Below are positions 1 to 64,000 of a stretch of 64,000 nt of DNA, piece after piece. The stretch spans positions 1,371 through 65,370 of the forward strand of contig QZIL01000002.1 in the NCBI GenBank assembly GCA_003599025.1. Direction: 5' to 3'. Within the stretch, counting starts at the first letter, position 1. Every line of letters begins with the position of its first letter. Under the pieces are notes generated by a model. That model did no database searches. It was not told where the DNA came from and saw only the letters and a list, made by a program, of their open reading frames with translations. Source of the stretch: Nitrospiraceae bacterium. GTDB taxonomy: Bacteria > Nitrospirota > Thermodesulfovibrionia > UBA6902. A program made the position numbers and the translations under genes.

Positions 1-231
1 CACTTTTCTAGGCCCGATTTTGTCCTGCAGTCTTCCGGCAGGAATCATGACCGCTGCAAATGTAACCAGGGCAATGGAAAAGGCCCACTGCGTAGTAGTC
101 CTGTCCCAGCCAAATTCAGTCTCGAGTGGTTTGACAAATACGCTGAAAGCATAAACAGTCCCGAGAATGATCTGGACTATCAGTGCCCCAGCCAGCACCG
201 TCCAGCGGCCGCTTTTGTTGTTCTCTGTCAT
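1..231 (-). CDS. MFS transporter, oxalate/formate antiporter (OFA)-like; N-terminal part only, gene runs off the window start
   Basis: Absent from the ORF track because no stop lies inside the window. The reverse-strand ATG at 231 reads MTENNKSGRWTVLAGALIVQIILGTVYAFSVFVKPLETEFGWDRTTTQWAFSIALVTFAAVMIPAGRLQDKIGPRKV. This is the typical TM1-loop-TM2 and GRLxDKxGPR signature of OFA-type MFS permeases. The listed ORF 116..307 is another frame and looks spurious. Confidence 0.7.
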   Translation of the reverse strand, partial: MTENNKSGRWTVLAGALIVQIILGTVYAFSVFVKPLETEFGWDRTTTQWAFSIALVTFAAVMIPAGRLQDKIGPRKV

Positions 232-584
232 GAATTTCCCTCCACATTAGAATTAGTAATAAAAGCCTGTTCCGGAACATTGTGGCAATATTGATGCCAT
301 ACATCAACCTGTTGAAATATATGAATTTTCATTTACACCTCTAATGTCATAAACAAGAAAATGACTGGCCGGTGACAGAATTGTGACATAGGCAAGAACG
401 CTTTTTTATAATGTCATTCATCGCTCTTGGACTTTTTCCTTTAGTTAACTCTATGTACTTTAGTTATAACTTATTGATTACTGATGAAATGGTAATGGTA
501 TGACTCATGAAGCTTGACTTTCAAAAATATCGTGATATATTTGTAAATATTAACAATCCTAAATTTCACAGAAAGGAAATAAAT

Positions 585-974
585 ATGAGAAACAGATGGG
601 GGAGTACACTAAAAATACTATTACTGTTGTTTTGCTGCGCATTCCTCCTGGGGTCCTGCGCAACAAAGGGAGTTCCGCCGGTCAAGGAGATAGCAACTGT
701 TGAGAGGTCCATCAATATGGCAAGGGAGAGCAATGCTGAGATTTACGCTCCCCTTGAATTAAGGTATGCGGAGGACAAATTGCAACAGGCAAAGGCGGCT
801 ATGCAGATGGAAGAATACACGAAGGCCGGCCGTTTAACAGACGAAGCAGCTATCGATGCACGACTTGCAGAGACAAAGGCATTAACCGAGAAAGAGAAAA
901 AGAGTGTGAAGGAGACCAAAGACAATATAGATATCCTGCGCAATGAGATCGAAAGGGCCAAAAAATACAAATAA
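585..974 (+). CDS. DUF4398-like helical lipoprotein
   Basis: Track ORF 507..974. I prefer the internal ATG at 585 (AGGAAATAAAT-ATG), which gives MRNRWGSTLKILLLLFCCAFLLGSC with a lipobox. The mature part (SINMARESNAEIYAPLELRYAEDKLQQAKAAM) resembles DUF4398, a domain that commonly precedes OmpA-family genes. Confidence 0.65.
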   Translation: MRNRWGSTLKILLLLFCCAFLLGSCATKGVPPVKEIATVERSINMARESNAEIYAPLELRYAEDKLQQAKAAMQMEEYTKAGRLTDEAAIDARLAETKALTEKEKKSVKETKDNIDILRNEIERAKKYK

Positions 975-1002
975 TAACACTATTAAAATGGAGAAAAATG
1001 CC

Positions 1003-2142
1003 ATGAAAAACAAAGGCACTAATTTATATTATCCGAAATTGCTAGCGATACTTTTTTTGCCGGCAGTACTGCTGCTGACACAGTGCGCAACAGTTCCTGA
1101 GAAAAACGAGGCGCTGGAACGGGCCCGTGCAGCTTATTCGAAGGCACAGAAAAATTCTGCTGTCAATACCTACTCGCCTGTAGCACTTTATGACGCATCC
1201 AAGTCACTTGAACTGGCTGAGAAGGCGAAGAGCCCGGAAGATATTCAGCACTTCTCTTACCTTGCTGAGAAACAGTCGCAGATCGCTGAACTGCTGGCTG
1301 AGAAAAAGACTTTCGAACTTGAGAAAGAAAAACTCAGCGCTGAACGGACCATGATGCTGATGCAGGTCAGGGAACGTGAAGCAGAGAAGGCAAGAAGCGA
1401 GGCAGAGAAAGCCAGGGGTGAGGCGGTTGCTGCAAGAGAGATAGCTGAGAAGCGGGCACTTGAGATTCAGAAGGCAAAGGAAGAGGCAGAGGCATTAGCG
1501 CGTCAGGCTGAGAAGGCAAGAAAAGAAGCAGAGGCAAAAACGCTGGAAATCCAAAAGGCAAAGACCCAGGCTGAAGCCAGGGCGCTGGAACTGGAGAAGG
1601 CGAAAAAAGAAGCAGAGGCAAGAACACTGGAGCTTGAGCAGGCCAGAAAAGAATCTGACATGAGGGCGATGGAGATTGCAAAGGCACGGGAAGAGACAGA
1701 AGCTGCACTGGCACAGAGAAAGCAGCTGGAAAGTGAAATCGAAACGCTGAAGGCAAAGAAAACAGAAAGAGGTCTCGTCCTTACACTGGGAGATATTCTC
1801 TTTGAAAGCGGAAAAGCTGCATTGATGCCGGGAGCGACAATGACAATAGACCAGCTCGTTGAATTCTTGAAGAAATATCCAAACCGCAACATAATAATTG
1901 AAGGGCACACTGACAGCATCGGGAGTGATACATTTAATCTGGGACTTTCTCAAGAGAGGGCCAAAGCAGTACAGGCGCCTCTGATAGCCAAGGGTATTGC
2001 AGCAGAGCGCATCACGACCAAGGGGTATGGCGAGAAATATCCTATAGCCAGCAATGCAAATCCAGCCGGAAGGCAGCAGAACCGCCGGGTGGAGATTATT
2101 ATCCTTGACGAAGGGGTCGGACCTGAAAAGATGATCAGATAA
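1003..2142 (+). CDS. OmpA-family lipoprotein: DUF4398-like N-domain, coiled-coil repeat region, OmpA_C peptidoglycan-binding domain
   Basis: Track ORF 943..2142. The ATG at 1003 follows GGAG by 9 nt and gives MKNKGTNLYYPKLLAILFLPAVLLLTQC (lipobox); ATG 988 is an alternative. The C-terminus LTLGDILFESGKAAL...IIIEGHTDSIGSDTFNLGLSQERAKAV...NRRVEIII is a classic OmpA_C domain. Confidence 0.85.
   Translation: MKNKGTNLYYPKLLAILFLPAVLLLTQCATVPEKNEALERARAAYSKAQKNSAVNTYSPVALYDASKSLELAEKAKSPEDIQHFSYLAEKQSQIAELLAEKKTFELEKEKLSAERTMMLMQVREREAEKARSEAEKARGEAVAAREIAEKRALEIQKAKEEAEALARQAEKARKEAEAKTLEIQKAKTQAEARALELEKAKKEAEARTLELEQARKESDMRAMEIAKAREETEAALAQRKQLESEIETLKAKKTERGLVLTLGDILFESGKAALMPGATMTIDQLVEFLKKYPNRNIIIEGHTDSIGSDTFNLGLSQERAKAVQAPLIAKGIAAERITTKGYGEKYPIASNANPAGRQQNRRVEIIILDEGVGPEKMIR
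1453..1704 (+). repeat. Six tandem 42-nt (14-aa) coiled-coil repeats inside the OmpA-family CDS
   Basis: In-frame units are RALEIQKAKEEAEA / LARQAEKARKEAEA / KTLEIQKAKTQAEA / RALELEKAKKEAEA / RTLELEQARKESDM / RAMEIAKAREETEA. They also generate the long spurious antisense ORFs 1367..1756, 1495..1953 and 1503..1919. Confidence 0.85.
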
Positions 2143-2167
2143 ATACTTAACTTACTCATCTTTAAAA

Positions 2168-2199
2168 GCAATAAGGCCTGGCCTTATTGCTTTTTTTTT
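2168..2199 (+). terminator. Rho-independent terminator after the OmpA-family gene
   Basis: GCAATAAGG-cctgg-CCTTATTGC followed by a T9 run, 26 nt after the stop codon. Confidence 0.8.
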
Positions 2200-2203
2200 G
2201 CTC

Positions 2204-2231
2204 TTGACATGCGCCTCTAAACTGATATGAT
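2204..2231 (+). promoter_or_regulatory. Sigma-70-type promoter for the 34-codon gene
   Basis: TTGACA (2204-2209), a 16-nt spacer, then TATGAT (2226-2231). A 7-bp hairpin GAGCAAT-tgatct-ATTGCTC (2240-2259) lies in the predicted 5' UTR. Confidence 0.55.
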
Positions 2232-2301
2232 TGAAATATGAGCAATTGATCTATTGCTCATAATACCATGTGCTCTGCTGGCCTGAAGGAGGTGAGACAG
2301 G

Positions 2302-2406
2302 ATGACAAAGCCTTTGAGCAAAAAGGCCCTTTTGAGGGAGGCCGCTTTCTGGGGAGGACTTAAGAAGATAGCAAAAGACAACCCCGGGAAGACCTGCCGT
2401 AAATGA
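2302..2406 (+). CDS. Small basic protein, 34 aa (MTKPLSKKALLREAAFWGGLKKIAKDNPGKTCRK); possible peptide precursor
   Basis: Below the ORF-track size cut-off. It has a strong SD (GAAGGAGGTGAgacaggATG), its own promoter upstream and a terminator downstream. It lies 370 nt upstream of a radical-SAM/SPASM gene. Confidence 0.5.
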   Translation: MTKPLSKKALLREAAFWGGLKKIAKDNPGKTCRK

Positions 2407-2451
2407 AAGGGCTGAAAAAGCTAAAGTTGCTGGTCAAGCAACAAAGACAGG

Positions 2452-2509
2452 GATATGGCAGCAGCTTAAAGTACATTCAGTGCGAAATGGTTGCTGCCAT
2501 ATCTTTTTT
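2452..2509 (+). terminator. Hairpin plus T-tract after the 34-codon gene
   Basis: A 12-bp stem GATATGGCAGCA (2452-2463) / TGCTGCCATATC (2492-2503) followed by TTTTTT. The 28-nt loop is long for an intrinsic terminator. Confidence 0.5.
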
Positions 2510-2779
2510 CACTTGAGCCATGAATAGTGACTTATAATCACTGCTGTCCAAAACAGTTGATACAGGAGAGGCTGAATGCCTAAGAAACACAATGACGACT
2601 CCTGTAAAAAAAGAGATTCAGGCAGTCAGTAAAACTGCCATACATCAATATGAACTGAGAAGATTTAAATTGCAAAGCAGGATATGCCATCTCAATATTC
2701 CGTCGATTCATTGTGTTTTTGAGGCATTTGGCCTTCCTTATAAATTTAGTTGGACATGTAAAAAATTAAAGCATTCACT

Positions 2780-3826
2780 ATGTCTATAAATAATTCATTT
2801 GATTTTTTTGTACAGTGGCACCTGACAGAAAGATGCAATCTTAATTGCACACACTGCTATCAGACGGGGAAGAAAACGCATGAAATGACTTTGCCGGAGA
2901 TAAAAGAGACCATAACTGAAATAACCGACACGCTCAACATATGGATGAAGACATACGGAATAAGCTTTACTCCAAGTGTTAATTTGACCGGCGGCGAACC
3001 ATTTCTGAAGAAAGACATATTCACAATCATCGATGAATTCCGCATCAGGGACTTTGAAATATTCCTTCTTACTAACGGGACTCTTGTAGATGCAGACATG
3101 GCCAAAAGACTGTATGCACTTGATATAAAAGGGGTGCAGGTCAGCATCGAAGGTCCGAAAAAAATACATGAGTCGATCAGGGGAAGAGGCAGTTTTTCTG
3201 ACTCTCTCCGTGGGGTATCCAATCTGCTTGAAGCAGGACTGGATGTGACCCTGAATGTGACTTTATCTTACTTGAATGCCGGACACTTTATGGACCTGTT
3301 CAATTTATCATCAGCCCTTGGTGTGCAGAAGCTGGGTTTTTCAAGGCTTGTTCCTTCAGGCAGGGGTGAGGCATTGGTCACGGAAATGTTGAAGACTGAA
3401 GAAGTGAAAGACCTGTATGACAACATCTTTTCCCTTAACACTAACAGCCTCGAAATCGTTACCGGAGACCCTGTAGCGTCCCAGCTAAGAAGGGGAACGG
3501 ATGACAGGGACTGCGGCGACATAGCTCTGGGAGGATGCGCAGCCGGGATTTCCGGATTGACAATACTGCCTGACGGTACACTTCTGCCCTGCCGGCGGCT
3601 GCCGGTCCCCATCGGAAACATATTAAAAGATTCATTGCGCGAGATTTGGGCCGCATCTGAAGTTCTTAATGCACTCCGCGACCGGAGTATGTATAAAGGG
3701 AGGTGCGGTTCCTGCAGGAAGTGGGCACACTGCAGAGGATGCAGGGCCATTGCTTATGCGTATTCAAATACGCAGGGACAGGGCGACTTTCTCGCTCCGG
3801 ACCCTCAGTGTTTTTTTAATCAGTAA
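2780..3826 (+). CDS. Radical SAM enzyme with C-terminal SPASM domain (peptide-maturase / AhbD-NirJ-like class)
   Basis: It carries the CNLNCTHC (CxxxCxxC) radical-SAM cluster motif, then NLTGGEPF. The C-terminal Cys-rich region GGCAAGISGLTILPDGTLLPCRRL...GRCGSCRKWAHCRGCRAIAY...PDPQCFF is typical of SPASM auxiliary clusters. Confidence 0.8.
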   Translation: MSINNSFDFFVQWHLTERCNLNCTHCYQTGKKTHEMTLPEIKETITEITDTLNIWMKTYGISFTPSVNLTGGEPFLKKDIFTIIDEFRIRDFEIFLLTNGTLVDADMAKRLYALDIKGVQVSIEGPKKIHESIRGRGSFSDSLRGVSNLLEAGLDVTLNVTLSYLNAGHFMDLFNLSSALGVQKLGFSRLVPSGRGEALVTEMLKTEEVKDLYDNIFSLNTNSLEIVTGDPVASQLRRGTDDRDCGDIALGGCAAGISGLTILPDGTLLPCRRLPVPIGNILKDSLREIWAASEVLNALRDRSMYKGRCGSCRKWAHCRGCRAIAYAYSNTQGQGDFLAPDPQCFFNQ

Positions 3827-3866
3827 AGGACCTGGTTATGTATGAAAGGGCCTGAACATCTCGCAC

Positions 3867-4031
3867 TTACTCAGCTGCCTTTATGTCCACAATCTTTTCG
3901 ACAGGCACCACGATCCACCCTGCTTCTGACTGAAGATGCACCTCGCCTGATCCAACCTCAATCAAGATTCCCCTGTATACAGTCTCAAATGTAATTACTT
4001 CAACCTCGCTGCCGGTCAATTCCTGCATCAT
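3867..4031 (-). CDS. Hypothetical 54-aa protein (MMQELTGSEVEVITFETVYRGILIEVGSGEVHLQSEAGWIVVPVEKIVDIKAAE)
   Basis: Below the track cut-off. Its ATGATG start overlaps the TGA stop of the upstream yihY-like gene (A-TGA-TG), which suggests translational coupling. I recognise no family. Confidence 0.3.
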   Translation of the reverse strand: MMQELTGSEVEVITFETVYRGILIEVGSGEVHLQSEAGWIVVPVEKIVDIKAAE

Positions 4032-4837
4032 GCCTTCCTGTTTATGCTATTTACAAATTCACCGCCCAGAAGAAATATACATGAGAGATAGTACATCCAC
4101 AGGAGGAACAGAATAAAGGTTGTCAATGAACCGTAAATGGTACCGATGTAAGAGACGTTTCCTACGGCCCATGTAAAGATATGTTTTGCAATCTCCCAGA
4201 GGACAGTAAATAGCAGTGCCCCGGCAAATGCAACTCTAGTGCCGACTTTTACATGGGGCACAATTTTATATACAGCAGTAAATGTAAGCAGGACAAGCAA
4301 AAAAGGGGCGACGTATCTCAATAAGATACCCGCCTTTGAACTTAAGCCGAGCCCGAATATCTGTATGGGATTGTGCCTGAGCACACTGGCAGAGGAACTT
4401 ACAGTGAATGACATGAGCCAGAAAAATATCACGAGGGTGACGATGAAAATGGTCCAGAACATAGACAGCAGGAAATGTCTTTTCTTGGGGACCTTGAATA
4501 TAACATCCATTGCCCGTTCAACTGAATAAAAGAGCTGCAGCGCCAGAAACCCATAAATTACGAGTGTTATAATACTGATTCCCCTGTATGTTATCAGGTT
4601 CCTGATTTCTGTCGTAATATCTGCCGTGGCTGAGGGGAAAAAACTGGTAAGCTTTGAAAGCAGGAAATGATACAGGTCCTGGTTCCCTCCGAGCACATAG
4701 CCGAAGAGGGCAACTATAAGAATACTCAATGGAATTAGCGAGACCATCAGAAAGTAGGCAATCGAGGCCGCAAGATAAAGGCAGTCATCCCGGAAAAATG
4801 ATTTCAGACTGCCGCCTATGGCTTTTAAAAAATACAT
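4028..4837 (-). CDS. YihY/BrkB (virulence factor BrkB / former RNase BN) family membrane protein
   Basis: N-terminus FFRDDCLYLAASIAYFLMVSLIPLSILIVALFGYVLGG, six predicted TM helices and C-terminal GSLTTFILFLLWMYYLSCIFLLGGEF are the YihY family pattern. Confidence 0.8.
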   Translation of the reverse strand: MYFLKAIGGSLKSFFRDDCLYLAASIAYFLMVSLIPLSILIVALFGYVLGGNQDLYHFLLSKLTSFFPSATADITTEIRNLITYRGISIITLVIYGFLALQLFYSVERAMDVIFKVPKKRHFLLSMFWTIFIVTLVIFFWLMSFTVSSSASVLRHNPIQIFGLGLSSKAGILLRYVAPFLLVLLTFTAVYKIVPHVKVGTRVAFAGALLFTVLWEIAKHIFTWAVGNVSYIGTIYGSLTTFILFLLWMYYLSCIFLLGGEFVNSINRKA

Positions 4838-4890
4838 TTATTTGTCTATTAATTCATAAAATGTATTTAACATATTCATGCAGTTATGGG

Positions 4891-6204
4891 CTACTCTTTC
4901 TTCCTCTCTCTGACATATATCTCAACAGGCACCCCCTCAAACGTAAAATGCTGCCGCAACTGCCTTTCCAGAAATTTTATATATGGCTCTTTAATACCTT
5001 CCTTGACATTAGTAAATATAGTAAACCCGGGGGGATCGGTTTTTACCTGGGTAATATAATATATTTTAACGCGCCTGTTGCGATACATCGGAGGCTCCTG
5101 CTTTGATAGCGCCTTTCTGAGAAAAATATTGAGCTCATGAGTGCCTATCCTCTTTGAACCTTCGGCAATTATCCTGTCAATGATAGGGAAAATATTCGTC
5201 ATCCTCTTCCTGCTCATTGCTGAAATGGTCAGAACAGGGACATGCCGCATAAACCAGAGTTTCTGATGTATCTGCTCTTTCACTTCTTCAACAGACACAG
5301 AGTCTTTATCTGCAAGGTCCCATTTATTGTAAATTATAAGGGCATTTTTTTTAGCGGCAAAAACAGCTCCGGCTATTTTCTGGTCCAGTTCAACAATCCC
5401 TGTGGAGGCATCAAGGACGATCAGTGCGATGTTGCTGTCCTCGATATTTTTCAAAGTCCTCATAAATGAGTATCTCTCAATAGTTTCCGCCATTTTGCCC
5501 TTTTTCCGGATGCCGGCCGTGTCTACCAGCACATATTTCCTGTTGTAATAGGAACATACCGAATCCACCGCGTCCCTTGTTGTGCCCGGGGTGGAGCTTA
5601 CGATCATCCTCTCCTTGCCGAGCAGGGAGTTCACCAGCGTTGATTTACCGACATTGGGCCTTCCCACAATCGCTATCCTGGGATATTCTGCTTTCTCTTC
5701 TCCGCCAACTGATAATAACGGTGACATCCCCTCCATAAGTTCCTCAAAGCCGTATCCGTTAAGTGCTGAGACAGGGAATATATCTACCCCAAGAGAATAG
5801 AAATCACCGAGATAGCTGCTTTCTTTTTTGGGGCCGTCTATTTTATTTACCGCATGAAACACCTTCTTGCCATATTTCCTCAGTTCATTGATAAGTTCAA
5901 TGTCCAGCGGCAGAAGACCGCTTTCACCATCCAGCAGCAACAGAATAATATCAGCCTCCTCAACCGCGAGAAGCAGCTGTTTTTTCACTTCCCCGGCAAA
6001 CTCATCTTCACCTTCATGCTGAAACCCCCCTGTATCCACGACCCAGAAGGACTTTTCTTCCCATGATGCCTCCCCGTAGAGCCGGTCCCGAGTAACACCG
6101 GGGAAATCTTCAATAATGGCACGCCGCTTCCTTATTATCCGGTTAAACAGTGTGGACTTGCCTACATTCGGTCTGCCTATAATGGCTACTATGGCCTTTC
6201 GCAT
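4891..6204 (-). CDS. der: Ribosome-associated GTPase Der (EngA), two tandem GTPase domains plus KH-like domain
   Basis: It has two P-loops, IIGRPNVGKSTLFN and IVGRPNVGKSTLVN, plus DTGG/DTAG and NKxD motifs and is 437 aa. Confidence 0.95.
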   Translation of the reverse strand: MRKAIVAIIGRPNVGKSTLFNRIIRKRRAIIEDFPGVTRDRLYGEASWEEKSFWVVDTGGFQHEGEDEFAGEVKKQLLLAVEEADIILLLLDGESGLLPLDIELINELRKYGKKVFHAVNKIDGPKKESSYLGDFYSLGVDIFPVSALNGYGFEELMEGMSPLLSVGGEEKAEYPRIAIVGRPNVGKSTLVNSLLGKERMIVSSTPGTTRDAVDSVCSYYNRKYVLVDTAGIRKKGKMAETIERYSFMRTLKNIEDSNIALIVLDASTGIVELDQKIAGAVFAAKKNALIIYNKWDLADKDSVSVEEVKEQIHQKLWFMRHVPVLTISAMSRKRMTNIFPIIDRIIAEGSKRIGTHELNIFLRKALSKQEPPMYRNRRVKIYYITQVKTDPPGFTIFTNVKEGIKEPYIKFLERQLRQHFTFEGVPVEIYVRERKKE

Positions 6205-6389
6205 TATCTTCCTGTCATATTTGAAAAAATCGGGGGAAATTAATATTAAGTCCTTAATTATAGCACAGGGCCGCCTTCATGAAAGCAGGGTATGATTTAA
6301 TGCCCTGATAATTAAAGCAAAAATAAGCAGCAGTTTTCTGGCCGGATATTAAATTGACCCGATTCGTGACCGCATGTTATCATTTAATA

Positions 6390-7019
6390 ATGAAGAAAAC
6401 CATTTTAATATGCTCTATTATTCTGGTTATCAATGCCTTCAGCATTACCTCCCGGGCTGACATTTATAAATATATTGACAGCAACGGCGTAATTCATTTT
6501 ACGAATGTCCCTGACGGCAAAGGTTATACAAAAATATTAAGTGAAAGCAGTTCCGCATTAAACGGTCCATACGATCATATAATAAGCAATAAGTCGTACA
6601 AATATAATATCGAGCCGGCAATAATCAAAGCCGTCATAACCGCCGAATCCAACTGGGACCCCGGGGCCATATCCCGTAAGGGCGCTATAGGATTGATGCA
6701 ACTTATGCCAACGACAGCGGAAGATATGAGGGTCAGTAACCCTTTTGACCCGGAAGAAAACATAGAAGGCGGCACAAAATACCTGAGGCACCTGCTCAAC
6801 AGGTTCAACGGAGACCTCAACCTTGCGCTTGCAGCGTATAATGCAGGGCCTGCAAGAGTGGAGAGAAACGGGGGCATCCCGGCAATACCAGAGACGATCC
6901 AGTACATTAAAAAAGTAAACAGGATCTACAGCGGTACATCTCAGAAGAAAAACACTCAAATATACAAAGTGACATATGACGACGGTTCAGTCCTTTATAC
7001 AAATACTCCTCCTGAATAA
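6390..7019 (+). CDS. Lytic transglycosylase (SLT domain) with N-terminal DUF4124-like segment
   Basis: Start taken at ATG 6390 (MKKTILICSIILVINAF signal). DIYKYIDSNGVIHFTN is the DUF4124 motif. AVITAESNWDPGAISRKGAIGLMQLMPTTA...AYNAG is the SLT catalytic core. Confidence 0.85.
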   Translation: MKKTILICSIILVINAFSITSRADIYKYIDSNGVIHFTNVPDGKGYTKILSESSSALNGPYDHIISNKSYKYNIEPAIIKAVITAESNWDPGAISRKGAIGLMQLMPTTAEDMRVSNPFDPEENIEGGTKYLRHLLNRFNGDLNLALAAYNAGPARVERNGGIPAIPETIQYIKKVNRIYSGTSQKKNTQIYKVTYDDGSVLYTNTPPE

Positions 7020-7066
7020 TTTATCATCTTCCAAATTTCTTCCCAATAATCTAAAATATTATCCCA

Positions 7067-8050
7067 ATGACAGATATTGCATTACTGCGTGACAGGATAC
7101 TGGAGCTCAAGGAAAAGAAAAAGGCCATTATCCTCGCCCACAATTACCAGCGCGAAGAAGTACAGGACATTGCAGACCATACCGGCGACTCCCTGGAGCT
7201 TTCCCGTATTGCCGCAACAATAGATTGCAGGATAATAGTGTTTTGCGGCGTGCATTTTATGGCTGAAAGCGCCTCGATTCTTTCTCCTGACAAAACCGTG
7301 CTCCTGCCTGAAATCAAGGCCGGCTGCCCGATGGCCGACATGATAACTGTGAGCGGCGCCCGGAACCTCAAGAACTATTTCCCCGGTTTTGAATATACGA
7401 GGGGCTACAGCTACCCTGCTGAATTCACCTTAAAGGAAATCAAGAAACTTCATCCAGGGGTCCCGGTTGTCACATATGTTAATACCACTGCAGAAGTAAA
7501 GGCAGAAAGCGATATCTGCTGCACTTCTGCCAATGGAGTAAAGATAGTGGAGTCCCTGAACACAGATAAAGTCATCTGTGTGCCCGACAAAAACCTCTCC
7601 GCCTGGATTGCCAGAAATACCAAGACAGAGGTGATCGCATGGGACGGTTTCTGCCACGTACATGACAGAGTGACTGCGGAAGATGTTGAGAGGGCAAGGC
7701 AGGAACACCCGGGGTCAGTGGTGCTTGCCCATCCGGAATGCAGGATGGAGGTACTCGAAAAGGCCGACCATGTAACCAGCACCTCAGGCATGATCAGGTT
7801 TGCGAAAGAATCCAGTGCAAAAGAATTCATCATAGGGACAGAGACAGGCCTGATGTACGGTCTCAGGAGACAGAATCCTGACAAGACGTTTTATCCATTG
7901 AGAAAAGACATGGTATGCCCGAACATGAAAAAGACCACTCTCAGCAGTGTATTGCACGCTCTTGAAAGTGAGACGTATAAGATAAAGGTCCCTGAAGAGA
8001 TCAGAGTACCCGCAAAAAGGGCTCTTGACAGAATGCTGGAAGTTAAATAA
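7067..8050 (+). CDS. nadA: Quinolinate synthase
   Basis: ILAHNYQREEVQDIADHTGDSLELS, VFCGVHFMAESA, CPMA, VTYVNTTAEVKA, and HPEC motifs match NadA across the full length. Confidence 0.9.
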   Translation: MTDIALLRDRILELKEKKKAIILAHNYQREEVQDIADHTGDSLELSRIAATIDCRIIVFCGVHFMAESASILSPDKTVLLPEIKAGCPMADMITVSGARNLKNYFPGFEYTRGYSYPAEFTLKEIKKLHPGVPVVTYVNTTAEVKAESDICCTSANGVKIVESLNTDKVICVPDKNLSAWIARNTKTEVIAWDGFCHVHDRVTAEDVERARQEHPGSVVLAHPECRMEVLEKADHVTSTSGMIRFAKESSAKEFIIGTETGLMYGLRRQNPDKTFYPLRKDMVCPNMKKTTLSSVLHALESETYKIKVPEEIRVPAKRALDRMLEVK

Positions 8051-8124
8051 CCCATTTCTTATGCCTTTGCTACCTAAGTAAAATAACCCTTCACAATCTG
8101 TCAGTTAAGTTATACTTATAAATC

Positions 8125-9270
8125 ATGACCCCTATTGAACAAAGCATAATTGACAGAATCAGGATTGAAGGGCCTATAACGTTTGAGGCCTTTATGGGCA
8201 TGGCGCTTTATCAGCCGGAGCTGGGCTATTATTCCTCCCCTCAGACGACCATAGGCAGTGACGGGGATTTTTATACAAGTCCTCACCTGCATCCGGTATT
8301 CGGGGCCGTAATCGGCAGGCAGCTCATGGAAATGTGGATGCTTATGGGAAAACCATCCTCTTTTCATGCCGTTGAAATCGGCGCAGGGGTCGGATACCTC
8401 AGCAGCGATATACTAAATTACTTGCTTAAACATTCTGAGGACCACTCCACTGCACAGGACAGAAACAGTTTCCTGAGTTCACTGAGATATGTAATTGTTG
8501 AGCCTTATGACCACTTTCAGGCAAAACAGAAGGCCCTGCTTAAAGACAGAAAAATATCCTGGGTGAAGTCGGTAAAAGAACTGAAAGATATTAAAGGCTG
8601 TATCTTCTCAAATGAACTTCTCGATGCATTTCCTGTGCATATTGTTGAAATAGACGATGGATTAAAAGAAGTATATGTGACTTATGTCAGAGACAACTTT
8701 GAAGAAAAACTGGATGACATCAGTACACCAGACCTGCTTCATTATATCAATCAGCAGCATATTGAATTACCATCCGGATACAGGACTGAAATTAATCTGC
8801 AGACCAGAAGGTGGCTTGAAGAAATAAATAAGGCTCTGACTCGGGGATTTCTGCTTACAATCGATTACGGATACACTGCAAGGGAATACTTCAGCAGCGA
8901 CAGAACAAAAGGCACCCTTCTCTGCTATCACAAGCACTTATTTAATGAGAACCCTTATCAGCATATCGGGGAGCAGGACATTACGGCACATGTTAATTAT
9001 TCTTCCCTTAAGATTTGGGGGGAGGAGCTTGGACTGAAAACCATAGGCTACTGTCCCCAGGGCACATTTCTCGTGGCTGCGGGGATAAATGAGGTCATAA
9101 CAGAACTCTATGCCGACTCACCCGACTATTTTTCAGAGATATCGAAAATAAAGGGGTTGATAGTCCCCCAGGGCATGGGAGAGTCTCACAGCATCATGGT
9201 CCAGTATAAAGGTGAAGGGCGGCCCAAGCTCCGGGGTTTCTCAATGAGGAACAATTCAGGGTCTCTCTAG
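8125..9270 (+). CDS. SAM-dependent methyltransferase, MidA/NDUFAF7 (DUF185) family
   Basis: GPITFEAFMGMALYQPELGYYSS...DFYTSPHLHPVFG...VEIGAGVGYL...SNELLDAFPVH is the DUF185 signature. Confidence 0.75.
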   Translation: MTPIEQSIIDRIRIEGPITFEAFMGMALYQPELGYYSSPQTTIGSDGDFYTSPHLHPVFGAVIGRQLMEMWMLMGKPSSFHAVEIGAGVGYLSSDILNYLLKHSEDHSTAQDRNSFLSSLRYVIVEPYDHFQAKQKALLKDRKISWVKSVKELKDIKGCIFSNELLDAFPVHIVEIDDGLKEVYVTYVRDNFEEKLDDISTPDLLHYINQQHIELPSGYRTEINLQTRRWLEEINKALTRGFLLTIDYGYTAREYFSSDRTKGTLLCYHKHLFNENPYQHIGEQDITAHVNYSSLKIWGEELGLKTIGYCPQGTFLVAAGINEVITELYADSPDYFSEISKIKGLIVPQGMGESHSIMVQYKGEGRPKLRGFSMRNNSGSL

Positions 9271-10064
9271 CTATTTGCTCTGCCCTGTCTTAAATATTTA
9301 TCTAATCTTTCCAGGCTCGTTATAGCGTCTTTCACATTGTGGGCTTCGAGGGTGTATACACAGTCAATTCCCTGCAATTCGTTGAACAACGTCACAAAAT
9401 CAAAATCACCATCGCCGATAGCAAGATGTTCATCCGCATTTCTCATGTTGTCATGCAGGTGGAGTTCCTTTATATAAGGCTTAATGATTCCAATCCATTC
9501 CTTGAGCGGGAGTTTTGAAAAGAGATTAAAATGACCCGTATCAAAGCATATCCCGAAATTCTCAGATGCCATCTCCTTTGAAAGAAGTCCGAGATGCTCC
9601 GGATCGTCCTCAAATATGTTTTCGACCGCTATTTTAACGCCTAATTCTGAGGCCCTTTTGTTGATAGGTTTCCACGTCTGCAGGCTTCCTTCAAGCCATA
9701 TATCCACCCTGCTGTCATATTTCCACTTGTCATATCCGGAATGAAATACAATCACCCTCGGCCTGAGGATTTCAGCAATGTCCAGTGTCTTTAAAAATCT
9801 ACTGATCGTGATGTCCCGGACCTTTGGGTCAACCCCGCCCGGAGAAAGGTCCATGAAAGGACCATGAATTGAGAGCTGCGGATTATAATCAAGTTTTTTT
9901 TTCAGCTTCAGGATATCGGACTTCTTTATTTTATCAAAACTCCTTGAGCCGAAATAAATCTCGAGGTTCCACTTGTTCTCCCTGAAATACGGGAGATACT
10001 TATCACACGCTTCATACGGGATATGAAAATGAGGGCCTGATAATGCCGGCTGTGATGCTGCCAC
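9267..10064 (-). CDS. Sugar phosphate isomerase/epimerase-type TIM-barrel protein (xylose isomerase-like fold)
   Basis: VFHSGY, AVENIFE, CFDTGHFNLF, and ELHLHDN metal-ligand motifs are typical of the AP-endonuclease-2 / xylose isomerase-like TIM barrel family. Its stop overlaps the end of the convergent methyltransferase gene by 4 nt. Confidence 0.6.
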   Translation of the reverse strand: MAASQPALSGPHFHIPYEACDKYLPYFRENKWNLEIYFGSRSFDKIKKSDILKLKKKLDYNPQLSIHGPFMDLSPGGVDPKVRDITISRFLKTLDIAEILRPRVIVFHSGYDKWKYDSRVDIWLEGSLQTWKPINKRASELGVKIAVENIFEDDPEHLGLLSKEMASENFGICFDTGHFNLFSKLPLKEWIGIIKPYIKELHLHDNMRNADEHLAIGDGDFDFVTLFNELQGIDCVYTLEAHNVKDAITSLERLDKYLRQGRANS

Positions 10065-10342
10065 TATTCGTTCACTGCTTTTTTACTGTCGCAGACCTTC
10101 TTGTCGCATGTTCCGCCGGAGCAGGCCGTGGACTTCTTTGCTTCAGTGGCCTTTTTCCTGTCATCAGACGGGTAATCAGTAACATACCATCCGGACCCCT
10201 TGAGCACAAACGAGGTATTGGTTATCAGCTTCTTTACCTCCCCGCCGCATGAACTGCATTGTGTAAGAGGCTCATCTGATATCTTCTGCATTATCTCGAA
10301 CTGCTGGTTGCATTTTGTACATTTGTATTCATATATCGGCAT
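10064..10342 (-). CDS. FmdB-family zinc-ribbon protein (CxxC_CxxC_SSSS)
   Basis: [40 protein letters not shown] is the FmdB regulatory zinc-ribbon signature. Confidence 0.85.
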
Positions 10343-10457
10343 AGTTATTTCCTTTTAAAGTGATCTGAATTTATCGGACTTGCTTCGGTATTCCGGACCT
10401 GATGTCATTATTTAATCGCTACAACATTTGCTTAAATATATCATATAGTTTCAATCC

Positions 10458-10486
10458 TTGACAAGTTTTCTCGGCTGTGTTAAAAG
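10458..10486 (+). promoter_or_regulatory. Candidate promoter giving a leaderless or near-leaderless nifU mRNA
   Basis: TTGACA (10458-10463), a 17-nt spacer, TAAAAG (10481-10486), then 5 nt to ATG 10492. No SD precedes this ATG. Confidence 0.3.
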
Positions 10487-10491
10487 AAGCT

Positions 10492-11325
10492 ATGTGGGAA
10501 TATACTGACAAAGTCAAAGACCTCTTCCTTCACCCCAAAAACGCAGGTGAAGTAGAAAATCCGGACGCAGTCGGTGAAGTGGGGAGCATTGTATGCGGCG
10601 ACGCGCTGAAGCTCACACTAAAGATAGATAAAGAAACGAACAGGATTACAGACGCTAAATTCAAGACCTTCGGCTGTGCAAGCGCCATAGCATCTTCAAC
10701 TGCAATGACCGAGTTAATAAAGGGCAAGACCCTTGATGAGGCCCTGAATATAACAAATCAGGACATAGCCGATTTTCTCGGGGGACTGCCGCGTGAAAAG
10801 ATGCACTGCTCGGTCATGGGATATGAAGCCCTTGAGGCAGCGGTGGCCAATTACAGGGGGGAAAAACCGTGTGAGGTCGACGAAGGAGAAATAGTTTGCC
10901 TCTGTTTTGGCGTTACGGACCAGAAGATCAGGCGGGTGATCAGGGAAAACAACCTGCATACAGTGGAAGATATTACAAACTATACAAAGGCCGGTGGCGG
11001 ATGCGGCGGATGTATATCGGATATTGAGGACATCCTGAAAGAAGTGTGGTCCGAAAAGGTGACGGAGGAGGCTGTTAAGCCAAAAAGGAAGCTAACTAAT
11101 ATTCAGAAGATCGCATTGATACAGGAGACCATAGAAAGAGAGATACGTCCCCTCCTTCAGGCGGACAATGGTGATATAGAACTTATTGATGTTGACGGAA
11201 ACAGGGTAATCATATCTTTAAGAGGGACATGCACCGGATGCCTGATGGCTGACGTAACGGTAAAGAACATAGAAAAGAAACTGAAAGAACTGGTAAACGA
11301 AGAAATCATCGTCGAGGTCGAATGA
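10492..11325 (+). CDS. nifU: NifU-type Fe-S cluster scaffold (IscU-like N-domain, BFD-like 2Fe-2S domain, NifU C-domain)
   Basis: MWEYTDKVKDLFLHPKNAGEVENPDAVGEVGSIVCGDALKLTL aligns from residue 1 with NifU, so I prefer ATG 10492 over the GTG at 10477. The protein also has central CxCFGV...GGGCGGC and a C-terminal LRGTCTGC motif. Confidence 0.9.
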   Translation: MWEYTDKVKDLFLHPKNAGEVENPDAVGEVGSIVCGDALKLTLKIDKETNRITDAKFKTFGCASAIASSTAMTELIKGKTLDEALNITNQDIADFLGGLPREKMHCSVMGYEALEAAVANYRGEKPCEVDEGEIVCLCFGVTDQKIRRVIRENNLHTVEDITNYTKAGGGCGGCISDIEDILKEVWSEKVTEEAVKPKRKLTNIQKIALIQETIEREIRPLLQADNGDIELIDVDGNRVIISLRGTCTGCLMADVTVKNIEKKLKELVNEEIIVEVE

Positions 11326-12491
11326 ACGTTGTATATCTTGACAATAACGCAACTACAAGGGTCGCTGATGAAGTAAGGGAGGCAATGCTCCCTTATCTGG
11401 ATGAACTGTACGGCAACCCGTCGAGCATGCACACCTTTGGCGGACAGGTGCACAGGAAGATAGAAGTTGCAAGGGAACAGGTTGCCACCCTGATCAATGC
11501 TGAACCAGAGGAGATAATCTTCACAAGCTGCGGCAGCGAGAGCGATAACACTGCCCTGATGAGCTCTATTCTTTCCAGTCCCGGGAAAAGACACATCATA
11601 ACCACCAGGGTGGAGCATCCCGCGGTATTGAATTTCTGCAAGACCATGGCAAGACAGGGCTACAGGGTGACCTTTCTGCCGGTTGACAAAGGCGGAAGGC
11701 TGGACCTCGCAGAACTTAGAGCTGCCATAACAGATGACACCGCAGTTGTTTCAATAATGTACGCCAACAATGAAAGCGGCGTTATCTTCCCTGTGCAGGA
11801 CATAGCGGATATCGTAAAGTCAAAAGACGTTACATTCCATACCGACGCTGTACAGGCTGCAGGGAAAATTCCCCTTGATGTCAAAAAGCTCTCCTGTGAC
11901 ATGATGTCTATCTCAGGGCACAAGATGCATGCAGCAAAAGGGGTGGCCGCACTGTTTATCAGAAGGGGCACACGTTTTTCACCTTATATAATCGGAGGCC
12001 ACCAGGAGAATGGAAGACGGGCAGGTACCGAAAATGTGGCCTCCATAGCCGGTTTTGGAATGGCTGCTGATCTTGCAAAAAAGCATCTGCAGGATGAGGG
12101 TGAAATGGTAAAAACACTCAGGGACAGGCTTGAACAGGGGCTACTGAATACGTGTCCCGATCCGAGGGTCAACGGCGACAGAGAAAACAGGCTCCCAAAT
12201 ACAACAAACATCAGCTTTGAGTATGTCGAAGGCGAAGCCATATTATTAAGGCTGAACGAATTCAACATCTGCGCCTCTTCCGGTTCTGCATGCACATCCG
12301 GCTCACTTGAGCCGTCGCATGTGCTGCGATCCATGGGAGTGCCCTTTACGGCTATTCACGGCTCTGTAAGATTTTCCCTCAGCAGATATACGACCGAAGA
12401 AGAGATAGACTTTGTCATTGAGAAAATGCCTCCGGTTATTAAAGAACTCAGGGAATTAAGCCCCTACGGAGCCAACCCTGCCTGTCATTAG
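11322..12491 (+). CDS. nifS: Cysteine desulfurase, NifS type
   Basis: VYLDNNATTRV, SCGSESDN, SGHKMHAAKGVAALFIR (PLP lysine), and ASSGSACTSGSLEPSHVL (active-site Cys loop) are present. It overlaps the nifU stop by 4 nt. Confidence 0.9.
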   Translation: MNVVYLDNNATTRVADEVREAMLPYLDELYGNPSSMHTFGGQVHRKIEVAREQVATLINAEPEEIIFTSCGSESDNTALMSSILSSPGKRHIITTRVEHPAVLNFCKTMARQGYRVTFLPVDKGGRLDLAELRAAITDDTAVVSIMYANNESGVIFPVQDIADIVKSKDVTFHTDAVQAAGKIPLDVKKLSCDMMSISGHKMHAAKGVAALFIRRGTRFSPYIIGGHQENGRRAGTENVASIAGFGMAADLAKKHLQDEGEMVKTLRDRLEQGLLNTCPDPRVNGDRENRLPNTTNISFEYVEGEAILLRLNEFNICASSGSACTSGSLEPSHVLRSMGVPFTAIHGSVRFSLSRYTTEEEIDFVIEKMPPVIKELRELSPYGANPACH

Positions 12492-12675
12492 AGAGCACCG
12501 CCAGTCCAGTCATTTCCATTTTGTAATTATTGTCCTCATTAAAGATAAACTGATGCAAGCGTCCCAACCTAAACTTCAATCATCCTCAAGGGACACAATA
12601 AAATAGGACCATCTATTGCTTCGTGATATATTAAATATTATGATGCTATATCCGGCTCAATTATCTTATTGAACA

Positions 12676-13035
12676 ATGGAAATACTAAAAAGATGGCTGA
12701 TATCAGGCGTTTCCCTTTTTGCTGCCGCATGGATCGTCCCGGGCATAAGCACGGAAGGGGATTCGCTGACCGTTTATTTAGTAATGGCTATCATACTGGG
12801 GCTAATCAATCTTACTGTGAAACCGGTACTCACACTGCTCTCCCTGCCGATCACAGTTCTTACTCTGGGACTGTTCATGCTTGTCGTTAATGCCATCATG
12901 CTCTGGCTTGCCTCTGCCATAGCAGTCAAACTGTTCAATCTGGGATTCTATGTTGACGGGTTCTGGTCCGCTTTCCTGGGGGCACTTATAGTAAGCGTTG
13001 TTTCCATGATACTGTCGTCTTTTGTCCGGGACTGA
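12676..13035 (+). CDS. Small 4-TM membrane protein, phage holin family IV / DUF360 (YvlD-like)
   Basis: LISGVSLFAAAWIVPGI...VMAIILGLINLTVKPVLTLLSLPITVLTLGLF.LVVNA is the PF04020-type pattern. Confidence 0.6.
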   Translation: MEILKRWLISGVSLFAAAWIVPGISTEGDSLTVYLVMAIILGLINLTVKPVLTLLSLPITVLTLGLFMLVVNAIMLWLASAIAVKLFNLGFYVDGFWSAFLGALIVSVVSMILSSFVRD

Positions 13036-13221
13036 CCCGGTCGTCAGCTTATTCCCTTTTTCTATCAAATTAATGTATAGTATTTCGCTGCCTGAATTAA
13101 AACGCGAATCTCCGGAAGGGCCTGAACGTCAAGGGAAAAGCACCGTTACATATGGTTAACCGCCCTGCTGTTTAATCCGACAACAATTTGTTCCGGAAAA
13201 TAAAAGAGGTAAAGGAGTGGT

Positions 13222-13422
13222 ATGTCAGGAGTGAAAATGTCATTACTGGATAAAAAAATTGCGCAATTCTGTGATAGCTCCACCGAGTTATTGACTGGTA
13301 TCCATGCCCGGCATAAGGGGGGTGCCAGGGGCAGGTCGAATCAGGCAAATAAATTGCTAAAAACCATCAACATACCAGACCCTGACATCGACGTGCCGGA
13401 TGAGGAACCTTTAGAATTATAA
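13222..13422 (+). CDS. Hypothetical 66-aa protein immediately upstream of the ABC-F gene
   Basis: It has a good SD (AAAGGAGTGGT-ATG), its stop lies 1 nt before the ABC-F start, and it has an acidic C-terminus. I recognise no family. Confidence 0.35.
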   Translation: MSGVKMSLLDKKIAQFCDSSTELLTGIHARHKGGARGRSNQANKLLKTINIPDPDIDVPDEEPLEL

Positions 13423-13423
13423 G

Positions 13424-15049
13424 ATGGTCCAGGCAAACAACTTAGACAAAAGCTATGGCCGGCAGGTCATTTTTGACAAGGCCGGATTTACCCTGAATCC
13501 GGGTGAACGCATCGGGCTTGTAGGCAGGAACGGGCATGGCAAAACAACTCTGTTCAAGATGATACTGGGGCAGGAGCGCCCTGATTCAGGTTGCATTAGT
13601 GTTCCGGGCGGATATACGATTGGTCATCTGTCACAGCATATCAGCTTTTCCGGGGAAACGGTGCTTAAGGAGGCATGCCTGAGCCTCCGGAAAAACGAGG
13701 ACGGCATTGATGAAACATATAAGGCGGAAATCATTCTTATGGGGCTGGGATTTGCCCTGGAAGATTTCGCCCTCGATCCACTCTCATTATCAGGGGGGTA
13801 CCAGGTCCGTTTAAATCTTGCAAAGGTGCTTGTCTCCGACCCGAACCTTCTCCTGCTTGACGAGCCGACCAACTACCTTGACATCGTATCTCTCCGCTGG
13901 CTTATACAGTTTCTGCGCAACTGGAAGAAGGAGCTCATAATTATTACACATGACCGTAATTTCATGGACAGCGTGACCACACACACCATGGCCATACACA
14001 GATGCAAAATGCGAAAAGAGGCCGGCCCCACTGAAAAGGTATATCAGCAGCTGCTCCTGGAAGAAGAGATACACGAAAAGACCAGGATCAATGATGATAA
14101 AAAACGTAAAGAGGTTGAGGACTTCATAAACAGGTTCAGGGCAAAGGCTACCAAGGCCAGGGCTGTCCAGTCAAGAATAAAGGCCCTGCAGAAAAAAGAC
14201 CGCCTCGAAAAACTTGCAGAGATCAGGAACCTTGATTTCGCATTCAGATCAGCGCCTTTTACAGGGAAGCAGCTTATGGAAGTCAAAGACCTTGCTTTTT
14301 CATTTGACAATGACGGTCCCGCGCTAATTAACAGACTGAGCTTCTCCGTTGGTAAAAAAGACCGCATAGCCATTATCGGGAAAAACGGCAAGGGCAAGAC
14401 CACCCTGCTGAACCTGCTTGCAAAAGAGCTGAAAGCTGGATCCGGCTCTGTCAGCCACCATGATCAGCTCCAGATGGCCTATTTCGGCCAGACAAATATA
14501 AACCGACTTAACCTGCACAAGACCATCGAAGAAGAGATCATGGATGTGCATCCTGAAGGCAACAGAGGCGCGGCCCGCAGGATATGCGGCATTATGATGT
14601 TTCCGGGAGACAATGCGGTAAAAAAAATCAGTGTCCTTTCCGGAGGGGAAAAGAGCCGGGTCCTGCTCGGCAAGCTGCTTGTCAGCCCTTCCAACATGCT
14701 CCTGCTTGATGAGCCGACAAACCATCTTGATATGGAATCCAATGATTCTCTTGTCGAGGCCATAGATGATTTCAACGGCTCTGTAATTATTGTCACCCAC
14801 AGCGAGATGATGCTCCACGCGCTCGCTACACGCCTGATAGTCTTTGATGACGGGAAGGTCACTCTATTTGAAGGCACATATCAGGACTTCCTTGACCGCG
14901 TCGGCTGGAAGAGTGAAAATGATGCAGGCTTGCCGCGTTTCAACAAGACCAGGGCACTGAACAAGTCTGCTAACAGAAAACAGCTCCGGCGCGAACGGGC
15001 AGAACTGCTGAAAAGAAAATCAGGGGTCTCGCGCATGAGCGCCGGTTAA
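13424..15049 (+). CDS. ABC-F family ATPase (two ABC domains, no TMD)
   Basis: It has two Walker A motifs (GRNGHGKTT, GKNGKGKTT), two signature motifs (LSGGYQVR, LSGGEKSR) and a charged inter-domain linker. Confidence 0.9.
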   Translation: MVQANNLDKSYGRQVIFDKAGFTLNPGERIGLVGRNGHGKTTLFKMILGQERPDSGCISVPGGYTIGHLSQHISFSGETVLKEACLSLRKNEDGIDETYKAEIILMGLGFALEDFALDPLSLSGGYQVRLNLAKVLVSDPNLLLLDEPTNYLDIVSLRWLIQFLRNWKKELIIITHDRNFMDSVTTHTMAIHRCKMRKEAGPTEKVYQQLLLEEEIHEKTRINDDKKRKEVEDFINRFRAKATKARAVQSRIKALQKKDRLEKLAEIRNLDFAFRSAPFTGKQLMEVKDLAFSFDNDGPALINRLSFSVGKKDRIAIIGKNGKGKTTLLNLLAKELKAGSGSVSHHDQLQMAYFGQTNINRLNLHKTIEEEIMDVHPEGNRGAARRICGIMMFPGDNAVKKISVLSGGEKSRVLLGKLLVSPSNMLLLDEPTNHLDMESNDSLVEAIDDFNGSVIIVTHSEMMLHALATRLIVFDDGKVTLFEGTYQDFLDRVGWKSENDAGLPRFNKTRALNKSANRKQLRRERAELLKRKSGVSRMSAG

Positions 15050-15057
15050 GCCCCCTT

Positions 15058-15729
15058 TTAATGATCAAAAGATTTTACTGCATGCATCAGCACCTCGTGG
15101 GTCCCCTTTAACTGCAGCTTGATCTTTATATGCTCGATGTATGTTTCCACGGTCTTTACGCTGAGGTTAAGGCGTTCTGCTATTTCATGTTTCTTAAGCC
15201 CCCGGCCGATAAGCTGATAGACTTCAAGCTCACGGTTGCTGAGGGTCTTGGTAGGCGAACCGGAATCGTCGAAGTTGTCTTTGACGAATCTGTGCAGGAG
15301 CTTAACATTTAATTTATCGCTTACGTATATTTCCCCGCCAAGCACCCTCCTTATCGCAGACAGGAGTTCCATTGAGGACTCCTGTTTCATTATATATCCC
15401 CTTGCACCCGCCTTAAGGCAGCGTTCGGCATAAGCAGCTTCATCGTGCATGGAAAGCACGAGGGCCGGCAGACCCGCATGTGAGTAAGCGAGGTTCTCTA
15501 TCAGCCTGATGCCGCTGCCGTCTCCGAGGGTTATATCGACCAACACAATATCGGGCCTGCTGCCGGCAATGGCCTGTAGAGCCTGAGAGGCATTATAAGC
15601 CTCCCCGCAGACAGCAAGGTCTTCCTCGCTGTTGATAAGGCGCGACAGCCCTTCGCGCAATATGGCATGGTCATCGACAATAAAAACTTTCTTCTTATGT
15701 ACCTTGTGTCCCGTCTTATTGTTCCTCAT
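15058..15729 (-). CDS. Response regulator, NarL/LuxR (REC + HTH_LuxR) family
   Basis: VFIVDDHAILREGL...PDIVLVDITLGDGSG is the receiver domain. LSNRELEVYQLIGRGLKKHEIAERLNLSVKTVETY is the LuxR HTH. Confidence 0.9.
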   Translation of the reverse strand: MRNNKTGHKVHKKKVFIVDDHAILREGLSRLINSEEDLAVCGEAYNASQALQAIAGSRPDIVLVDITLGDGSGIRLIENLAYSHAGLPALVLSMHDEAAYAERCLKAGARGYIMKQESSMELLSAIRRVLGGEIYVSDKLNVKLLHRFVKDNFDDSGSPTKTLSNRELEVYQLIGRGLKKHEIAERLNLSVKTVETYIEHIKIKLQLKGTHEVLMHAVKSFDH

Positions 15730-15785
15730 TTTCTCTCCTTCAGGTGTTGAATGTACGCTGCAGTTGCATTAAATTGTTGATGCCG

Positions 15786-15948
15786 GGCGGACGGGCATGG
15801 CGGAAAAGCTTTACCTGCGATCCCTTAGAGAGACCCACGAAAATATAAATGACGTCTTTCGGACCTCACCGCAAGTTACGTCATGCAGCCGAGGTTTAAT
15901 TCCAATATCAGATCGCATTGTAAAGGTTTTACGGCATGTCCGTCCGCC
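15786..15948. repeat. Imperfect 23-nt inverted repeat enclosing a nested hairpin, in the kinase-regulator intergenic region
   Basis: Arm 15786-15808, GGCGGACGGGCATGGCGGAAAAG, pairs with arm 15926-15948, GTTTTACGGCATGTCCGTCCGCC, at about 19 of 23 positions. An inner 7-bp inverted repeat ATGACGT (15849-15855) / ACGTCAT (15878-15884) is also present. Confidence 0.6.
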
Positions 15949-15973
15949 TGATTTATGCAACATTAAGGTGTAC

Positions 15974-17824
15974 TTATGTACTGGCCTCTCCTATTCCCGC
16001 TTTGATATTGCTTATCTCACTTTCTCTTTTATCAATGAATATACAGGTCACAATAGTGCCTTTATCGATTTCGGACCGGATATCAAGTGAGGCGTTGATT
16101 ATGGTCGCACGGAATTTCATTATTTCGAGTCCCATACTGTTCAGATGGTTTGTCATGACAAAACCCCGCCCGTCGTCTTTTATCGTCATTGTAATTATAT
16201 TATTTTCCCTGCTGAGGCGTACCTCAATATGTTTAGGTCTCGAGTGTCTTGCTGAATTTGTAATGGCCTCCTGGGCAATACGGTAGAGAGGCATCAATGC
16301 GCTTTCGTCATATAACATTACGAACTTACTGCATCTGAGATCGCAGGGTATACCGAATAACCTCTCCGAGTTTGATACAAGCTCGACCATGGCGGTCATC
16401 AGGCTGTACTCACCCTTTTCCAGTATGGGTGAAAGACCTGTTGAAAGGGTCCTTACCTGTGACTTTGACATCTCTACAAGATGTGTAATCCTGGCCGCAT
16501 CTTCGGCCTCAGGGACCATTTTCTTTCTCAATTCGTTTTCAAGCCCCTGCACCATAAAGGAGATAGCGGTAAGCTGCTGCCCGAGGTTATCGTGCAGGTC
16601 ATGCCCTATGCGCCGCTGCTCATGCTCCCTTAGCTCAAGAAGCATTTTTTCAAGATGCCTGCGCTCGTTTATCTCCCTGTTCAGATCTTCCCAGGAAGCA
16701 GTGGCCGTCTTTAAGTTCTCGATCATCTGATCAAATGTCCTTGACAACTGGCCGATTTCATCTTCTGCATCAGTACCTACCTTATAATCGAGGTCCCCCT
16801 GCCCTATTATTTCACTTCCCTTATGCAGCGACCTGATAGGGTTGGAAAATGACTTCGAGACACGAAAGGCCACCAGCATTACGCCGATTAATGTTGCAAT
16901 GAAAATCGCTATCATCCATTCCCTGAGCCGGTTGATGGGGGCGTAGACCTCTTTCAGGTCCTGTTTTGCCACAAAGCCCCAACGGGTCCGGGGGATATAG
17001 GTATAGGCAGCCAGTACAACTTCTCCTCTGTAATCAGGCGTCTCCATGATCCCGGTACCTCCACGTGTAGCTTCTGAAGCGACCCAGTCACTGATATTCA
17101 GCCTGAGGGGTGCGTCCTTCTGCCAGCGCAACTCATTGAGGGCATTGCCGTCTTTACTGACAATGAAGGTCTCTCCAGTGTCCCCAAGTCCCGTACGGTC
17201 TGACAAATGCCTGTACAGAGAAGCCTCAAGATTGAACCTGGCCACAAGAACACCGGTGACAACACTGCTGTCCTTCCTGCTGAAAACAGGGATGGAAAAC
17301 GCCATGCAGGCCTTGTCAAGAGTAGTTGAATAATGAATGTCCTCAATGAACAGCTTCCGGCTTTTCAGTGCCCCCTCAAAGTGGAAGTCATGTGCAGGCC
17401 GCTGGCCTTCACGTTCTTTAACAGTTGAAACAACTATTCTTTTGGTATCCGGGCTGACGATAAAGATCTCATAAAAGTCATCATAGTGCTGCAGATATCT
17501 CTTGAGGAGCTCGCGGGCCTCTGTGACAATGGCCGCCCTTTGCCTGTCATCTTCAGTCCAGCTTCCATACGACCCCAGCACACGCACATTGTTATCGTCA
17601 GCAATGGTGCGGATATCTACTATCCTTTCTTCCAGCCAGTGACTTAATTCAGCAACCTTAATGTCCCTTGTTGCCTCAAGCCGGTTGAATATTGATACCT
17701 TCATGGCATTCACCATATGAAAGTAAATCGCAATATTGACCATAATGAGGGGAAGCATGCCTATAATAAAGAACCAGAAGGCAAGTCGTGTGGCAATGCT
17801 GCTGAATTTAAACCTGTTTCTCAG
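15974..17824 (-). CDS. Sensor histidine kinase: TM, Cache-like periplasmic domain, TM, HAMP, HisKA_3, HATPase_c
   Basis: The HAMP domain reads NPIRSLHKGSEIIGQGDLDYKV...EIGQLSRTFDQM. The H-box is RRIGHDLHDNLGQQLT and the ATPase domain contains IKDDGRGF. The track ORF starts at ATG 17758, in the middle of the first TM helix. The frame is open to a CTG at 17824 preceded by GGAG, so the true start is uncertain. Confidence 0.85.
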   Translation of the reverse strand: MRNRFKFSSIATRLAFWFFIIGMLPLIMVNIAIYFHMVNAMKVSIFNRLEATRDIKVAELSHWLEERIVDIRTIADDNNVRVLGSYGSWTEDDRQRAAIVTEARELLKRYLQHYDDFYEIFIVSPDTKRIVVSTVKEREGQRPAHDFHFEGALKSRKLFIEDIHYSTTLDKACMAFSIPVFSRKDSSVVTGVLVARFNLEASLYRHLSDRTGLGDTGETFIVSKDGNALNELRWQKDAPLRLNISDWVASEATRGGTGIMETPDYRGEVVLAAYTYIPRTRWGFVAKQDLKEVYAPINRLREWMIAIFIATLIGVMLVAFRVSKSFSNPIRSLHKGSEIIGQGDLDYKVGTDAEDEIGQLSRTFDQMIENLKTATASWEDLNREINERRHLEKMLLELREHEQRRIGHDLHDNLGQQLTAISFMVQGLENELRKKMVPEAEDAARITHLVEMSKSQVRTLSTGLSPILEKGEYSLMTAMVELVSNSERLFGIPCDLRCSKFVMLYDESALMPLYRIAQEAITNSARHSRPKHIEVRLSRENNIITMTIKDDGRGFVMTNHLNSMGLEIMKFRATIINASLDIRSEIDKGTIVTCIFIDKRESEISNIKAGIGEAST

Positions 17825-18159
17825 GGGTTGCTCCTGTTATATCTATAACTGTAATTACTTTATTCAGGAAAATATTGTAGTAACTCCCTAACCCTGTTGC
17901 CAGGGGCCTGACTTTATTCAGTCATTACACTATAGGTTTCTTGTATCATTAACTGTGTTTGTTATCAAGTAAAATTAATTAATCAGCCTATAAGTAATAG
18001 ACCTAACAGACCTGCAACCCTCCCTTGGTATTTTCTTCCTTTCAGTGTCAGGCCAGCTCTACCGCATATGCCCCTTGACTTAATACACGAGTGTGTTAGG
18101 CTTTTTATAACAGGCTGAGATAAAACTCCGTATATTTATTTTCAGTATCAGGAGATGAC

Positions 18160-19023
18160 ATGAGACCTGAAGGGCTTAAAACAAGGATATTCCTGGATGG
18201 GGGAGACCCGGGTGAGACCCGGGAAGTCCTCGGTCTCCTCGGTTTTCTTGACGGGCAGACAACCAACCCGACCCTTATCGCCAAAAATCCTGACGCTCGC
18301 AGACGCCTGGAACAGGGCGGGAAATTCAGCGCTGAAGAAATATACCGGTTTTATAAAAGTGTCGTCAGAGAAATCTCGGCCTTTATACCGGAAGGGTCTG
18401 TCTCTGTTGAGGTATATGCAGACCGCGATACGACAGCTGAAAAGATGCTCCTTCAGGGCAAAGAGATGTCTTCATGGATTCCTAATGCGCATATCAAATT
18501 CCCCTCGTCAAGGGAAGGTCTGAGGGCTGCTGAACAGGCCGTCAGAGAGGGCCTGAGGGTCAACATGACCCTCTGTTTCACGCAGGAGCAGGCTGCTGCT
18601 GTATACGCAGCAACCCGGAGTGCAGAAAAAGGGACTGTTTTTGTTTCCCCTTTTATCGGCCGTCTTGATGACAGGGGCGAAAACGGCATGGACATCATCT
18701 CAAACATTATAAGGATGTACAGCAGAGGCGACGGGCATGTGGAAGTACTCACTGCAAGTGTCAGGACCTCTGCTCACATGTACTATGCCCTGAAACTTGG
18801 TTCAGATATCATTACAGCCCCCTTCAGGATTCTGAAGGAGTGGGGAGAGCAGGGACTTCGTATCCCCGGTGATGCCTATGAATACAATGCAGGGACTTTA
18901 ATGAAGATCCCCTATAAGGAAATTGCCCTTTCAAAAAAATGGCAGGATTATAACATCTCTCACGACCTGACGGACAAAGGGATTGAAAAGTTCTCAGAGG
19001 ACTGGAATTCACTTATCACATAA
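18160..19023 (+). CDS. Transaldolase-family protein
   Basis: IFLDGGDPGETRE...DGQTTNPTLIAKN...HIKFPSSREGLRAAEQA...GLRVNMTLCFTQEQA...VSPFIGRLDD is the class-I aldolase/transaldolase pattern with the Schiff-base Lys. Confidence 0.8.
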   Translation: MRPEGLKTRIFLDGGDPGETREVLGLLGFLDGQTTNPTLIAKNPDARRRLEQGGKFSAEEIYRFYKSVVREISAFIPEGSVSVEVYADRDTTAEKMLLQGKEMSSWIPNAHIKFPSSREGLRAAEQAVREGLRVNMTLCFTQEQAAAVYAATRSAEKGTVFVSPFIGRLDDRGENGMDIISNIIRMYSRGDGHVEVLTASVRTSAHMYYALKLGSDIITAPFRILKEWGEQGLRIPGDAYEYNAGTLMKIPYKEIALSKKWQDYNISHDLTDKGIEKFSEDWNSLIT

Positions 19024-19085
19024 CGCAGCTGCAGCAGACTTTCCCCTTTCTATGATTTCCAATTACAGACTATGGATTATATTTT

Positions 19086-19430
19086 TCAGACCCCGAGAGG
19101 CTCCCAGGATTTAAACATCAGCACTTCCTCCCCCGGATTCGGAAGCCCCGCTATCTTCCATGCCTGTACAGGATCGAGGAATTTCTCATTTAAACAGTTA
19201 CTGGGCTGGTGTACATTCTTGCAGACAGCACGGAGTATCGGAAAGAAATTGTATTTTTTATAGTATGTCCTGATGAATTTCAGTATATCGATCCTGTCTT
19301 CTGTCAGCTCCTCCACGCCTTCCCTTTCAGCCAGGGCACAGGCCACCTTTTCGTTCCAGTCTTCATAGTTAAGGAGAAAGCCGTCATCGTCTGTAGTGAC
19401 TTTCAGCTTTCCATATTCAAGTGTTTTCAT
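19086..19430 (-). CDS. DsrC/TusE-family protein lacking the C-terminal ..GCV cysteine
   Basis: Start at ATG 19430 (GAGGTGcatt-ATG). DEDGFL..EDWNEKVACALAEREGV.ELTEDRIDILKFIRTYYKKYNFFPILRAVCKNV...KIAGLPNPG is DsrC-like, but it ends EEVLMFKSWEPLGV instead of the canonical P(K/T)GCV. Confidence 0.75.
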   Translation of the reverse strand: MKTLEYGKLKVTTDDDGFLLNYEDWNEKVACALAEREGVEELTEDRIDILKFIRTYYKKYNFFPILRAVCKNVHQPSNCLNEKFLDPVQAWKIAGLPNPGEEVLMFKSWEPLGV

Positions 19431-19561
19431 AATGCACCTCGCTTCATGTCTAATTTTCTTTTTATACAGGCTATACAGAATCATTATCATAAATAAATCC
19501 GGACGTCAAGCGTCCTCTCAAAGGGCGTCATGTCGAATATGTCCGTGACTTCTACACTGCC

Positions 19562-19589
19562 TTGACTTTTTTTCAAAACATGCTAATCT
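19562..19589 (+). promoter_or_regulatory. Candidate sigma-70 promoter for the cytochrome c gene
   Basis: TTGACT (19562-19567), a 16-nt spacer, TAATCT (19584-19589). It sits about 60 nt upstream of the SD AAAGGAGGTGA. Confidence 0.35.
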
Positions 19590-19649
19590 TCCATTTAAGA
19601 TTGAAGTCAGACTGATTGCAGAGCTCTGAGTGAAAGGAGGTGATATCTA

Positions 19650-20075
19650 ATGACAATATTAATGAGAATAATCATATGCATGATAGTTTGTGGATTGCTA
19701 TCTACTGCTGCCTTTGCAGCCCACGAAGGAGATGTGGGATCGGCTGCTTTTTTATCCGGCGACATAGAAAAAGGCATGATGCTTTTTAAGGACACAAAGT
19801 TTGCCGGCGCAACATCCGGGAAGTCTTGCAACTCATGCCATCCCGACGGAAAAGGATTGGAGAAGGCCGCGGACAAAAAAGAGTTTAATATAATGGGTAA
19901 AAAGCAGACTACGCTTGAAGAAGCGGTTAATTTCTGTATTGAGATGGCTATTAAAGGAAAGGCCATTGACACCAGGTCAGACCAGATGACGGATATAGTC
20001 GCTTATATCAAGACATTGAAGGGAAAGAAGATGGAGAAAGAAAAGCCGATGAAGGAAAAAGGAACGGCTTATTAG
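19650..20075 (+). CDS. Secreted mono-haem c-type cytochrome
   Basis: It has a signal peptide MTILMRIIICMIVCGLLSTAAFA, a single CNSCH haem-binding motif, a strong SD and a Lys-rich C-terminal tail. Confidence 0.8.
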   Translation: MTILMRIIICMIVCGLLSTAAFAAHEGDVGSAAFLSGDIEKGMMLFKDTKFAGATSGKSCNSCHPDGKGLEKAADKKEFNIMGKKQTTLEEAVNFCIEMAIKGKAIDTRSDQMTDIVAYIKTLKGKKMEKEKPMKEKGTAY

Positions 20076-20094
20076 GATAATAAAATATGGTCAT

Positions 20095-20122
20095 GGGCGG
20101 CCTCGACAGGCCGCCTTCTTCA
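20095..20122 (+). terminator. GC-rich hairpin after the cytochrome c gene
   Basis: GGCGGCC-tcgaca-GGCCGCC followed by TTCTTC. The T-tract is weak. Confidence 0.35.
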
Positions 20123-20203
20123 CAAATGCAGCTTAAGTCGTTCTGTAGGCTTAATGTTAATTTATACTGATCAGACGGTAATAATAAAAAAGGAGGTGCG
20201 GTC

Positions 20204-20779
20204 ATGAAAGACAAAATCATATGGGAAACCGTCATGAATAATGCCCTGGGCAGGGCGGAGCGTGAAGGCAAATTGATTTTAGTCGATTTTTTCAATCCCG
20301 GATGAATAGGCTGTCAGCAGATGGATGCAGTTACGTATCCAGATCCCAAAGTCGCAAGTTTCATAGATCAGCATTTCATCCCTCTCAGACTTCATCATGA
20401 TGAGAAACCTTATGCGCAGGAGTTCAACATTCACTGGACCCCTAGCATACTCATACTGGATAAAACACGGAGTGAGCACCACCGCACCATGGGCTTTCTG
20501 TCGCCAGATGATTTTATTCCGTCTCTGTATATCGGAATTGCCAAGGCCTCTTTTGACTCCGAAAATATGGACAGGGCGCTGGTATATTTTGATAATTTGC
20601 TTACAGAATATCCAAAGAGCGACTTTGTACCTCAGGGGATATTTCTCAAGGGCGTCACAAGGTTTAAAATCACTCATGAAGCAAAGCTTCTGAGAGAGGC
20701 CTATGAAAAACTGAGTGCAAATTATCCGGCAAGCTACTGGACCAAGAGGGCATATCCGTACAGGCTTATCAGCACATGA
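20204..20779 (+). CDS. Thioredoxin-fold protein (Thioredoxin_7-like N-domain plus helical C-domain) with in-frame TGA read as selenocysteine in a UxxC motif
   Basis: ATG 20204 has an excellent SD (AAAGGAGGTGcggtc). The frame reads ...GKLILVDFFNPG-TGA(20303-20305)-IGCQQMDAVTYPD and continues into track ORF 20321..20779. The TGA occupies the position of the first Cys of the CxxC redox motif. Confidence 0.7.
20322..20341 (+). promoter_or_regulatory. Candidate bacterial SECIS hairpin
   Basis: U-GGAUGC-[AGUUAC]-GUAUCC-A forms 7 bp including one G-U pair, with a GU-containing apical loop. The stem starts 17 nt after the UGA. Confidence 0.45.
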
Positions 20780-20925
20780 AATTGTCTCGCTGTATGACAT
20801 TGCAGCAGAAAGGTATATAACATGTGTCTCCGGCAGTACTGATGGCGTGAAGAACACACTTGTTTTGCAGGGCAACTGCTTATTGTTATGGGCGCGTTAA
20901 TATGTTAACGATGTATTAACGGTAA

Positions 20926-21180
20926 TCAGCTGCCTTTTTCGAAATTCGTTATAAATTCCCCGATCTTGACCCCGAGATGGACACATTTGATATCGTTCAT
21001 GCACTCATCCGCATCGTTTTTATCAAGATATGTCTGTAGCTCATGGGAATTCTTCTTAAACATGATTATAAAAGCATTTTTCTCTTTACTGAAATCCAGC
21101 CCGACAGAGATATTGTGCTTCATTATCTCCGGGTACATTGCCATCACTTTGTCTTTCAACGCAACATTTGTATATCCCAT
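20926..21180 (-). CDS. Hypothetical 84-aa protein
   Basis: Intact ORF MGYTNVALKDKVMAMYPEIMKHNISVGLDFSKEKNAFIIMFKKNSHELQ... located between the selenoprotein and the TrxR-fusion genes. I recognise no family. Confidence 0.45.
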   Translation of the reverse strand: MGYTNVALKDKVMAMYPEIMKHNISVGLDFSKEKNAFIIMFKKNSHELQTYLDKNDADECMNDIKCVHLGVKIGEFITNFEKGS

Positions 21181-21339
21181 ACTTTCCTCCTTTGTTCAGC
21201 ATCGCAGGGTCATGTCCTTCAGCACCATCAAATAAACTTCGTGCCCTGACTTTATACGACCATTATATCAAATATATTTCTCATATCAAGTCCTGTTTTA
21301 CAGATTGCATTGCCGTACTTATCTGATAAAATACACGTT

Positions 21340-22947
21340 ATGGAAGACAAACTGATTTCTGAAGATGTGCGCAATTCACTGAAGAAGGCATTTACCCGTC
21401 TCACTGATACCGTGACTATTGAGGTCTACACACAGGAGGGCATGAATGATTCCTTCAATGAAGCAGCTGAAATCTTCATGAAAGCCATTTCGCAGCTTAC
21501 TGACAGGATAAAAGTCAATTTTTATAAAACCGGAGATAAAGCTGCAGGGCAGCGCGATGTAAAACGGTCTCCGACAATTCTTATTGATCCTGATAAATGC
21601 AAGATACGGTTTACAGGCTCTCCTGCCGGGGAGGAGGCCGCGGCATTTATCATGACCCTGCTCATGGCCTCCACAGGCAGGACATATCTTTCTGACGACT
21701 CACGGAAACGGCTCGATAGACTCAGGGAAAAAAGACTCGTGCGTGTCTTTGTAAGCCCGACATGTCCCTACTGCCCGCAGCAGGTCATATATGCTGTCTC
21801 TGCAGCGATCGAGAAAAAAGAGCTCATCTCAGTCGAGATCATCGAGATTTATGAGAACCCTGACCTCGCGGAAAAATACGGCGCCATGTCTGTGCCGACA
21901 ACCTTTCTGGGTGAAGAACTCATGGCAGCCGGTCTTCAGCCTGAAGACTCATTCATCGAATCAGTTGTTGAGGGAAAGAAGGTTGAATATGTAATGCCGG
22001 TGGGCCGGGAGGAAATGAGGGATTACGACATCGTTGTAGTCGGTGGCGGCCCGGCAGGGCTTACAGCCGCAATATACGGGGAGCGCAGCGGGTTGAAGTG
22101 TATAGTACTTGAAAAGGCAAATGTAGGCGGGCAGATATCTGTTACTCCGGTGGTCGAAAATTATCCGGGTTTTGCCCAGATCGCCGGGAAAACGCTCGTT
22201 GATCTCATGGCAAAACAGACGCTGGAATATTCTGCTCTTCTTCAGGGTGTGGGAGTCAGTGATGTTACAAACAAAGACGGGATACTGGAGGTGAGCACAG
22301 GCAGGGGGACTTACAGGACCAGGGCGCTTATAATAGCAACCGGCGCATACAGCCGGAAGCTGAATATACCGGGGGAGGACAGGCTTGCGGGAAGGGGAGT
22401 AGGCTACTGTGCAACATGCGACGGATATCTCTTCAAGGACGGGAAAGATGTCATTGTTGCCGGTGGGGGTAACAGTGCCCTTACAGATGCCCTGTACCTT
22501 GACAGCCTTGGGGCCCATGTAACGATCGTACACAGGCGAAACGCCTTCAGGGCAGAAGACAGACTTCAGCAGAGCGTATTCCAGAGAAACATACCTGTTG
22601 AATGGGACAGTATCGTTGAGGAAATCACCGGAGAAAAAAAGGTTGAGAAGGTGTCAGTCAGGAACAAAAAGACCGGAAAGAAAAAGAGCCTCTCTGCCCA
22701 GGGGGTTTTTGTTGCCATAGGATACGAACCGAACAACAGCATCGCAAAAAAACTGGACCTTGAGCTGGATAATGAGGGTTACATCAGGGTGGATGCTCAA
22801 ATGAGAACATCCATGCCCTCTGTTTATGCTGCCGGAGACATAACAGGCGGCATAAAGCAGATTGTTACAGCTGTGTCACAGGGCGCAACTGCCGCGCTTA
22901 CGGTATTTGAAGACATCGCAAGTCCCTACTGGAAGAAGGCCCTTTGA
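21340..22947 (+). CDS. Fusion of a glutaredoxin/PDO-like double thioredoxin-fold N-domain (CPYC) with thioredoxin-disulfide reductase (CATC); AhpF-like architecture
   Basis: The N-domain contains VFVSPTCPYCPQQV. The C-domain has DIVVVGGGPAGLTAAIY (FAD), GVGYCATCDGYLF (redox-active CxxC), VIVAGGGNSALTDALYL (NAD(P)H) and AAGDITGG. Start taken at ATG 21340. Confidence 0.85.
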   Translation: MEDKLISEDVRNSLKKAFTRLTDTVTIEVYTQEGMNDSFNEAAEIFMKAISQLTDRIKVNFYKTGDKAAGQRDVKRSPTILIDPDKCKIRFTGSPAGEEAAAFIMTLLMASTGRTYLSDDSRKRLDRLREKRLVRVFVSPTCPYCPQQVIYAVSAAIEKKELISVEIIEIYENPDLAEKYGAMSVPTTFLGEELMAAGLQPEDSFIESVVEGKKVEYVMPVGREEMRDYDIVVVGGGPAGLTAAIYGERSGLKCIVLEKANVGGQISVTPVVENYPGFAQIAGKTLVDLMAKQTLEYSALLQGVGVSDVTNKDGILEVSTGRGTYRTRALIIATGAYSRKLNIPGEDRLAGRGVGYCATCDGYLFKDGKDVIVAGGGNSALTDALYLDSLGAHVTIVHRRNAFRAEDRLQQSVFQRNIPVEWDSIVEEITGEKKVEKVSVRNKKTGKKKSLSAQGVFVAIGYEPNNSIAKKLDLELDNEGYIRVDAQMRTSMPSVYAAGDITGGIKQIVTAVSQGATAALTVFEDIASPYWKKAL

Positions 22948-22984
22948 CCTGTTTTCTGGACGGTCAACTGCTTGTCCCCGTATT

Positions 22985-23404
22985 TTAAGGACCGAGATAA
23001 CCAAGAAACTCCAGTTCCTCAAGCACCCATTCGTCTTCTGACAGCTCACCGCCGTCTACGTGCTGCAAGGCCCTGGCATATTCTTTCAGGAAGCAATATC
23101 CGAGACGTTTCCTGTCAGTGTCGAGTTTCTTTTCCATGTCAGTCACATTGTCCTTCACTGACCACCTGATCCCGAGGTTTCTGATCACGTCCGCAATCAT
23201 CTCTTCCTGTATTTCTGATTGAATTACCATCGTCATATCATTTTCAGACTCAACAACCAGCTTCATCGGCAGATGAGGCTCCCCGAGGGACAAATTGTTC
23301 TCAGCAGCCCACTCCATTATGTCCGGTACATATTTGACATTAAAAACAAGATAATCAAGACTAAGTTTTTCCAGGTCTTTTTTATATTTTTTTAATGAAA
23401 CCAC
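22985..23404 (-). CDS. Hypothetical acidic 139-aa protein
   Basis: Intact ORF with no family recognised. A 7-bp-arm palindrome TTATCAT-aataat-ATGATAA lies about 55 nt upstream of it. Confidence 0.45.
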   Translation of the reverse strand: MVSLKKYKKDLEKLSLDYLVFNVKYVPDIMEWAAENNLSLGEPHLPMKLVVESENDMTMVIQSEIQEEMIADVIRNLGIRWSVKDNVTDMEKKLDTDRKRLGYCFLKEYARALQHVDGGELSEDEWVLEELEFLGYLGP

Positions 23405-23600
23405 TTCTATCCTCCATTTCTGTTGCAGCCATTATAAATTCATTAATATAAAACCCTACCATATTATCATAATAATATGATAAGTTTCATTGTAAAAAGT
23501 AACAGGCAAAAAAATAACCGCTGTAACTGAATTATATCAAACATTCATTCTGCACCCTGAAATAAAGTTGGCCCTGTGGGAATTAGCTCCTGCAGGGCCT

Positions 23601-23632
23601 TAAAAATAAACTCCGGCAAACTCTGTTGCCGG
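23601..23632 (-). terminator. Rho-independent terminator downstream of the toxin-antitoxin cassette
   Basis: On the minus strand, CCGGCAA-cagagt-TTGCCGG is followed by AGTTTATTTTTA. A second 7-bp hairpin GGCCCTG..CAGGGCC lies just beyond it. Confidence 0.6.
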
Positions 23633-23730
23633 GGATAATAGCTGGCTCCGCGGGCGTGAGGCTCAGCAAAACTTTTTGAGCTATATTTTCGCATTTATAA
23701 TGGTTCCCGTACACTTAAAGAATCCGAGAA

Positions 23731-23749
23731 CCGCTTATCGGCTTTGCCG
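23731..23749. repeat. Direct repeat copy 1 (CCGCTTATCGGCTTTGCCG) flanking the TA cassette
   Basis: This is an exact 19-mer also present at 24698-24716. Similarity continues weakly for about 10 nt on the 3' side. Confidence 0.8.
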
Positions 23750-23828
23750 AAAATCCTGAGTATTACAAGGGCATCAAGACATTGTTTAGAAATATATCCT
23801 CTATCCCTGTTTCAGCTTCCTCAGAAAC

Positions 23829-24296
23829 TCAACGAGGATTCCTTCTTTTATCCGATAACTCTTTCTGAACCAATTCAAGCGTTAACAGTTCAACAGATTC
23901 TTTATCAAGTGCCCCCGATCTGAAAGAATCCCATATTATGCCAAGTGTTCCCTTTGGCTTAAGTCCTTTAAATCTAGCAACTGTCCTTGCTTTAGCTTCG
24001 TCAATAAAAACTCTGTCGATATTGTCTCTGACAGCAAGGCTTATAACTGCCCTTTCACCATGCCCCATAAAATTGGGAAGGTCTTTTAAAATTGTGATCT
24101 TATCAGGTTCGATTTTCCGGCTTTTAAGATATCCCATTATCTGTTTTGCATCTTCCTTCTTGTTTTTGAGTCCCCTGATAATTTCAGCTTCAACTTGTGA
24201 AGGGATGCGAAGATTATAATTATTTAGAAGCTTAAGTTTTTGCAGTTTGGCAAGAAAGATCAATGGAGAGGCGTTACATACAATCCTCTCGATCAT
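23829..24296 (-). CDS. DUF3368 (PIN-like) domain protein, putative toxin
   Basis: MIERIVCNASPLIFLAKLQKLKLL...IPSQVEAEI matches the N-terminal pattern of DUF3368 PIN-like nucleases. It is paired with an upstream UPF0175 gene. Confidence 0.75.
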   Translation of the reverse strand: MIERIVCNASPLIFLAKLQKLKLLNNYNLRIPSQVEAEIIRGLKNKKEDAKQIMGYLKSRKIEPDKITILKDLPNFMGHGERAVISLAVRDNIDRVFIDEAKARTVARFKGLKPKGTLGIIWDSFRSGALDKESVELLTLELVQKELSDKRRNPR

Positions 24297-24576
24297 TAAT
24301 TCATATCCTCTGCCAATTCTTCCATTGAGTAATCTATATGAATGTCGGCTTTTTTCAATTTCTCAATCATCTCCCATATATCTATGGAAAGCATCGAAGC
24401 CGCCTTCTGGAGGGTTATTTTGCGGTTCTTATAAAGATTAAGCACATTTGTTTCATTCAATACATTAAGCCCCTGTTCAATGCACGCGGTATCAGTTCTT
24501 CAACTTTTATTCCGTGCACCTTTGAAACCCTCTCGGCTTCTTTATAAAGATTGTCTTTCAGTTTTACCGCTTTCAT
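24296..24576 (-). pseudogene. UPF0175-family antitoxin gene interrupted by a frameshift
   Basis: The reverse-strand ATG at 24576 has a strong SD (GGGAGGTGAATA) and reads MKAVKLKDNLYKEAERVSKVHGIKVEELIPRALNRGLMY-stop (24457). The UPF0175 core LNLYKNRKITLQKAASMLSIDIWEMIEKLKKADIHIDYSMEELAEDMN continues in another frame to 24296, overlapping the toxin ATG. Total length is 281 nt, which is not a multiple of 3. The shift is near AACAGGGGCTTAATG. Confidence 0.65.
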
Positions 24577-24697
24577 TATTCACCTCCCATTTTCCGTTAT
24601 TATATCAGAGATCCCTTAACTCCACAAAAAGTTGTCCTCTCTCTCTACTAATGACATTCACGGTAATGGGGGGCGTGTCCAGTTGAAAAAAATTAGC

Positions 24698-24716
24698 CCG
24701 CTTATCGGCTTTGCCG
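24698..24716. repeat. Direct repeat copy 2 (CCGCTTATCGGCTTTGCCG) flanking the TA cassette
   Basis: Exact match to 23731-23749. It lies between the stop of the DUF4143 ATPase gene and the antitoxin start. Confidence 0.8.
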
Positions 24717-24763
24717 GATTTCTTGACGGTGGCTGAATTCTATAAAAAGGCTGACGCGGAGGA

Positions 24764-25972
24764 CTAAAGCAGTGTTTTAATAAACTGTGTGATATGCATA
24801 TGCCTTATGCCTTTTTCACCGCCTTCGATCATCTTGTCCATCGAGACAACGAATTTGGGGTAATTGTCGGATATCCGGAGCAAATTTCCAAATTCTCTGT
24901 CCCAGGTCTTTTTATCAGGCACAAGGTACGCTACCTGCACATAAAGCTTCTCTCCCTTCTTCTCGCCGACAAAATCGACTTCCCTTGTGCCCATCTGCCC
25001 TACTGTAACTGCATATCCTGATGCCCTGAGATGCATATAAACTATGTTTTCGAGTACCTTGTTAATGTCGGAGAGGCGGTAACTGATAAGTGCATGTCTT
25101 AGCCCGCAGTCCTGGAAATAATATTTATCATTGATCTCAAAAATCCGTTTGCCGCCTATCTCAGAGCGGCGCACCTTAAAGATGAGAAACGCGTCCGATA
25201 AGAAAGAAAGGTAATTGAGAACTATATTGGGTGAGATATTTGTCTTCTGGGATTTAAGAAAATCACTGATCTTCTTTGCAGAAACCAGACTCCCCACATT
25301 ATCCGCTACATACTCTACAAGTCTCTCAAGAAATGCTACGTTTCTAACGCTGTACCTTGCTACTACGTCCTTGAAAAGTATTGTGTTGGTTACGCTCTTC
25401 AGATAATCATAGACAACTTCATCGTTCATCTCCAGATTGATCAGATACGGGAGTCCCCCGTATTTGATATATTTCAAAAGGGAATCTTCGTTATTTTCAA
25501 GTTTGTGGAAAATCAGGAATTCGGGGTATGACAGGCTATAAACCTCAATTTCTACATATCTGCCCGATAAATAAGTTGCCAGCTCTCCAGAGAGAAGATC
25601 GGCATTGCTTCCGGTACAGTAAATATCATATCCACCGCTTGCCTGAAGGTCCCTCAGTGCCTTTTCAAACTGAGAAATACCCTGAATTTCATCTATAAAA
25701 AGGAAGAGCTTCTTCTTCCCTTTGGCTGACTGCTTAACATAGCGCAGCAGGTCCCGGTAATCCCGGATAGCTTCAAATTCATGCAGCTCCTTGTTGATAT
25801 AGAGGATATTGTTCTTTTTAATCCCCTGCCCGAAAAGCTCATCCATGATTTGAAGCAGCAGATAACTTTTCCCTACCCTCCTCTGACCCACAAGGACTTT
25901 GATTACGTCCTTATTCATGAAGGGTCTTATCCGCTCAAGATAATATGTCCGCTTAATATTCTTTTTATTCAT
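24764..25972 (-). CDS. AAA+ ATPase of the AAA_14/DUF4143 family
   Basis: YLERIRPFMNKDVIKVLVGQRRVGKSYLL (Walker A), LFLFIDEIQ (Walker B) and a C-terminal DUF4143-like region are present. Confidence 0.8.
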   Translation of the reverse strand: MNKKNIKRTYYLERIRPFMNKDVIKVLVGQRRVGKSYLLLQIMDELFGQGIKKNNILYINKELHEFEAIRDYRDLLRYVKQSAKGKKKLFLFIDEIQGISQFEKALRDLQASGGYDIYCTGSNADLLSGELATYLSGRYVEIEVYSLSYPEFLIFHKLENNEDSLLKYIKYGGLPYLINLEMNDEVVYDYLKSVTNTILFKDVVARYSVRNVAFLERLVEYVADNVGSLVSAKKISDFLKSQKTNISPNIVLNYLSFLSDAFLIFKVRRSEIGGKRIFEINDKYYFQDCGLRHALISYRLSDINKVLENIVYMHLRASGYAVTVGQMGTREVDFVGEKKGEKLYVQVAYLVPDKKTWDREFGNLLRISDNYPKFVVSMDKMIEGGEKGIRHMHITQFIKTLL

Positions 25973-26143
25973 GATTAAAACTCTTGCATTATTGTCTAAT
26001 AGTTTTAATTGTACTTAAAACTCATAATTTGAGCAACAAGGATTGTGCGATAATTAAGCCGGACGAAAAATATCATCCATTTCCCACAGAGTGTTCCCCA
26101 GGAGACACCCAGGACGGAAAGAATGACATGATGAGATTTATAG

Positions 26144-26533
26144 TTACGTGTTGCCGCCATGAAAAATAAAGTATATCGCACTTGCCCATAACACGATTGC
26201 CAGAATCAGGCTGATCAACACAGCGGCGCTGCCAAGGTCTTTTGCATGCTTGGCAAGGACATGATACTCGGGGGAGGTCATGTCCACAATCGACTCAATG
26301 GAAGAATTTATCAGTTCGACAATGAGGACTATCGTGTGGGCTACGAACAGCAAGCATTTAAAAGCGATAGACAGAGGCAGAAGAAACAGAATAACTGACA
26401 GGACAGCAAAAAAGAATATCTCCTGACGGAATGAGGCCTCGTTCTTAAAAGCAAAGCACAGACCATTAATTGAATATAAAAAAGCGGATATGATGCGGGC
26501 AAAACCCCTCTTTGTGTATGGCTTTCCGTTCAT
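26144..26533 (-). CDS. dgkA: Diacylglycerol kinase (prokaryotic DgkA family)
   Basis: The protein is 129 aa with 3 TM helices. AFKNEASFRQE and ELINSSIESIVD are DgkA motifs. Confidence 0.85.
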   Translation of the reverse strand: MNGKPYTKRGFARIISAFLYSINGLCFAFKNEASFRQEIFFFAVLSVILFLLPLSIAFKCLLFVAHTIVLIVELINSSIESIVDMTSPEYHVLAKHAKDLGSAAVLISLILAIVLWASAIYFIFHGGNT

Positions 26534-26539
26534 GAAAAG

Positions 26540-27205
26540 TCATGCCTCGTGATGGGGGACAGCGTGCCTGATCATCTTTCCTTCTGCGAGATAAATCACC
26601 ATCTCGGCTATGTTGGTCGCATGGTCGGCAATTCGTTCAAGATACTGCGTTACAAAGCTTATCTTCATCGCCCTTGAAACCGTCGTCGGGTCCTGGGCCA
26701 TGAAAAATGCCAGTTCTCTCAATACCTCATGCTTCAGGTCGTCTACTTCATCGTCCCTCATGATCACATCCATCGCAAGCTTTTTGTCTTTTCTTACAAA
26801 GGCATCAAGCGCATCACGCGTCATCCCCTGGGCGAGTTCTCTCATCTTCGGGATATCTATATATGGCTTCAAAATGGGCTCTTCGTTCAGTTCAATCGCC
26901 CGCTCCGCGATGTTGACCGCAAGGTCTCCCATCCTTTCAAGGTCCGTGGTTATCTTCATTGCGGTTGTGATAAACCGCAGGTCAACGGCCATCGGCTGTT
27001 TCAATGCTATGAGCCTTATTGAATCTTCGTCAATCTCCACGTCCAGCATGTTTATTATGCGGTCGGTCTCGATGACCCTGCCAGCCAGCTCATTGTCCCT
27101 TTTCACAAGGGCGTGTATGGAATTCCTGATCGCATCCTCGACCAAAGCGCCCATTTTCAGCAGCTTGTCCTTTAACTTATGCAACTCTTCATCGAAAACA
27201 CTCAT
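26540..27205 (-). CDS. phoU: Phosphate signalling complex protein PhoU
   Basis: It has two PhoU repeats with E(R)xGD motifs (DLERMGDLAVNIAE, YLERIADHATNIAE) and is the last gene of the pst operon. Confidence 0.9.
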   Translation of the reverse strand: MSVFDEELHKLKDKLLKMGALVEDAIRNSIHALVKRDNELAGRVIETDRIINMLDVEIDEDSIRLIALKQPMAVDLRFITTAMKITTDLERMGDLAVNIAERAIELNEEPILKPYIDIPKMRELAQGMTRDALDAFVRKDKKLAMDVIMRDDEVDDLKHEVLRELAFFMAQDPTTVSRAMKISFVTQYLERIADHATNIAEMVIYLAEGKMIRHAVPHHEA

Positions 27206-27969
27206 TATCCAAACCTCCCCGTGACATAGTCTTCGGTCAGTTTTTCCGAAGGTGCGGTGAATATTTTTTGGGTCATGTCGAATTCAATCAACTCACCGAG
27301 CATCATGAACCCGGTCCAGTCGGATATCCGCGCTGCCTGCTGCATATTGTGGGTCACGATAACGATAGTGACGTCCTTCTTCAGGACCGCGGTAAGCTCT
27401 TCTATCTTGGCCGTGGATATAGGATCAAGGGCCGATGTCGGCTCGTCAAAAAGCAGCACCTGCGGGTCAACTGCCAGGGCCCTCGCAATGACGAGTCTCT
27501 GCTGCTGCCCGCCGGAAAGTTCATACGCGCTTGCATTGAGCTTGTCCTTTACCTCGTCCCAGAGCACTGAATGCACAAGCGCCCGCTCAACCTGTTCTGC
27601 AAGGGCGGCCTTCTTGCTGACACCCTTGAGTTTCAACCCATAAGCGATATTGTCAAATATGCTCATGGGAAAAGGCGTCGGTTTCTGGAAGACCATCCCG
27701 ATCCGGCTTCTCAGGGCGATGAGGTCCGAGCTGTTTGAGAGGATATTCTCGCCCTGAAAAAGTATATCCCCTTTATAAATGTTCCCTGGATAAAGGTCAT
27801 GCATCCTGTTAAAACACCTGAGCAGAGTGGTCTTTCCGCAGCCCGACGGGCCGATCAGTGACGTGACCATGTTTTTGTGAATAGGCAGATTTATCTTTTT
27901 GAGGGCATGAACATTCCCCGCATAATGGAAATCAAGGTCTTTGACCTCGATCTCAATATTGTCAGCCAC
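27205..27969 (-). CDS. pstB: Phosphate ABC transporter ATP-binding protein
   Basis: [36 protein letters not shown], and [12 protein letters not shown] are present, and the C-terminus is typical of PstB. Confidence 0.95.
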
Positions 27970-28808
27970 TATTTATACCTCCATTTGATAATGAGTCGTC
28001 CGGCCATTGTAAGGACCAGTATGAATATCGTAATGACAAATGATGCGGCCCAGGCCTGCTCATGCCAGTTATCATAAGGCCCCATCGCGTACTGGAATAT
28101 GGTGACCGTCAGTGAAGCAACGGGCTGGCCCATATTTGTAGAGAAAAAAGAATTATTAAAGGCTGTAAACAGAAGAGGAGCGGTCTCTCCGGCCACTCTT
28201 GCTATCGAAAGCAAAATCCCCGTAAGTATCCCTGTTGCCGCGCCGCGGTACACCACCTGCGTAATGACTTTATAATACGGGGCGCCGAGCGCAAAGGCGG
28301 CCTCTCTCAGGGTCCAGGGGACAAGAGAAAGCATGTCTTCCGTAGTCCTGAGCACTACCGGGACCATAATGACCGAAAGCGCGACAGCGCCTGCCCAACC
28401 GCTGAAATGTCCGAGCGGCCTTACAAGAACGGCATATATAAAAGTGCCTATTACGATAGACGGGACACTGACCATGATATCTGAGAGGATGCTGATGATC
28501 AGCGCTATCTTTCTGCCTCTGGCGTATTCCGCAAGGAACGTGCCTCCAAGCACGCCGAGAGGCACGCCTATCAATGTCGCGAATCCCGTTATCAGCAACT
28601 GTCCGATAAAGGCATGCCTCAGCCCTCCCCCCGCAACCCCCGGAGGCACGGGATCATTAATAAAGAGACCCGGCTTCAACGCCTTTATCCCGTGTATGAG
28701 AACGTCGCCTAAAATGATTACAAGCCAGAAAAGTCCCAGCAAAGCTGCTAATGTGCACAGTACAAGAGCGACAAATCCTCCTATTTTCCTCCGACTCTGC
28801 CTTGTCAT
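27969..28808 (-). CDS. pstA: Phosphate ABC transporter permease PstA
   Basis: It is a six-TM permease with the EAAxALG-type motif [14 protein letters not shown], in operon context. Confidence 0.9.
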
Positions 28809-29746
28809 CGTGAATATTTCCTCTCAGCCCTGAGTAGAAAGAATTTCGCTATTGCAAGTGTGATAAAGCTCATTACGAACAGAATAAGAGCGAGATAATA
28901 AAGTGATGAAAAATACATGTCGGTGTCCGCTTCCGAAAACTCGTTGGCAAGGGTGACTGTAATTGTTGCCGCCGCATCAAAAAGGGATGTTGTTATCCGG
29001 TGGTTGTTTCCCAGGACAAATGCGACCGCCATAGTCTCTCCGAGCGCCCTCCCCAGGGAGAGGACAATGCCGCCGAATACGCCGAGCTTTGAATAGGGGA
29101 TAACGATGTTTTTGACGACCTCCCATTTTGTGGCGCCGAGCGCATACGCGGATTCCTTCACTATAGAGGGGGTGAGATTAAAGGCGTCTCTGGATATGCT
29201 CGCGGTAAAGGGGATGATCATGATGCTCAGGATAACGCTTGCCGTCAGGATGTCTATCCCCATAGGCGTCCCCTGAAAAAGGATGCCTATAAACGGCACA
29301 TCGGCAAATATCGATTTAAGCAATGGTTCTATATGCCTGCTCATTATCGGGGTCAGGGTAAAGAGCCCCCACATGCCGTAGATGATGCTCGGGATAGCAG
29401 CAAGGAGTTCAATGGCTGCGCCGATAGGCCCCTTTAAGAAATTCGGGGATATCTCTGTGACAAATATCGCGATCCCCACGGCAACCGGGATGGCGATCAT
29501 TAATGAAAGGAAGGTCGTCAGAATCGTTCCGTATATATTCGTCAGCGCCCCGAACGATTCCCTGACCGGGTCCCAATCCGTAGATGTAAGAAAATTCCAG
29601 ATGCCGAATTTTTCTATCGCGGGATAAGACTCGTCAACAAGGGTATAAAGTATCCCGGCAATAAGTATGATGACGGAGAAGGCAGAAACCGCGGTAATGG
29701 ACGAAAATATTGTATCAACAGAATTCTTTTTCGGAGTTGTCGGCAC
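28805..29746 (-). CDS. pstC: Phosphate ABC transporter permease PstC
   Basis: It is a permease with KESAYALGATKWEV, in operon context, and overlaps pstA by 4 nt. Confidence 0.9.
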   Translation of the reverse strand: MPTTPKKNSVDTIFSSITAVSAFSVIILIAGILYTLVDESYPAIEKFGIWNFLTSTDWDPVRESFGALTNIYGTILTTFLSLMIAIPVAVGIAIFVTEISPNFLKGPIGAAIELLAAIPSIIYGMWGLFTLTPIMSRHIEPLLKSIFADVPFIGILFQGTPMGIDILTASVILSIMIIPFTASISRDAFNLTPSIVKESAYALGATKWEVVKNIVIPYSKLGVFGGIVLSLGRALGETMAVAFVLGNNHRITTSLFDAAATITVTLANEFSEADTDMYFSSLYYLALILFVMSFITLAIAKFFLLRAERKYSR

Positions 29747-29819
29747 TTATCGTAACCTTTCATCGACAGGGGAAAAAGAGAGGCAGGCGCAAGACCTGCC
29801 CCTCCTTCGAAGTTATTGT

Positions 29820-30830
29820 CTACTGAATGCCGTTGGCCTTCCAGTAAGCCCTGATCTTTTCCTTCAGCGATCCGGGCAGCGGCACATATACAAGCTCTTT
29901 GGCCTTTGCATCGCCGTTTTTAAATGCCCAGTCATAAAATTTCACTACGTTTTTATTCTCATCTGTTTTTTCCTTTGCAAGGAGTATGAAGGTCGCGCCT
30001 GCAACCGGCCAGGCGTTTTTGCCGGGGGCGTTCACAAGCCAGAGATGAAAATGTTTTTTAGGGTCAAAATCACCTGTTGCGGCAGCATCTTCAAAAGCGT
30101 CGAAACTCGGCGCCACAAAATTACCCGCGGGATTCTTGAGAAGAGTATATGCGAGCCTGTTCTGCTCCGCATAGGCAAACTCGACATAGCCGATAGAGTT
30201 TGCTGTCCTTTGTGTATAATTTGCAACCCCTTCATTGCCTTTGCCGCCTATGCCGGCAGGCCATTTCACCGATGTCCCGGCCCCTACCTTATCTTTCCAT
30301 GAAGGGCAGACGCCGCTGAGATACTCAGTAAATATGGCGGTCGTTCCCGAGCCATCCGACCTGTGCACAACCGTAATCTCATTGTGCGCCAGATCTGTTT
30401 TAGGGTTTAAGGACTTGATGCCCTTGTCATCCCAATATTTGATATCTCCGAGATATATCTTGCAGACAGTGTCGGAATCAAGCCTCAGTTCTCCAGCTTT
30501 TACCCCCGGGAGATTCACCACAGGGACAACTCCGCCGATAACGGCAGGGAATTGCAGTAGATTGTCTTTGTTCAACTGCTCCGTTGTCAGAGGCTTATCA
30601 GATGCGCCGAAGTCCACGGTCCTCTCGGTAATCTGCTTGATCCCCCCGCCCGAACCGATGGACTGATAGTTCAACTGGGTCCCGGTCACCTTGTTATAGT
30701 CAAAAGCCCATGCGGAATACACGGGATAGGGAAATGTGGCCCCTGCTCCGTTTATCATCTCAGCCGCATACGCCTGAGCAAATGACATAATCAATAACAC
30801 AATAATTGTTAATTTCAAAATCGTCTTCAT
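29820..30830 (-). CDS. pstS: Phosphate-binding protein PstS
   Basis: A signal peptide is followed by INGAGATFPYPVYSAWA..YQSIGSGGGIKQ...FGASD, the PstS phosphate-binding signature. Confidence 0.9.
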   Translation of the reverse strand: MKTILKLTIIVLLIMSFAQAYAAEMINGAGATFPYPVYSAWAFDYNKVTGTQLNYQSIGSGGGIKQITERTVDFGASDKPLTTEQLNKDNLLQFPAVIGGVVPVVNLPGVKAGELRLDSDTVCKIYLGDIKYWDDKGIKSLNPKTDLAHNEITVVHRSDGSGTTAIFTEYLSGVCPSWKDKVGAGTSVKWPAGIGGKGNEGVANYTQRTANSIGYVEFAYAEQNRLAYTLLKNPAGNFVAPSFDAFEDAAATGDFDPKKHFHLWLVNAPGKNAWPVAGATFILLAKEKTDENKNVVKFYDWAFKNGDAKAKELVYVPLPGSLKEKIRAYWKANGIQ

Positions 30831-31174
30831 GTTGTCTCCTTTTCAGATTTTTAAGCTTTACTTCAAATGTTATGGCAGGCTTACAAAGAGATTAATTTTA
30901 AAACACTATTGCATTCCCCCTTTCTTCTGCAGCGTTAATGCCCTGCTATATGGTCTTCCTGGTCGTCAAAAACATTCTCTATCAGCTGGAAAACAAAAAG
31001 ATTCGGTTTGGCTTTGAGGACCATTATCAACACGATTACGCAGATTGAAAGGGCTATAACGAGTAAAATCATGCTCTACGATAGCATCAGGAATGTTACA
31101 GCAATATGAAACATGTGTTAAATTATGATGAAGAAGAGATTGTGTCGTGATGTACGTACCATGGACCACATTAT

Positions 31175-31429
31175 TTATGCAACCATTTCCGCATTGCACG
31201 GGACTTTATGGATTATCCTGATCATATAAAATCCGCCTGCTTCGTTAATAACGGTTTTGCACCCTAACAGAATTTCGGCAAACCCTTTTATTGCCATGCA
31301 TTTTTCATATTCCTTAGAATCACAAAAAACGAGAACCTCCCCTTTGCTCATGTCCGCGTTGACGGCATCTCTTATCTGCATAAAAGCGTCTTTGTAAGGA
31401 ATCCCTCTCATATCAAGAATCACAGTCAT
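31175..31429 (-). CDS. TusA/SirA-fold small protein lacking the catalytic Cys
   Basis: ILDMRGIPYKDAFMQIRDAVNADMSKGEVLVFCDSKE...IKGFAE aligns with the TusA pattern LDxRGLxCPxPxxxxxxALxxMxxGExLxVxxDD. The CP is replaced here by PY. Confidence 0.45.
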   Translation of the reverse strand: MTVILDMRGIPYKDAFMQIRDAVNADMSKGEVLVFCDSKEYEKCMAIKGFAEILLGCKTVINEAGGFYMIRIIHKVPCNAEMVA

Positions 31430-31591
31430 ACCTCCTCTTAAAAATTATTTTCATTTAAATATCATGAAATGTTCGTACATAGCATTGATTGCTATGAAGA
31501 TAACAGAAGAATGTTAAAACAATATTAAAGTCATATGAAATTCAGATTAAATCATGCGTTTGCATCCGCAATCACCGGACTTCCGTCTTTG

Positions 31592-31876
31592 TTAATACGG
31601 TCTGTTTTCCCTTCCTCGCAAAGTAAGATGATGCAGTTCTTCGCTCGCGGCCAGGTCTTTTATATACGCATAAATATCTATTGCGGATGGATCATACATT
31701 ATGGTTATGCTGCCGGTCAGTGGATTTGCGCTGATATCTTTTATGCCTTCAGATCGATTATCGGCAGATATTTTCTCTGCAAGCACTTTCAGTTCTGCCA
31801 TCGTCATCGATTTCAGCATAGGTATGTGTACTCTGATTCTTCCCGGTATGTGATGTTTGACGGTATAAGAAATCAT
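31592..31876 (-). CDS. HMA-like (HMA_2-type) domain protein, no CxxC (paralogue 1)
   Basis: From ATG 31876 it reads MISYTVKHHIPGRIRVHIPMLK...IKDISANPLTGSITIMYDP. The same xPGRxRV...N.xTGSxxIxY pattern recurs in three other proteins of this locus. The track ORF starts at a GTG at 31897. Confidence 0.6.
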   Translation of the reverse strand: MISYTVKHHIPGRIRVHIPMLKSMTMAELKVLAEKISADNRSEGIKDISANPLTGSITIMYDPSAIDIYAYIKDLAASEELHHLTLRGRENRPY

Positions 31877-32073
31877 TTTCCACCCATAACTATCCACTTT
31901 TTTTTAATTGTGATCGAGCGTCATCAATACGGTATCAAGATTATTGTTACACCGTTATAACACTAGTGTTACATTCCAGTGAAAAGTAGGCATGTAATGA
32001 AAGATCCTATAGACGCGCTGTTTTGACGGTGTTAGACTTCTTGTATCGATATACAAGAATCACTGGAGGCATT

Positions 32074-32364
32074 ATGGGATTACTCAATAATGGTTTAAAA
32101 GGGAATGTGTTGACCGGACTCGCAATCGGTCTCGGCGCTGCGATACTGGCCCCGGCAGTGCTCCCGGCGCTGGCAGGAGCGGCAAAGCCCCTGCTCAAAG
32201 CCGCCATCAAGGGCGGTCTTGTTCTCTATGAGAAGGGAAAAGAGACTTTTGCCGAGCTGAGTGAAGTCACGGAAGATATCATCGCGGAGGCCAAAGCCGA
32301 AATGGCTGAAGTACACAACGAAGCTGAGCCCGCCCCGGCTCCTGAAGGAGAAACGGGGGCATGA
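32074..32364 (+). CDS. DUF5132-like small protein
   Basis: Start at ATG 32074 (GGAGGcatt-ATG). GLAIGLGAAILAPAVLPALAGAAKPLLKAAIKGGLVLYEKGKETFAELSEVTEDIIAEAKAE matches the DUF5132 pattern. Confidence 0.6.
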   Translation: MGLLNNGLKGNVLTGLAIGLGAAILAPAVLPALAGAAKPLLKAAIKGGLVLYEKGKETFAELSEVTEDIIAEAKAEMAEVHNEAEPAPAPEGETGA

Positions 32365-32365
32365 T

Positions 32366-32845
32366 ATGCAGGTTGCTTTTGTAAGTCACCAGACAGGGAC
32401 CCGGCTCAGGATCAAGGTGCCTTCAAAGAGGAAGGACAAAGATTTTCTTTCTTCTCTTGCAGCAGAGATATCCGGGATTGATGGAGTAACAAATGTTGAG
32501 ATCAACAAGCATACCGGCAGCATATTGATCCATCATTCACATGTTCCCGTCAGCATTGTTGAAACGATAAAAGCAAATAAGCTTCTCGCATTTGCAGGTC
32601 AACGATTTGCCCGCACACACCTTCACCGGAGGGTCAACGATGCATTCAAGGAGGCTGACGTCGCCATGCGCGATATTACGGGGAACGAGCTGGATATCGG
32701 CGGGGCCGCGTTTCTCGCGCTTATAGGAGCAGGAATCTATCAGGTATGGAGGGGGAATGTCACTGCAATCCCCTGGTACGCAGCCGGATGGTATGCCCTT
32801 AATATTTTTCTTAAAGCTACTTCCGATAAAGAGCACTCCGTCTGA
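32366..32845 (+). CDS. HMA-like domain protein with C-terminal membrane segment (paralogue 2)
   Basis: The ATG lies 1 nt after the DUF5132 stop (ATGATATG). It reads MQVAFVSHQTGTRLRIKVPSKR...VTNVEINKHTGSILIHHS, followed by C-terminal hydrophobic helices GGAAFLALIGAGIYQVW..AIPWYAAGWYALNIFL. Confidence 0.6.
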   Translation: MQVAFVSHQTGTRLRIKVPSKRKDKDFLSSLAAEISGIDGVTNVEINKHTGSILIHHSHVPVSIVETIKANKLLAFAGQRFARTHLHRRVNDAFKEADVAMRDITGNELDIGGAAFLALIGAGIYQVWRGNVTAIPWYAAGWYALNIFLKATSDKEHSV

Positions 32846-32969
32846 TTTAACAGAAATTTAACCGGGCAGTCACGGGCCTGTAAAGGGGGGTTCGTTATCA
32901 TAATGTATCATTTTTTTTAATTGCATAACCAGTCGATTCATTTCAAAACGTCAAAAAAGGAGGTCTACT

Positions 32970-33650
32970 ATGACGAATGAACAAGCAATAGGCGAAGAGG
33001 ATTTTCAGGAAGGCATCGGCAGGGCCGGTTCCACGGTAAAGGAGGGCGTCATCAGCAGCCTTAAAGGAATCAATGAGATCGAGGCTGAGATCGTAACGCT
33101 TGTACGAAGCACCGTATCCAATGCGATCCGTGCAGCGGGGGAAGTAGCGACAGAGAGCGTCGATATCACGAGAGATGTCATGAAGGGCGCGATTCAGGCA
33201 ACTGAAGAAGTTGGCACAGGTCTCATCCTGAGCACCAAAAGCGTTGCAAAGGGAATAGTCATGGGCGTAAGTGACGTTGGCGGAGATGTAATTACCGTTT
33301 CCAGCCAGACAGTAAAAGGCGCTGTAAAGGGGGCTGCAGATATAGGAGCAGATGTGGCTCTCGTGGCGCGGCGGGCAGTTGACGGCGTAATCGAAGCAGG
33401 CAAGGAAGTCGGCGCCAATGCGGGTGATGTCGCAATATCTGCGGTAAACGGCGCTTTGGAAGCAGCAGGCGCTATCGGCAGCACGGCAGTGCACTCTGTC
33501 AGGGAGATGCTTCTGGGCGTGGTTGGAGGGGTAAAGGATGTTGCAAACGCCGCGCTCCCGAAACCGCGGAGGACTGAAACTGCTGCATCAGCCAGGACTG
33601 CGGCCCCGGTGAAGGTTACTACCAAGACACGGGGCAAACGGGGTAAATAA
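32970..33650 (+). CDS. Ala/Gly/Val-rich repeat protein with basic C-terminal tail
   Basis: It has a strong SD (AAAAAGGAGGTCTACT-ATG). Degenerate repeats of the type V..(K)GA(I/V)..A...G..V run through most of the 226 aa, and the tail is KPRRTETAASARTAAPVKVTTKTRGKRGK. I recognise no family. Confidence 0.55.
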   Translation: MTNEQAIGEEDFQEGIGRAGSTVKEGVISSLKGINEIEAEIVTLVRSTVSNAIRAAGEVATESVDITRDVMKGAIQATEEVGTGLILSTKSVAKGIVMGVSDVGGDVITVSSQTVKGAVKGAADIGADVALVARRAVDGVIEAGKEVGANAGDVAISAVNGALEAAGAIGSTAVHSVREMLLGVVGGVKDVANAALPKPRRTETAASARTAAPVKVTTKTRGKRGK

Positions 33651-33655
33651 TTAGT

Positions 33656-36600
33656 GTGGTCCATACCGTTCACGATTCAGTAAAAGGCCGGGTCAGATTT
33701 AGGGTTGAAGGACTTTACAGAACAGAGACTCTCAGGACAAAAATTGAAGAGGCGCTAGGTCGTCATCCGGACATAACAGGCTTTTCCTCAAATGTCCTGA
33801 CCGGGAGCGTTATTGTCAATTTCAACTCAGGCAATACCTCTGAAATAATAAGCAGGGTCATCGAGGCCGTGGTAAAGGAGTATAACGGCAATAATCATGC
33901 GCCCGGGAGACTTCGCTCACAACAAAATTCCCGCAGCCTGACCGCATCAGTCAATAGATCAACAGGGAGCAATACGGAGCCGGGCGGGAAACTGAACAAG
34001 AGCAGGCGACAGGTCCGCCAGAGCGTCATCCATGCAGAAGACCAGCCTCGTACGCATTGGCACCAGAAAAGCGCCGGTGAAGCCCTTGATTCTGCGGGTG
34101 TGATGCCGGCAGCGGGGCTTTCGGGCAGCGCCGCGTCTGAGCGGCTAAAAAAATTCGGACCAAATCTTCTCCCGGAATCCGTTCCTCGTTCCGGCCTCAG
34201 TATATTTTTTGACCAGTTTAAATCCCTTCCTGTTGCCCTTCTTGGGGTTGCGGCAGCCGTCTCCATAGCTACAGGAGGCATCGCCGATGCTGTCGTAATC
34301 GCGGGAGTGGTCGTCATTAACGGAGTCATCGGCTATACAACCGAGACACAGGCGGAAAAGACCATCCATTCTCTAAAAAGCCTTGTGAGGCCGTCTGCAT
34401 TATGCATAAGAGACGGGGCGCTGAATAATATTTCTGCTGAAAGTATAGTCCCCGGTGATGTTCTTCTCCTGAAACCGGGAAGTTATATAGCAGCGGACGC
34501 ACGGCTGATCGAATCACATCATCTGAGCGTTGATGAATCAGCGCTTACCGGTGAGAGCATGCCGGTCATAAAAAGCGTCCAGACGCTGACTGAATGGGAT
34601 ATACCGCTTGCAGACAGGACGAATATGGTTTATATGGGAACGCTTGTGACCGGGGGACAGGGCCTTGCAGTTGTAACGGCAACCGGTAAATTTACGGAGA
34701 TCGGCAAAATACAGACACTTGTAGGCGACGCGCGTCCTCCTGAAACGCCGATGGAACGGCAGCTTGACAAAATGGGCACACAGCTTGTTTTTATCAGCGG
34801 CGCTGTATGCGGTCTTGTCTTTGTGATCGGACTGCTTAGAGGGTACGGGTTCGTACAGATGCTCAAGACCTCTATTTCACTTGCCGTAGCAGCGGTGCCG
34901 GAGGGACTGCCGACGGTTGCGACTACAACACTGGCGCTCGGCATCAGGAATATGAGAAAACACAACGTCCTTATCCGTCACCTTGACGCGGTAGAAACCC
35001 TCGGCTCTGTACAGACCATCTGTCTTGACAAGACCGGGACCATTACCCTGAACAAAATGACCGTTACCTCCATGTTCATCGGGATGAAGAGGTTAAAGGT
35101 CTCTGACGGAAGATTCCGAAACGGCGACTGTGATATAAATCCGTATGAGTGCGATGAGCTGCTGAGACTTATTCATATCTCATGTCTATGTAATGAAAGC
35201 GACGTCTCCAGTGAAAACGGTGAGTTATTACTCAGGGGCTCGTCTACCGAGAACGCCCTTCTCCAGGTGGCAATAAGCACGGGCGTTCATGTGCCTGAAC
35301 TCCGGCACAAATTCCCTCTCAGGACTATAAGGCACAGGTCTGAAAACAGCAATATTATGGTCACCGTGCACGATATGCATCCTAATTCATCTCACGACAG
35401 GAGGGCGACGATATTCGCAGTAAAAGGCAGTCCGCAGGATGTCCTGTCAATCTGTGCGTGGCACATGCAGGACGGTCGTAAACTCCCCCTCACTACAGAG
35501 AGCAGGGAGGCGATTCAGATCGAAAATGAAAGGATGGCCGGAGAGGCCCTGCGGGTGCTTGGATTTGCCTATGAGTATTCCGATGAATTGAATGAATTGC
35601 CGGAAATGCCGAATATCACCGATAAGGCGCTCGGTTCCATGCCCTTTGTCTGGCTCGGTCTTTCCGGAATGATGGACCCTGTAAGAAACGGCGTAAAGGA
35701 GCTTATAGGCATGTATCATGTAGCAGGAATTGATACGGTCATGATCACCGGAGACCAGGGACCGACCGCTTACTCCATCGGCAAAGAACTGGACCTCAGC
35801 AACGGCAGTCAACTTGAAATACTCGATTCAACACACCTGAACAGCCTTGATCCGGATATCCTGAAGGCGCTGGCTGAAAAGGTACACGTATTCTCGCGCG
35901 TAAGTCCAGCCAATAAGCTCCAGATCGTCCAGTCGCTTCAGTCCTCCGGCAGGGTTGTGGCGATGACAGGGGACGGCATCAATGACGGACCGGCGCTTAA
36001 GGCTGCCGATATAGGCATTGCGATGGGGCACACCGGCACGGACGTGGCGCGTGAAGTCGCCGACGTCGTGATTGAAGACGACAACCTCGAGACTATGATC
36101 ATAGCGATCAGTCAGGGGAGAACTATCTATAACAATATCAGGAAATCAGTCCACTTTCTCCTTTCAACAAACCTGAGTGAGATCATGGTCATGTTCACTT
36201 CCCTGTCTACAGGCATGGGACAGCCGCTCACTGCCATGCAGCTGCTCTGGATCAATCTCATCTCGGACATAGCGCCGGGACTTGCGCTCGCGCTTGAGCC
36301 GCCTGAACCTGATGTGCTCAGCATGCCTCCGAGAAATCCTGCTGAACCGATTATCAGAAAAGATGATTTTAAACGGATAGCCTTTGAATCAGCAATGCTT
36401 TCAGCAGGGGCTATGGGGGCCTACGGCTATGGGATCATGAGATATGGAATGGGGGCGCAGGCAGGTACTATGGCATTTATGAGCCTCACCTTCGGACAGA
36501 TACTCCATGCATTAAGCTGCCGTTCAGAAAACCACAGTATTTATGACAATGCAGGGGCGAACGGCCGTTCGCCCCTACCGCCGAACCGTTATCTTAATGC

Positions 36601-36841
36601 CGCCCTTGCAGGCTCTGCGGCATTGCAGGGACTGGTAATGTTTGTGCCCGGTCTGCGAAACCTGCTCGGACTTTCGCCACTCGGTTTTGCAGACTGGCTT
36701 GTCGTTGGAGGCGCATCAGTAACGCCTCTCCTGATAAATGAAGCTACCAAGAAATCTCATGGAAAGCTGCTGAAGCCATTCGGAGGAGACACGAATGGCA
36801 ACGCTATAAGCGTTCATCACGCAGAGGAGGCATTGGCATGA
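33656..36841 (+). CDS. P2-type cation-translocating P-type ATPase with N-terminal HMA-like domain (paralogue 3)
   Basis: Motifs present are TGES (ALTGESMPV), PEGLP in TM4, DKTGTITLN, MITGD and TGDGINDGPALKAADIGIAMG, plus Cation_ATPase_N and C regions. The first ~70 aa, VHTVHDSVKGRVRFRVEGLYR...SSNVLTGSVIVNFN, are the HMA-like fold without CxxC. It has a GTG start. Confidence 0.9.
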   Translation: MVHTVHDSVKGRVRFRVEGLYRTETLRTKIEEALGRHPDITGFSSNVLTGSVIVNFNSGNTSEIISRVIEAVVKEYNGNNHAPGRLRSQQNSRSLTASVNRSTGSNTEPGGKLNKSRRQVRQSVIHAEDQPRTHWHQKSAGEALDSAGVMPAAGLSGSAASERLKKFGPNLLPESVPRSGLSIFFDQFKSLPVALLGVAAAVSIATGGIADAVVIAGVVVINGVIGYTTETQAEKTIHSLKSLVRPSALCIRDGALNNISAESIVPGDVLLLKPGSYIAADARLIESHHLSVDESALTGESMPVIKSVQTLTEWDIPLADRTNMVYMGTLVTGGQGLAVVTATGKFTEIGKIQTLVGDARPPETPMERQLDKMGTQLVFISGAVCGLVFVIGLLRGYGFVQMLKTSISLAVAAVPEGLPTVATTTLALGIRNMRKHNVLIRHLDAVETLGSVQTICLDKTGTITLNKMTVTSMFIGMKRLKVSDGRFRNGDCDINPYECDELLRLIHISCLCNESDVSSENGELLLRGSSTENALLQVAISTGVHVPELRHKFPLRTIRHRSENSNIMVTVHDMHPNSSHDRRATIFAVKGSPQDVLSICAWHMQDGRKLPLTTESREAIQIENERMAGEALRVLGFAYEYSDELNELPEMPNITDKALGSMPFVWLGLSGMMDPVRNGVKELIGMYHVAGIDTVMITGDQGPTAYSIGKELDLSNGSQLEILDSTHLNSLDPDILKALAEKVHVFSRVSPANKLQIVQSLQSSGRVVAMTGDGINDGPALKAADIGIAMGHTGTDVAREVADVVIEDDNLETMIIAISQGRTIYNNIRKSVHFLLSTNLSEIMVMFTSLSTGMGQPLTAMQLLWINLISDIAPGLALALEPPEPDVLSMPPRNPAEPIIRKDDFKRIAFESAMLSAGAMGAYGYGIMRYGMGAQAGTMAFMSLTFGQILHALSCRSENHSIYDNAGANGRSPLPPNRYLNAALAGSAALQGLVMFVPGLRNLLGLSPLGFADWLVVGGASVTPLLINEATKKSHGKLLKPFGGDTNGNAISVHHAEEALA

Positions 36842-38046
36842 AAAAGGACTTCATATTTTCCTCGGAGTCGGTCACTGAAGGGCACCCGGACAAGTTATGC
36901 GATCAGATCAGTGACGCGATCGTCGATCATTTTCTCCAGCAGGACCCTTTTTCGTCCGTTATAGCTGAGTGCGCTGTCTCGACCGCCATTCTCTTCATCG
37001 CTGCCAGGTTTTCATCTGAAGCATATGTCGACTTCTCAAACGTGGCGCGCAATGTTATAAGCCAGATAGGTTACGAACAGAAGGAGTTCAACAGTAAGAC
37101 CTGCAGCATTATTACGAGCCTTAAGGAACTGCCCCTCACTGAAGAACATAATTTCGATGAGCGGAAGCTCACGGAGGAGGAGATGGACCATATTCCGGTA
37201 AGGAACCAGGTCACGCTCTTTGGTTTTGCGTGCGATCAGACAGCCTCCTTTATGCCTCTTCCGGTATGGCTTGCACACAAGCTCTCAAGACGGTTGACAT
37301 CGGTAAGGGTACAGAAAATCCTTCCCTACCTCATGCCTGACGGCAAAACACAGGTGGGAGTTGAATATGTAGACAGCAGGCCGCGCAGGATCCACAGTGT
37401 TACTGTTATTGCTTCCCAGCTTAAGCCGTCTGTCAAAGGGGGGCCTGATCTTCAGCAGTTGAGGGACGATATTATTGACAACATAGTCACCCCGGCATTC
37501 CATGATGAAGAAATAAAGCCTGATGACAGGACAGGAATTTTTATTAATCCTGACGGCCCTTTCATCGTCGGCGGGCCTTCTGTCCATTCCGGACTCACCG
37601 GGCGCAAAAATGCGATAGACACCTATGGAGAGTATTCACGCCACAGCGGCGCAGCCCTCAGCGGAAAGGACCCGGTAAGGATCGACCGGGTAGGCGCGTA
37701 CGCAGCGCGCTACGCGGCCAAAAATGCGGTTGCGGCAGGACTGGCCCGTGAATGCGAGGTCCAGCTCAGCTATTCGATAGGTCGTGCACGGCCGGTCAGC
37801 ATCCAGGTCGAGACCTTCGGCACCGGCAGGATACCGGACGATAAGATTGCCGGACTCATCGGGAGACACTTTGATTTTCGTATCGCCGGCATACTCCGGC
37901 GGTTCAACCTAAGATACCTTCCCTCCATCATCAAGGGAGGGTTTTACAGAAAGCTTAGCGCCTATGGTCACGTAGGTAGAATGGACATCGGGCTCCCCTG
38001 GGAGCTGACAGACAAGTCGGCAGAAATCAGGGACGACGCAAAATGA
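36838..38046 (+). CDS. Divergent S-adenosylmethionine synthetase (MetK)-like protein
   Basis: SESVTEGHPDKLCDQISDAIVD, PDGKTQV, GLTGRKNAIDTYG, SGKDPVRIDRVGAYAARYAAKNAVAAGLA, and AYGHVGR align with MetK over the full length. Several catalytic motifs are altered (see findings). The start overlaps the ATPase stop (ATGA). Confidence 0.75.
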   Translation: MKKDFIFSSESVTEGHPDKLCDQISDAIVDHFLQQDPFSSVIAECAVSTAILFIAARFSSEAYVDFSNVARNVISQIGYEQKEFNSKTCSIITSLKELPLTEEHNFDERKLTEEEMDHIPVRNQVTLFGFACDQTASFMPLPVWLAHKLSRRLTSVRVQKILPYLMPDGKTQVGVEYVDSRPRRIHSVTVIASQLKPSVKGGPDLQQLRDDIIDNIVTPAFHDEEIKPDDRTGIFINPDGPFIVGGPSVHSGLTGRKNAIDTYGEYSRHSGAALSGKDPVRIDRVGAYAARYAAKNAVAAGLARECEVQLSYSIGRARPVSIQVETFGTGRIPDDKIAGLIGRHFDFRIAGILRRFNLRYLPSIIKGGFYRKLSAYGHVGRMDIGLPWELTDKSAEIRDDAK

Positions 38047-39020
38047 CACTGAGCGAGTTACTTGCAACATACACGGCGCATTCCGGCAATTTCACGTGGA
38101 TAAATATAGACGACCCTGACACCGAGCATTTAAACGCCCTGAAAACGCTCCACCCGTTCAATGACCTCAATCTCGAAGACTGTCTTTCAGAGACCCAGAT
38201 ACCGAAGATCGATGAGTATGATGACTACCTCTTCATCGTCCTCCACTTCCCGCGCTATGTGAAGGCAAAAAGATATTCCGTCCCCATACAGCTCTCGGTC
38301 TTCCTGGGGAAGAATTTTCTCGTGACCGTTCATAACGGCGAACTGAAGCCGCTGCAAAATCTCTTCTCCACGTACCGGAAAGGCAATCACCCTGTTGCGG
38401 AATCGAACGGCAGGAATCAACCTGCAAACGGCCTGTCATCGCCTGCAAGCCTGCTTTACTCGATCATTTACAATCTGTCTGAAAACCTGTTTGTGATGTC
38501 TTCAAAAATACTGACCAGCATTGTGGAGATTGAAGAGGCTGTCTTTGACGAGCACGTCAGCGCGGTCCACGAGGTGACCGGGCTTCGTCATAACCTTGCC
38601 AACTTCAGAAGGATCGTGTTTCCGCTGAAACGCGTCATCCATGATCTCGAAAAAAAGGTCCTGCAGTTTACGAGGGAAGACATGGGCATATACTTCAGCG
38701 ACCTCACGGACTACATAGACAAGGTCTGGACGACCCTTGAAGAATGCAGGGAGACGCTCGATATCTACAAGGAAACAGACATAATCATAAGCTCCAACAG
38801 GACCAACAAGATACTGACCGTCCTCACCATCCTGTTCACCTTTTCCATACCCGTGACAGTAATGGGGACCCTTTACGGCATGAATGTTCACCTGCCCGGC
38901 GGCGTGGACAAGCCATGGATGTTTCTCGGCCCCTATACGACCTTTATTGTCATAATGACCGCTTCGATCATGCAGGTGCTGTGCATGTTCTATATTTTCA
39001 GGCGATTGAGGTGGCTTTGA
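38043..39020 (+). CDS. corA: CorA-family divalent cation channel
   Basis: It has a cytoplasmic alpha/beta domain, two C-terminal TM helices and the YGMN signature (GTLYGMNVHLPGG). It overlaps the metK-like stop by 4 nt. Confidence 0.85.
   Translation: MTLSELLATYTAHSGNFTWINIDDPDTEHLNALKTLHPFNDLNLEDCLSETQIPKIDEYDDYLFIVLHFPRYVKAKRYSVPIQLSVFLGKNFLVTVHNGELKPLQNLFSTYRKGNHPVAESNGRNQPANGLSSPASLLYSIIYNLSENLFVMSSKILTSIVEIEEAVFDEHVSAVHEVTGLRHNLANFRRIVFPLKRVIHDLEKKVLQFTREDMGIYFSDLTDYIDKVWTTLEECRETLDIYKETDIIISSNRTNKILTVLTILFTFSIPVTVMGTLYGMNVHLPGGVDKPWMFLGPYTTFIVIMTASIMQVLCMFYIFRRLRWL
38969..39014 (+). repeat. 46-nt exact direct repeat, copy 1 (3' end of corA)
   Basis: CATGCAGGTGCTGTGCATGTTCTATATTTTCAGGCGATTGAGGTGG is repeated exactly at 40004-40049. 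Confidence 0.9.
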
Positions 39021-39121
39021 AGGAATAGACAGCGTGCCTGCCTGTTGTCAGACAGGTTACCTGACCCGGAGCATCGGTACCGCAGGTTTAACGAGACACA
39101 ATGAGACGAAGGAGACTTACC

Positions 39122-39673
39122 ATGACAGATACATTTGAAACAGTACTCGCAAATGTTCACACAGGCATTGGACAGGGTGGCGTTTTAGAGCAGATCGATA
39201 AACTGTATCGTAAGCAGCAAAGGCTGACATTATTTCAAATGCTCGAAAAGGTTGATAATGAAGAGATAGAATATTTTCCGGTCGTTCTCTATAAGCATAT
39301 TAAGCAAGTTGGGAAAAAGAGGCCGGCCTCATTGCGGTTCTCCCTGCCGCTATGGAAATATCATGATGAGATTTTTTGGCAATCGCTCGGCGATTATGTC
39401 ATTCTCGCAGTGCATCGTGTAAAAGACATAGACTTCGACAGGGAAAGAGGCCTGATGAAGGTGGAATATTTTGCTAAAATAAAAGGCCGGATAAAATATC
39501 CGGAAGACATCAGGGAGATAATCCGGAAGATTGCTTATCTTGTGGATACTGAAGCCTTACCGACTGATTTCACACGCTTCCGGCGCATGACAGAGCGGCG
39601 TGACAGCCTGGGCGAGATGAGCAAAGAACAGGCTGCACTCATCGGGGCGGCATTGAAGTTTATCCAAATATAG
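39122..39673 (+). CDS. Hypothetical 183-aa protein inside the corA-flanked insert
   Basis: Start at ATG 39122 (GAAGGAGActtacc-ATG). I recognise no family. Confidence 0.5.
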   Translation: MTDTFETVLANVHTGIGQGGVLEQIDKLYRKQQRLTLFQMLEKVDNEEIEYFPVVLYKHIKQVGKKRPASLRFSLPLWKYHDEIFWQSLGDYVILAVHRVKDIDFDRERGLMKVEYFAKIKGRIKYPEDIREIIRKIAYLVDTEALPTDFTRFRRMTERRDSLGEMSKEQAALIGAALKFIQI

Positions 39674-39699
39674 CAGAGGGCAATTCACACCAGCCCCAG

Positions 39700-39906
39700 A
39701 TGAGGCTTGTTCATAACGGGGTACAAGGAGCTATGCAAAAGGTTCTATCCGTAGTTAATCTCAAGGGCGGCGCCGTGATACTCACTGACCGGATTTCACA
39801 CGGGGCAGACGACTACCGCTTTGTAGCGCTCTGGCTTGACGAGCGCATCAGCGGGATGGCGGGATCCGGGTCAACTCAGGTTCGCCATATGATATCTTCT
39901 CTATAA
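39700..39906 (+). CDS. Hypothetical small ORF (weak)
   Basis: It is an open frame only. A possible internal start is MQKVLSVV after AAGGAG. I recognise no family. Confidence 0.2.
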   Translation: MRLVHNGVQGAMQKVLSVVNLKGGAVILTDRISHGADDYRFVALWLDERISGMAGSGSTQVRHMISSL

Positions 39907-39950
39907 AACAGGTTTGAACTTCTAAACAGTTCGGTCTTGCGCAGAACCGA

Positions 39951-40055
39951 TTATCGTTTCTCAGTTCTTACACAACTTTTATGATTGCTCTTGCCGCTTC
40001 ATGCATGCAGGTGCTGTGCATGTTCTATATTTTCAGGCGATTGAGGTGGTTATAG
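39951..40055 (+). pseudogene. Remnant of a second corA 3' end (last TM helix only)
   Basis: It reads LSFLSSYTTFMIALAASCMQVLCMFYIFRRLRWL-stop, compared with FLGPYTTFIVIMTASIMQVLCMFYIFRRLRWL-stop at the end of intact corA. An in-frame TGA lies at 39915. Confidence 0.75.
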
Positions 40056-40213
40056 CGGGATGATTTCTTCTGTTCCGATTCTTCGCCTCCACTGCCCGGT
40101 TCAGGGACCGTTCTGATACCTTCCAGCAAGTCGGCAAGATCATGACCTTCCGCCTTTCCTCTTCTCTCGTAGAGCTCATAGGCTGCATGACCTGTCATGT
40201 TTTGCGGATTCAT
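40025..40213 (-). CDS. DUF2934-like small protein
   Basis: Start at ATG 40213 (AAGGAGGTGcatcc-ATG). AAYELYERRGKAEGHDLADLLEG matches the DUF2934 core (AYxLWExRGxxxGxDxxDW). Confidence 0.55.
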   Translation of the reverse strand: MNPQNMTGHAAYELYERRGKAEGHDLADLLEGIRTVPEPGSGGEESEQKKSSRYNHLNRLKI

Positions 40214-40246
40214 GGATGCACCTCCTTTCATCTTAATCTCATTCTC

Positions 40247-40639
40247 CTATAAGACATGCCTGGACGGTGTAGCCATTCGTCTCAGCGTCTCGTAATGTTC
40301 CTGGCAGTTCCTGCAGTGGCGGGTAAAAGGAACGGCCCTCAGCCTTTCCTCCCCGATTTCATTATCACACGCTTCACATATGTGATAAGTCCCGTCATTG
40401 AGCCGCTTCAGTGCCTCATCAATTGATTTGATCAGATAAGCCTGGTTGCCGAACAGCGTGCTCTGCATATTCTCGATTTGAGTAATTACCGCCATATCAC
40501 CCTCATCAAATCCCGGACCAAGGATTTCTCTTACTTCTCCCGAACGCATGGTCTTCATACCATCTTTTGTGCTTTGCAGTATGATTTTTCTTTTTTCAAA
40601 AAGCATACTCTTTACTTCTTGACTCACGATATTTTTCAT
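40247..40639 (-). CDS. DksA/TraR-family C4 zinc-finger protein
   Basis: A coiled-coil N-part is followed by GTYHICEACDNEIGEERLRAVPFTRHCRNCQE, the CxxC-N17-CxxC DksA/TraR finger. Confidence 0.85.
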   Translation of the reverse strand: MKNIVSQEVKSMLFEKRKIILQSTKDGMKTMRSGEVREILGPGFDEGDMAVITQIENMQSTLFGNQAYLIKSIDEALKRLNDGTYHICEACDNEIGEERLRAVPFTRHCRNCQEHYETLRRMATPSRHVL

Positions 40640-40869
40640 AGCAGCCTCCTGATAAATTTATTAAATACAGGATCAGTATATAAAGAAGATGGTTGCCTTT
40701 TGATGACAGCCGTATGAAATCTCGGTTAAAGCGTAAGAGGGGCATGAGGACAGCTCTTATAATTTAACAACCTTTTAATTGAATCTTCATAATAACGTAA
40801 CGCTGCCGGGATTAAAATTAATTTCTTTAAAAGAAACTGAAAGACAGTTGCTTATCACGGAGCGCTGAC

Positions 40870-41628
40870 ATGAAAAGGAATTTGCGCATGCGTCGCATGC
40901 CTGACATCATACTCTACACAGTTGCATTCCTGCTGATCACCTGCTCCCACGTGTCCGGCCAGGAGAATTTCGGCCCGGAAGAATGGATCAGGCGGGCGGA
41001 ACGGACGTTGTCCTCAGTTACCAGTTACGCGGCCGTTTTTCACAAGCAGGAAAGGATAGGAGACACACTCAACAAGAAAGAAACGATTTATCTGAAATTC
41101 ATGAAGCCTTTTAAAGTTTATATGAAATGGATAAAGGAACCTTCTTGTGGAAGGGAGGCCATTTATGCGGACGGCAGCAATAAAAATCTCGTGAAGGTCC
41201 ATGAATGCGGACTTGCAGGGTTTATGGACCTGGACCTCGATCCTGGCGGGCACATAATAATGAGGGGGAGCCGTCATCCGATGACTGATGCCGGTATTGA
41301 GAACCTCGTTCATTTCATCGGACGGGAGATCCGGACAGGGATGAAAAACAAAGAGCTTGATGTTATCGACAGGGGCGATGAAATTGTTTATGGCCGCAAG
41401 ACCAGAAAGGTGGAATTCATCTTCCCCTCATCCGCGATAAAAGGGTATTACTGTTACAGGTCAATATTAAATATCGATATTGAAACCGATCTGCCGGTCA
41501 AGGCGTGTCTGTTCGACTGGAAGGACAGGGTCATCGAGAGGTATGGATATGAATCCCTGCATCTGGACCCCGGTCTCACAGATACTGACTTTGACCCATC
41601 CAACCCGGAATACGCGTTCAGGGGGTAG
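40870..41628 (+). CDS. DUF1571-like secreted protein (LolA-like fold family)
   Basis: It has a signal sequence, then SYAAVFHKQERIGDTLNKKETIYLKFMKPFKVYMKWIKEPSCGREAIYADG...HPMTDAGIENL, which resembles DUF1571. Confidence 0.55.
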   Translation: MKRNLRMRRMPDIILYTVAFLLITCSHVSGQENFGPEEWIRRAERTLSSVTSYAAVFHKQERIGDTLNKKETIYLKFMKPFKVYMKWIKEPSCGREAIYADGSNKNLVKVHECGLAGFMDLDLDPGGHIIMRGSRHPMTDAGIENLVHFIGREIRTGMKNKELDVIDRGDEIVYGRKTRKVEFIFPSSAIKGYYCYRSILNIDIETDLPVKACLFDWKDRVIERYGYESLHLDPGLTDTDFDPSNPEYAFRG

Positions 41629-41815
41629 GCCGTCCGCATTTCTCTTACATCCCGTATTCGGAACAACGGATTGTTTCACCGGCAAATTGCTTGAGCACTA
41701 CAGGAAGAGGCTGAGACATGCGGCTTTACATCATGATGACGGGAACATTAGCAGGGGGAATGCAACAGATATGCAACAGATATGCAATAGGGAGGTAAAA
41801 CAACAAAGCAGCCGC

Positions 41816-42187
41816 TCAGATCAGCAGACCGATGAGCGAAAGTGCGGAGCCTTCAAAGGCCTTTTCAAGCGCCATACCAAGGGCGGCCCTGCCTATAACA
41901 CGGCCTGTCTTTTCCGCGGCATTATGTAAGTATCCATCATTTGACATCGCCTTTTTCCGGTCGAAATACCCTTTGCGCTCAAGCAGGCCGATTATGTCCT
42001 CATAGTTCGTTGTGCGGTTGTTATAGTTAATCAGGAGACTCCCTGTGATGGGATTGAAGTCAACTGCGGCAATCCCCTGAATTGTGCTGAGGGCAAACTT
42101 GAGTTCGTCTGCGGCAGCATCGTTTCTCTTAAGAAGCGGGCTCTTTACCCTGAGCCTTCCCGGAACATTATGCATGTAATAGCTCAT
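41816..42187 (-). CDS. HMA-like domain protein (paralogue 4)
   Basis: ATG 42187 (AAGGAGGAAGC-ATG) overlaps the stop of the upstream zinc-ribbon gene (ATGA). It reads MSYYMHNVPGRLRVKSPLLKR...IAAVDFNPITGSLLINYNN and has a hydrophobic C-terminus SALSLIGLLI. Confidence 0.6.
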   Translation of the reverse strand: MSYYMHNVPGRLRVKSPLLKRNDAAADELKFALSTIQGIAAVDFNPITGSLLINYNNRTTNYEDIIGLLERKGYFDRKKAMSNDGYLHNAAEKTGRVIGRAALGMALEKAFEGSALSLIGLLI

Positions 42188-42483
42188 GCTTCCTCCTTGA
42201 GAAAATATTTTTTGAAGGTTTTGCATACCGGATATCCCGAACATCTGAACCTGATGACATTGCCCTCCAGCTTATAAACATTCATGGGCTTCCCGCATTC
42301 AGGACACACCGGCTTGCCCTGTACCATCGGCTTCCTTGTCCCCATGGTGAATTGCCTGCTGCACATAAGACACAGGTAACGCTGCTTCCCTGTCTTGATC
42401 CTGCCGTTTTTGTATACTGCATCAGCAGAACAGGCTGGGCACTGTATCTCTGCCTTGTCGGTCATGACAGTATCTGTTTTCAT
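42184..42483 (-). CDS. Double zinc-ribbon protein (InsA-like CxxC..CxxC ribbon plus topoisomerase-type C4 finger)
   Basis: The first ribbon is CPACSADAVYKNGRIKTGKQRYLCLMCSRQF, similar to the IS1 InsA finger. The second is CPECGKPMNVYKLEGNVIRFRCSGYPVCK, similar to zf-C4_Topoisom. Confidence 0.6.
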   Translation of the reverse strand: MKTDTVMTDKAEIQCPACSADAVYKNGRIKTGKQRYLCLMCSRQFTMGTRKPMVQGKPVCPECGKPMNVYKLEGNVIRFRCSGYPVCKTFKKYFLKEEA

Positions 42484-42596
42484 ATTATTATGATATACAT
42501 GCTATGTTGCGCAATGATGAACGGCATATTAAATTTCTGTAACATTTCCTGCGGGTGAAGACGAGGTGGGATGAGTTGTTCTGCGGACAATTATGC

Positions 42597-43040
42597 TTAT
42601 TTTACTTCTTCTGTTTCCTTGATCCATGTTTCAATCTTTGCCCTGATCGCGTCTCTTATCTTTCTTGTCTCCCGGAGTTTTTCTTCATGTGTCCCTTTCA
42701 GCGCTGAAGGGTCGGGAAAGCTCCAGTGCAGCCTCTTCGCAAATCCGGGAAAGACTGGGCATTTCTGGCCGCTGGTTTCATCACACACGGTTATAACATA
42801 GTGGAACAGCTTCCCCTGCCTGAGGAAATCAAAAACACTTTTTGCGACATTCCGGGAAATGTCCGTCCCTGTTTCCTTCATGACCTCCACGACAAGGGGG
42901 TTCAGTGCGCCCGGTTCAAGTCCTGCGCTTTCAGCCTCGAACCTGCCGGCCCCGAGGGTGTTTAAAAACACCTCGGCCATCTGGCTGCGCGCGCTGTTAT
43001 GGATGCATACGAAGAGGACTTTCTTTTTGCCCACGATCAA
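42597..43040 (-). CDS. arsC: Arsenate reductase, LMW-PTP (thioredoxin-coupled) type
   Basis: [16 protein letters not shown] is the CX5R P-loop. The distal cysteines lie in [18 protein letters not shown]. Confidence 0.85.
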
Positions 43041-43255
43041 TGCTCCAGGCTGTGCGAACTGACTGAGTAAGAGCCGAACTCAATCATATTCTGCAGCGAC
43101 CGTTTATATACTGAACATGCCTCATGATGCCTGCTCATGCATAATTTAATTTCAACACCTTCCATATTTTTAATAAGACTGTTGGCGGCCTCGCACACGC
43201 TCCCGCCTATACTGCCTTTAAGGTTCGGACAAATGACAACGCCTATGGATCTCAT
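43037..43255 (-). CDS. Hypothetical Cys-containing 72-aa protein co-transcribed with arsC
   Basis: Start at ATG 43255 (AAGGAGGGaacagga-ATG). It reads [51 protein letters not shown]... and overlaps the arsC start by 4 nt. I recognise no family. Confidence 0.45.
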
Positions 43256-43388
43256 TCCTGTTCCCTCCTTAACATAAGTTATAGACAAATTATAGAGGAC
43301 CGGCTGTTACATGTGCGTTACAGTAAGGTTAAGATTTTTTTACCATCAGCAGGCGCCGTGATACGTTACAGTCGACAATGTACAGGAT

Positions 43389-44402
43389 TTACAGCTGTTT
43401 TGCAGTGCTGATTTCATCTTTCAGAAGTATCTCCACAGACGCCTTCCCGCGCAGGGACTTTGCGTAGAGATCAGCTTCCTGTTTTGCCTTTTCCTCAACG
43501 AGGGACTGACGTATCTGATCCTTGACGCTGTCATATGCCAGGATGGTTTCCGGCTTTCTTTCGCTGACCTTGAAAATATGAAACCCATATCCGGTCTCTA
43601 CAACATCGCTTGTTTCTCCAGGCTTCAGACTGAAGACAACGGCTTCGAGTTCCTTTTCAAGCTGCCCTGTCCTGACATAGCCTATATCGCCGCCGTCCGT
43701 CCTTGTAGGACCATCCGACTGCTCACGCGCAAGGGCCGCAAAATCCTGCCCGGCCTTCAGCTTCTTCATGATCTGGTCGGCCTTCTTCCTCGCCTCCTGT
43801 TTGCGGGAGTCCTCCAATTTAGGGTCAAGGTGAATGAGGATATGGCTTGCCCTGACCTGAAGCGGCTGCTTGAAGAGGTCCAGACGGCCCTCGTAATAGT
43901 TCATCATTTCGCTGTCAGTGACCGCAACCTTTGCGGCAAAGCGCCGTTCAATAAACTGCTGCACTGCGCTGTTTCTCTCCAGCCTGGCCCGCAATATATC
44001 CTCCGACATATTTTTCCTGCTTAACTGGTTTCTGAACTCCGTCACGCTCGGGAACTGCTGCATCAGCGCATTTATCCCCTTATTGACAGAGTTCTCATCC
44101 GGCTTGATGCCTGCCTTCCGGCTCTCCTGATTGAGGATTTCGAGCCGGACCAGGCTTTCAAGAACATCTACCTGGACGGCTTCGACCTGGCGCGTGGTAA
44201 GAGGCCTTCCAAACTCCAGAAGCGCCCTCTGTATTTTCAGGACCGCTTCATCAAATTCCACCTTTTCAATCGGCGCCCCGTTCACCATGGCCGCTTTATT
44301 GACCGGCTGGGGCTTCGCATCTTCCGCCCTGGCGGGAAAGGACATAACCATGAGACTGACAACCATTAACACGATATGATAAGTTAAGACTCTTCTCAGC
44401 AT
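43389..44402 (-). CDS. Periplasmic SurA/PpiD-like chaperone with parvulin (PpiC) PPIase domain
   Basis: It has a signal peptide and a SurA_N-like helical part, then RASHILIHL...DFAALAREQSDGPTRTDGGDIGYV...GYGFHIFKV, the parvulin rotamase core. Confidence 0.85.
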   Translation of the reverse strand: MLRRVLTYHIVLMVVSLMVMSFPARAEDAKPQPVNKAAMVNGAPIEKVEFDEAVLKIQRALLEFGRPLTTRQVEAVQVDVLESLVRLEILNQESRKAGIKPDENSVNKGINALMQQFPSVTEFRNQLSRKNMSEDILRARLERNSAVQQFIERRFAAKVAVTDSEMMNYYEGRLDLFKQPLQVRASHILIHLDPKLEDSRKQEARKKADQIMKKLKAGQDFAALAREQSDGPTRTDGGDIGYVRTGQLEKELEAVVFSLKPGETSDVVETGYGFHIFKVSERKPETILAYDSVKDQIRQSLVEEKAKQEADLYAKSLRGKASVEILLKDEISTAKQL

Positions 44403-44418
44403 TTTTCTTTACCTCACT

Positions 44419-45105
44419 TTATTTATTAATTTTCTTTTTTTCAATTTCCTCACGGTACTGCTGGAGGAGCTGCTCCAGCTCCACCTTCTTTACCTGTGTC
44501 AGGGGCTCCTTCTCCAGAAGGATTGTCCCCAGTCCCTTGTTCCTGTAATTCGTCACCAGCTCCTCCGCGATAATACCGAGGTCGGCATTATTCGCTTTGC
44601 AGCGGCCCAGGTCCTGCGCCGTCTTTTCCTGTTCAGCCTGAACAGTCTTTTTCTCAGCCGCTGACTTTTTTAACTCTGCCTGAAGCGCCTGCTTTTCTTC
44701 GGCCAGCTTTTTCAACTCACTGTCAAGGTCCTTGTTCTTCCGTCCCGTTTCCCGGGCCTCTTTATCGGCCCTGACAGCCGCCTCTTCCGATGTTTTGACC
44801 CTCAGCTCCAGCCCCTGCATCTGTCCGTTAAGTTTATTTAACTGCGCATCAAGTGTCTGCTTCTCGCTTCCGAGCCTGTCCAGTTCCGCCTGGGCCTGCT
44901 GTTCGGAAACAGACTCCTCATATTTCCCCTCCGCCATCTTTTTTTGCATGAAGGCGACTTTCTTTCCGGCCTCCTTGATCTTTTCATGCGCGGCCTCCCG
45001 CTCCTTATTGACTCTGCTGTTGCCAATGCTCAATCCGATGATCAGGCCGATAATGAGCGCTGCTACGGGGATTATGATTTTTAAAGGCCGGGACATACTG
45101 TTCAT
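44419..45105 (-). CDS. Membrane-anchored coiled-coil protein
   Basis: An N-terminal TM helix (IIIPVAALIIGLIIGLSIG) is followed by about 190 aa of heptad-rich Glu/Lys/Gln sequence. I recognise no family. Confidence 0.6.
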   Translation of the reverse strand: MNSMSRPLKIIIPVAALIIGLIIGLSIGNSRVNKEREAAHEKIKEAGKKVAFMQKKMAEGKYEESVSEQQAQAELDRLGSEKQTLDAQLNKLNGQMQGLELRVKTSEEAAVRADKEARETGRKNKDLDSELKKLAEEKQALQAELKKSAAEKKTVQAEQEKTAQDLGRCKANNADLGIIAEELVTNYRNKGLGTILLEKEPLTQVKKVELEQLLQQYREEIEKKKINK

Positions 45106-45120
45106 TTTTTACCTCCAGAC

Positions 45121-46977
45121 TTAAAATCTTGCATTTAAATCCACCTGCAGCACATCTATCGCCTGCTTAGGGCCGCTTATCTCATCCGCGGTCAGCCATC
45201 GAAGGGTAAGCCAGGCGTTCTTCATCAGGCCATATTCCGCTCCCAGTATCCAGCCCCTGGCATTTGTGCCTCCAAGGTGAAAGTCAGAATCCGTGAAGGC
45301 ATCCACAACTGCGTCGCCCCCCAGGTATTTATAATAGAGATACGCCTTCCAGGACGGGACCCAATCGTCGGGTGTCTCAATAGCGGGGGAATCAACGGAC
45401 ATCCCGAACTGATAGCCTGTAATATCTTTTTCAGGATCTGCTAGCCCGGTAAGATCAGAAACCTCGGATTTATCAAACCCGTAGTTCTTGACAAAATCGC
45501 CGAGGAAAACAACATGAACAGGGTCCCAGAACCCGATATCGAGGGTCCCGGTCAGGTTCATCTCCTTGAACTTTGATGCAAGCCCCACCTTGAAACTGTT
45601 GTTCGGATCAATATAGAACAAGGTGTTTCCCTTTTGCTGATACTGGGGGGCCGACCAGTCGGTGGGTCCGCTTTTATCCAGGGAATTATTGTTTCTCACG
45701 CCGGTGATGTTACTGAATAAATAGTAGGCCGCTCCGACTTTCGCGGATATCCCTTTCTTATGCTTCTTTTCCATCCCGATCTGTCCGCCCGTGAGCCACT
45801 TGGCCTTGGTGGAGAAGTCATCATACTGCAGGGGGAAAGCGCCTTCGGTAAGATAAAATGTCCATGAGTCTGTAATTGGCTTCCGCAAATTCAGGGCAAG
45901 CCCCTCGAAGTTTAAATCGCTGTCCCACACAAGGTCTGATGAAAACCAGGGATTGGGCATCCTTCCGCCATATGCAGTGAAAAGGGTCGGGAGGTAACCA
46001 GGTGACTTCTGATTAAACTTGAGATAGGCCTGCTCCAGGACTATGCCGTCTTTGTTCATATAATCGCCCAGGAGGGTATTGGTTGAAACTGGATTTGACG
46101 AATTCCCTGTAGCGAGACGTAAAGCGGCCTGCAGCTTTTGAGTTCCAAGCGGGTCTTCCGATATGTCCAGCTCAGTTCCGAAGCGGACCCGGTACTTGAA
46201 GCGATACTGGTTCGACCGTGTGTTAATAAGCTCCTGTGTATCAGCGCCCTGAGATATCCTGGTGAACTCATCAAAGTTGTTCTCGTCATACCGGTCATTC
46301 TCATACCGCAGCCGAACATCGCCGCTGAAACGCACGCGCTTGGTCCACTCAGGCGCGGCCGCGGCAAGTTCGGCGACCTTTCCGCCGTACAGCAGCTCCG
46401 CGATCTTCTGTTCAACGTATGACACTTTTTGATTGAGCTCCGCGATCTTTTCTTTCTCCTGTGCAGACGCCTCTTCAGCGGCAGGGACTGCATCTGCCGT
46501 CTTTATTTCCTTCGGCAGCGCCTCCTGCGCTTCGGTCTTCAACTGTTCAGGGATGCTTTTCCTGATCTCCTCGGTGACACTCGCAGTGATCTTCCCGATC
46601 TGTTCCTTCTCACGGTCCTGAAGCTCCCTGGACAACTCCTCCCTGACCTGGGCCATGATCTGTTCCTTGAGCTTTTGCATAAGTTCAGCGGTAACGGCTG
46701 CTGATATCCTGTCGATCATTTCCTGCTCGCTGAGCTGTGAAGCCGCAGGACCACCGTCTTTTTCTCCGGCCGGGGCAGATCCATCCTCCCGGCGCTGCTG
46801 ATCAGACCGGTCCGCTTCACTCCGGGGAGGTGTCTTCTCATGCCTGATCGTCAGCGGCACAGGGGCCGTGGCGCATCCGAAAATAATCGTCAGAAGCAAA
46901 ACCGCGATGCCTTTACTGATATGTCTTCTCAATTCCGTTGATGCTGTAAACACCGTAACTATGTCACTTCTTTTCAT
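45121..46977 (-). CDS. Outer-membrane protein: signal/possible lipobox, Glu-rich coiled-coil N-region, porin-like beta-barrel
   Basis: The N-terminus LLLTIIFGCATAP is a possible lipobox. Roughly residues 90-200 are charged coiled coil. The remainder shows alternating aromatic/Gly beta-strand patterning, and the C-terminal ...VLQVDLNARF is an OMP beta-signal with terminal Phe. Confidence 0.65.
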   Translation of the reverse strand: MKRSDIVTVFTASTELRRHISKGIAVLLLTIIFGCATAPVPLTIRHEKTPPRSEADRSDQQRREDGSAPAGEKDGGPAASQLSEQEMIDRISAAVTAELMQKLKEQIMAQVREELSRELQDREKEQIGKITASVTEEIRKSIPEQLKTEAQEALPKEIKTADAVPAAEEASAQEKEKIAELNQKVSYVEQKIAELLYGGKVAELAAAAPEWTKRVRFSGDVRLRYENDRYDENNFDEFTRISQGADTQELINTRSNQYRFKYRVRFGTELDISEDPLGTQKLQAALRLATGNSSNPVSTNTLLGDYMNKDGIVLEQAYLKFNQKSPGYLPTLFTAYGGRMPNPWFSSDLVWDSDLNFEGLALNLRKPITDSWTFYLTEGAFPLQYDDFSTKAKWLTGGQIGMEKKHKKGISAKVGAAYYLFSNITGVRNNNSLDKSGPTDWSAPQYQQKGNTLFYIDPNNSFKVGLASKFKEMNLTGTLDIGFWDPVHVVFLGDFVKNYGFDKSEVSDLTGLADPEKDITGYQFGMSVDSPAIETPDDWVPSWKAYLYYKYLGGDAVVDAFTDSDFHLGGTNARGWILGAEYGLMKNAWLTLRWLTADEISGPKQAIDVLQVDLNARF

Positions 46978-47083
46978 TATGTTCTCTCATGACCTCTCTT
47001 TCTGGGAAGTAAAACCAAACACTCATTAAGCAGTTTTTTTTAACTTCTGACTTCTCACTTCTTACTTTCCAACTTCTTTGTTG

Positions 47084-47797
47084 TTAGCTCTTAAAAGTCA
47101 TTTTGATCTTCATCGTACGAGGCATGCCGTCAGGCGGCGAATCGCTGAAACTGATATTGCCCAGGACCTGGTTTACCGTCTCATCCATTTTATGGTTCCC
47201 TGATGAGCCTATGATCCTGTGCTCAACGATATCGCCATCCGTGTCCACTTTCAATTTCACAACTACCTGAAGCGTTCCTCTTGGCAGCCCGCCTTCCATG
47301 TCCCAGAGCTTCATGATCCTTTTATGGATCTCACTTTCCACAAAGTGTGCATATCCGCCGTATTTAGACAGGAGAGACAGATTGCCGAGCCCGTTCCCTC
47401 CTTCTCCGGCAAGGAGGCTTCTCCCCCCTTTTTTCGCAACCAGCCCGAAGGCGTCGCTCCCCGCTGTGCCGTCCGAATCCACGCCGAGGCTGTCCCCCGC
47501 AGGCGCGTTGTCCGGCTCACCGGCAGGCCTGTCATTCGAGGCCGCCTCTTGCGGGACCTGAGCAATAACTTCCTCCTTCTGCTCCTGCCTGACCGGCTCA
47601 GGCTCCGGCGGTTTTTCCTTTATCTGCGGCGGGGGCGGCTTCAACAGGGTCACCATGGTAACGTTGTTTTTTTTCTGCGGACTATCGTCAGATATCACCA
47701 TTATTATGAAATAAACTGCAACAACGCACAGAGCGACCATCAGGGCAATGAACCCCCATGAGGCAGCGGACATTTTTTCAGTTTGTCTGTCGGACAT
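47084..47797 (-). CDS. tonB: TonB-family energy transducer
   Basis: It has an N-terminal TM anchor, a Pro-rich spacer (LKPPPPQIKEKPPEPEPV) and a C-terminal TonB_C-like domain (LQVVVKLKVDTDGDIVEHRIIGSSGNHKMDETV). Confidence 0.8.
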   Translation of the reverse strand: MSDRQTEKMSAASWGFIALMVALCVVAVYFIIMVISDDSPQKKNNVTMVTLLKPPPPQIKEKPPEPEPVRQEQKEEVIAQVPQEAASNDRPAGEPDNAPAGDSLGVDSDGTAGSDAFGLVAKKGGRSLLAGEGGNGLGNLSLLSKYGGYAHFVESEIHKRIMKLWDMEGGLPRGTLQVVVKLKVDTDGDIVEHRIIGSSGNHKMDETVNQVLGNISFSDSPPDGMPRTMKIKMTFKS

Positions 47798-47806
47798 ACG
47801 TTCCTC

Positions 47807-48217
47807 CTATTTGACGAGCTTTTGCGTCACGAGCGCAAGCTGGGTAATCTCCAGCCTCTGGAGCAAATCCAGCACCTCTATGACGCCTTTGTACGCTATT
47901 TTTTCATCTCCCCGGATCACCACGGGCAAATTAGGGTCCGCAGCTTTGTATTGGCGGAGCCTGTCTTCCAGTTCTCCCATAGTCACAGGGAAGCTGTCGA
48001 GATACATGGTCCCTTCCGAGGTGATGGTGATCGCCTTTGTCGTGGCCTTGACCTTGCCGGCAGCCGCGCTCGCCTTTGGAAGGTTGACGCTGATCCCCTG
48101 TACGGACGCCGTCACTACGATCATGAACACTAAAAGGAGGTTCCATGCAAGGTCCAGCATGGGAACGACGTTGATCTCATCGTATATCTCATGTTCTTCG
48201 TAGGGGTTATGCCTCAT
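47807..48217 (-). CDS. exbD: ExbD/TolR-family protein
   Basis: From ATG 48217 it reads MRHNPYEEHEIYDEINVVPMLDLAWNLLLVFMIV, the canonical ExbD TM with conserved Asp. This is followed by VNLPKA....ITITSEG..YLD and VVIRGDEKIAYKGVIEVLD. It overlaps the exbB-like gene by 11 nt. Confidence 0.85.
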   Translation of the reverse strand: MRHNPYEEHEIYDEINVVPMLDLAWNLLLVFMIVVTASVQGISVNLPKASAAAGKVKATTKAITITSEGTMYLDSFPVTMGELEDRLRQYKAADPNLPVVIRGDEKIAYKGVIEVLDLLQRLEITQLALVTQKLVK

Positions 48218-50063
48218 GACGCGGCCCTTTCTCCTCTTCCAGCTTAAGAATGAAGTCATCGATGAAGACATTGACGTCCGCATTCATGTTCTTGATATTG
48301 CCGGTAATATAGCTGCTTGCGAACAGGGCTGGAATTGCGATCAGGAGGCCTGCCATGGTACAGGCAAGCGCAGAGGCGACCCCGGGCGCAATGGCTGCGA
48401 GGTTCGCTTCGCCGCTCTCTGCAAGGCTTGCAAAGGTGTTCATGACCCCCCAGACCGTGCCGAGAAGACCCAAAAACGGCCCGCCCGCAACACTCATGTT
48501 CATGATAACCATGCCAGCCGCCAGTTTTCTGCTTTCATACATGGCCTGCTTTTCCACCGCTGCTTTAAACCCGTTCATGGCCCTTTCCGACAACCCGCTC
48601 CCGTGTTTTGATGTTTCCCCTTTTTTCTCCATCAAACGCCTCAGCTCAACACAGCCTGCGCGATACACCCGGTAGAGCGTCGAATGCTGAAAGTCCTGTT
48701 CCTTGTCAAAGAGGGACATCGGATTATCCATCCCTCTGAAATTCTCCGAGAAGGTTTCGTTCCCTTTTCCGGCAAGACGGAATATTGTTATCTTCTGCTG
48801 AAAGATGTACACGGACGCGAATCCCATGAGGATCAGAAATCCGATAATAAGCCAGCCGTCAAGGGTGATGGTCCTGATAATGACCTTCATGAGATGGACT
48901 GTCAGCGATTCTCCGCTGCCTCCGCCTTCCTCCGGCTCCATGTAAGACATCAGCATGCCGTCCGGTCCCTGGCCCTGGAAGGCGGCCCTTATCCATCCGG
49001 CAGATCTGGCTGTGCCGGACAATTGCATCTCGTCCACATCTCCGGTAAAGACATTGCTCCCTTTCACCGATGCGCCGATGATGATGTCGGCAGCCGGCGC
49101 AGGGACCATTCCCTTGAGTTTGATATACGCGGCCTGTCTGCCGTCGAGATACAGTGTGATCTGGTTGTCAGGGTCTGCTGTCACGGCCAGATGGTGCCAG
49201 CCCTTCGGGGTCAGTACCGCTGTTTTCGGCGTCACCGTCGCCTGCCCCTTGCCGGTACTGAGACTACAGTAGACCTTCGATTCTTCCACTCCAACAGTGA
49301 ACGACTGCTTCCCGTCGTCCCAGGATAAAAAATGCGTATTGCCTTCAGACTGGTTGACGCGGACCCACGTGGAGAAGGTAAACCCCTTGGTAAAATTAAG
49401 CGACGACGCCCTGGTAATAGTCATCAACTCTCCGGCCCCGCTGAACTGGGCGCCGTTTCCCACAACTGAAGGGACACCGAGCTTCCCTGAAAACGAGGCC
49501 GCGTGATTGCTGTAGGCCGTTGCGTCACGCGGATTGCCATCCTCATCGCCCAGGTGATAGACAGCCACCTGGTTCACATCGTACGTGCCGCCCGCGTCCT
49601 GGCCGTCAGGTGCAGAATCATTCCCATAATACATCCATATGGAATCCTGACTGCCGCCCCCGGATATCCTGGGGACCTTGACCCATATGAGGGCGATCTC
49701 TTCTATAGGATCAAACTTCTCTATGTGATATTTCAGGGGAGACTTATCGTCAAGGCTTACAAACCTGAGGTCCGAACCATCCTCTTTTGCGCTTGGAAAA
49801 CTGAAGTTGCCTGTATGCAGGCGGACCAGCAGCGGGACATCAGCGACATTCTCATCGATTCCGGCCCCGTTTGAAGAAGTATCAAATTGAATCTTCATCC
49901 TCTGCTGCCACTTCCCGTCCCACCATGCATTAGCATCAGGGACCATAAACAGTCCGATAGTAATCATCAGCAACACAATCAGCGCTGAGATTTTATTCAG
50001 CCTCAGTTCCGATAAAAAGGCCCCCGGAACACCTCTTTCAACTTTGTCTTTCTTTCTGTCCAC
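48207..50063 (-). CDS. Fusion protein: DUF2341 + LamG/concanavalin-like lectin domain + MotA/TolQ/ExbB proton channel
   Basis: A signal-anchor is followed by WWDGKWQQRMKIQFDTS...VPLLVRLH...GSDLRFV (DUF2341). Next comes FTFSTWVR...GWHHLAVTAD...ITLYLDG..VDEMQLS (LamG-like). It ends with three TM helices containing GGPFLGLLGTVWGVMNTF...IAPGVASALACTMAGLLIAIPA (ExbB core). Confidence 0.8.
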   Translation of the reverse strand: MDRKKDKVERGVPGAFLSELRLNKISALIVLLMITIGLFMVPDANAWWDGKWQQRMKIQFDTSSNGAGIDENVADVPLLVRLHTGNFSFPSAKEDGSDLRFVSLDDKSPLKYHIEKFDPIEEIALIWVKVPRISGGGSQDSIWMYYGNDSAPDGQDAGGTYDVNQVAVYHLGDEDGNPRDATAYSNHAASFSGKLGVPSVVGNGAQFSGAGELMTITRASSLNFTKGFTFSTWVRVNQSEGNTHFLSWDDGKQSFTVGVEESKVYCSLSTGKGQATVTPKTAVLTPKGWHHLAVTADPDNQITLYLDGRQAAYIKLKGMVPAPAADIIIGASVKGSNVFTGDVDEMQLSGTARSAGWIRAAFQGQGPDGMLMSYMEPEEGGGSGESLTVHLMKVIIRTITLDGWLIIGFLILMGFASVYIFQQKITIFRLAGKGNETFSENFRGMDNPMSLFDKEQDFQHSTLYRVYRAGCVELRRLMEKKGETSKHGSGLSERAMNGFKAAVEKQAMYESRKLAAGMVIMNMSVAGGPFLGLLGTVWGVMNTFASLAESGEANLAAIAPGVASALACTMAGLLIAIPALFASSYITGNIKNMNADVNVFIDDFILKLEEEKGPRHEA

Positions 50064-50066
50064 CTC

Positions 50067-53000
50067 TTACTCCTCCTCTTCCTCTTGAACTAAATCTATG
50101 ACTTTCACGTCCAGCCACTTCATTAAGATGTCATCTATCATCTGGGCCGCCTGGGCAGTCCTTTCCGCAGCTATGCCGGGGGTCGCATCACCAGCCATCT
50201 GGCCGGGCTGCGCAACGGAGCCGGCGCCGCCTGTGAGACCTCCAAGGGCCGCGCCGCTTGTAGACGCCTGAGGCACGCCGACAGACCCTGCCGAGAAACT
50301 GATATTGGCCGAATTCTTGACTTCCAGCGCCGCAAGGATGATCTTTCCTCCTGTGATCCCTGCCTCGCCTGCATCGATCACGCCGCTTGGGGCGGTGAGA
50401 TGTATATCTCCAGGCTCCGGCATCGCCAGAGGTCCCGACCCGTCAGGATCAAAGGTCACGGCGCGGATGCCGCTGCCAAGGACTGGGGGGCTGAACACTT
50501 TTCTGTAAATGCCTGAGCCGGCGGGATATTCCTCCATCCTGGCAGGCGAAGCGCTGACAGCCGTTCTCGATCCCCGTCCGGCATTTATGTTTCCCTCGTC
50601 GCTCCAGATAGTGATATCACCGCCATAAAAGGTCATGATCCGTGATTCGTTTACGTTCACGTCATACCCGGTAAAGATGTTGATTGCGCCGCCTCCCCCC
50701 GTCCATACGCCGGTAAAGTCATCACTTTTCTGACCGGCAATGGGCAAGGCTGTCTTGCCGAGGTTCATGCTACCAGCGGCGATAACAAAGATATCGGACT
50801 GCCCGATCGACGTTCCTATCTGAGAGGCGATCATGTTTATGTTGCCTTCGCCTGAGGGTGTTCCAAGCAGCGGTTTGATTGTCGCGTCCCTTGTTGTCTC
50901 CCGAAGCTCGGCAGCCTCCGCTGATTTGCCTTCAGAAAGCAATTCCGCATACTGATCGCCTGCATCGCGAATATCGTCAAAGAAGGTCCTGATCATGTCG
51001 GCAGGCAGGTTCTGATCATACCCCGACAAGACGACGAGTGTGCTCTTTTCAGTGCCTAACAGGACATTGTTGCCGTTTCCGATCGCCTGGAGACCGCCAT
51101 ATATCAATTTCTGATCTACCACGGCGTTGTTTGAAGTTCCCAGGTCGATCGAGTTGCCTGCCTGGACCAGGAAAACGCCCGGGCCGCCCTGGATCAGGCC
51201 TCCTGTTTTGCTCTTTTTTTCATACTGCATCCGGATATCGCGCCCTGCCTTGATCATGGTGACATCCCCCGTACTAATGTTCTGTCCCTCATAGGTCATA
51301 TCGAGGATGTCCCGTCCTGCCCGTATCTCGGTCTTTTTCGCCGCGTAAAGTCCGAGGTTTCTGATGTCCCTGCCCGCGCTGATCCCGATTTCCCGGGTGT
51401 CGCCGGAGTGCAGCGGCGAGGCAAGTGCCTGGAGTACGGCATCTTCAGGCTTAAAGTAGCCATGATGGTTATAAAGAGTCCTTTCCGTATTCCAGGTCAG
51501 ACCGCCGTTACTTACTAAATCTTTGTAAACCCGGAAGAGGCCATACCAGTACTTTGGAGCGATATCGGACATCGTGATACCCGCCGCCTTGCCGGAATAA
51601 CTGGATGCCGTGCGTACTGCCTGTACAATATCCACCCCGGCATCAAGCCGAAGCCTGCCATCCGGAGAAGATGTCAGGGTAAGGTCATCACTGAGCAGTA
51701 GGATGTTCCCCCCGGCTTTAATTTCTACATTGGCCGGTAAGATTTTCGCGAACTTCGATATATCATGTCCAGTAGGTGTATATAGCGGAGATACACCGGC
51801 AAAGGTCAGATCTTCCCCTGCCTTCAGGCTGATACCGGTATATTGCGTGTAAGTGCAGTTTATCCAGTAGTATTGATTTAATTGATCGCTTGCAAGTGAG
51901 GGGTTCAACACCGAGCCGATCTTCATCGCTCCCTCAGCGGCCACGGACATCCGGCTGTCAAAGAGCTCGATCTGCTGGGACTTATCAGCGCTGCCGAAAT
52001 TCCCCATGGCGTGAATCTCTCCTTGCCCCATCCTGTTCAGTAACCGGCCATCGACGTTGCCGCCGGCATAGATGGCGAGGTCACCTTCGCCAAAGGCGCC
52101 TGCCTGGGTCAGGAAATCCGAACCAGTGCGGATGTAAAGATCGCCCCCCCCCATGGCGGCAAGACCGGACGTCGTATCAAACTGTTTCTTTTCTTTGGGT
52201 GATGATAAGGTATAAACAGACTGCCGCGCATAACTTGCCGAGAACCAGCCGTATTTTTCCAAAACGGTGTTATTCCGCGTGCTCCCCCCGGGCTTCAAGA
52301 TGGGCGTGAAATAATCCCAGGCATTCGTAGCAGGAGGCATGGCGCTGGTCCATTCTCCATTTGAAATCGTCCCCACATGCCGGCCCACATCCAGAGTGAT
52401 GTTCCCGCCATCGGCATATCTCCAGTAATATGTGAGGGTGTTGGAATTAGGGGTGTTAAAGTAATTGTCTTTATCAGCCAGCATGGGTTTAGGCTTACTT
52501 GACGGGTCATCATAAGGCGGGTCTACATCTGTCGTATCATCTGTTCGAAGCATACCAGTCGTGCGAATAGCGCCCAGGGTGCTCAGACCGGATACTATTG
52601 CCGTATTGAGCTGGAGGTCCCGGCCGATATCTATAGCGATATCCCCGGTGGCGGTCTGTATGGCGCCGCCGTTGATTATAAGGTCCCGTCCGATGTCCCC
52701 TTGTATGTCCCCGTAAGGAGAGGCAAGGTTATATCGCATGGTCGGATCAATCATAAAGCCTAACGGAGTGTCCTGCCCCCTGCCGACAAGCGTGTCTCGC
52801 CCCGAGGCGAATCTGACAGGCGCGTGTTCGGTGTAAACAACTTTCTGGTCCGCGATTTTCAGGTCCCCTTTGCCATGGACAACTGCAAGGGGGGCTGCGC
52901 CAACAGTGTACGAACCCGCGACGAGGTTGAATGCCCAGGAATCCCTGCCCGCGCTGCCCGGCAGGTTTGCCAGGGACGTAGGATGGTCGACAAGGTTGTT

Positions 53001-56000
53001 ATTGATGTAGAGATTGCCGCCTGCCCGGAGTGTAAGGACACCCGGCTCCTGTTCGCCGCCGAAGCGGACACCGCTCACGTCCCATTGCGTGTTCCAGTTG
53101 ATATCGCCGATGCTCACCACTTCGATGCCGGGAAGGTAGTGGAAGGAGGTGGTATCGGCGTCCACTTTGTTACTCAGCCTCTCGACAGGGGCATTTGCGT
53201 AGTGGGCATGAGCATCATCAAGCGCCGATGTAAAGTTAAAACCATCGTAGCCATACCTCCTGACGGCCTCCACGTAGAGCGCTGATGCGCCTGTTACAGA
53301 GTGGTTGAGTGAGATGGCGACATCTCTGAAACCTTCACTGTCATTTCTCCTGGCCCGCAGATAGACGATGCCGCCTTCGCTGCCGGACACATTTATCTCT
53401 TCCGCATTGACGATGACATCTCCTTCACTGGAACTGAGCTGAACATAACCACCCTCTCCGCCGTTTATTCCACCGGCTAAAATACTCCCATCGAGGTTGA
53501 GGTCATCTTGTGCATATAACTCTACTGTCCCGCCGTCCGGGTAGTAAGAACCCTCGTAAGCAGAGGCGTCAATTATCCCGTCAACATTGATTGCCCCACC
53601 GTCGGCAGTCAATTTGATCTTGTGCGCTTTTAACATCTCGCCGTTGTCAATGTCGATGTCTCCGGACCGGGCCCTGAGGTCGAGGGAAGCCGTGAAGCCG
53701 CCTTCTTCGACTTTACTGATCAGAGTAGAAAATTCAATGATCTCTTTCGCAAATTTATTCGTGTCAACGACCAGTGAGCCGCCGCGCCCGATGCTTTTAT
53801 CCTTTTTCTTTCCTGCGGCGCCCTTGACGTCGCCATAGATCATAACCCCTCCCACCGGCGCCGACAAGGTTATAATTCCTGCATCGCCCTGCGCACCGGC
53901 AGAGACATCGATGAGAGAGCCATTCTGCAGCTCGATTTTGCCGCTTTGTTCCTGTCCGGTTTCATCGATGAAGTTAGTTGCCAGGACCACACGCCCGCCG
54001 GGTGCGTCGTCAGTCCCCCGCGCAATGATCGAGCCGCCATCTTTCAAGATAATACCGTCTTCATCGCTGGGGGCCAGGAATTTGCCGTCTTCACCTTTTG
54101 CTCCCGCAGTTGTGAGTTTAATGTCCCCTCCGTCCACCTGCAGGACGGTCCCCAACTCGATTTTCCGTGCAGCAAACTCCAGTGTCCCGCCCGGGACACC
54201 GGTCGTCGCGGCCTGTCCATTATCCGGTCTCATCATCCTGATAAGGTTGGCCGGGTTGAGATCATTCTTGCCGGCCCCGGCAATCACACGAAAATCCGGC
54301 GGCTGATAGGTCCCTCCGGCCTCGTGGGCCGCGCCGGTCGTCACGCGTGCGGCTGTGATCTCAAGGTCGGCATTCCCCGTAGCAAGGCTCCCTTTCCCCT
54401 TGAAAACAACATCGCCTGCGCTGTTGAGCGCAATGGTCCTGAATCCTCCTAAAAGTATGTCTCCACTGCCCACTGTAACCTGTTCAGAGGCATTCACTGC
54501 AAAAATCCCCGCCTCTGTATCGTGCCCGGCGGTTGATGATGCATCCGTCCTGTCTCCTGAATTCGTGAGGGTAACTGCCGGCGCCGCAAGAGTAACTCCC
54601 GGACCATTATCTCCGATGATCCTTGCAGCGTCCATGGTAATGCTTTCTGCTGCGATAAGGTCATAGGCGTCCATAAACCTGATTTCTGTGGCAACGTCGG
54701 AATAACCTGCGATAAACGTCATGTCCTCAAACTGGCTGAATGCCTGAAGTAACTTCTTGTTCAGAAAAAGGCCGGCGTCATTTGATGTCTTCCGGGCCTC
54801 CGTGAATGTAATGGCCCGGCTTTTCAGCGTAATTGCACTGTTGTCCACCTGAAGGGCTCCCTGAATTTCATCTACTTTATTCACTTCGAAAATGATATTG
54901 TGGGCAGCATGCAAAAGGGAGTCCGGCCCGGCGGAAAGACTGCCCGGGGTATTCAGTGTGAGCACCCCTTCACCGCTGTCTTTATCTTTTTCCGTCCTGG
55001 CATAAAGCGTCGTGGGCCTCTCAGAGGTCCCCTCCATGATCGTAATATTGTCCCGGGCCGATACCGAGATGCCGGCTGCCTCCAGGTACGTTCCGCTTTC
55101 AAATATGATCGATTCCGTATTGAGCTTATCCTGCGGTGTATCAGGGTTCAGATATCCCAGTTCGACCTCTCTGAATTCCCTGTTTGACAGCCCGCGGGCG
55201 TCTATGGTTAATTTATCCTTCAGGTCCATGAGGTATGCAGTGGAATCAAAGCTGGTTTCGTAACCGAATCCACCGGGGAGAAGACTGCCGGTCATCTGCT
55301 CAACGCTTATGTTTTTGCCGCTCAGGGAGATTTTACCACCCCGGTAAATGGAGGCAAGCGGGCCGGCATTCAAGTCGCCGTCGATAATCGTAGTGTTCCC
55401 CTTGACTGTCAAATCCCCCGCATTACCCGCGATCATGCCCTGTTTGTCGAAATGCCCCTCTGTCATGACATCAGACGCGGACCTGACACTGTAGACCTGG
55501 GGCCGCGTGCCGAGTATCGTGGTGTCCGCAACGCCCGCATATCCGACGACCAGCGGATATCCATATTTCGACACCAACCACGGACCAGGGATGGATGGGC
55601 CGGCCTGAAGCTCGAGTATATAAGCCCCGGGCATGAAGGCATACCGCGCATTTTGTGCGTTCCCGGGGCCGAGCGGGACCATGGTATACATGCCCTCACT
55701 CAGACCACCCCCTCCCTTTAAATATACTGACGTCCCCGGCATCTGGAACCCGTTGTCCTTAAACACGATATAGCGGCCGCTCTTTTCAAGAGGATTACCG
55801 GTCCCTTCTATGCCCGGCAGGAACCTGTAGGCAAAAAATGAACCGCCGCCCGAGGCGTCAATCTTCGCTCCTTCACGGACAATGGTTTCATCAGCTTCGA
55901 GCTCAATACCCTTTTGGGGAAGAGTCTCTTGACCGAAAGGTAACGTTACGATATTTGTATCATCGGCGGCGTCGAACTGTCCCGGCTTCTTTTTGTCCTC

Positions 56001-59000
56001 GGTGACCCAGATGTTGTTGGAGTTGATCGCATCGTACAGTACCTCCGTATCTCCGGCGGTTGTCAAAACACTGCCCCCGGCCAGATAGATGCGGCTGCCG
56101 GCAGCGGTGGTAAGCGGGTTGTCATCATGATAAGGGTCCTCGTCGATGACAGCAGTTGTGAGTGTGATAGTCCCCAGGGGAGCTGCTAATGTGCCCCTGT
56201 GTTCGATCCCTGTGCCTGCCTCAACCGTAAGGTTTCCGCCTGCCGAGTAGATTGGACCGCCCGTACGTGTATCCGAGGGGAGAATGGTAATCTTGCCGTC
56301 GGCATGCAGGGTGTAATCAGAGTATATATTGGGATAGATTGTGCCGAGTGTATCCTGATACGTGTAAAAATTCCCCGGATAGATGCGGTCTGCTTTAAAA
56401 ATCATATCGCCTGCTGTGACAAGCTTGCCGGGTTTTACAAGCGCCTCTCCGGCTTTGCCTGAGAGCTTGTATGACGCCTGGCTCAGGCGAATGTCCCGCC
56501 TCGCTTCAATATGGACGTCCTTAAACCCGGTAAACTGCACGGTCCCGATCACATCGACCCATGTGCCTTTCAGGTTAATGAGAGCGTCTCCTGTCACGCC
56601 GCTTACCCCTGGTGTTTGTGTAACGGGGTAGTAACTGTTTGCCAGAACGATCCACGGCGCTTCAAGAGTCACCCCGTTCGACCCGGGACCCTCGATTTCC
56701 GGGGCATCGAGGGTCAACTTTCTGTTGAGTGCGACATTCATGGGCCCGCTGAACCGGAGAGATTTCCAGCTCCTCAGGGTCAGGTCATCGAAACCCAGGT
56801 CCTTATAACGGACAATGTCTTCGGCCCTGACAACCAGTGGATTGTTTTCATTTTGCCGGCTGATGGCCAGGGCGGCCCTCTTTATCCCTGCCATGTTCAC
56901 CCCGGTCTTCACATCGCCCATCCAGTCCATAGCATTTATGTAATTCAGAGTAAGGCTCCCGGGGTCTCCGGCCTCCTGGAAAGTGATAATGCTTCCATCC
57001 GCGGCCCTTATCCTGTTCTCGATTCTTTCAGACCCGGAGATGTCAATAATGGAACCTTCCTCCAGGGTCACATTGTACCCCGTAAGGGTAACGCTCCCTG
57101 CCTTGACCGGCTGATAATTCACCTCAAAGCCCTTTGGCGTTGTTGAAGGATCAGGCCGGTTGTAGCCTCCGGCCAATATTCTCGCGGTCGATTTGATTAT
57201 CATATCCGCGCTATTGCCTTCACCTTTAAGATTGATCGCACCCCCGCGAGCTTCGAGTGTCCCTGCTATCGTAACAGAGGTTTTCGCCTTACCCGAACCT
57301 GAAAAAGTGATTTCCCCCCCGGGCGCCGTCCGGACCGAGGCCCTTTCGGAAACAGTAATTCCAGCCTGATCGACATCAATGTCGTGCTGTCTTAAATTTC
57401 CCTGGTTATATCCCGTGGCCCCGGTAAAGTCACTGCCGGCAGTCCCTTTGAAGGAAGATGTCCCGGCCATGTATGCCGTGGACTCACTGAGCCTGAGGAG
57501 ATCGGGCCGGACGGGGACCTCAGCGCCCGCGACATTTGCCGCCTGCAGGGCAGACACAGGGGCGTTCAGCCGTACCAGAGACGTGGAGATGGCAATGTCG
57601 GGATCTATAACAATGTCTCCATAACTTTTAAGCGTGATGTTCGTAAAGCCTGTATCGTCGAAGCGATCGCCGGCCAGCAGGAGCGTCCCGCTGTTCAGAT
57701 CATCTTTGTACAGACCGCCAGATGCCGCATTAAAACCCGACCAGTCATTCCCTTCGGACCCCACACGGATCTCCGTGGATGTCAAGGTGATGGAGCCTCC
57801 TGATATCTTCCCGCTCCCATCAGCCAGTGCATATCCCCGGAGATCTCCATCAAGCATGATATTCGATCCCTGGATGGTCAATGCGCCTGCATTCGCGCCC
57901 TTGACTTTGCCCCCGGGGTCAATAGAATAACCGCCGCTTACATCCGCAATGGCCCCGGCCTGTATGAAGACACCATCTCCCAAATCCGTTTCATCAAGAA
58001 TTTCAATAACGCCGCCCCCGGTCAGGCCGTATCTGAAATCGGTATTGCCTGCTTTTCCCGCATGAGTATTGTCGATCCTCTCCCCTGAAACATCCAGCAT
58101 GCTTCCTTGTCCGAGGACAATCCTCTCCTGCAGCGGAACAAAGCTGCCTTCCTCTTTAAGGTTCCCGTTATAATCCGTGGGACTTGTAAGGTTCTCCCTG
58201 ATTAACATCCTGATCGTACCGGCAGGCGCCTTAATCTTCCCTCTGTGCTCAATCCTGCGCGTATCAATTTCAAAAGCGCCTCCCGGCTGCAAAGTAATAC
58301 CGGCCCCCTGCGCCGTCTGGACAGTCTCCAGCGCCGCTAACTGTATGGTATCCAGTTTCGCGTCATTCAGGGTCTTCGCTGAAAGGACAGTAGGCTGTTT
58401 CTCCGGCAAGCTGGAATCAGGGGTGATACCGGAATGGGGTGATGTTTCGGAAAGGATTAATATAGAAGACGGCTGGCTGCTCAACGCTTCATTATATGTA
58501 TCAATATCGCCTAAGATAAACGTGCCTGCCTTCGGAGCTTCAAGGCCGCGCGCCGCAGAAATGGCATACTCCTCTGATCCCCTGTCTGTAGTTACAAGAT
58601 TCTGGTGAATTCCACGCATCACACTCCCGTCGAGCCGACCGTCCAGGTAGACCGTAGCCGCTTTCAACCTGAGTGTACCTGCATCGCCGCCCTTTAACTG
58701 GCTGGGGACATGCGTCTGCAGCGGAGATGCGCCGCCGTAATAAAGGCCGTAATATGAGTCCTTAGTGCCGAACCGTTCAAATACCTTCTCATACTGCCCG
58801 ATAGTCTTGTCATACCTGATATTCAAGGGGGCACTGCTGATATCATATATCTTCTTGCCTGACACTAATTTTGTTGAATTTATAAAACCCTCGGCATAGC
58901 GGGCCGCGCCGCCGGAAAAATCAAGCAGCGCCCCCTCTTTGATAATTATGTCGCCCGCATTGACTGTTATGTCTATCATCCCGGTCTGGGACTTCCACTT

Positions 59001-60473
59001 CCACGTTCCGGTTTTGTCGTCTTTTTCTTTTCTAAGGGCGCCCCCGATGCTGCGCTCCAGGGCCGTCCTTTCCCCGCTCAGGTACACCTGTGAAAGATCG
59101 CCGATGGCAGTGCCTGAAGTGACAGGGGTTGTGATCTTCATTCCCGGTACGAGACCGCTCTTCTGTCCATAGGCATCGCGGAGCTCGACACTGGTCAGTT
59201 TGAAGTCAGAGAGGATTGATGGAGGAAGATATGCCTCAACGCCGCTTACATCGATACGGCTGCCTGCTTCGAGATATACCCTCTGTCCGGCTTTCAGCAC
59301 GACATTTCCTGCAGGCGCAGTAACGGCCCCCCTCAGCTCGATCGAGCCTGCTGACGTCTCTGAAATACTGCCTTCAGGATCCAGAATATCCAGGCCCTTG
59401 ATGGTCACCTCAGGCTGGATAATAAATGTATCACTGACCGTTTCTGTTGTTGACGGGTTGACCGGAAGGGAGATTTCACTGTTCTTCCCTGTTGTTACTT
59501 TGCCTGCGGCCCTGAGCTCTACCTCTCCTTTGTTGTTCTTGAAGGCGGTCATGGACCGAATCGTCCCCATCTGATCAACAGCTCCTCCGTACATGCCTGC
59601 CAGTCCCCCATCGGCATACAGCCGTCCCCCTTCCTGGTTCACGGAATAGCCGGACCCGGCTTGTTTTACGATGACATAATAAGCCACTCTATTATTGTTA
59701 TGTACCAGATCTGCATCAGTACCCGCAATCAGGCCTATCTGCCCTGCCGGGGTGTTAATCACTCCGGCATTTTCTGTAAAAGGCCCGAGGAGAAAGACCT
59801 GCCCTCCGTCTTTGGCGTTTATCTCTCCATGGTTCGAGACGAAGGCGTTAGGATCAAGCGTTGCCGTGTCGTCAATCTCTTTGCGGTAATTCTCATGTTT
59901 GAATTTGAGGACGTTGCCGATAAAATCCTCATCCTTGATGTTCAAAGCCGAGGCCGCGAGGCTGCCGACGTTGATCCTGGAGCCAGGGCCGAAGAGGATG
60001 CCGTTCTGGTTTATGAGATATATCTTTCCGTCTGCTGTAAGTTTTCCTAAAATGTAGGAAGGGTCCTTGTCCCATATCCGGTTGAGGGCGGCCCAGTCTG
60101 CATTTCCCTTCTGGTCGAAACGGACCTCTGAATCAGCTCCGATATCAAAGGTCTTCCAGTTTATTATGGCCTTTTCTTCGGTCTGGTTAATTGTCATTTT
60201 ATTGCCCTGAATACCCGGCGTTTCCGCGCCCCTCTCAATGTTGTTTAACTCTGGAAGAGCATGCGCCGATGGTCCATTGAACGTCCTCATCCCCCCGGAA
60301 AAGCCGGGGATAGTGACCCCGGGACCTGTTTTATTGGGTAAATTTATATTAGGAGCCGCGGACTTTCCGCTGTATACGCCGGGTTGGGCGGCCAGTACGA
60401 AATCAGGAAGCAGCACAAGGAGGCACAAAATCACCCGGAGCATCTTGTCTATAAAGCCCTTTAACATATTCAT
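50067..60473 (-). CDS. Giant two-partner-secretion exoprotein (TpsA; filamentous haemagglutinin family), 3468 aa
   Basis: After the signal peptide, the N-terminal TPS domain reads NQTEEKAIINWKTFDIGADSEVRFDQ...ALNRI...SYILGKLTADGKIYLINQNGILFGPGSRINVGSLAASAL. About 3000 aa of Gly/Asp/Thr/Ala-rich beta-helix-type sequence follow. The conserved C-terminal region GDITIWSDEGNINAGRGS... is like the C-terminal domain of FHA-family proteins, and the acidic tail is QEEEEE. Confidence 0.9.
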   Translation of the reverse strand: MNMLKGFIDKMLRVILCLLVLLPDFVLAAQPGVYSGKSAAPNINLPNKTGPGVTIPGFSGGMRTFNGPSAHALPELNNIERGAETPGIQGNKMTINQTEEKAIINWKTFDIGADSEVRFDQKGNADWAALNRIWDKDPSYILGKLTADGKIYLINQNGILFGPGSRINVGSLAASALNIKDEDFIGNVLKFKHENYRKEIDDTATLDPNAFVSNHGEINAKDGGQVFLLGPFTENAGVINTPAGQIGLIAGTDADLVHNNNRVAYYVIVKQAGSGYSVNQEGGRLYADGGLAGMYGGAVDQMGTIRSMTAFKNNKGEVELRAAGKVTTGKNSEISLPVNPSTTETVSDTFIIQPEVTIKGLDILDPEGSISETSAGSIELRGAVTAPAGNVVLKAGQRVYLEAGSRIDVSGVEAYLPPSILSDFKLTSVELRDAYGQKSGLVPGMKITTPVTSGTAIGDLSQVYLSGERTALERSIGGALRKEKDDKTGTWKWKSQTGMIDITVNAGDIIIKEGALLDFSGGAARYAEGFINSTKLVSGKKIYDISSAPLNIRYDKTIGQYEKVFERFGTKDSYYGLYYGGASPLQTHVPSQLKGGDAGTLRLKAATVYLDGRLDGSVMRGIHQNLVTTDRGSEEYAISAARGLEAPKAGTFILGDIDTYNEALSSQPSSILILSETSPHSGITPDSSLPEKQPTVLSAKTLNDAKLDTIQLAALETVQTAQGAGITLQPGGAFEIDTRRIEHRGKIKAPAGTIRMLIRENLTSPTDYNGNLKEEGSFVPLQERIVLGQGSMLDVSGERIDNTHAGKAGNTDFRYGLTGGGVIEILDETDLGDGVFIQAGAIADVSGGYSIDPGGKVKGANAGALTIQGSNIMLDGDLRGYALADGSGKISGGSITLTSTEIRVGSEGNDWSGFNAASGGLYKDDLNSGTLLLAGDRFDDTGFTNITLKSYGDIVIDPDIAISTSLVRLNAPVSALQAANVAGAEVPVRPDLLRLSESTAYMAGTSSFKGTAGSDFTGATGYNQGNLRQHDIDVDQAGITVSERASVRTAPGGEITFSGSGKAKTSVTIAGTLEARGGAINLKGEGNSADMIIKSTARILAGGYNRPDPSTTPKGFEVNYQPVKAGSVTLTGYNVTLEEGSIIDISGSERIENRIRAADGSIITFQEAGDPGSLTLNYINAMDWMGDVKTGVNMAGIKRAALAISRQNENNPLVVRAEDIVRYKDLGFDDLTLRSWKSLRFSGPMNVALNRKLTLDAPEIEGPGSNGVTLEAPWIVLANSYYPVTQTPGVSGVTGDALINLKGTWVDVIGTVQFTGFKDVHIEARRDIRLSQASYKLSGKAGEALVKPGKLVTAGDMIFKADRIYPGNFYTYQDTLGTIYPNIYSDYTLHADGKITILPSDTRTGGPIYSAGGNLTVEAGTGIEHRGTLAAPLGTITLTTAVIDEDPYHDDNPLTTAAGSRIYLAGGSVLTTAGDTEVLYDAINSNNIWVTEDKKKPGQFDAADDTNIVTLPFGQETLPQKGIELEADETIVREGAKIDASGGGSFFAYRFLPGIEGTGNPLEKSGRYIVFKDNGFQMPGTSVYLKGGGGLSEGMYTMVPLGPGNAQNARYAFMPGAYILELQAGPSIPGPWLVSKYGYPLVVGYAGVADTTILGTRPQVYSVRSASDVMTEGHFDKQGMIAGNAGDLTVKGNTTIIDGDLNAGPLASIYRGGKISLSGKNISVEQMTGSLLPGGFGYETSFDSTAYLMDLKDKLTIDARGLSNREFREVELGYLNPDTPQDKLNTESIIFESGTYLEAAGISVSARDNITIMEGTSERPTTLYARTEKDKDSGEGVLTLNTPGSLSAGPDSLLHAAHNIIFEVNKVDEIQGALQVDNSAITLKSRAITFTEARKTSNDAGLFLNKKLLQAFSQFEDMTFIAGYSDVATEIRFMDAYDLIAAESITMDAARIIGDNGPGVTLAAPAVTLTNSGDRTDASSTAGHDTEAGIFAVNASEQVTVGSGDILLGGFRTIALNSAGDVVFKGKGSLATGNADLEITAARVTTGAAHEAGGTYQPPDFRVIAGAGKNDLNPANLIRMMRPDNGQAATTGVPGGTLEFAARKIELGTVLQVDGGDIKLTTAGAKGEDGKFLAPSDEDGIILKDGGSIIARGTDDAPGGRVVLATNFIDETGQEQSGKIELQNGSLIDVSAGAQGDAGIITLSAPVGGVMIYGDVKGAAGKKKDKSIGRGGSLVVDTNKFAKEIIEFSTLISKVEEGGFTASLDLRARSGDIDIDNGEMLKAHKIKLTADGGAINVDGIIDASAYEGSYYPDGGTVELYAQDDLNLDGSILAGGINGGEGGYVQLSSSEGDVIVNAEEINVSGSEGGIVYLRARRNDSEGFRDVAISLNHSVTGASALYVEAVRRYGYDGFNFTSALDDAHAHYANAPVERLSNKVDADTTSFHYLPGIEVVSIGDINWNTQWDVSGVRFGGEQEPGVLTLRAGGNLYINNNLVDHPTSLANLPGSAGRDSWAFNLVAGSYTVGAAPLAVVHGKGDLKIADQKVVYTEHAPVRFASGRDTLVGRGQDTPLGFMIDPTMRYNLASPYGDIQGDIGRDLIINGGAIQTATGDIAIDIGRDLQLNTAIVSGLSTLGAIRTTGMLRTDDTTDVDPPYDDPSSKPKPMLADKDNYFNTPNSNTLTYYWRYADGGNITLDVGRHVGTISNGEWTSAMPPATNAWDYFTPILKPGGSTRNNTVLEKYGWFSASYARQSVYTLSSPKEKKQFDTTSGLAAMGGGDLYIRTGSDFLTQAGAFGEGDLAIYAGGNVDGRLLNRMGQGEIHAMGNFGSADKSQQIELFDSRMSVAAEGAMKIGSVLNPSLASDQLNQYYWINCTYTQYTGISLKAGEDLTFAGVSPLYTPTGHDISKFAKILPANVEIKAGGNILLLSDDLTLTSSPDGRLRLDAGVDIVQAVRTASSYSGKAAGITMSDIAPKYWYGLFRVYKDLVSNGGLTWNTERTLYNHHGYFKPEDAVLQALASPLHSGDTREIGISAGRDIRNLGLYAAKKTEIRAGRDILDMTYEGQNISTGDVTMIKAGRDIRMQYEKKSKTGGLIQGGPGVFLVQAGNSIDLGTSNNAVVDQKLIYGGLQAIGNGNNVLLGTEKSTLVVLSGYDQNLPADMIRTFFDDIRDAGDQYAELLSEGKSAEAAELRETTRDATIKPLLGTPSGEGNINMIASQIGTSIGQSDIFVIAAGSMNLGKTALPIAGQKSDDFTGVWTGGGGAINIFTGYDVNVNESRIMTFYGGDITIWSDEGNINAGRGSRTAVSASPARMEEYPAGSGIYRKVFSPPVLGSGIRAVTFDPDGSGPLAMPEPGDIHLTAPSGVIDAGEAGITGGKIILAALEVKNSANISFSAGSVGVPQASTSGAALGGLTGGAGSVAQPGQMAGDATPGIAAERTAQAAQMIDDILMKWLDVKVIDLVQEEEEE

Positions 60474-60490
60474 TGGTCCCTCCAGGCCGA

Positions 60491-62092
60491 TTAAAAAATT
60501 GCCTTTACCAGAAAATGGACTCTCTGGTCGCCGCTCTTTATCCTGTCCGTCGACCTGAGGGCCACTGCCCAGTCCAGTTCGTATTCAATATTCTTTGTTA
60601 TCGAGCCCCGCACTCCTGCCCCCGCCCCCTCTATTTTTGTGCTCTTGTCCTGTCCGGGAAGCGGTGATTTGATGGACATTGCCGCCACGTCATAGAAGAT
60701 ATAGGGGCCCGTCCGGAGCCACTTTCCAATTCCGGTCGTTTCAACAGGGTCAGGGAAAGAGACCTCCAACGTACAATGCACACCGTTGTCTCCTGAGGCT
60801 TCGCTTTCTTTATATCCCCTCACGGTGTCCATGCCGCCTGCCGTATATTGCTCATTGTCGATAAGCGGCTGATCAGACACCTGTCCGTCCACTTTAGCGA
60901 AAAGGACCATTCCGAGCGGCAGCTTCTGTGTCCGCTGGATGCCCAGATTGGCATAGAGGTAATTTGCCCTTGCCTTGAAGCGCTTGTCCTCAAACTCCGT
61001 TTCCCTGGAGCCTAATCCGCGCAGGGACAGGTTAAGTCCCCCGCTGAACTGGGTCGTCCCGCCCAACTCATCAGGCAGTGAAGCGCTGTACGAAAGTGAG
61101 AGCGGCAGATACGAAACGGGGGTCTCCGTTGTCTCTCCGCTTTCTGTTGTGAAACCGACGGCCTGATCGAAATGCTTGTAATCTATGCCGAGTGTCATGT
61201 TATGGTCGTAGAGCTTATATGACGGCAGGGGCATCACATAGCGCGCCCCGAATATCTCCCCCTTGCCTGTCACCTTGAACCCCTCGCCGAACGCGGTGTC
61301 ACTGTCAGACCAGATGCCGTAAAACGCAAGCTGGCGGTCTTTGTCCCATGGCGACGGAAGTACATATGAAGCGCCCAGCACCTGCGCCTCCTTTATCTTC
61401 TGCGGCGATGCCTGGTACTGAAAGGACAGGCTGTGTTCCTTTTGCCAGAGATTGTCATAGCGGACCATGGCGTTCAGCCGCAGTTCAGACGTGTCATGAC
61501 TGGCCCTGTTGTTGAGCTCAAGGGAGCCGTGCAAAGGCAGACGGTCCTCAACTTTCAGCTCTATATCGATGGTCCCCGGTTTCTTTCCGGGGGACATACT
61601 CGGGGTGACCTTGAAATCAGGATTTCTGTTCAGGAAGGCGATATCACTCTGCACGTCCGGCAGATAGATTATCCTTCCCGGCCAGAGGGACTTCAGGTCC
61701 CTCATGACCTTCCCCGATGTAAAATACCGGTTTCCGGTGACCTTCACTTGCCCTATCCGTCCCTCTATTACCTCAAGCTTTACGATGTTGTCCTGCAATG
61801 TCTGTTCCGGGATATTCACGATCACCGAAGGATACCCTGCATTGTGATAGAGCCTCTCAAGGGCGTCCCGCGCCTTTTCTACGTCAGCAACTGTCTTTCC
61901 GGTGCCGGTGAAGGGCATAACGGCGGCCCTCAGCTCAAGCGGGGACAAAAGGCTGTTCCCTGTTATTTCAAAATCCCTGATCATAAATCCTATGTCCTCG
62001 TTGTCCGCAGCCGGGCATTCTTCATGCGCCAGCGCATTGATCACAAAAATAGCAGCCATAAGATAGAAGATGAACGGAGTAATCCTCTTCAT
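60491..62092 (-). CDS. TpsB transporter (ShlB/FhaC/HecB family; POTRA domains plus Omp85-type barrel)
   Basis: POTRA reads IRDFEITGNSLLSPLELRAAVMPFTGTGKTVADVEKARDALERLYHNAGY. A second POTRA follows, then a barrel containing the TAGGMDTVRGY (VRGY/F L6 loop) motif and a terminal Phe (LVKAIF). Confidence 0.9.
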   Translation of the reverse strand: MKRITPFIFYLMAAIFVINALAHEECPAADNEDIGFMIRDFEITGNSLLSPLELRAAVMPFTGTGKTVADVEKARDALERLYHNAGYPSVIVNIPEQTLQDNIVKLEVIEGRIGQVKVTGNRYFTSGKVMRDLKSLWPGRIIYLPDVQSDIAFLNRNPDFKVTPSMSPGKKPGTIDIELKVEDRLPLHGSLELNNRASHDTSELRLNAMVRYDNLWQKEHSLSFQYQASPQKIKEAQVLGASYVLPSPWDKDRQLAFYGIWSDSDTAFGEGFKVTGKGEIFGARYVMPLPSYKLYDHNMTLGIDYKHFDQAVGFTTESGETTETPVSYLPLSLSYSASLPDELGGTTQFSGGLNLSLRGLGSRETEFEDKRFKARANYLYANLGIQRTQKLPLGMVLFAKVDGQVSDQPLIDNEQYTAGGMDTVRGYKESEASGDNGVHCTLEVSFPDPVETTGIGKWLRTGPYIFYDVAAMSIKSPLPGQDKSTKIEGAGAGVRGSITKNIEYELDWAVALRSTDRIKSGDQRVHFLVKAIF

Positions 62093-62098
62093 CTTTCG

Positions 62099-62989
62099 CT
62101 ATTTCCCCATGCCGCTTGCGGCCAGCTTTGCGTGCTCAGCCTTGTCGACCGTCACGTCACAGAACAGTTTTTCCCCTCCGAATGGATGCCTGTAGTTAAT
62201 GGTAATAATTTCGTCAGTTACGTCGGTAATACGGCCTACAAGGGGACCGCTGCGGACCAGGCTGCCTTTGCGGGCTTTGATATCGAGTTTATAATTCTTT
62301 TCATCATGATAAATACGTCCCAGTCCAAAAGGTGTCTGTATCACATCTCCGGGAGTAGCGTTAAAACGGACCGTTACCTTCCCCCCGGTGACAGCGGTAA
62401 CTCTCCCCGGGAATGACGGGTCGATGCTAAATGATTGCCCTACTTCCGGTGACTTGCCGGTCCGGTCCGCGTATTCGTCCACCGGCATTGTCATTACCTT
62501 CGGCCGCGTGCGAACACGCGCCATTCGCAGTATGTAATACTCTTCGTCTTTCGCCGATGACTCCAGGGCAGTGATCTCCAGTTGACGCCGCTCTCCCTCT
62601 TGCATGCCGGCCACCGCTCTGGCAAGCCGTTCCAGGACCGCTTCATCAAAGGGCTCTTCAGGCCTTAATGGGAACGGCTCATCAGGGCGGACCGCTACAA
62701 CCGAGAGGGGGCCGGTCTCTTTTCTCGTGACAAAAATACCGGACTTCGACTGTTCATCGGGGACGCTGCCGGAGGCCGCGACCACTTCTCCGCTTTTCAA
62801 ACGGCATAAATAACTGATTTCAGCCCTGTCCCCGGTCTCAACAATCCCGGCCTTTGCAGTGTCTGAGACATCACCTTGAACATCCTTAGCAGTGTCTGCT
62901 GCCCAACTAAACACGGATTGCGTCAGCAGCAAAGCCGCCGTCAAACTGATCATAGTCCCGCGGGAAAATATCCGGGGATTACCCCTCAT
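62099..62989 (-). CDS. Secreted FKBP-type PPIase, SlyD-like with insert-in-flap domain
   Basis: Start taken at ATG 62989 (GGGGGAGAca-ATG), giving MRGNPRIFSRGTMISLTAALLLTQSVFSWA; the track ORF extends to 63079. GDRAEISYLCRLKSGEVV, VAGMQEGERRQLEI, and INYRHPFGGEKLFCDVTV match FKBP/SlyD (DFNHPLAGKxLxFxV). Confidence 0.7.
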   Translation of the reverse strand: MRGNPRIFSRGTMISLTAALLLTQSVFSWAADTAKDVQGDVSDTAKAGIVETGDRAEISYLCRLKSGEVVAASGSVPDEQSKSGIFVTRKETGPLSVVAVRPDEPFPLRPEEPFDEAVLERLARAVAGMQEGERRQLEITALESSAKDEEYYILRMARVRTRPKVMTMPVDEYADRTGKSPEVGQSFSIDPSFPGRVTAVTGGKVTVRFNATPGDVIQTPFGLGRIYHDEKNYKLDIKARKGSLVRSGPLVGRITDVTDEIITINYRHPFGGEKLFCDVTVDKAEHAKLAASGMGK

Positions 62990-63044
62990 TGTCTCCCCCA
63001 GCGATTGTGTCCGCGCAAAAACCTGTTTTTGATATGCCGATTTT

Positions 63045-63251
63045 TTATAAAGCTCCATGATGCACACCATTCCCTCCATTTTTCTTTATCCCGTTCCCTC
63101 CATGCATGAGCGCCGTCTGTGCGACTTCGACCTCCTCGGATTTTTCTACCCGCCCGAGGCTGCCCTGGGTGAAGTTGATTTTTAGGTACCCGCTGAATTC
63201 CTCATCGGAAAGACTCTTGATTGCATCGGCAAGTCTTTTCATTCTGTCCAT
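63045..63251 (-). CDS. Small protein, YezD/DUF2292-like; first gene of the TPS operon
   Basis: Start at ATG 63251 (ACAGGAGGTttatca-ATG). FSGYLKINFTQGSLGRVEKSEEVEV resembles the DUF2292 pattern (GSVTIxxxxGRVVQIEKTEK). Confidence 0.4.
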   Translation of the reverse strand: MDRMKRLADAIKSLSDEEFSGYLKINFTQGSLGRVEKSEEVEVAQTALMHGGNGIKKNGGNGVHHGAL

Positions 63252-63493
63252 TGATAAACCTCCTGTCATAAGTCAAACCTCGTGATATGAACTTATTGAA
63301 TTACACTTCAATGCCACACATTGGAAAGTAAATGCAACAGAGAATTACAAGTTGATGACTGGTATCGTACCACCCGCTTTGTTAATACATCATTACATGG
63401 TTGTTAAACTTTTATTAAAAGAAAGTAAGGGCGTCGGAGTAAAGATTTTTTCCATTCAGCCGATAATGAATGCCAGGATATGCAACACTATTA

Positions 63494-63584
63494 GTCGTTT
63501 TCGATAAAGGCAAACCATGGGCAACCATGGGACGCAAAGCCACGGGTCCCGATTATCGGGACAGCCGGGTCGCCGAAAAAACGA
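63494..63584 (+). ncRNA. c-di-GMP-I (GEMM-I) class riboswitch aptamer
   Basis: The conserved core is GGCAAACC(63509-16)-AUGG-GCAA-CCAU-GGGACGCAAAGCC(63529-41), with a 6-bp CCAUGG/CCAUGG stem capped by a GNRA loop. The second hairpin is CGG-GUCCCGA-UUA-UCGGGAC-AG-CCG, followed by GGGUCGCC. The closing P1 stem pairs UUUUCG(63498-503) with CGAAAA(63574-79). This is a near base-for-base match to the invariant blocks of the V. cholerae Vc2 aptamer as I remember it. Confidence 0.8.
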
Positions 63585-63638
63585 GTCCCTCCGGAGCAGG
63601 GCCGTTTTCGGTAAGCAAAACAGCTTTGGGAGGGATGG
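63585..63638 (+). promoter_or_regulatory. Riboswitch expression platform with anti-SD element
   Basis: UCCCUCC (63586-92) is complementary to the SD GGAGGGA (63629-35) of the protease gene. CCGUUUUCGG (63602-11) can compete for the 3' strand of P1. Confidence 0.5.
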
Positions 63639-64000
63639 ATGTTCAATCCGCAGAGGCTCATCGTCATTATTTTTTTTCTCATCGGCATTACTGCATCAGG
63701 AAGCAATAAGACAATCTCAGACCACACCTTAAAACCCCACTTTATTCCCCGCGATGTTTATTATTCATGGCAGTGGCATCTGCCCGGGATAAAGGCCCCT
63801 GCCGCATGGGACATTACAAGGGGAGACCCGGGGGTCATCATTGCGGTGCTTGATTCAGGAGTGGACAGCGCACACCCGAACTTAAGCGGAGGCAAGGTGA
63901 TGAACGGGTATAATTTTGTCGATGATACTTCAAATACATTGACCGATTCCTATGGACACGGGACCATGATCGCGGGAATTGCAGCGGCCCCCACTGGAAC
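63639..64000 (+). CDS. Subtilisin-like (S8) serine protease, N-terminal part; gene runs off the window end
   Basis: Not in the ORF track because there is no stop in the window. It reads MFNPQRLIVIIFFLIGITASG (signal) ...WHLPGIKAPAAWDITRGDPGVIIAVLDSGVDSAHPNL (catalytic Asp) ...DSYGHGTMIAGIAAA (catalytic His). Confidence 0.85.
   Translation, partial: MFNPQRLIVIIFFLIGITASGSNKTISDHTLKPHFIPRDVYYSWQWHLPGIKAPAAWDITRGDPGVIIAVLDSGVDSAHPNLSGGKVMNGYNFVDDTSNTLTDSYGHGTMIAGIAAAPTG

What the first reader, a model, noticed from the sequence alone, without database searches (positions are those of the whole stretch)
43389..63251. Two-partner secretion system hard-wired to its own ExbB-ExbD-TonB motor, two PPIases and a coiled-coil/beta-barrel pair (20-kb operon)
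Ten genes from 63251 down to 43389 are all on the minus strand. Junctions range from an 11-nt overlap to a 55-nt gap, apart from one 107-nt gap at 46978-47083. In order they are:
- a YezD-like 68-aa protein;
- a secreted SlyD/FKBP PPIase;
- TpsB;
- the 3468-aa TpsA;
- a DUF2341-LamG-ExbB fusion;
- ExbD;
- TonB;
- a 618-aa coiled-coil plus beta-barrel OM protein;
- a 228-aa membrane-anchored coiled-coil protein;
- a SurA/parvulin PPIase.
Classical TPS systems need only TpsA and TpsB, and no energy source at the outer membrane is known for them. ExbBD-TonB normally powers plug-containing TonB-dependent receptors, and none is encoded here. The tpsA stop (50067) lies 3 nt from the exbB-like start (50063), so adjacency is unlikely to be accidental.
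Hypothesis: a proton-motive-force-driven step acts in export, anchoring, retraction or release of a giant beta-helical exoprotein. The lectin-like periplasmic domain of the ExbB fusion and the coiled-coil proteins would form an envelope-spanning scaffold, and the two PPIases would act as dedicated periplasmic chaperones. To my knowledge the only precedent for TonB-dependent protein export is the Oar/PopC case in Myxococcus, which is unrelated to TPS.
Basis: partly seen in the sequence, partly recalled or inferred. Interest (0 to 1): 0.8.

Follow-up and report, generated by a model that had tools for sequence, protein, structure and literature searches.

The report
Two-partner secretion locus with Ton motor
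A giant surface-fibre protein and its outer-membrane pore are encoded together with their own proton-driven motor, a stalked porin and folding helpers; the gene set recurs in distant bacteria, including Pseudomonas aeruginosa, where it has been listed since 2009 but never explained, so it could show whether this "energy-free" secretion type sometimes uses energy.

Summary
The ten minus-strand genes are real and their domain content is as described. Exceptions: the "YezD-like" label has no support and the FKBP call is weak.

The linkage is not accidental. In samples of 251 Nitrospirota and 300 Gammaproteobacteria genomes, three markers occur together on one contig in 25 genomes:
- the DUF2341-LamG-ExbB fusion;
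- the Porin_5 barrel;
- a roughly 3,400-aa DUF3739-type TpsA.

One genome carries a single marker, probably because of a contig break. The rest have none.

The cluster is the strongest GC outlier of its genome, so it was probably acquired horizontally. It is an extra motor: a canonical TonB-ExbB-receptor locus lies on another contig.

It is not unprecedented. It is the counterpart of the P. aeruginosa locus pdtA-pdtB-exbB2-exbD2-tonB4-PA0696-PA0699. That association was noted in 2009 and was still called uncharacterised in 2020.

New here:
- the TpsB family has no room for the usual plug helix;
- TpsA ends in a flexible linker and a conserved strand "handle";
- a complex prediction gave weak support for the TonB-like domain binding that tail.

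Best reading (about 0.37): the motor grips the periplasm-retained TpsA end. The main rival is nutrient capture with TonB-gated uptake through the porin.

The parts
63045..63269 (-). Small protein of 74 aa (68 aa from the ATG at 63251); family unknown
   Evidence: ORF. No Pfam or NCBIfam hit. A homologue with 54% identity lies upstream of tpsB in L012. The DUF2292/YezD idea is only a sub-threshold lead.
62099..63079 (-). FKBP-like periplasmic protein (SlyD-type with an insert); likely start at Met31 (62989), followed by a signal peptide
   Evidence: Sub-threshold FKBP26_IF and FKBP_C hits. Match to archaeal FKBP 1ix5 at E 8e-4 in two segments. Conserved at 47-52% identity in the cluster in 5 of 5 Nitrospirota genomes tested, directly beside tpsB in three.
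60491..62092 (-). TpsB transporter (Omp85 type, POTRA plus ShlB barrel) with no room for the N-terminal H1 plug helix
   Evidence: ShlB 3e-22 and POTRA_2 7e-15. Residue 29 aligns to residue 47 of CdiB 6wim. Across the family only 6-28 residues lie between the signal peptide and POTRA1. H1 absence is inferred from sequence and was not modelled.
50067..60473 (-). TpsA exoprotein, 3468 aa: signal peptide, TPS domain, about 2,900 aa with no family match, then DUF3739 terminal rungs
   Evidence: TPS 5e-24, DUF3739 3e-29; TIGR01901 1e-21. Homologues are 3,277-4,142 aa in both phyla.
50070..50267 (-). TpsA C-terminal tail (residues about 3403-3468): Gly/Ala/Ser linker, amphipathic helix, conserved strand motif WLDVKVIDLV, acidic end. 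Proposed periplasmic handle.
   Evidence: The motif is conserved in both clades (VISVQILGFG and LITVEILGFG in the gamma type) and in a short TpsA of another genus. The AF2 model has confident rungs up to piece residue 155, then pLDDT under 50 for 162-230 with the tail undocked. Weak complex support with the TonB-like protein.
48207..50063 (-). Motor A subunit: signal/anchor, periplasmic DUF2341 plus LamG, then a TolQ/ExbB-type channel domain (ExbB2 family)
   Evidence: Three Pfam domains in one ORF. TolQ 1.4e-36 scores above ExbB 1.1e-22. Homologues are annotated 'transport protein ExbB2'. The N-terminal part is periplasmic by the established N-out topology of ExbB/TolQ (inference).
47807..48283 (-). 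Motor B subunit (ExbD/TolR type); likely start at Met23 (48217)
   Evidence: ExbD 8e-26; TolR 4e-23. The transmembrane Asp in the P-[ML]-[LV]-D motif is kept in all 26 homologues examined.
47084..47797 (-). TonB/TolA-like transducer (TonB4 family): N-terminal membrane helix, Pro-rich spacer, conserved AG(S/G)DxFGL linker motif, C-terminal domain
   Evidence: TonB_2 3e-11, TonB_C 2e-6. Alignment of 21 syntenic homologues. A syntenic gene is present in all gamma loci.
45121..46977 (-). Stalked porin of family Porin_5 (PA0696 type): lipobox, about 180-aa helical periplasmic N-terminal region, beta-barrel from residue about 215, C-terminal Phe
   Evidence: Porin_5 1e-121. AF2 model with confident strands and a low-confidence N-terminus. 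Foldseek best match is the stalked porin OmpM1 (8bys, E 1e-12), followed by general porins including DcaP. It is the only Porin_5 in the genome.
44419..45105 (-). Inner-membrane-anchored coiled-coil protein, 228 aa (PA0697 position)
   Evidence: N-terminal hydrophobic helix and heptad-rich sequence. Homologous to the 224-aa protein at the same position in P. chlororaphis, E 1e-6. Conserved in 14 loci.
43389..44402 (-). Periplasmic parvulin PPIase with a SurA-like N-terminal chaperone domain (PA0699 position)
   Evidence: Rotamase 1e-28, SurA_N_3 5e-13. Conserved at 55-77% identity in Nitrospirota, delta and NC10 loci. A Rotamase gene sits at the same position in Pseudomonas.

Best explanation
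WHAT IT IS. One horizontally acquired, operon-like cluster that encodes a conserved multi-part envelope system. It is the Nitrospirota counterpart of the Pseudomonas locus pdtA-pdtB-exbB2-exbD2-tonB4-PA0696-PA0697-PA0699.

PROPOSED WORKING (inferred).
1. The giant TpsA is exported N-terminus first through its TpsB pore. The parvulin and FKBP-like proteins keep it unfolded in the periplasm.
2. The far C-terminal end stays in the periplasm. It is a flexible linker ending in a helix and a conserved beta-strand handle.
3. The C-terminal domain of the TonB/TolA-like protein grips that handle by strand pairing, as TonB grips a TonB box.
4. The TolQ/ExbB-ExbD-like stator, which carries a ring of periplasmic DUF2341-LamG domains, uses proton-motive force to hold or pull the cell-proximal end of the surface fibre. 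This would control its anchoring, tension, retraction or release.
5. The stalked porin and the membrane-anchored coiled-coil protein form the outer-to-inner-membrane scaffold, or the conduit, beside it.

SHOWN: gene content, cross-phylum co-occurrence, paralogy to a housekeeping Ton set, a conserved stator Asp and a conserved TpsA tail motif.

INFERRED: every physical contact and any use of energy.
For: 1. Identity and synteny with the Pseudomonas locus. P. chlororaphis has TpsA, TpsB, DUF2341-LamG-ExbB, ExbD, TonB_2, Porin_5, a 224-aa protein, YbjN, Rotamase, LysR and AraC. This is the same order as the PAO1 description (PMC7035377).

2. All-or-none co-occurrence.
- In 251 Nitrospirota genomes the same 9 carry the full-length fusion, a strong Porin_5 (E below 1e-109) and DUF3739 in a 3,394-3,594-aa frame, all on one contig.
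- In 300 Gammaproteobacteria the same 16 carry the fusion and Porin_5, and all 16 are among the 17 with DUF3739.
- Every locus with enough flank shows tpsA or tpsB next to the motor, except the NC10 locus.

3. It is a dedicated extra motor. A canonical TonB, ExbB and plug receptor lie on contig C16, and three more plug receptors lie elsewhere.

4. The stator looks functional. The ExbD transmembrane Asp is kept in all 26 homologues.

5. The TpsA tail.
- The strand motif after a low-complexity linker is conserved in both clades.
- It also occurs in a 1,435-aa TpsA that sits directly upstream of a plain ExbB-ExbD-TonB set in another genus.
- In the AF2 model the tail does not dock on the beta-helix.

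6. Complex prediction, TpsA tail against TonB-like residues 100-237: weak support.
- Score 0.32, best of 3 controls 0.01.
- The runs agree in at least 63% of contacts; partner pLDDT is at least 41.
- The mark was reached by 58 of 80 solved complexes and 2 of 110 mismatched pairs.
- At 0.60 or under it was reached by only 7 of those 80 solved complexes and by both mismatches that passed. Such a pass is more often wrong than right unless the guess was likely beforehand.
- My own alignments were used, so these counts hold only roughly.

7. The TpsB family has no room for the H1 plug helix. The pore may therefore stay occupied by TpsA.

8. Established knowledge: the C-terminal parts of FhaB and CdiA stay in the periplasm during or after secretion (my knowledge; titles).
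Against: - No experiment on any member links the motor to TpsA. In P. aeruginosa, single mutants in tpsA, tpsB, PA0695 and PA0696 did not change VreI-induced zebrafish lethality, and secretion was not reported for the motor mutants (PMC2729926).
- The complex score is in the weak band.
- An NC10 genome has the motor, porin, coiled-coil protein and parvulin with no TPS or DUF3739 found. Its completeness is unknown.
- The TpsA next to the cluster in P. chlororaphis is CdiA-like (DUF637) and lacks DUF3739. The handle is therefore not universal at that position.
- tonB is almost always followed directly by the porin gene, which fits the porin as TonB's partner at least as well.
- Pulling inward on a C-terminus does not obviously help export.
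- H1 absence and the periplasmic location of the tail are inferred, not shown.
Confidence: 0.37

Rival explanations
1. Nutrient capture and gated uptake, like HxuABC. The TpsA fibre binds or processes an external, possibly phosphorus-containing, substrate. The TonB-like protein energises or gates uptake through the Porin_5 channel by acting on its periplasmic N-terminal stalk. TPS export itself needs no energy.
For: - tonB is followed directly by the Porin_5 gene in nearly all loci.
- The motor-porin module occurs without any TPS in one NC10 genome.
- The Pseudomonas locus belongs to the PhoB/VreI phosphate-starvation regulon, next to an alkaline phosphatase and its secretion system (PMC2729926; PMC7035377).
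- A simpler TPS-ExbB-ExbD-TonB locus in another Nitrospirota genus carries a PstS-like protein and a Porin_O_P porin.
- A homologous PstS-like protein (E 9e-22) lies about 4 kb beyond this cluster.
- HxuA/HxuB/HxuC is an accepted case of a TPS pair working with a TonB-dependent importer (PMC5422565).
Against: - Porin_5 has no plug domain and no TonB box shared by both clades. The PxPVTI(K/R)HE motif after the lipid Cys is restricted to the Nitrospirota type.
- Its fold resembles passive general porins.
- The porin family is replaceable (Porin_O_P in the simpler locus), while the tpsA-exbB adjacency persists.
- The PstS-like hit is far below the family cut-off (51.8 against 206.6 bits) and sits in an exosortase/PEP-CTERM neighbourhood.
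- No phosphate gene lies inside the window's cluster.
Confidence: 0.25
2. Tol-Pal-like envelope tether. The TolQR-like stator, TolA-like protein, stalked porin and coiled-coil protein form an energised link between inner membrane, wall and outer membrane. This link stabilises or locally remodels the envelope where a giant fibre is mounted, without touching TpsA directly.
For: - The motor scores better to TolQ (1.4e-36) and TolR (4e-23) than to ExbB and ExbD models.
- The best structural match of the barrel is OmpM1, an outer-membrane attachment porin with a stalk.
- The 228-aa protein is a membrane-anchored coiled coil long enough to span much of the periplasm.
Against: - No peptidoglycan-binding domain (SLH, OmpA, Pal or TolB type) was detected in any of the ten proteins.
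- A general envelope role does not explain the near-perfect co-occurrence with one TpsA type.
- It also does not explain the two chaperones.
Confidence: 0.13
3. Energised export. The motor opens or drives the TpsB pore, so translocation of the 3,468-aa TpsA itself needs proton-motive force.
For: - TpsB lacks the usual H1 plug region, so its gating may differ from FhaC.
- tpsA and the exbB-like gene are 3 nt apart.
- The TPS review states that no energy source is known for type V secretion and that what drives it is an open question (PMC5422565).
Against: - TonB-type machines pull towards the cell, which is the wrong direction for export.
- FhaB, of similar size, is secreted without such a motor (established knowledge).
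- TpsB has no N-terminal extension that could carry a TonB box.
- No data bear on this.
Confidence: 0.1
4. Signal relay. The TPS pair, the porin and the TonB-like system act as the outer-membrane sensor of a cell-surface signalling pathway, with energy used for signalling as in FecA-FecR.
For: - In Proteobacteria the cluster is tied to the VreA-VreI-VreR pathway. VreA has a receptor-type signalling domain plus a TonB-like domain (PMC2729926).
- An STN plus TonB_C protein and a FecR-like protein lie between tpsA and tpsB in Alcanivorax.
Against: - No ECF sigma, FecR or STN gene occurs in the window's cluster, or in the Nitrospirota, delta or NC10 loci examined.
- Signalling therefore cannot be the conserved core function.
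Confidence: 0.06
5. Co-location without functional coupling: two unrelated systems that travel together on a mobile island.
For: The cluster is a compositional island: GC 53.4% against 45.9% for the genome.
Against: - The same partners co-occur in two distant groups with rearranged gene order (tpsA...tpsB-exbB in the gamma type; tpsB-tpsA-exbB here). They are absent together from about 525 other genomes.
- They are co-induced in P. aeruginosa.
Confidence: 0.04

Closest known systems
Pseudomonas aeruginosa pdtA(PA0690)-phdA-pdtB(PA0692)-exbB2-exbD2-tonB4(PA0695)-PA0696-PA0697-PA0698-PA0699 locus (VreI/PhoB regulon)
   Same: It shares the TpsA, TpsB, DUF2341-LamG-ExbB fusion, ExbD, TonB-like protein, Porin_5 porin, a coiled-coil protein of about 225 aa and a PpiC/parvulin PPIase, with the motor-to-PPIase part in the same order. 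This was verified by sequence in P. chlororaphis and matched to the PAO1 gene list. Function is unknown in both.
   Different: - The window's cluster has no YbjN gene, no transposase-like phdA gene and no VreAIR, LysR or AraC regulators.
- It adds an FKBP-like protein and a small protein at the 5' end.
- Gene order is tpsB-tpsA-exbB rather than tpsA-x-tpsB-exbB.
- The host is an uncultured anaerobe-type Nitrospirota MAG.
- Phosphate control is not shown here.
- I could not read PAO1 itself; the link rests on a P. chlororaphis locus and on published gene descriptions.
HxuA/HxuB/HxuC of Haemophilus influenzae
   Same: A TPS pair encoded with, and working with, a TonB-energised outer-membrane step (PMC5422565).
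   Different: HxuC is a plug-containing TonB-dependent receptor that uses the housekeeping TonB. Here there is no plug receptor, but a private ExbB/ExbD/TonB set and a porin-like barrel.
Oar/PopC of Myxococcus xanthus
   Same: A TonB system required for protein passage outward across the outer membrane (PMC6434023).
   Different: Oar is a plug-type TonB-dependent transporter and PopC is not a TPS substrate. No sequence relation was found.
Classical TPS systems FhaB/FhaC and CdiA/CdiB
   Same: A TPS domain, a beta-helical giant exoprotein and an Omp85-type TpsB with POTRA domains. Periplasmic retention of the C-terminal part is established for FhaB and CdiA (my knowledge).
   Different: - Here TpsB has no room for the H1 plug helix.
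- TpsA has a DUF3739 end with a tail motif instead of a prodomain or toxin.
- The classical systems are not known to have a dedicated motor.
Tol-Pal system, and the stalked porins OmpM1 (Veillonella) and DcaP (Acinetobacter)
   Same: The stator is TolQ/TolR-like by HMM score. The barrel is structurally nearest to a porin with a periplasmic stalk.
   Different: No TolB, Pal or SLH domain is present. TM-scores are moderate (0.67 by target). The oligomeric state is unknown.

Membership tests
Two-partner secretion (type Vb) | Exoprotein with an N-terminal TPS domain after a signal peptide | tested here: met
   PF05860 5e-24 at residues 89-305; TIGR01901 1e-21.
Two-partner secretion (type Vb) | Adjacent Omp85-type TpsB with POTRA domains and a ShlB-type barrel | tested here: met
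   PF03865 3e-22 and PF08479 7e-15; 17 nt from tpsA.
Two-partner secretion (type Vb) | N-terminal H1 helix that plugs the TpsB barrel (present in the solved FhaC and CdiB structures) | tested here: not met
   About 13 residues lie between the predicted signal cleavage site and POTRA1. Query residue 29 aligns to CdiB residue 47. The same holds in 8 homologues. This is sequence-based only; no model was made. H1 is typical of the family rather than required for membership.
Two-partner secretion (type Vb) | TpsB-dependent secretion of TpsA | not testable with these tools
   This needs an experiment. PdtA/PdtB is described as functional in P. aeruginosa (cited in PMC7035377).
Ton system (ExbB-ExbD-TonB plus TonB-dependent transporter) | ExbB/TolQ-type channel protein and ExbD/TolR-type protein with the transmembrane Asp | tested here: met
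   PF01618 9e-25 and PF02472 8e-26. The Asp is kept in all 26 homologues.
Ton system (ExbB-ExbD-TonB plus TonB-dependent transporter) | TonB with a membrane anchor, a Pro-rich spacer and a C-terminal domain | tested here: met
   PF13103 3e-11 and PF03544 2e-6; the sequence shows the anchor and a PPPPQIKEKPPEPEP spacer.
Ton system (ExbB-ExbD-TonB plus TonB-dependent transporter) | A plug-containing outer-membrane transporter with a TonB box as the client | tested here: not met
   No Plug or TonB_dep_Rec domain occurs in the cluster or in the related loci examined. Four plug proteins lie elsewhere in the genome, one beside the canonical TonB/ExbB. The cluster works like a Ton/Tol motor but is not a classical Ton uptake system.
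Tol-Pal system | TolB and Pal (or another wall-binding partner) encoded with TolQRA | tested here: not met
   No TolB, Pal, OmpA-like or SLH domain was found in the ten proteins. TolQ and TolR scores are far below the equivalog cut-offs (126 against 221 bits; 82 against 127 bits).
PdtAB-ExbB2D2-TonB4-PA0696 cluster family (Pseudomonas type) | DUF2341-LamG-ExbB fusion, ExbD, TonB-like protein, Porin_5, coiled-coil protein and PpiC PPIase in one direction, next to a TPS pair | tested here: met
   Window domains. P. chlororaphis locus. Homology of the coiled-coil proteins, E 1e-6. Homologues are named ExbB2. Published PAO1 gene list.
PdtAB-ExbB2D2-TonB4-PA0696 cluster family (Pseudomonas type) | Control by VreI/PhoB under phosphate limitation | not testable with these tools
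   No sigma, anti-sigma or VreA gene is in the window's cluster. No RNA data are available.
FKBP-type PPIase (SlyD-like) | An FKBP domain above the family threshold | tested here: inconclusive
   FKBP_C 17.4 bits against a cut-off of 21.1; FKBP26_IF 18.9 against 27. 1ix5 at E 8e-4 with both halves aligned.
YezD/DUF2292 | A match to PF10055 | tested here: not met
   No hit at E up to 10. The only trace is an Atlas lead at 0.82 and TM 0.53.

The most novel reading that the evidence does not exclude
TpsA and TpsB work with the private stator as a split TonB-dependent machine. The C-terminal strand of TpsA is a TonB box, and the segment of TpsA that sits in the H1-less TpsB pore is the plug. Proton-motive force reels in, tensions or gates a type Vb exoprotein. 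This would be the first energised type V secretion system, and it would be present from Nitrospirota to Pseudomonas.
Probability: 0.22. Interest if true: 0.85.

Novelty: new member of a known kind. Interest (0 to 1): 0.55.

Why it matters
Type V secretion, including the two-partner pathway, is taught as needing no energy source at the outer membrane. What drives and controls it is an acknowledged open question (PMC5422565).

This gene set pairs a TPS system with its own proton-driven motor, and it does so consistently in bacteria as far apart as Nitrospirota, Desulfobacterota and Gammaproteobacteria. Carriers include the opportunistic pathogens P. aeruginosa and S. maltophilia.

The P. aeruginosa copy has sat in the phosphate-starvation virulence regulon since 2009 with its motor and downstream genes unexplained. 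This analysis does three things:
- It turns a single-species curiosity into a defined cross-phylum module with a sharp phyletic signature.
- It names its parts: a crowned stator, a stalked porin, a coiled-coil anchor, chaperones and an H1-less TpsB.
- It offers a concrete, cheap test: does the TonB-like domain bind the conserved TpsA tail?

It also gives a first functional context for the DUF2341 appendage on MotA/ExbB-family stators. A 2025 survey listed that appendage as unexplained (PMC12505986).

Tried and rejected
- Literature searches for DUF2341, DUF3739/Porin_5, TPS plus ExbB/TonB, S. maltophilia FhaB and tonB4/exbB2 found no paper that tests the motor's role. The XacFhaB paper mentions no Ton genes.
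- Promoter and terminator scans inside the cluster found no more sites than in shuffled sequence. There was none in the 106-nt tonB-porin gap, so this says nothing either way.
- Expression: no RNA holder was listed for window 46800-50300.
- Sequence search of solved structures found nothing for Porin_5 and nothing meaningful for the TpsA C-terminal 477 aa or for the TonB-like protein.
- A universal TonB box in the Porin_5 N-terminus was rejected. The PxPVTI(K/R)HE motif is limited to lipoprotein-type homologues, and the SHOCT-like LLxLLxxKxVIS motif is missing from the window's own protein.
- P. aeruginosa itself could not be fetched. The first homologue search listed only close relatives. The second reached other Pseudomonas species. 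The P. chlororaphis genome is not held for whole-genome search.
- Rank correlations of identity across components were high (0.54-0.96) for all pairs that exclude the parvulin gene. They are dominated by one deep split among related genomes, so I do not use them as evidence.
- A phosphate link through the PstS-like neighbour is kept only as a lead. The score is far below the family cut-off, and no copy was found in the other fetched loci, whose flanks may be too short.
One Pfam call failed on a frame error and was corrected.

Full report

Read from those coordinates, the junctions are 3 to 17 nt. The exceptions are a 106-nt gap between the tonB-like and porin genes, and the overlaps or gaps that depend on start-codon choice for the small, FKBP-like and exbD genes.

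Pfam and NCBIfam confirm the following:
- a TpsB (ShlB plus POTRA_2);
- a 3,468-aa TpsA with an N-terminal TPS domain and a C-terminal DUF3739;
- one 618-aa protein that joins DUF2341, a LamG-type domain and a MotA/TolQ/ExbB channel domain;
- an ExbD/TolR protein;
- a TonB-type protein;
- a Porin_5 barrel (E 1e-121);
- a 228-aa coiled-coil protein with an N-terminal membrane helix;
- a parvulin PPIase with a SurA-like N-terminal domain.

No plug or TonB-dependent receptor domain is present.

Two labels are weaker than stated. The small protein has no family hit at all. The FKBP-like protein reaches only sub-threshold scores, although both halves of a SlyD-type FKBP align.

2. THE LINKAGE IS CONSERVED AND SHARPLY CO-DISTRIBUTED

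A scan of species-representative genomes with the fusion protein returned 43 loci. Of these, 26 match most of the fusion, motor domain included.

Every one of the 26 with enough flank, bar the NC10 locus, shows a TpsA and/or TpsB next to the fusion, followed by ExbD, a TonB-like gene and Porin_5. Most also carry the coiled-coil gene, and the Nitrospirota, delta and NC10 loci carry the parvulin gene.

Hosts include Thermodesulfovibrionia and other Nitrospirota, Smithella, Desulfobacterales, an NC10 bacterium, Burkholderiales, Thiotrichaceae, Oleiphilus, Alcanivorax, Lysobacterales and Stenotrophomonas maltophilia.

I then asked the reverse question in two samples.
- Among 251 Nitrospirota genomes, the full-length fusion, a strong Porin_5 hit and DUF3739 inside a 3,394-3,594-aa frame are found in exactly the same nine genomes, always on one contig.
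- Among 300 Gammaproteobacteria, the same 16 genomes hold the fusion and Porin_5. All 16 are among the 17 with DUF3739.
- The seventeenth has its TpsA starting at base 538 of a contig with DUF3739 near base 10,600, so a contig break is likely.

Related genomes are not independent, so I give counts rather than a test. The gene order differs between the groups (tpsB-tpsA-exbB here; tpsA...tpsB-exbB in the gamma type). This argues for selection on co-presence rather than frozen synteny.

3. IT IS AN EXTRA, IMPORTED MOTOR

The MAG is 70% complete. It has a canonical TonB, an ExbB and a plug receptor together on contig C16, three more plug receptors, and TolQ/MotA-type genes on C40. The cluster's set is therefore a paralogous, dedicated one.

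The cluster has 53.4% GC against 45.9% for the genome. That is higher than any of the 251 20-kb windows sampled across the genome. The two same-family genomes in the sample lack it. Its proteins are as similar to delta and NC10 copies as to other Nitrospirota copies.

Horizontal acquisition is the simplest reading.

4. IT IS NOT UNPRECEDENTED

In Alcanivorax, a protein with a receptor-type signalling domain plus a TonB-like domain, and a FecR-like protein, lie between tpsA and tpsB. That is the signature of the P. aeruginosa VreA-VreI-VreR pathway.

Llamas et al. 2009 (PMC2729926) listed the VreI regulon as follows:
- PA0690 (tpsA);
- PA0691;
- PA0692 (tpsB);
- exbB2;
- exbD2;
- the tonB homologue PA0695;
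- PA0696-PA0698;
- the PpiC-type PPIase PA0699.

Otero-Asman et al. 2020 (PMC7035377) still call exbB2-exbD2-tonB4 an uncharacterised putative TonB system and PA0696-PA0700 of unknown function.

I confirmed the equivalence by sequence. Gamma-type fusions are annotated ExbB2 or DUF2341 protein in many Pseudomonas, Achromobacter, Bordetella and Alcaligenes species.

The P. chlororaphis locus reads TpsA, TpsB, DUF2341-LamG-ExbB, ExbD, TonB_2, Porin_5, a 224-aa protein, YbjN, Rotamase, LysR and AraC. This matches the PAO1 list gene for gene. The 224-aa protein is homologous to the window's coiled-coil protein (E 1e-6).

I could not fetch PAO1 itself.

A 2025 survey of MotA-family stators lists the DUF2341 appendage as unexplained (PMC12505986). 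I found no paper that tests the motor's role.

5. WHAT THE PARTS LOOK LIKE

Stator.
- It scores better to TolQ/TolR than to ExbB/ExbD models.
- It keeps the transmembrane Asp of the B subunit in all 26 homologues.
- By the established N-out topology of ExbB/TolQ, the 350-aa DUF2341-LamG part is periplasmic. A pentameric stator would carry five of them.

Porin_5 protein.
- It has a lipobox and a helical, poorly predicted N-terminal region of about 180 aa.
- It has a confidently predicted barrel.
- The best structural match of the barrel is the stalked attachment porin OmpM1, followed by general porins including DcaP.

TpsB.
- It has about 13 residues between signal peptide and POTRA1, and homologues have 6-28.
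- That leaves no room for the H1 plug helix and linker of FhaC and CdiB. This is inferred from sequence.

TpsA.
- It ends with beta-helix rungs (DUF3739) and then a Gly/Ala/Ser linker.
- After the linker come a helix and a strand motif conserved in both clades: WLDVKVIDFV, or VISVQILGFG/LITVEILGFG in the gamma type.
- In an AF2 model the rungs are confident and the last 70 residues are not docked on them.

A second kind of locus in another Nitrospirota genus has TpsB, a 1,435-aa TpsA with half a DUF3739 and a similar terminal strand, then a plain ExbB, ExbD and TonB, then PEP-CTERM proteins, a PstS-like protein and a Porin_O_P porin. The tpsA-to-exbB adjacency thus outlives both the fusion and the porin family.

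6. MECHANISM

The one complex job tested the TpsA tail against the TonB-like linker and C-domain. It returned weak support:
- score 0.32, best of 3 controls 0.01;
- runs agreeing in at least 63% of contacts;
- partner pLDDT at least 41.

The mark was reached by 58 of 80 solved complexes and 2 of 110 mismatches. In the band at or under 0.60 it was reached by only 7 of the 80, and by both mismatches that passed. My own alignments were used, so the counts hold only roughly.

It is established that FhaB and CdiA keep their C-terminal parts in the periplasm. Taking that together with the prediction, I favour this model: the TonB-like protein grips the TpsA tail, and the stator holds or pulls the cell-proximal end of the fibre. 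The stalked porin and coiled-coil protein would act as scaffold, and the parvulin and FKBP-like proteins as chaperones. A parvulin chaperone for FHA, Par27, is known in Bordetella (my knowledge). I put this model at about 0.37.

The main rival, at 0.25, is HxuABC-like capture and TonB-gated uptake through the porin. Points in its favour:
- the constant tonB-porin adjacency;
- an NC10 genome with the motor-porin module but no TPS;
- the phosphate-starvation control in Pseudomonas;
- the PstS-like neighbours.

A Tol-like tether, energised export proper, signalling and mere co-location follow with lower weights.

Against my model: the P. chlororaphis TpsA beside the cluster is CdiA-like and lacks DUF3739.

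7. VERDICT

The finding is real and is a member of a recognisable cross-phylum system. The claim of no precedent is not.

The kind has been known as a gene association in P. aeruginosa since 2009, so I rate this a new member of a known kind, with variant accessories in a new phylum. Interest stays moderate to high because the mechanism is open, testable in culturable carriers, and bears on whether type V secretion is always energy-free.

Noticed in passing
window 43389-63269 (continues beyond 64000): The cluster is a compositional island: 53.4% GC against 45.9% for the genome, above every one of 251 20-kb windows sampled. GC stays at 0.49-0.53 for at least 16 kb beyond the window.
   Followed up: partly
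window 63639-64000 (+), continuing to G000:C2:65009-66064 (L052:210-1268): A 352-aa subtilase (mycosin-like by NCBIfam, 4e-66) is divergently transcribed from the cluster. FhaB is matured by a subtilisin-type protease in Bordetella (my knowledge), so it could process TpsA. A second subtilase lies at L052:11824-13275.
   Followed up: partly
L052:3024-5078 (G000:C2:67823-69877, outside the window) and L051:10668-12812: A VPLPA/PEP-CTERM protein followed by a 430-aa PstS-like protein lies about 4 kb beyond the cluster. A homologous pair (PstS-like proteins E 9e-22) sits inside the simpler TPS-ExbB-ExbD-TonB locus of another Nitrospirota genus. This may be a phosphate theme or only a shared exosortase neighbourhood.
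   Followed up: partly
L051 (G240:C7:6000-24000); also G234:C43: A second kind of TPS-plus-motor locus: TpsB (630 aa), TpsA (1,435 aa, half a DUF3739), plain ExbB (259 aa), ExbD, TonB, three PEP-CTERM proteins, a PstS-like protein and a Porin_O_P porin.
   Followed up: partly
L017 (NC10 MAG, CAVQPC010000053.1): The fusion, ExbD, TonB-like, Porin_5, coiled-coil and parvulin genes are present with unrelated metabolic genes upstream. No TPS or DUF3739 domain was found anywhere in that genome.
   Followed up: yes
L050:1-4412 (P. chlororaphis): The TpsA next to the cluster is 4,552 aa, has a DUF637 (CdiA-type) region and no DUF3739, and is followed by small ORFs typical of immunity or orphan modules. 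The motor cluster can therefore sit beside a contact-dependent-inhibition-type TpsA.
   Followed up: partly
L012:13343-16892: In one Nitrospiraceae genome, a pro-kumamolisin-type peptidase (815 aa) and an exosortase-like protein are inserted between the tonB-like and Porin_5 genes.
   Followed up: no
window 46800-46977 (Porin_5 N-terminus) and alignment A1: Lipoprotein-type Porin_5 homologues share a PxPVTI(K/R)HE motif right after the lipid Cys. Many homologues, but not the window's, carry one or two SHOCT-like LLxLLxxKxVISxEEA motifs in the stalk.
   Followed up: partly
window 47400-47470 (TonB-like linker) and alignment A2: A linker motif AG(S/G)DxFGL, with invariant Asp and Phe, is conserved from Nitrospirota to Stenotrophomonas and Pseudomonas. 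It is not a feature I know from classical TonB.
   Followed up: no
G000:C34:277-513, C34:19072-19302, C87:11433-11663, C7:30631-30867, C7:35458-35715: Five more DUF2341 matches lie in open frames of 1,330 to 3,339 aa; the two on C7 share one 3,058-aa frame. These giant proteins look like further surface proteins.
   Followed up: no
L052:6191-7441: A group II intron reverse transcriptase/maturase lies about 7 kb beyond the cluster, in keeping with a mobile region.
   Followed up: no
window 42597-43040 (-): A low-molecular-weight phosphotyrosine phosphatase/ArsC-type gene lies 349 nt downstream of the parvulin gene on the same strand. It was not found conserved in the related loci.
   Followed up: no

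What the first reader, a model, noticed from the sequence alone, without database searches (positions are those of the whole stretch)
43389..63251. Two-partner secretion system hard-wired to its own ExbB-ExbD-TonB motor, two PPIases and a coiled-coil/beta-barrel pair (20-kb operon)
Ten genes from 63251 down to 43389 are all on the minus strand. Junctions range from an 11-nt overlap to a 55-nt gap, apart from one 107-nt gap at 46978-47083. In order they are:
- a YezD-like 68-aa protein;
- a secreted SlyD/FKBP PPIase;
- TpsB;
- the 3468-aa TpsA;
- a DUF2341-LamG-ExbB fusion;
- ExbD;
- TonB;
- a 618-aa coiled-coil plus beta-barrel OM protein;
- a 228-aa membrane-anchored coiled-coil protein;
- a SurA/parvulin PPIase.
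Classical TPS systems need only TpsA and TpsB, and no energy source at the outer membrane is known for them. ExbBD-TonB normally powers plug-containing TonB-dependent receptors, and none is encoded here. The tpsA stop (50067) lies 3 nt from the exbB-like start (50063), so adjacency is unlikely to be accidental.
Hypothesis: a proton-motive-force-driven step acts in export, anchoring, retraction or release of a giant beta-helical exoprotein. The lectin-like periplasmic domain of the ExbB fusion and the coiled-coil proteins would form an envelope-spanning scaffold, and the two PPIases would act as dedicated periplasmic chaperones. To my knowledge the only precedent for TonB-dependent protein export is the Oar/PopC case in Myxococcus, which is unrelated to TPS.
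Basis: partly seen in the sequence, partly recalled or inferred. Interest (0 to 1): 0.8.

Follow-up and report, generated by a model that had tools for sequence, protein, structure and literature searches.

The report
Two-partner secretion system with its own motor
A secretion system that normally needs no energy supply (a giant surface protein and its outer-membrane exporter) is always inherited together with its own proton-driven Ton/Tol-type motor, a stalked outer-membrane porin, a coiled-coil membrane protein and a folding helper. This happens across several bacterial phyla, which suggests that some step in making, holding or releasing this surface protein uses energy.

Summary
In order of transcription they are: a small ORF; a secreted protein with only weak FKBP-like signals; TpsB (ShlB/POTRA/Omp85); a 3468-aa TpsA (TPS domain at the N-terminus, DUF3739 near the C-terminus); an ExbB/TolQ-type motor subunit carrying a periplasmic DUF2341-LamG lectin-like extension; ExbD/TolR; TonB; a lipidated 16-strand porin with a periplasmic coiled-coil stalk (Porin_5, OmpM-like fold); an inner-membrane-anchored coiled-coil protein; and a SurA/PpiC chaperone. 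The module is far from chance. It recurs with the same genes in Nitrospirota, Desulfobacterota, NC10, Gamma- and Betaproteobacteria. In a sample of 301 Nitrospirota genomes, the fused motor subunit and this TpsA subfamily occur in exactly the same 9 genomes, always side by side. The TpsA C-terminus ends in a conserved, non-polymorphic hydrophobic motif that could be a TonB-box-like strand. The most likely reading is that a dedicated proton-motive-force motor serves the TPS exoprotein at the envelope, for example during its display, retention or release. Which partner TonB binds, and which step it serves, remain inferred. Interest is high. It is a new variant of known parts, not yet described in the literature searched.

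The parts
63045..63269 (-). small ORF (68-74 aa) of unknown family; homolog sometimes sits between tpsA and tpsB in relatives
   Evidence: (P0002), no Pfam/NCBIfam hit; homologs in L020 and L063
62099..62989 (-). secreted protein with weak FKBP-like signals (probable start at internal Met; longest ORF to 63079)
   Evidence: (signal peptide), sub-threshold FKBP_C/FKBP26_IF; weak homolog only in L063
60491..62092 (-). TpsB, Omp85-family outer-membrane translocator with POTRA domains
   Evidence: ShlB, POTRA_2, Omp85; BamA-like NCBIfam
50067..60473 (-). TpsA, 3468-aa TPS exoprotein
   Evidence: TPS domain 89-305, NPxG N-terminal domain, DUF3739 3284-3401
59559..60209 (-). TPS secretion domain of TpsA (residues 89-305)
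   Evidence: PF05860
50271..50624 (-). DUF3739 C-terminal domain of TpsA (residues 3284-3401)
   Evidence: PF12545; conserved in all module TpsAs
50070..50126 (-). conserved C-terminal hydrophobic motif of TpsA (MKWLDVKVIDLVQEEEEE); candidate TonB-box-like strand
   Evidence: alignment of 19 TpsA C-termini across phyla
48207..50063 (-). ExbB/TolQ-type motor subunit with N-terminal periplasmic DUF2341 + LamG (ConA-like lectin) extension
   Evidence: Pfam, NCBIfam TolQ best, AF2 model pLDDT 82 with TM 15-39, beta-sandwich 54-349, ExbB helices 355-610, Foldseek TolQRA/ExbB plus ConA-like lectin matches
47807..48217 (-). ExbD/TolR-type motor subunit
   Evidence: PF02472; TolR and ExbD NCBIfam models
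47084..47797 (-). TonB: N-terminal TM, Pro-rich linker, conserved linker motif DLGVDAEGxAGxDxFGLVGKKGGRS, C-terminal TonB domain
   Evidence: alignment A1 across phyla
45121..46977 (-). Porin_5 outer-membrane lipoprotein: lipobox Cys35, N-terminal coiled-coil stalk, 16-strand porin barrel (OmpM1-like)
   Evidence: Porin_5, alignment A3, AF2 model, Foldseek top hit OmpM1 8byt
44419..45105 (-). inner-membrane-anchored coiled-coil protein of unknown family
   Evidence: coiled-coil-type weak hits; unnamed cluster in Atlas; conserved in module
43389..44402 (-). SurA/PpiC-type periplasmic PPIase chaperone
   Evidence: Rotamase + SurA_N; PpiC/SurA NCBIfam; conserved in module

Best explanation
This is a 'TPS-Ton' module. 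A two-partner secretion pair (Omp85-type TpsB and a ~3400-aa TpsA of the DUF3739 subfamily) is co-inherited as one unit with a dedicated proton-motive-force motor and its envelope partners. The motor is a TolQ/ExbB-like subunit with a periplasmic ConA-like lectin extension, a TolR/ExbD-like subunit, and a TonB whose linker carries an unusual conserved motif. The partners are a lipidated, OmpM-like stalked porin (Porin_5), an inner-membrane coiled-coil protein and a SurA-type chaperone. My best-supported reading is that the motor serves the TPS exoprotein at the cell envelope. The TonB would engage a periplasmic target: most plausibly the conserved C-terminal motif of TpsA, held in the periplasm during or after TpsB-mediated translocation (as the FhaB prodomain is), or the stalked porin. 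It would thereby power a step in TpsA biogenesis or function: completing or controlling its surface display, holding it on the cell, or triggering its release. The coiled-coil proteins and the porin stalk would span the periplasm, and SurA would fold the porin and/or keep TpsA unfolded. Shown: the genes, their domains and topologies, and their obligatory co-inheritance. Inferred: TonB's partner and the energised step.
For: 1. Gene anatomy and domains. 2. The periplasmic lectin extension sits between a TM anchor and the ExbB helices in a confident AF2 model (pLDDT 82), and the motor part matches TolQ/ExbB structures. 3. The same gene set recurs in order in Nitrospirota, Smithella/Desulfobacterales, NC10, Thiotrichaceae, Burkholderiales, Oleiphilus, Lysobacterales, Alcanivorax and Stenotrophomonas. 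4. In 301 sampled Nitrospirota genomes, the full-length fusion and strong DUF3739-TpsA hits occur in exactly the same 9 genomes, always adjacent. 5. The window genome keeps a separate TonB/ExbB near its TBDRs, so this motor is a paralog dedicated to the module. 6. The TpsA C-terminal region is conserved, not polymorphic as a CdiA toxin region would be, and ends in a conserved hydrophobic strand-like motif. 7. This is the only TPS exoprotein in the genome.
Against: No direct evidence of which protein TonB contacts: the complex prediction gave no verdict, which counts neither way. No TonB-dependent receptor (plug domain) is in the module, and Porin_5 has no plug. In NC10 (L025) the motor module sits next to carbamoyl-phosphate synthase, not next to TpsA, so the motor may have roles without TPS. 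No transcript data. Whether TpsA is released, retained or retracted is unknown.
Confidence: 0.45

Rival explanations
1. An HxuCBA-like scavenging and import system. TpsA is a surface receptor or scavenger that captures a substrate, and TonB-ExbBD energises uptake through the plugless, stalked Porin_5 barrel, with the periplasmic lectin domain as a receptor for what comes in. TpsA's fate itself would not be energised.
For: The TPS + TonB-dependent receptor precedent exists (Haemophilus HxuC/HxuB/HxuA, seen in paper list; own knowledge). Porin_5 is an OM barrel and is conserved in every lineage that keeps the motor. TonB energising non-TBDR barrels is conceivable.
Against: Porin_5 has no plug, and its modelled fold is an open porin (OmpM1/OmpF-like), not a gated transporter. 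No inner-membrane transporter or periplasmic binding protein sits in the module. The Gammaproteobacterial Porin_5s lack the conserved lipobox-proximal motif, while the TpsA C-terminal motif is kept in all lineages.
Confidence: 0.2
2. A surface-motility or adhesin-pulling machine. The PMF motor moves, tensions or retracts the surface-exposed TpsA adhesin through an envelope-spanning scaffold, as GldLM moves SprB in Bacteroidetes gliding or AglRQS drives Glt adhesion complexes in Myxococcus.
For: A giant exoprotein (3468 aa) plus a PMF motor with a periplasmic extension, and periplasm-spanning coiled-coil proteins.
Against: None of the host lineages (Nitrospirota, Smithella, Stenotrophomonas, Alcanivorax) is known to glide (own knowledge). 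No Gld or Glt homologs are in the module. TpsA is exported by TpsB, not T9SS.
Confidence: 0.15
3. Hitchhiking: the motor module (with Porin_5, the coiled-coil protein and SurA) is an independent envelope system that happens to be horizontally co-transferred next to the TPS genes, with no functional link.
For: In NC10 the motor module appears without adjacent TpsA. Gene order around TpsB varies (L020, L063, L027, gamma loci).
Against: Perfect co-occurrence of fusion and DUF3739-TpsA in 9 of 301 Nitrospirota genomes, with 292 lacking both. Retention together across at least four phyla. Hitchhiking rarely survives that long.
Confidence: 0.07

Closest known systems
Two-partner secretion (type Vb), e.g. 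Bordetella FhaB/FhaC, Serratia ShlA/ShlB, Haemophilus HxuA/HxuB
   Same: TpsA with an N-terminal TPS domain and NPxG motif, exported by an adjacent Omp85/POTRA TpsB. In FhaB a C-terminal region stays periplasmic (own knowledge), which is analogous to the conserved TpsA C-terminus here.
   Different: Canonical TPS needs no encoded energy source and has no ExbB/ExbD/TonB, porin, coiled-coil or chaperone genes. The C-terminus here is a short conserved DUF3739 plus a hydrophobic motif, not a ~1000-aa FhaB prodomain.
TonB-ExbB-ExbD / TolQ-TolR-TolA PMF motors
   Same: ExbB/TolQ-like subunit matching TolQRA and TonB-ExbBD cryo-EM structures; ExbD/TolR; a TonB with a Pro-rich linker and TonB CTD.
   Different: The ExbB-like subunit carries an extra periplasmic DUF2341-LamG lectin domain. 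The motor is TolQR-like in sequence but is paired with a TonB-type transducer. There is no plug-containing TBDR partner in the module. The TonB linker has a conserved motif not typical of TonB.
Oar-PopC TonB-dependent secretion (Myxococcus xanthus)
   Same: A TonB/ExbBD system used for protein export rather than import (PMC6434023; review PMC11658791).
   Different: Oar is a plug-containing TBDR. Here the OM translocator is an Omp85-family TpsB, and the only other barrel is a plugless porin. No Oar homolog is present.
OmpM-type 'attachment porins' (Veillonella OmpM1)
   Same: Porin_5 folds as a 16-strand porin with an N-terminal periplasmic coiled-coil stalk; its top Foldseek hit is OmpM1 (8byt).
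   Different: There is no SLH peptidoglycan-binding domain. An N-terminal lipobox is present. It is encoded in a secretion/motor module.
GldLM-SprB (Bacteroidetes gliding) and AglRQS-Glt (Myxococcus gliding)
   Same: A PMF motor of the MotA/ExbB type with periplasmic extensions, working with large surface adhesins (own knowledge).
   Different: No sequence homology to Gld or Glt proteins was found. The adhesin is secreted by TPS, not T9SS. The hosts are not known gliders.

Membership tests
Two-partner secretion (Type Vb) | TpsA with N-terminal TPS domain | tested here: met
   PF05860 residues 89-305; TIGR01901 NPxG
Two-partner secretion (Type Vb) | Omp85-family TpsB with POTRA domains encoded adjacent | tested here: met
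   ShlB, POTRA_2, Omp85 at 60491-62092, next to tpsA
Two-partner secretion (Type Vb) | secretion without an encoded energy-coupling system | tested here: not met
   A dedicated ExbB/ExbD/TonB-type motor is obligately co-inherited. TPS membership stands; the module is a variant.
TonB-ExbB-ExbD system | ExbB (MotA/TolQ/ExbB channel family) plus ExbD plus TonB with C-terminal domain | tested here: met
TonB-ExbB-ExbD system | [quoted passage not shown] | tested here: not met
   No Plug-domain protein in the module. Porin_5 modelled without a plug. The genome's four TBDRs lie elsewhere, with their own TonB on contig C16.
Tol-Pal system | TolQ-TolR-TolA with Pal/TolB | tested here: not met
   Motor subunits score best as TolQ/TolR, but the transducer is TonB-type (TolA model below cutoff). 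No Pal or TolB in the module.
Oar-type TonB-dependent secretion | plug-containing TBDR exporting a periplasmic protein | tested here: not met
   No TBDR in module
CDI (CdiA/CdiB contact-dependent inhibition) | polymorphic C-terminal toxin region after a VENN/pretoxin motif | tested here: not met
   The TpsA C-terminal region is conserved across phyla, not polymorphic
GldLM/SprB gliding machine | GldL/GldM motor with T9SS-secreted adhesin | not tested
   No Gld homolog search run; the motor's domain hits were MotA_ExbB/TolQ only

The most novel reading that the evidence does not exclude
TonB directly energises TpsB-mediated translocation, or surface retention/release, of the TpsA by engaging its conserved periplasmic C-terminal strand. 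That would be the first energised type V secretion and the first TonB partner that is not a TBDR-type barrel. The lectin-bearing ExbB would be a new motor variant tuned to this substrate.
Probability: 0.3. Interest if true: 0.9.

Novelty: new variant of a known kind. Interest (0 to 1): 0.7.

Why it matters
The energy source for outer-membrane steps of type V secretion is a long-standing open question: TPS and autotransporter export are usually explained by folding on the surface alone. A widespread, strictly co-inherited TPS module with its own PMF motor would make that question directly testable by genetics. It would also widen TonB function from import through plugged receptors to a secretion/display role with a non-TBDR partner. 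The organisms span environmental anaerobes (Nitrospirota, Smithella) and opportunistic Stenotrophomonas, so a tractable host exists for experiments.

Tried and rejected
[quoted passage not shown] Result: no verdict (score 0.24 against a mark of 0.32, controls not run). This is neither evidence for nor against binding. A search for RNA sequencing runs holding the tpsA-exbB junction listed no RNA holder. Terminator/promoter scanning could not settle operon structure: counts were at chance level. Paper searches for DUF2341, DUF3739, Porin_5/PF16930, TonB-dependent secretion and TPS plus TonB/ExbB found no description of this module. DUF2341 is mentioned only as an N-terminal appendage of 'generic ion transporter' MotA homologs (PMC12505986). 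I considered a CDI toxin-delivery system and rejected it: the TpsA C-terminus is conserved, not polymorphic. I considered that the 3-nt tpsA-exbB junction is the key evidence and rejected it: gene order around tpsB varies among relatives, so the linkage is module-level. I considered P0001 as a confirmed FKBP and rejected it: its signals are below threshold and it is absent from most relatives.
Full report
What is there. The window's genome (G000, a 3.13-Mb Nitrospirota MAG in 120 contigs, 70% complete) carries a contiguous run of genes on the minus strand at 43389-63269. The window is contig C2:1371-65370. In transcription order:
- a 68-74-aa ORF with no known family (63045-63269);
- a 326-aa secreted protein with only sub-threshold FKBP-like signals (62099-63079);
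- TpsB, with ShlB, POTRA_2 and Omp85 hits (60491-62092);
- TpsA, 3468 aa, with a TPS domain at residues 89-305, the NPxG region and DUF3739 at 3284-3401 (50067-60473);
- an ExbB/TolQ-type motor subunit with an N-terminal DUF2341 + LamG extension (48207-50063; GTG start 3 nt after the tpsA stop);
- ExbD/TolR (47807-48217);
- TonB, with an N-terminal TM, a Pro-rich linker and TonB CTD (47084-47797);
- a 618-aa Porin_5 protein (45121-46977);
- a 228-aa inner-membrane-anchored coiled-coil protein (44419-45105);
- a SurA/PpiC chaperone (43389-44402).
The terminator scan found no minus-strand site between tpsA and the motor genes, though overall counts were at chance level.

Anatomy. The AlphaFold2 model of the fused motor subunit (26-sequence alignment, mean pLDDT 82) places an N-terminal helix at residues 15-39 (TM or signal anchor), two beta-sandwich domains at 54-349, and the ExbB helical bundle at 355-610. 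By ExbB topology the lectin-like domains are periplasmic. Foldseek matches the motor part to TolQRA and TonB-ExbBD structures, and the extension to ConA-like lectin folds. In sequence the motor is TolQ/TolR-like, but the transducer is a TonB, not a TolA. Its linker carries a motif conserved across all lineages, DLGVDAEGxAGxDxFGLVGKKGGRS. Porin_5 has a conserved lipobox cysteine in the Nitrospirota/Desulfobacterota sequences (alignment A3). Its model (pLDDT 55, so low confidence) is an N-terminal coiled-coil stalk plus a 16-strand barrel without a plug; the top Foldseek hit is the Veillonella OmpM1 'attachment porin'. The 228-aa protein is a coiled-coil protein of no named family. The TpsA C-terminal region (DUF3739 plus tail) is conserved across phyla and ends in a hydrophobic, strand-like motif: MKWLDVKVIDLVQEEEEE here, PSVISVQILGFG in Stenotrophomonas.

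Is it more than chance? Yes, decisively. The fused subunit has about 900 relatives, mostly Nitrospirota and Desulfobacterota. Their gene neighbourhoods and a scan of GTDB genomes show the same ordered set in many lineages: TpsA (+/- TpsB), fusion, ExbD, TonB, Porin_5, coiled-coil protein, SurA. These are Nitrospirota, Smithella and other Desulfobacterota, Desulfobacterales, NC10, Thiotrichaceae, Burkholderiales, Oleiphilus, Lysobacterales, Alcanivorax and three Stenotrophomonas genomes; in the last, TonB was confirmed by Pfam in L037. In a sample of 301 Nitrospirota genomes, strong DUF3739-TpsA hits and the full-length fusion occur in exactly the same 9 genomes. In all 8 besides the window genome, the motor module lies directly downstream of tpsA. 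Kin are not independent, but the 9 span at least three families, and the same linkage recurs in several phyla. Exceptions and variations: in NC10 (L025) the module is not next to TpsA, and in some relatives TpsB, and small ORFs homologous to P0002/P0001, sit between TpsA and the motor (L020, L063, L027, gamma loci). The coupling is module-level; the 3-nt junction is specific to this genome. The genome has its own separate TonB/ExbB near its TBDRs, and this is its only TPS exoprotein. The motor is therefore a dedicated paralog.

How it most likely works. The TPS pair is canonical, so TpsA is threaded N-terminus-first through TpsB. The module adds, in the inner membrane, a PMF motor whose ExbB subunit reaches into the periplasm with a lectin-like domain, and a TonB. 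In the periplasm it adds a SurA-type chaperone. Between the membranes it adds two coiled-coil elements: the IM-anchored 228-aa protein and the stalk of the OmpM-like lipidated porin. My best reading (confidence about 0.45) is that the motor serves the TpsA at the envelope: completing or controlling its surface display, holding it on the cell, or releasing it. TonB would engage a periplasmic handle, most plausibly the conserved C-terminal motif of TpsA (in FhaB a C-terminal region also stays periplasmic; own knowledge), or otherwise the stalked porin. Shown: the parts, their domains, topologies and obligate co-inheritance. Inferred: the partner and the energised step. The complex prediction of TonB CTD with the TpsA C-terminus and the Porin_5 N-terminus gave no verdict, so that question is open.

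Rivals. (i) HxuCBA-like scavenging with TonB-dependent import through Porin_5, confidence 0.2. Against it: Porin_5 is an open plugless porin fold and the module has no IM transporter. (ii) A gliding- or adhesin-moving machine like GldLM-SprB or Agl-Glt, confidence 0.15. Against it: there are no Gld/Glt homologs and the hosts are not known gliders. (iii) Functionally independent co-transfer, confidence 0.07. Against it: perfect co-occurrence and multi-phylum conservation.

Comparison with what is known. It is a member of the two-partner secretion family: TPS domain and POTRA/Omp85 TpsB are met. It is not a standard Ton system: no plugged TBDR partner is in the module. It is not Oar-type TonB-dependent secretion (PMC6434023; PMC11658791), which uses a TBDR. 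It is not CDI: the C-terminus is conserved, not polymorphic. The literature library gave no description of such a module. The only mention of DUF2341 is as an N-terminal appendage of MotA-family 'generic ion transporters' (PMC12505986). So it is a new variant of known parts: a TPS system with an integrated, dedicated Ton/Tol-type motor and envelope scaffold.

Why it matters, and scores. If the motor energises a TPS step, it overturns the view that type Vb export needs no energy at the outer membrane. It would also give TonB a non-TBDR, secretion-related partner. The module is widespread and present in a cultivable genus (Stenotrophomonas), so genetic tests are straightforward. Interest 0.7.

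Noticed in passing
window 47084-47797 (TonB, linker ~residues 100-140): The module's TonB carries a linker motif DLGVDAEGxAGxDxFGLVGKKGGRS conserved from Nitrospirota to Gammaproteobacteria (alignment A1). This is unusual for TonB linkers and may be a binding site, e.g. for the lectin domain of the fused ExbB.
   Followed up: partly
window 45121-46977 (Porin_5, residues 35-50): Conserved lipobox cysteine followed by a conserved PxPVTIKHExTP motif in Nitrospirota/Desulfobacterota Porin_5. The motif is absent from gammaproteobacterial Porin_5. It could be a lipid-anchored stalk start or a TonB-box candidate.
   Followed up: partly
L037 ~17303-19952 (Stenotrophomonas forensis locus) and L007 1-450: A LysR regulator and a FecR-like anti-sigma protein lie a few kb downstream of the module in Stenotrophomonas. 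An ECF-type sigma70 gene lies upstream of the module in L007. This hints at cell-surface-signalling-type regulation.
   Followed up: no
L017, L028, L007 (Nitrospiraceae/Thermodesulfovibrionia loci): In some relatives, tpsA and other module genes are split into several ORFs (frameshifts or stops): either pseudogenisation or assembly errors.
   Followed up: no
L025 (NC10 bacterium, contig CAVQPC010000053.1): The motor module (fusion to SurA) occurs without an adjacent TpsA; upstream is carbamoyl-phosphate synthase small chain. Its fusion lacks the N-terminal ~90 residues.
   Followed up: partly
L058 (contig C2 beyond the window, ~C2:70990-72240): A group II intron reverse transcriptase/maturase ORF lies ~8 kb beyond the operon. 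Two subtilases, a TPR protein and a Wzz/GNVR chain-length-determinant protein are also nearby.
   Followed up: no
window 24764-25972 (-): An AAA_14 + DUF4143 ATPase, a family often found in mobile or defence contexts.
   Followed up: no
window 60491-62092 vs relatives: Gene order varies: TpsB upstream of TpsA here, but TpsA then TpsB in L020, L027, L034-L039 and L063. Small ORFs homologous to P0002/P0001 sometimes sit between them.
   Followed up: yes
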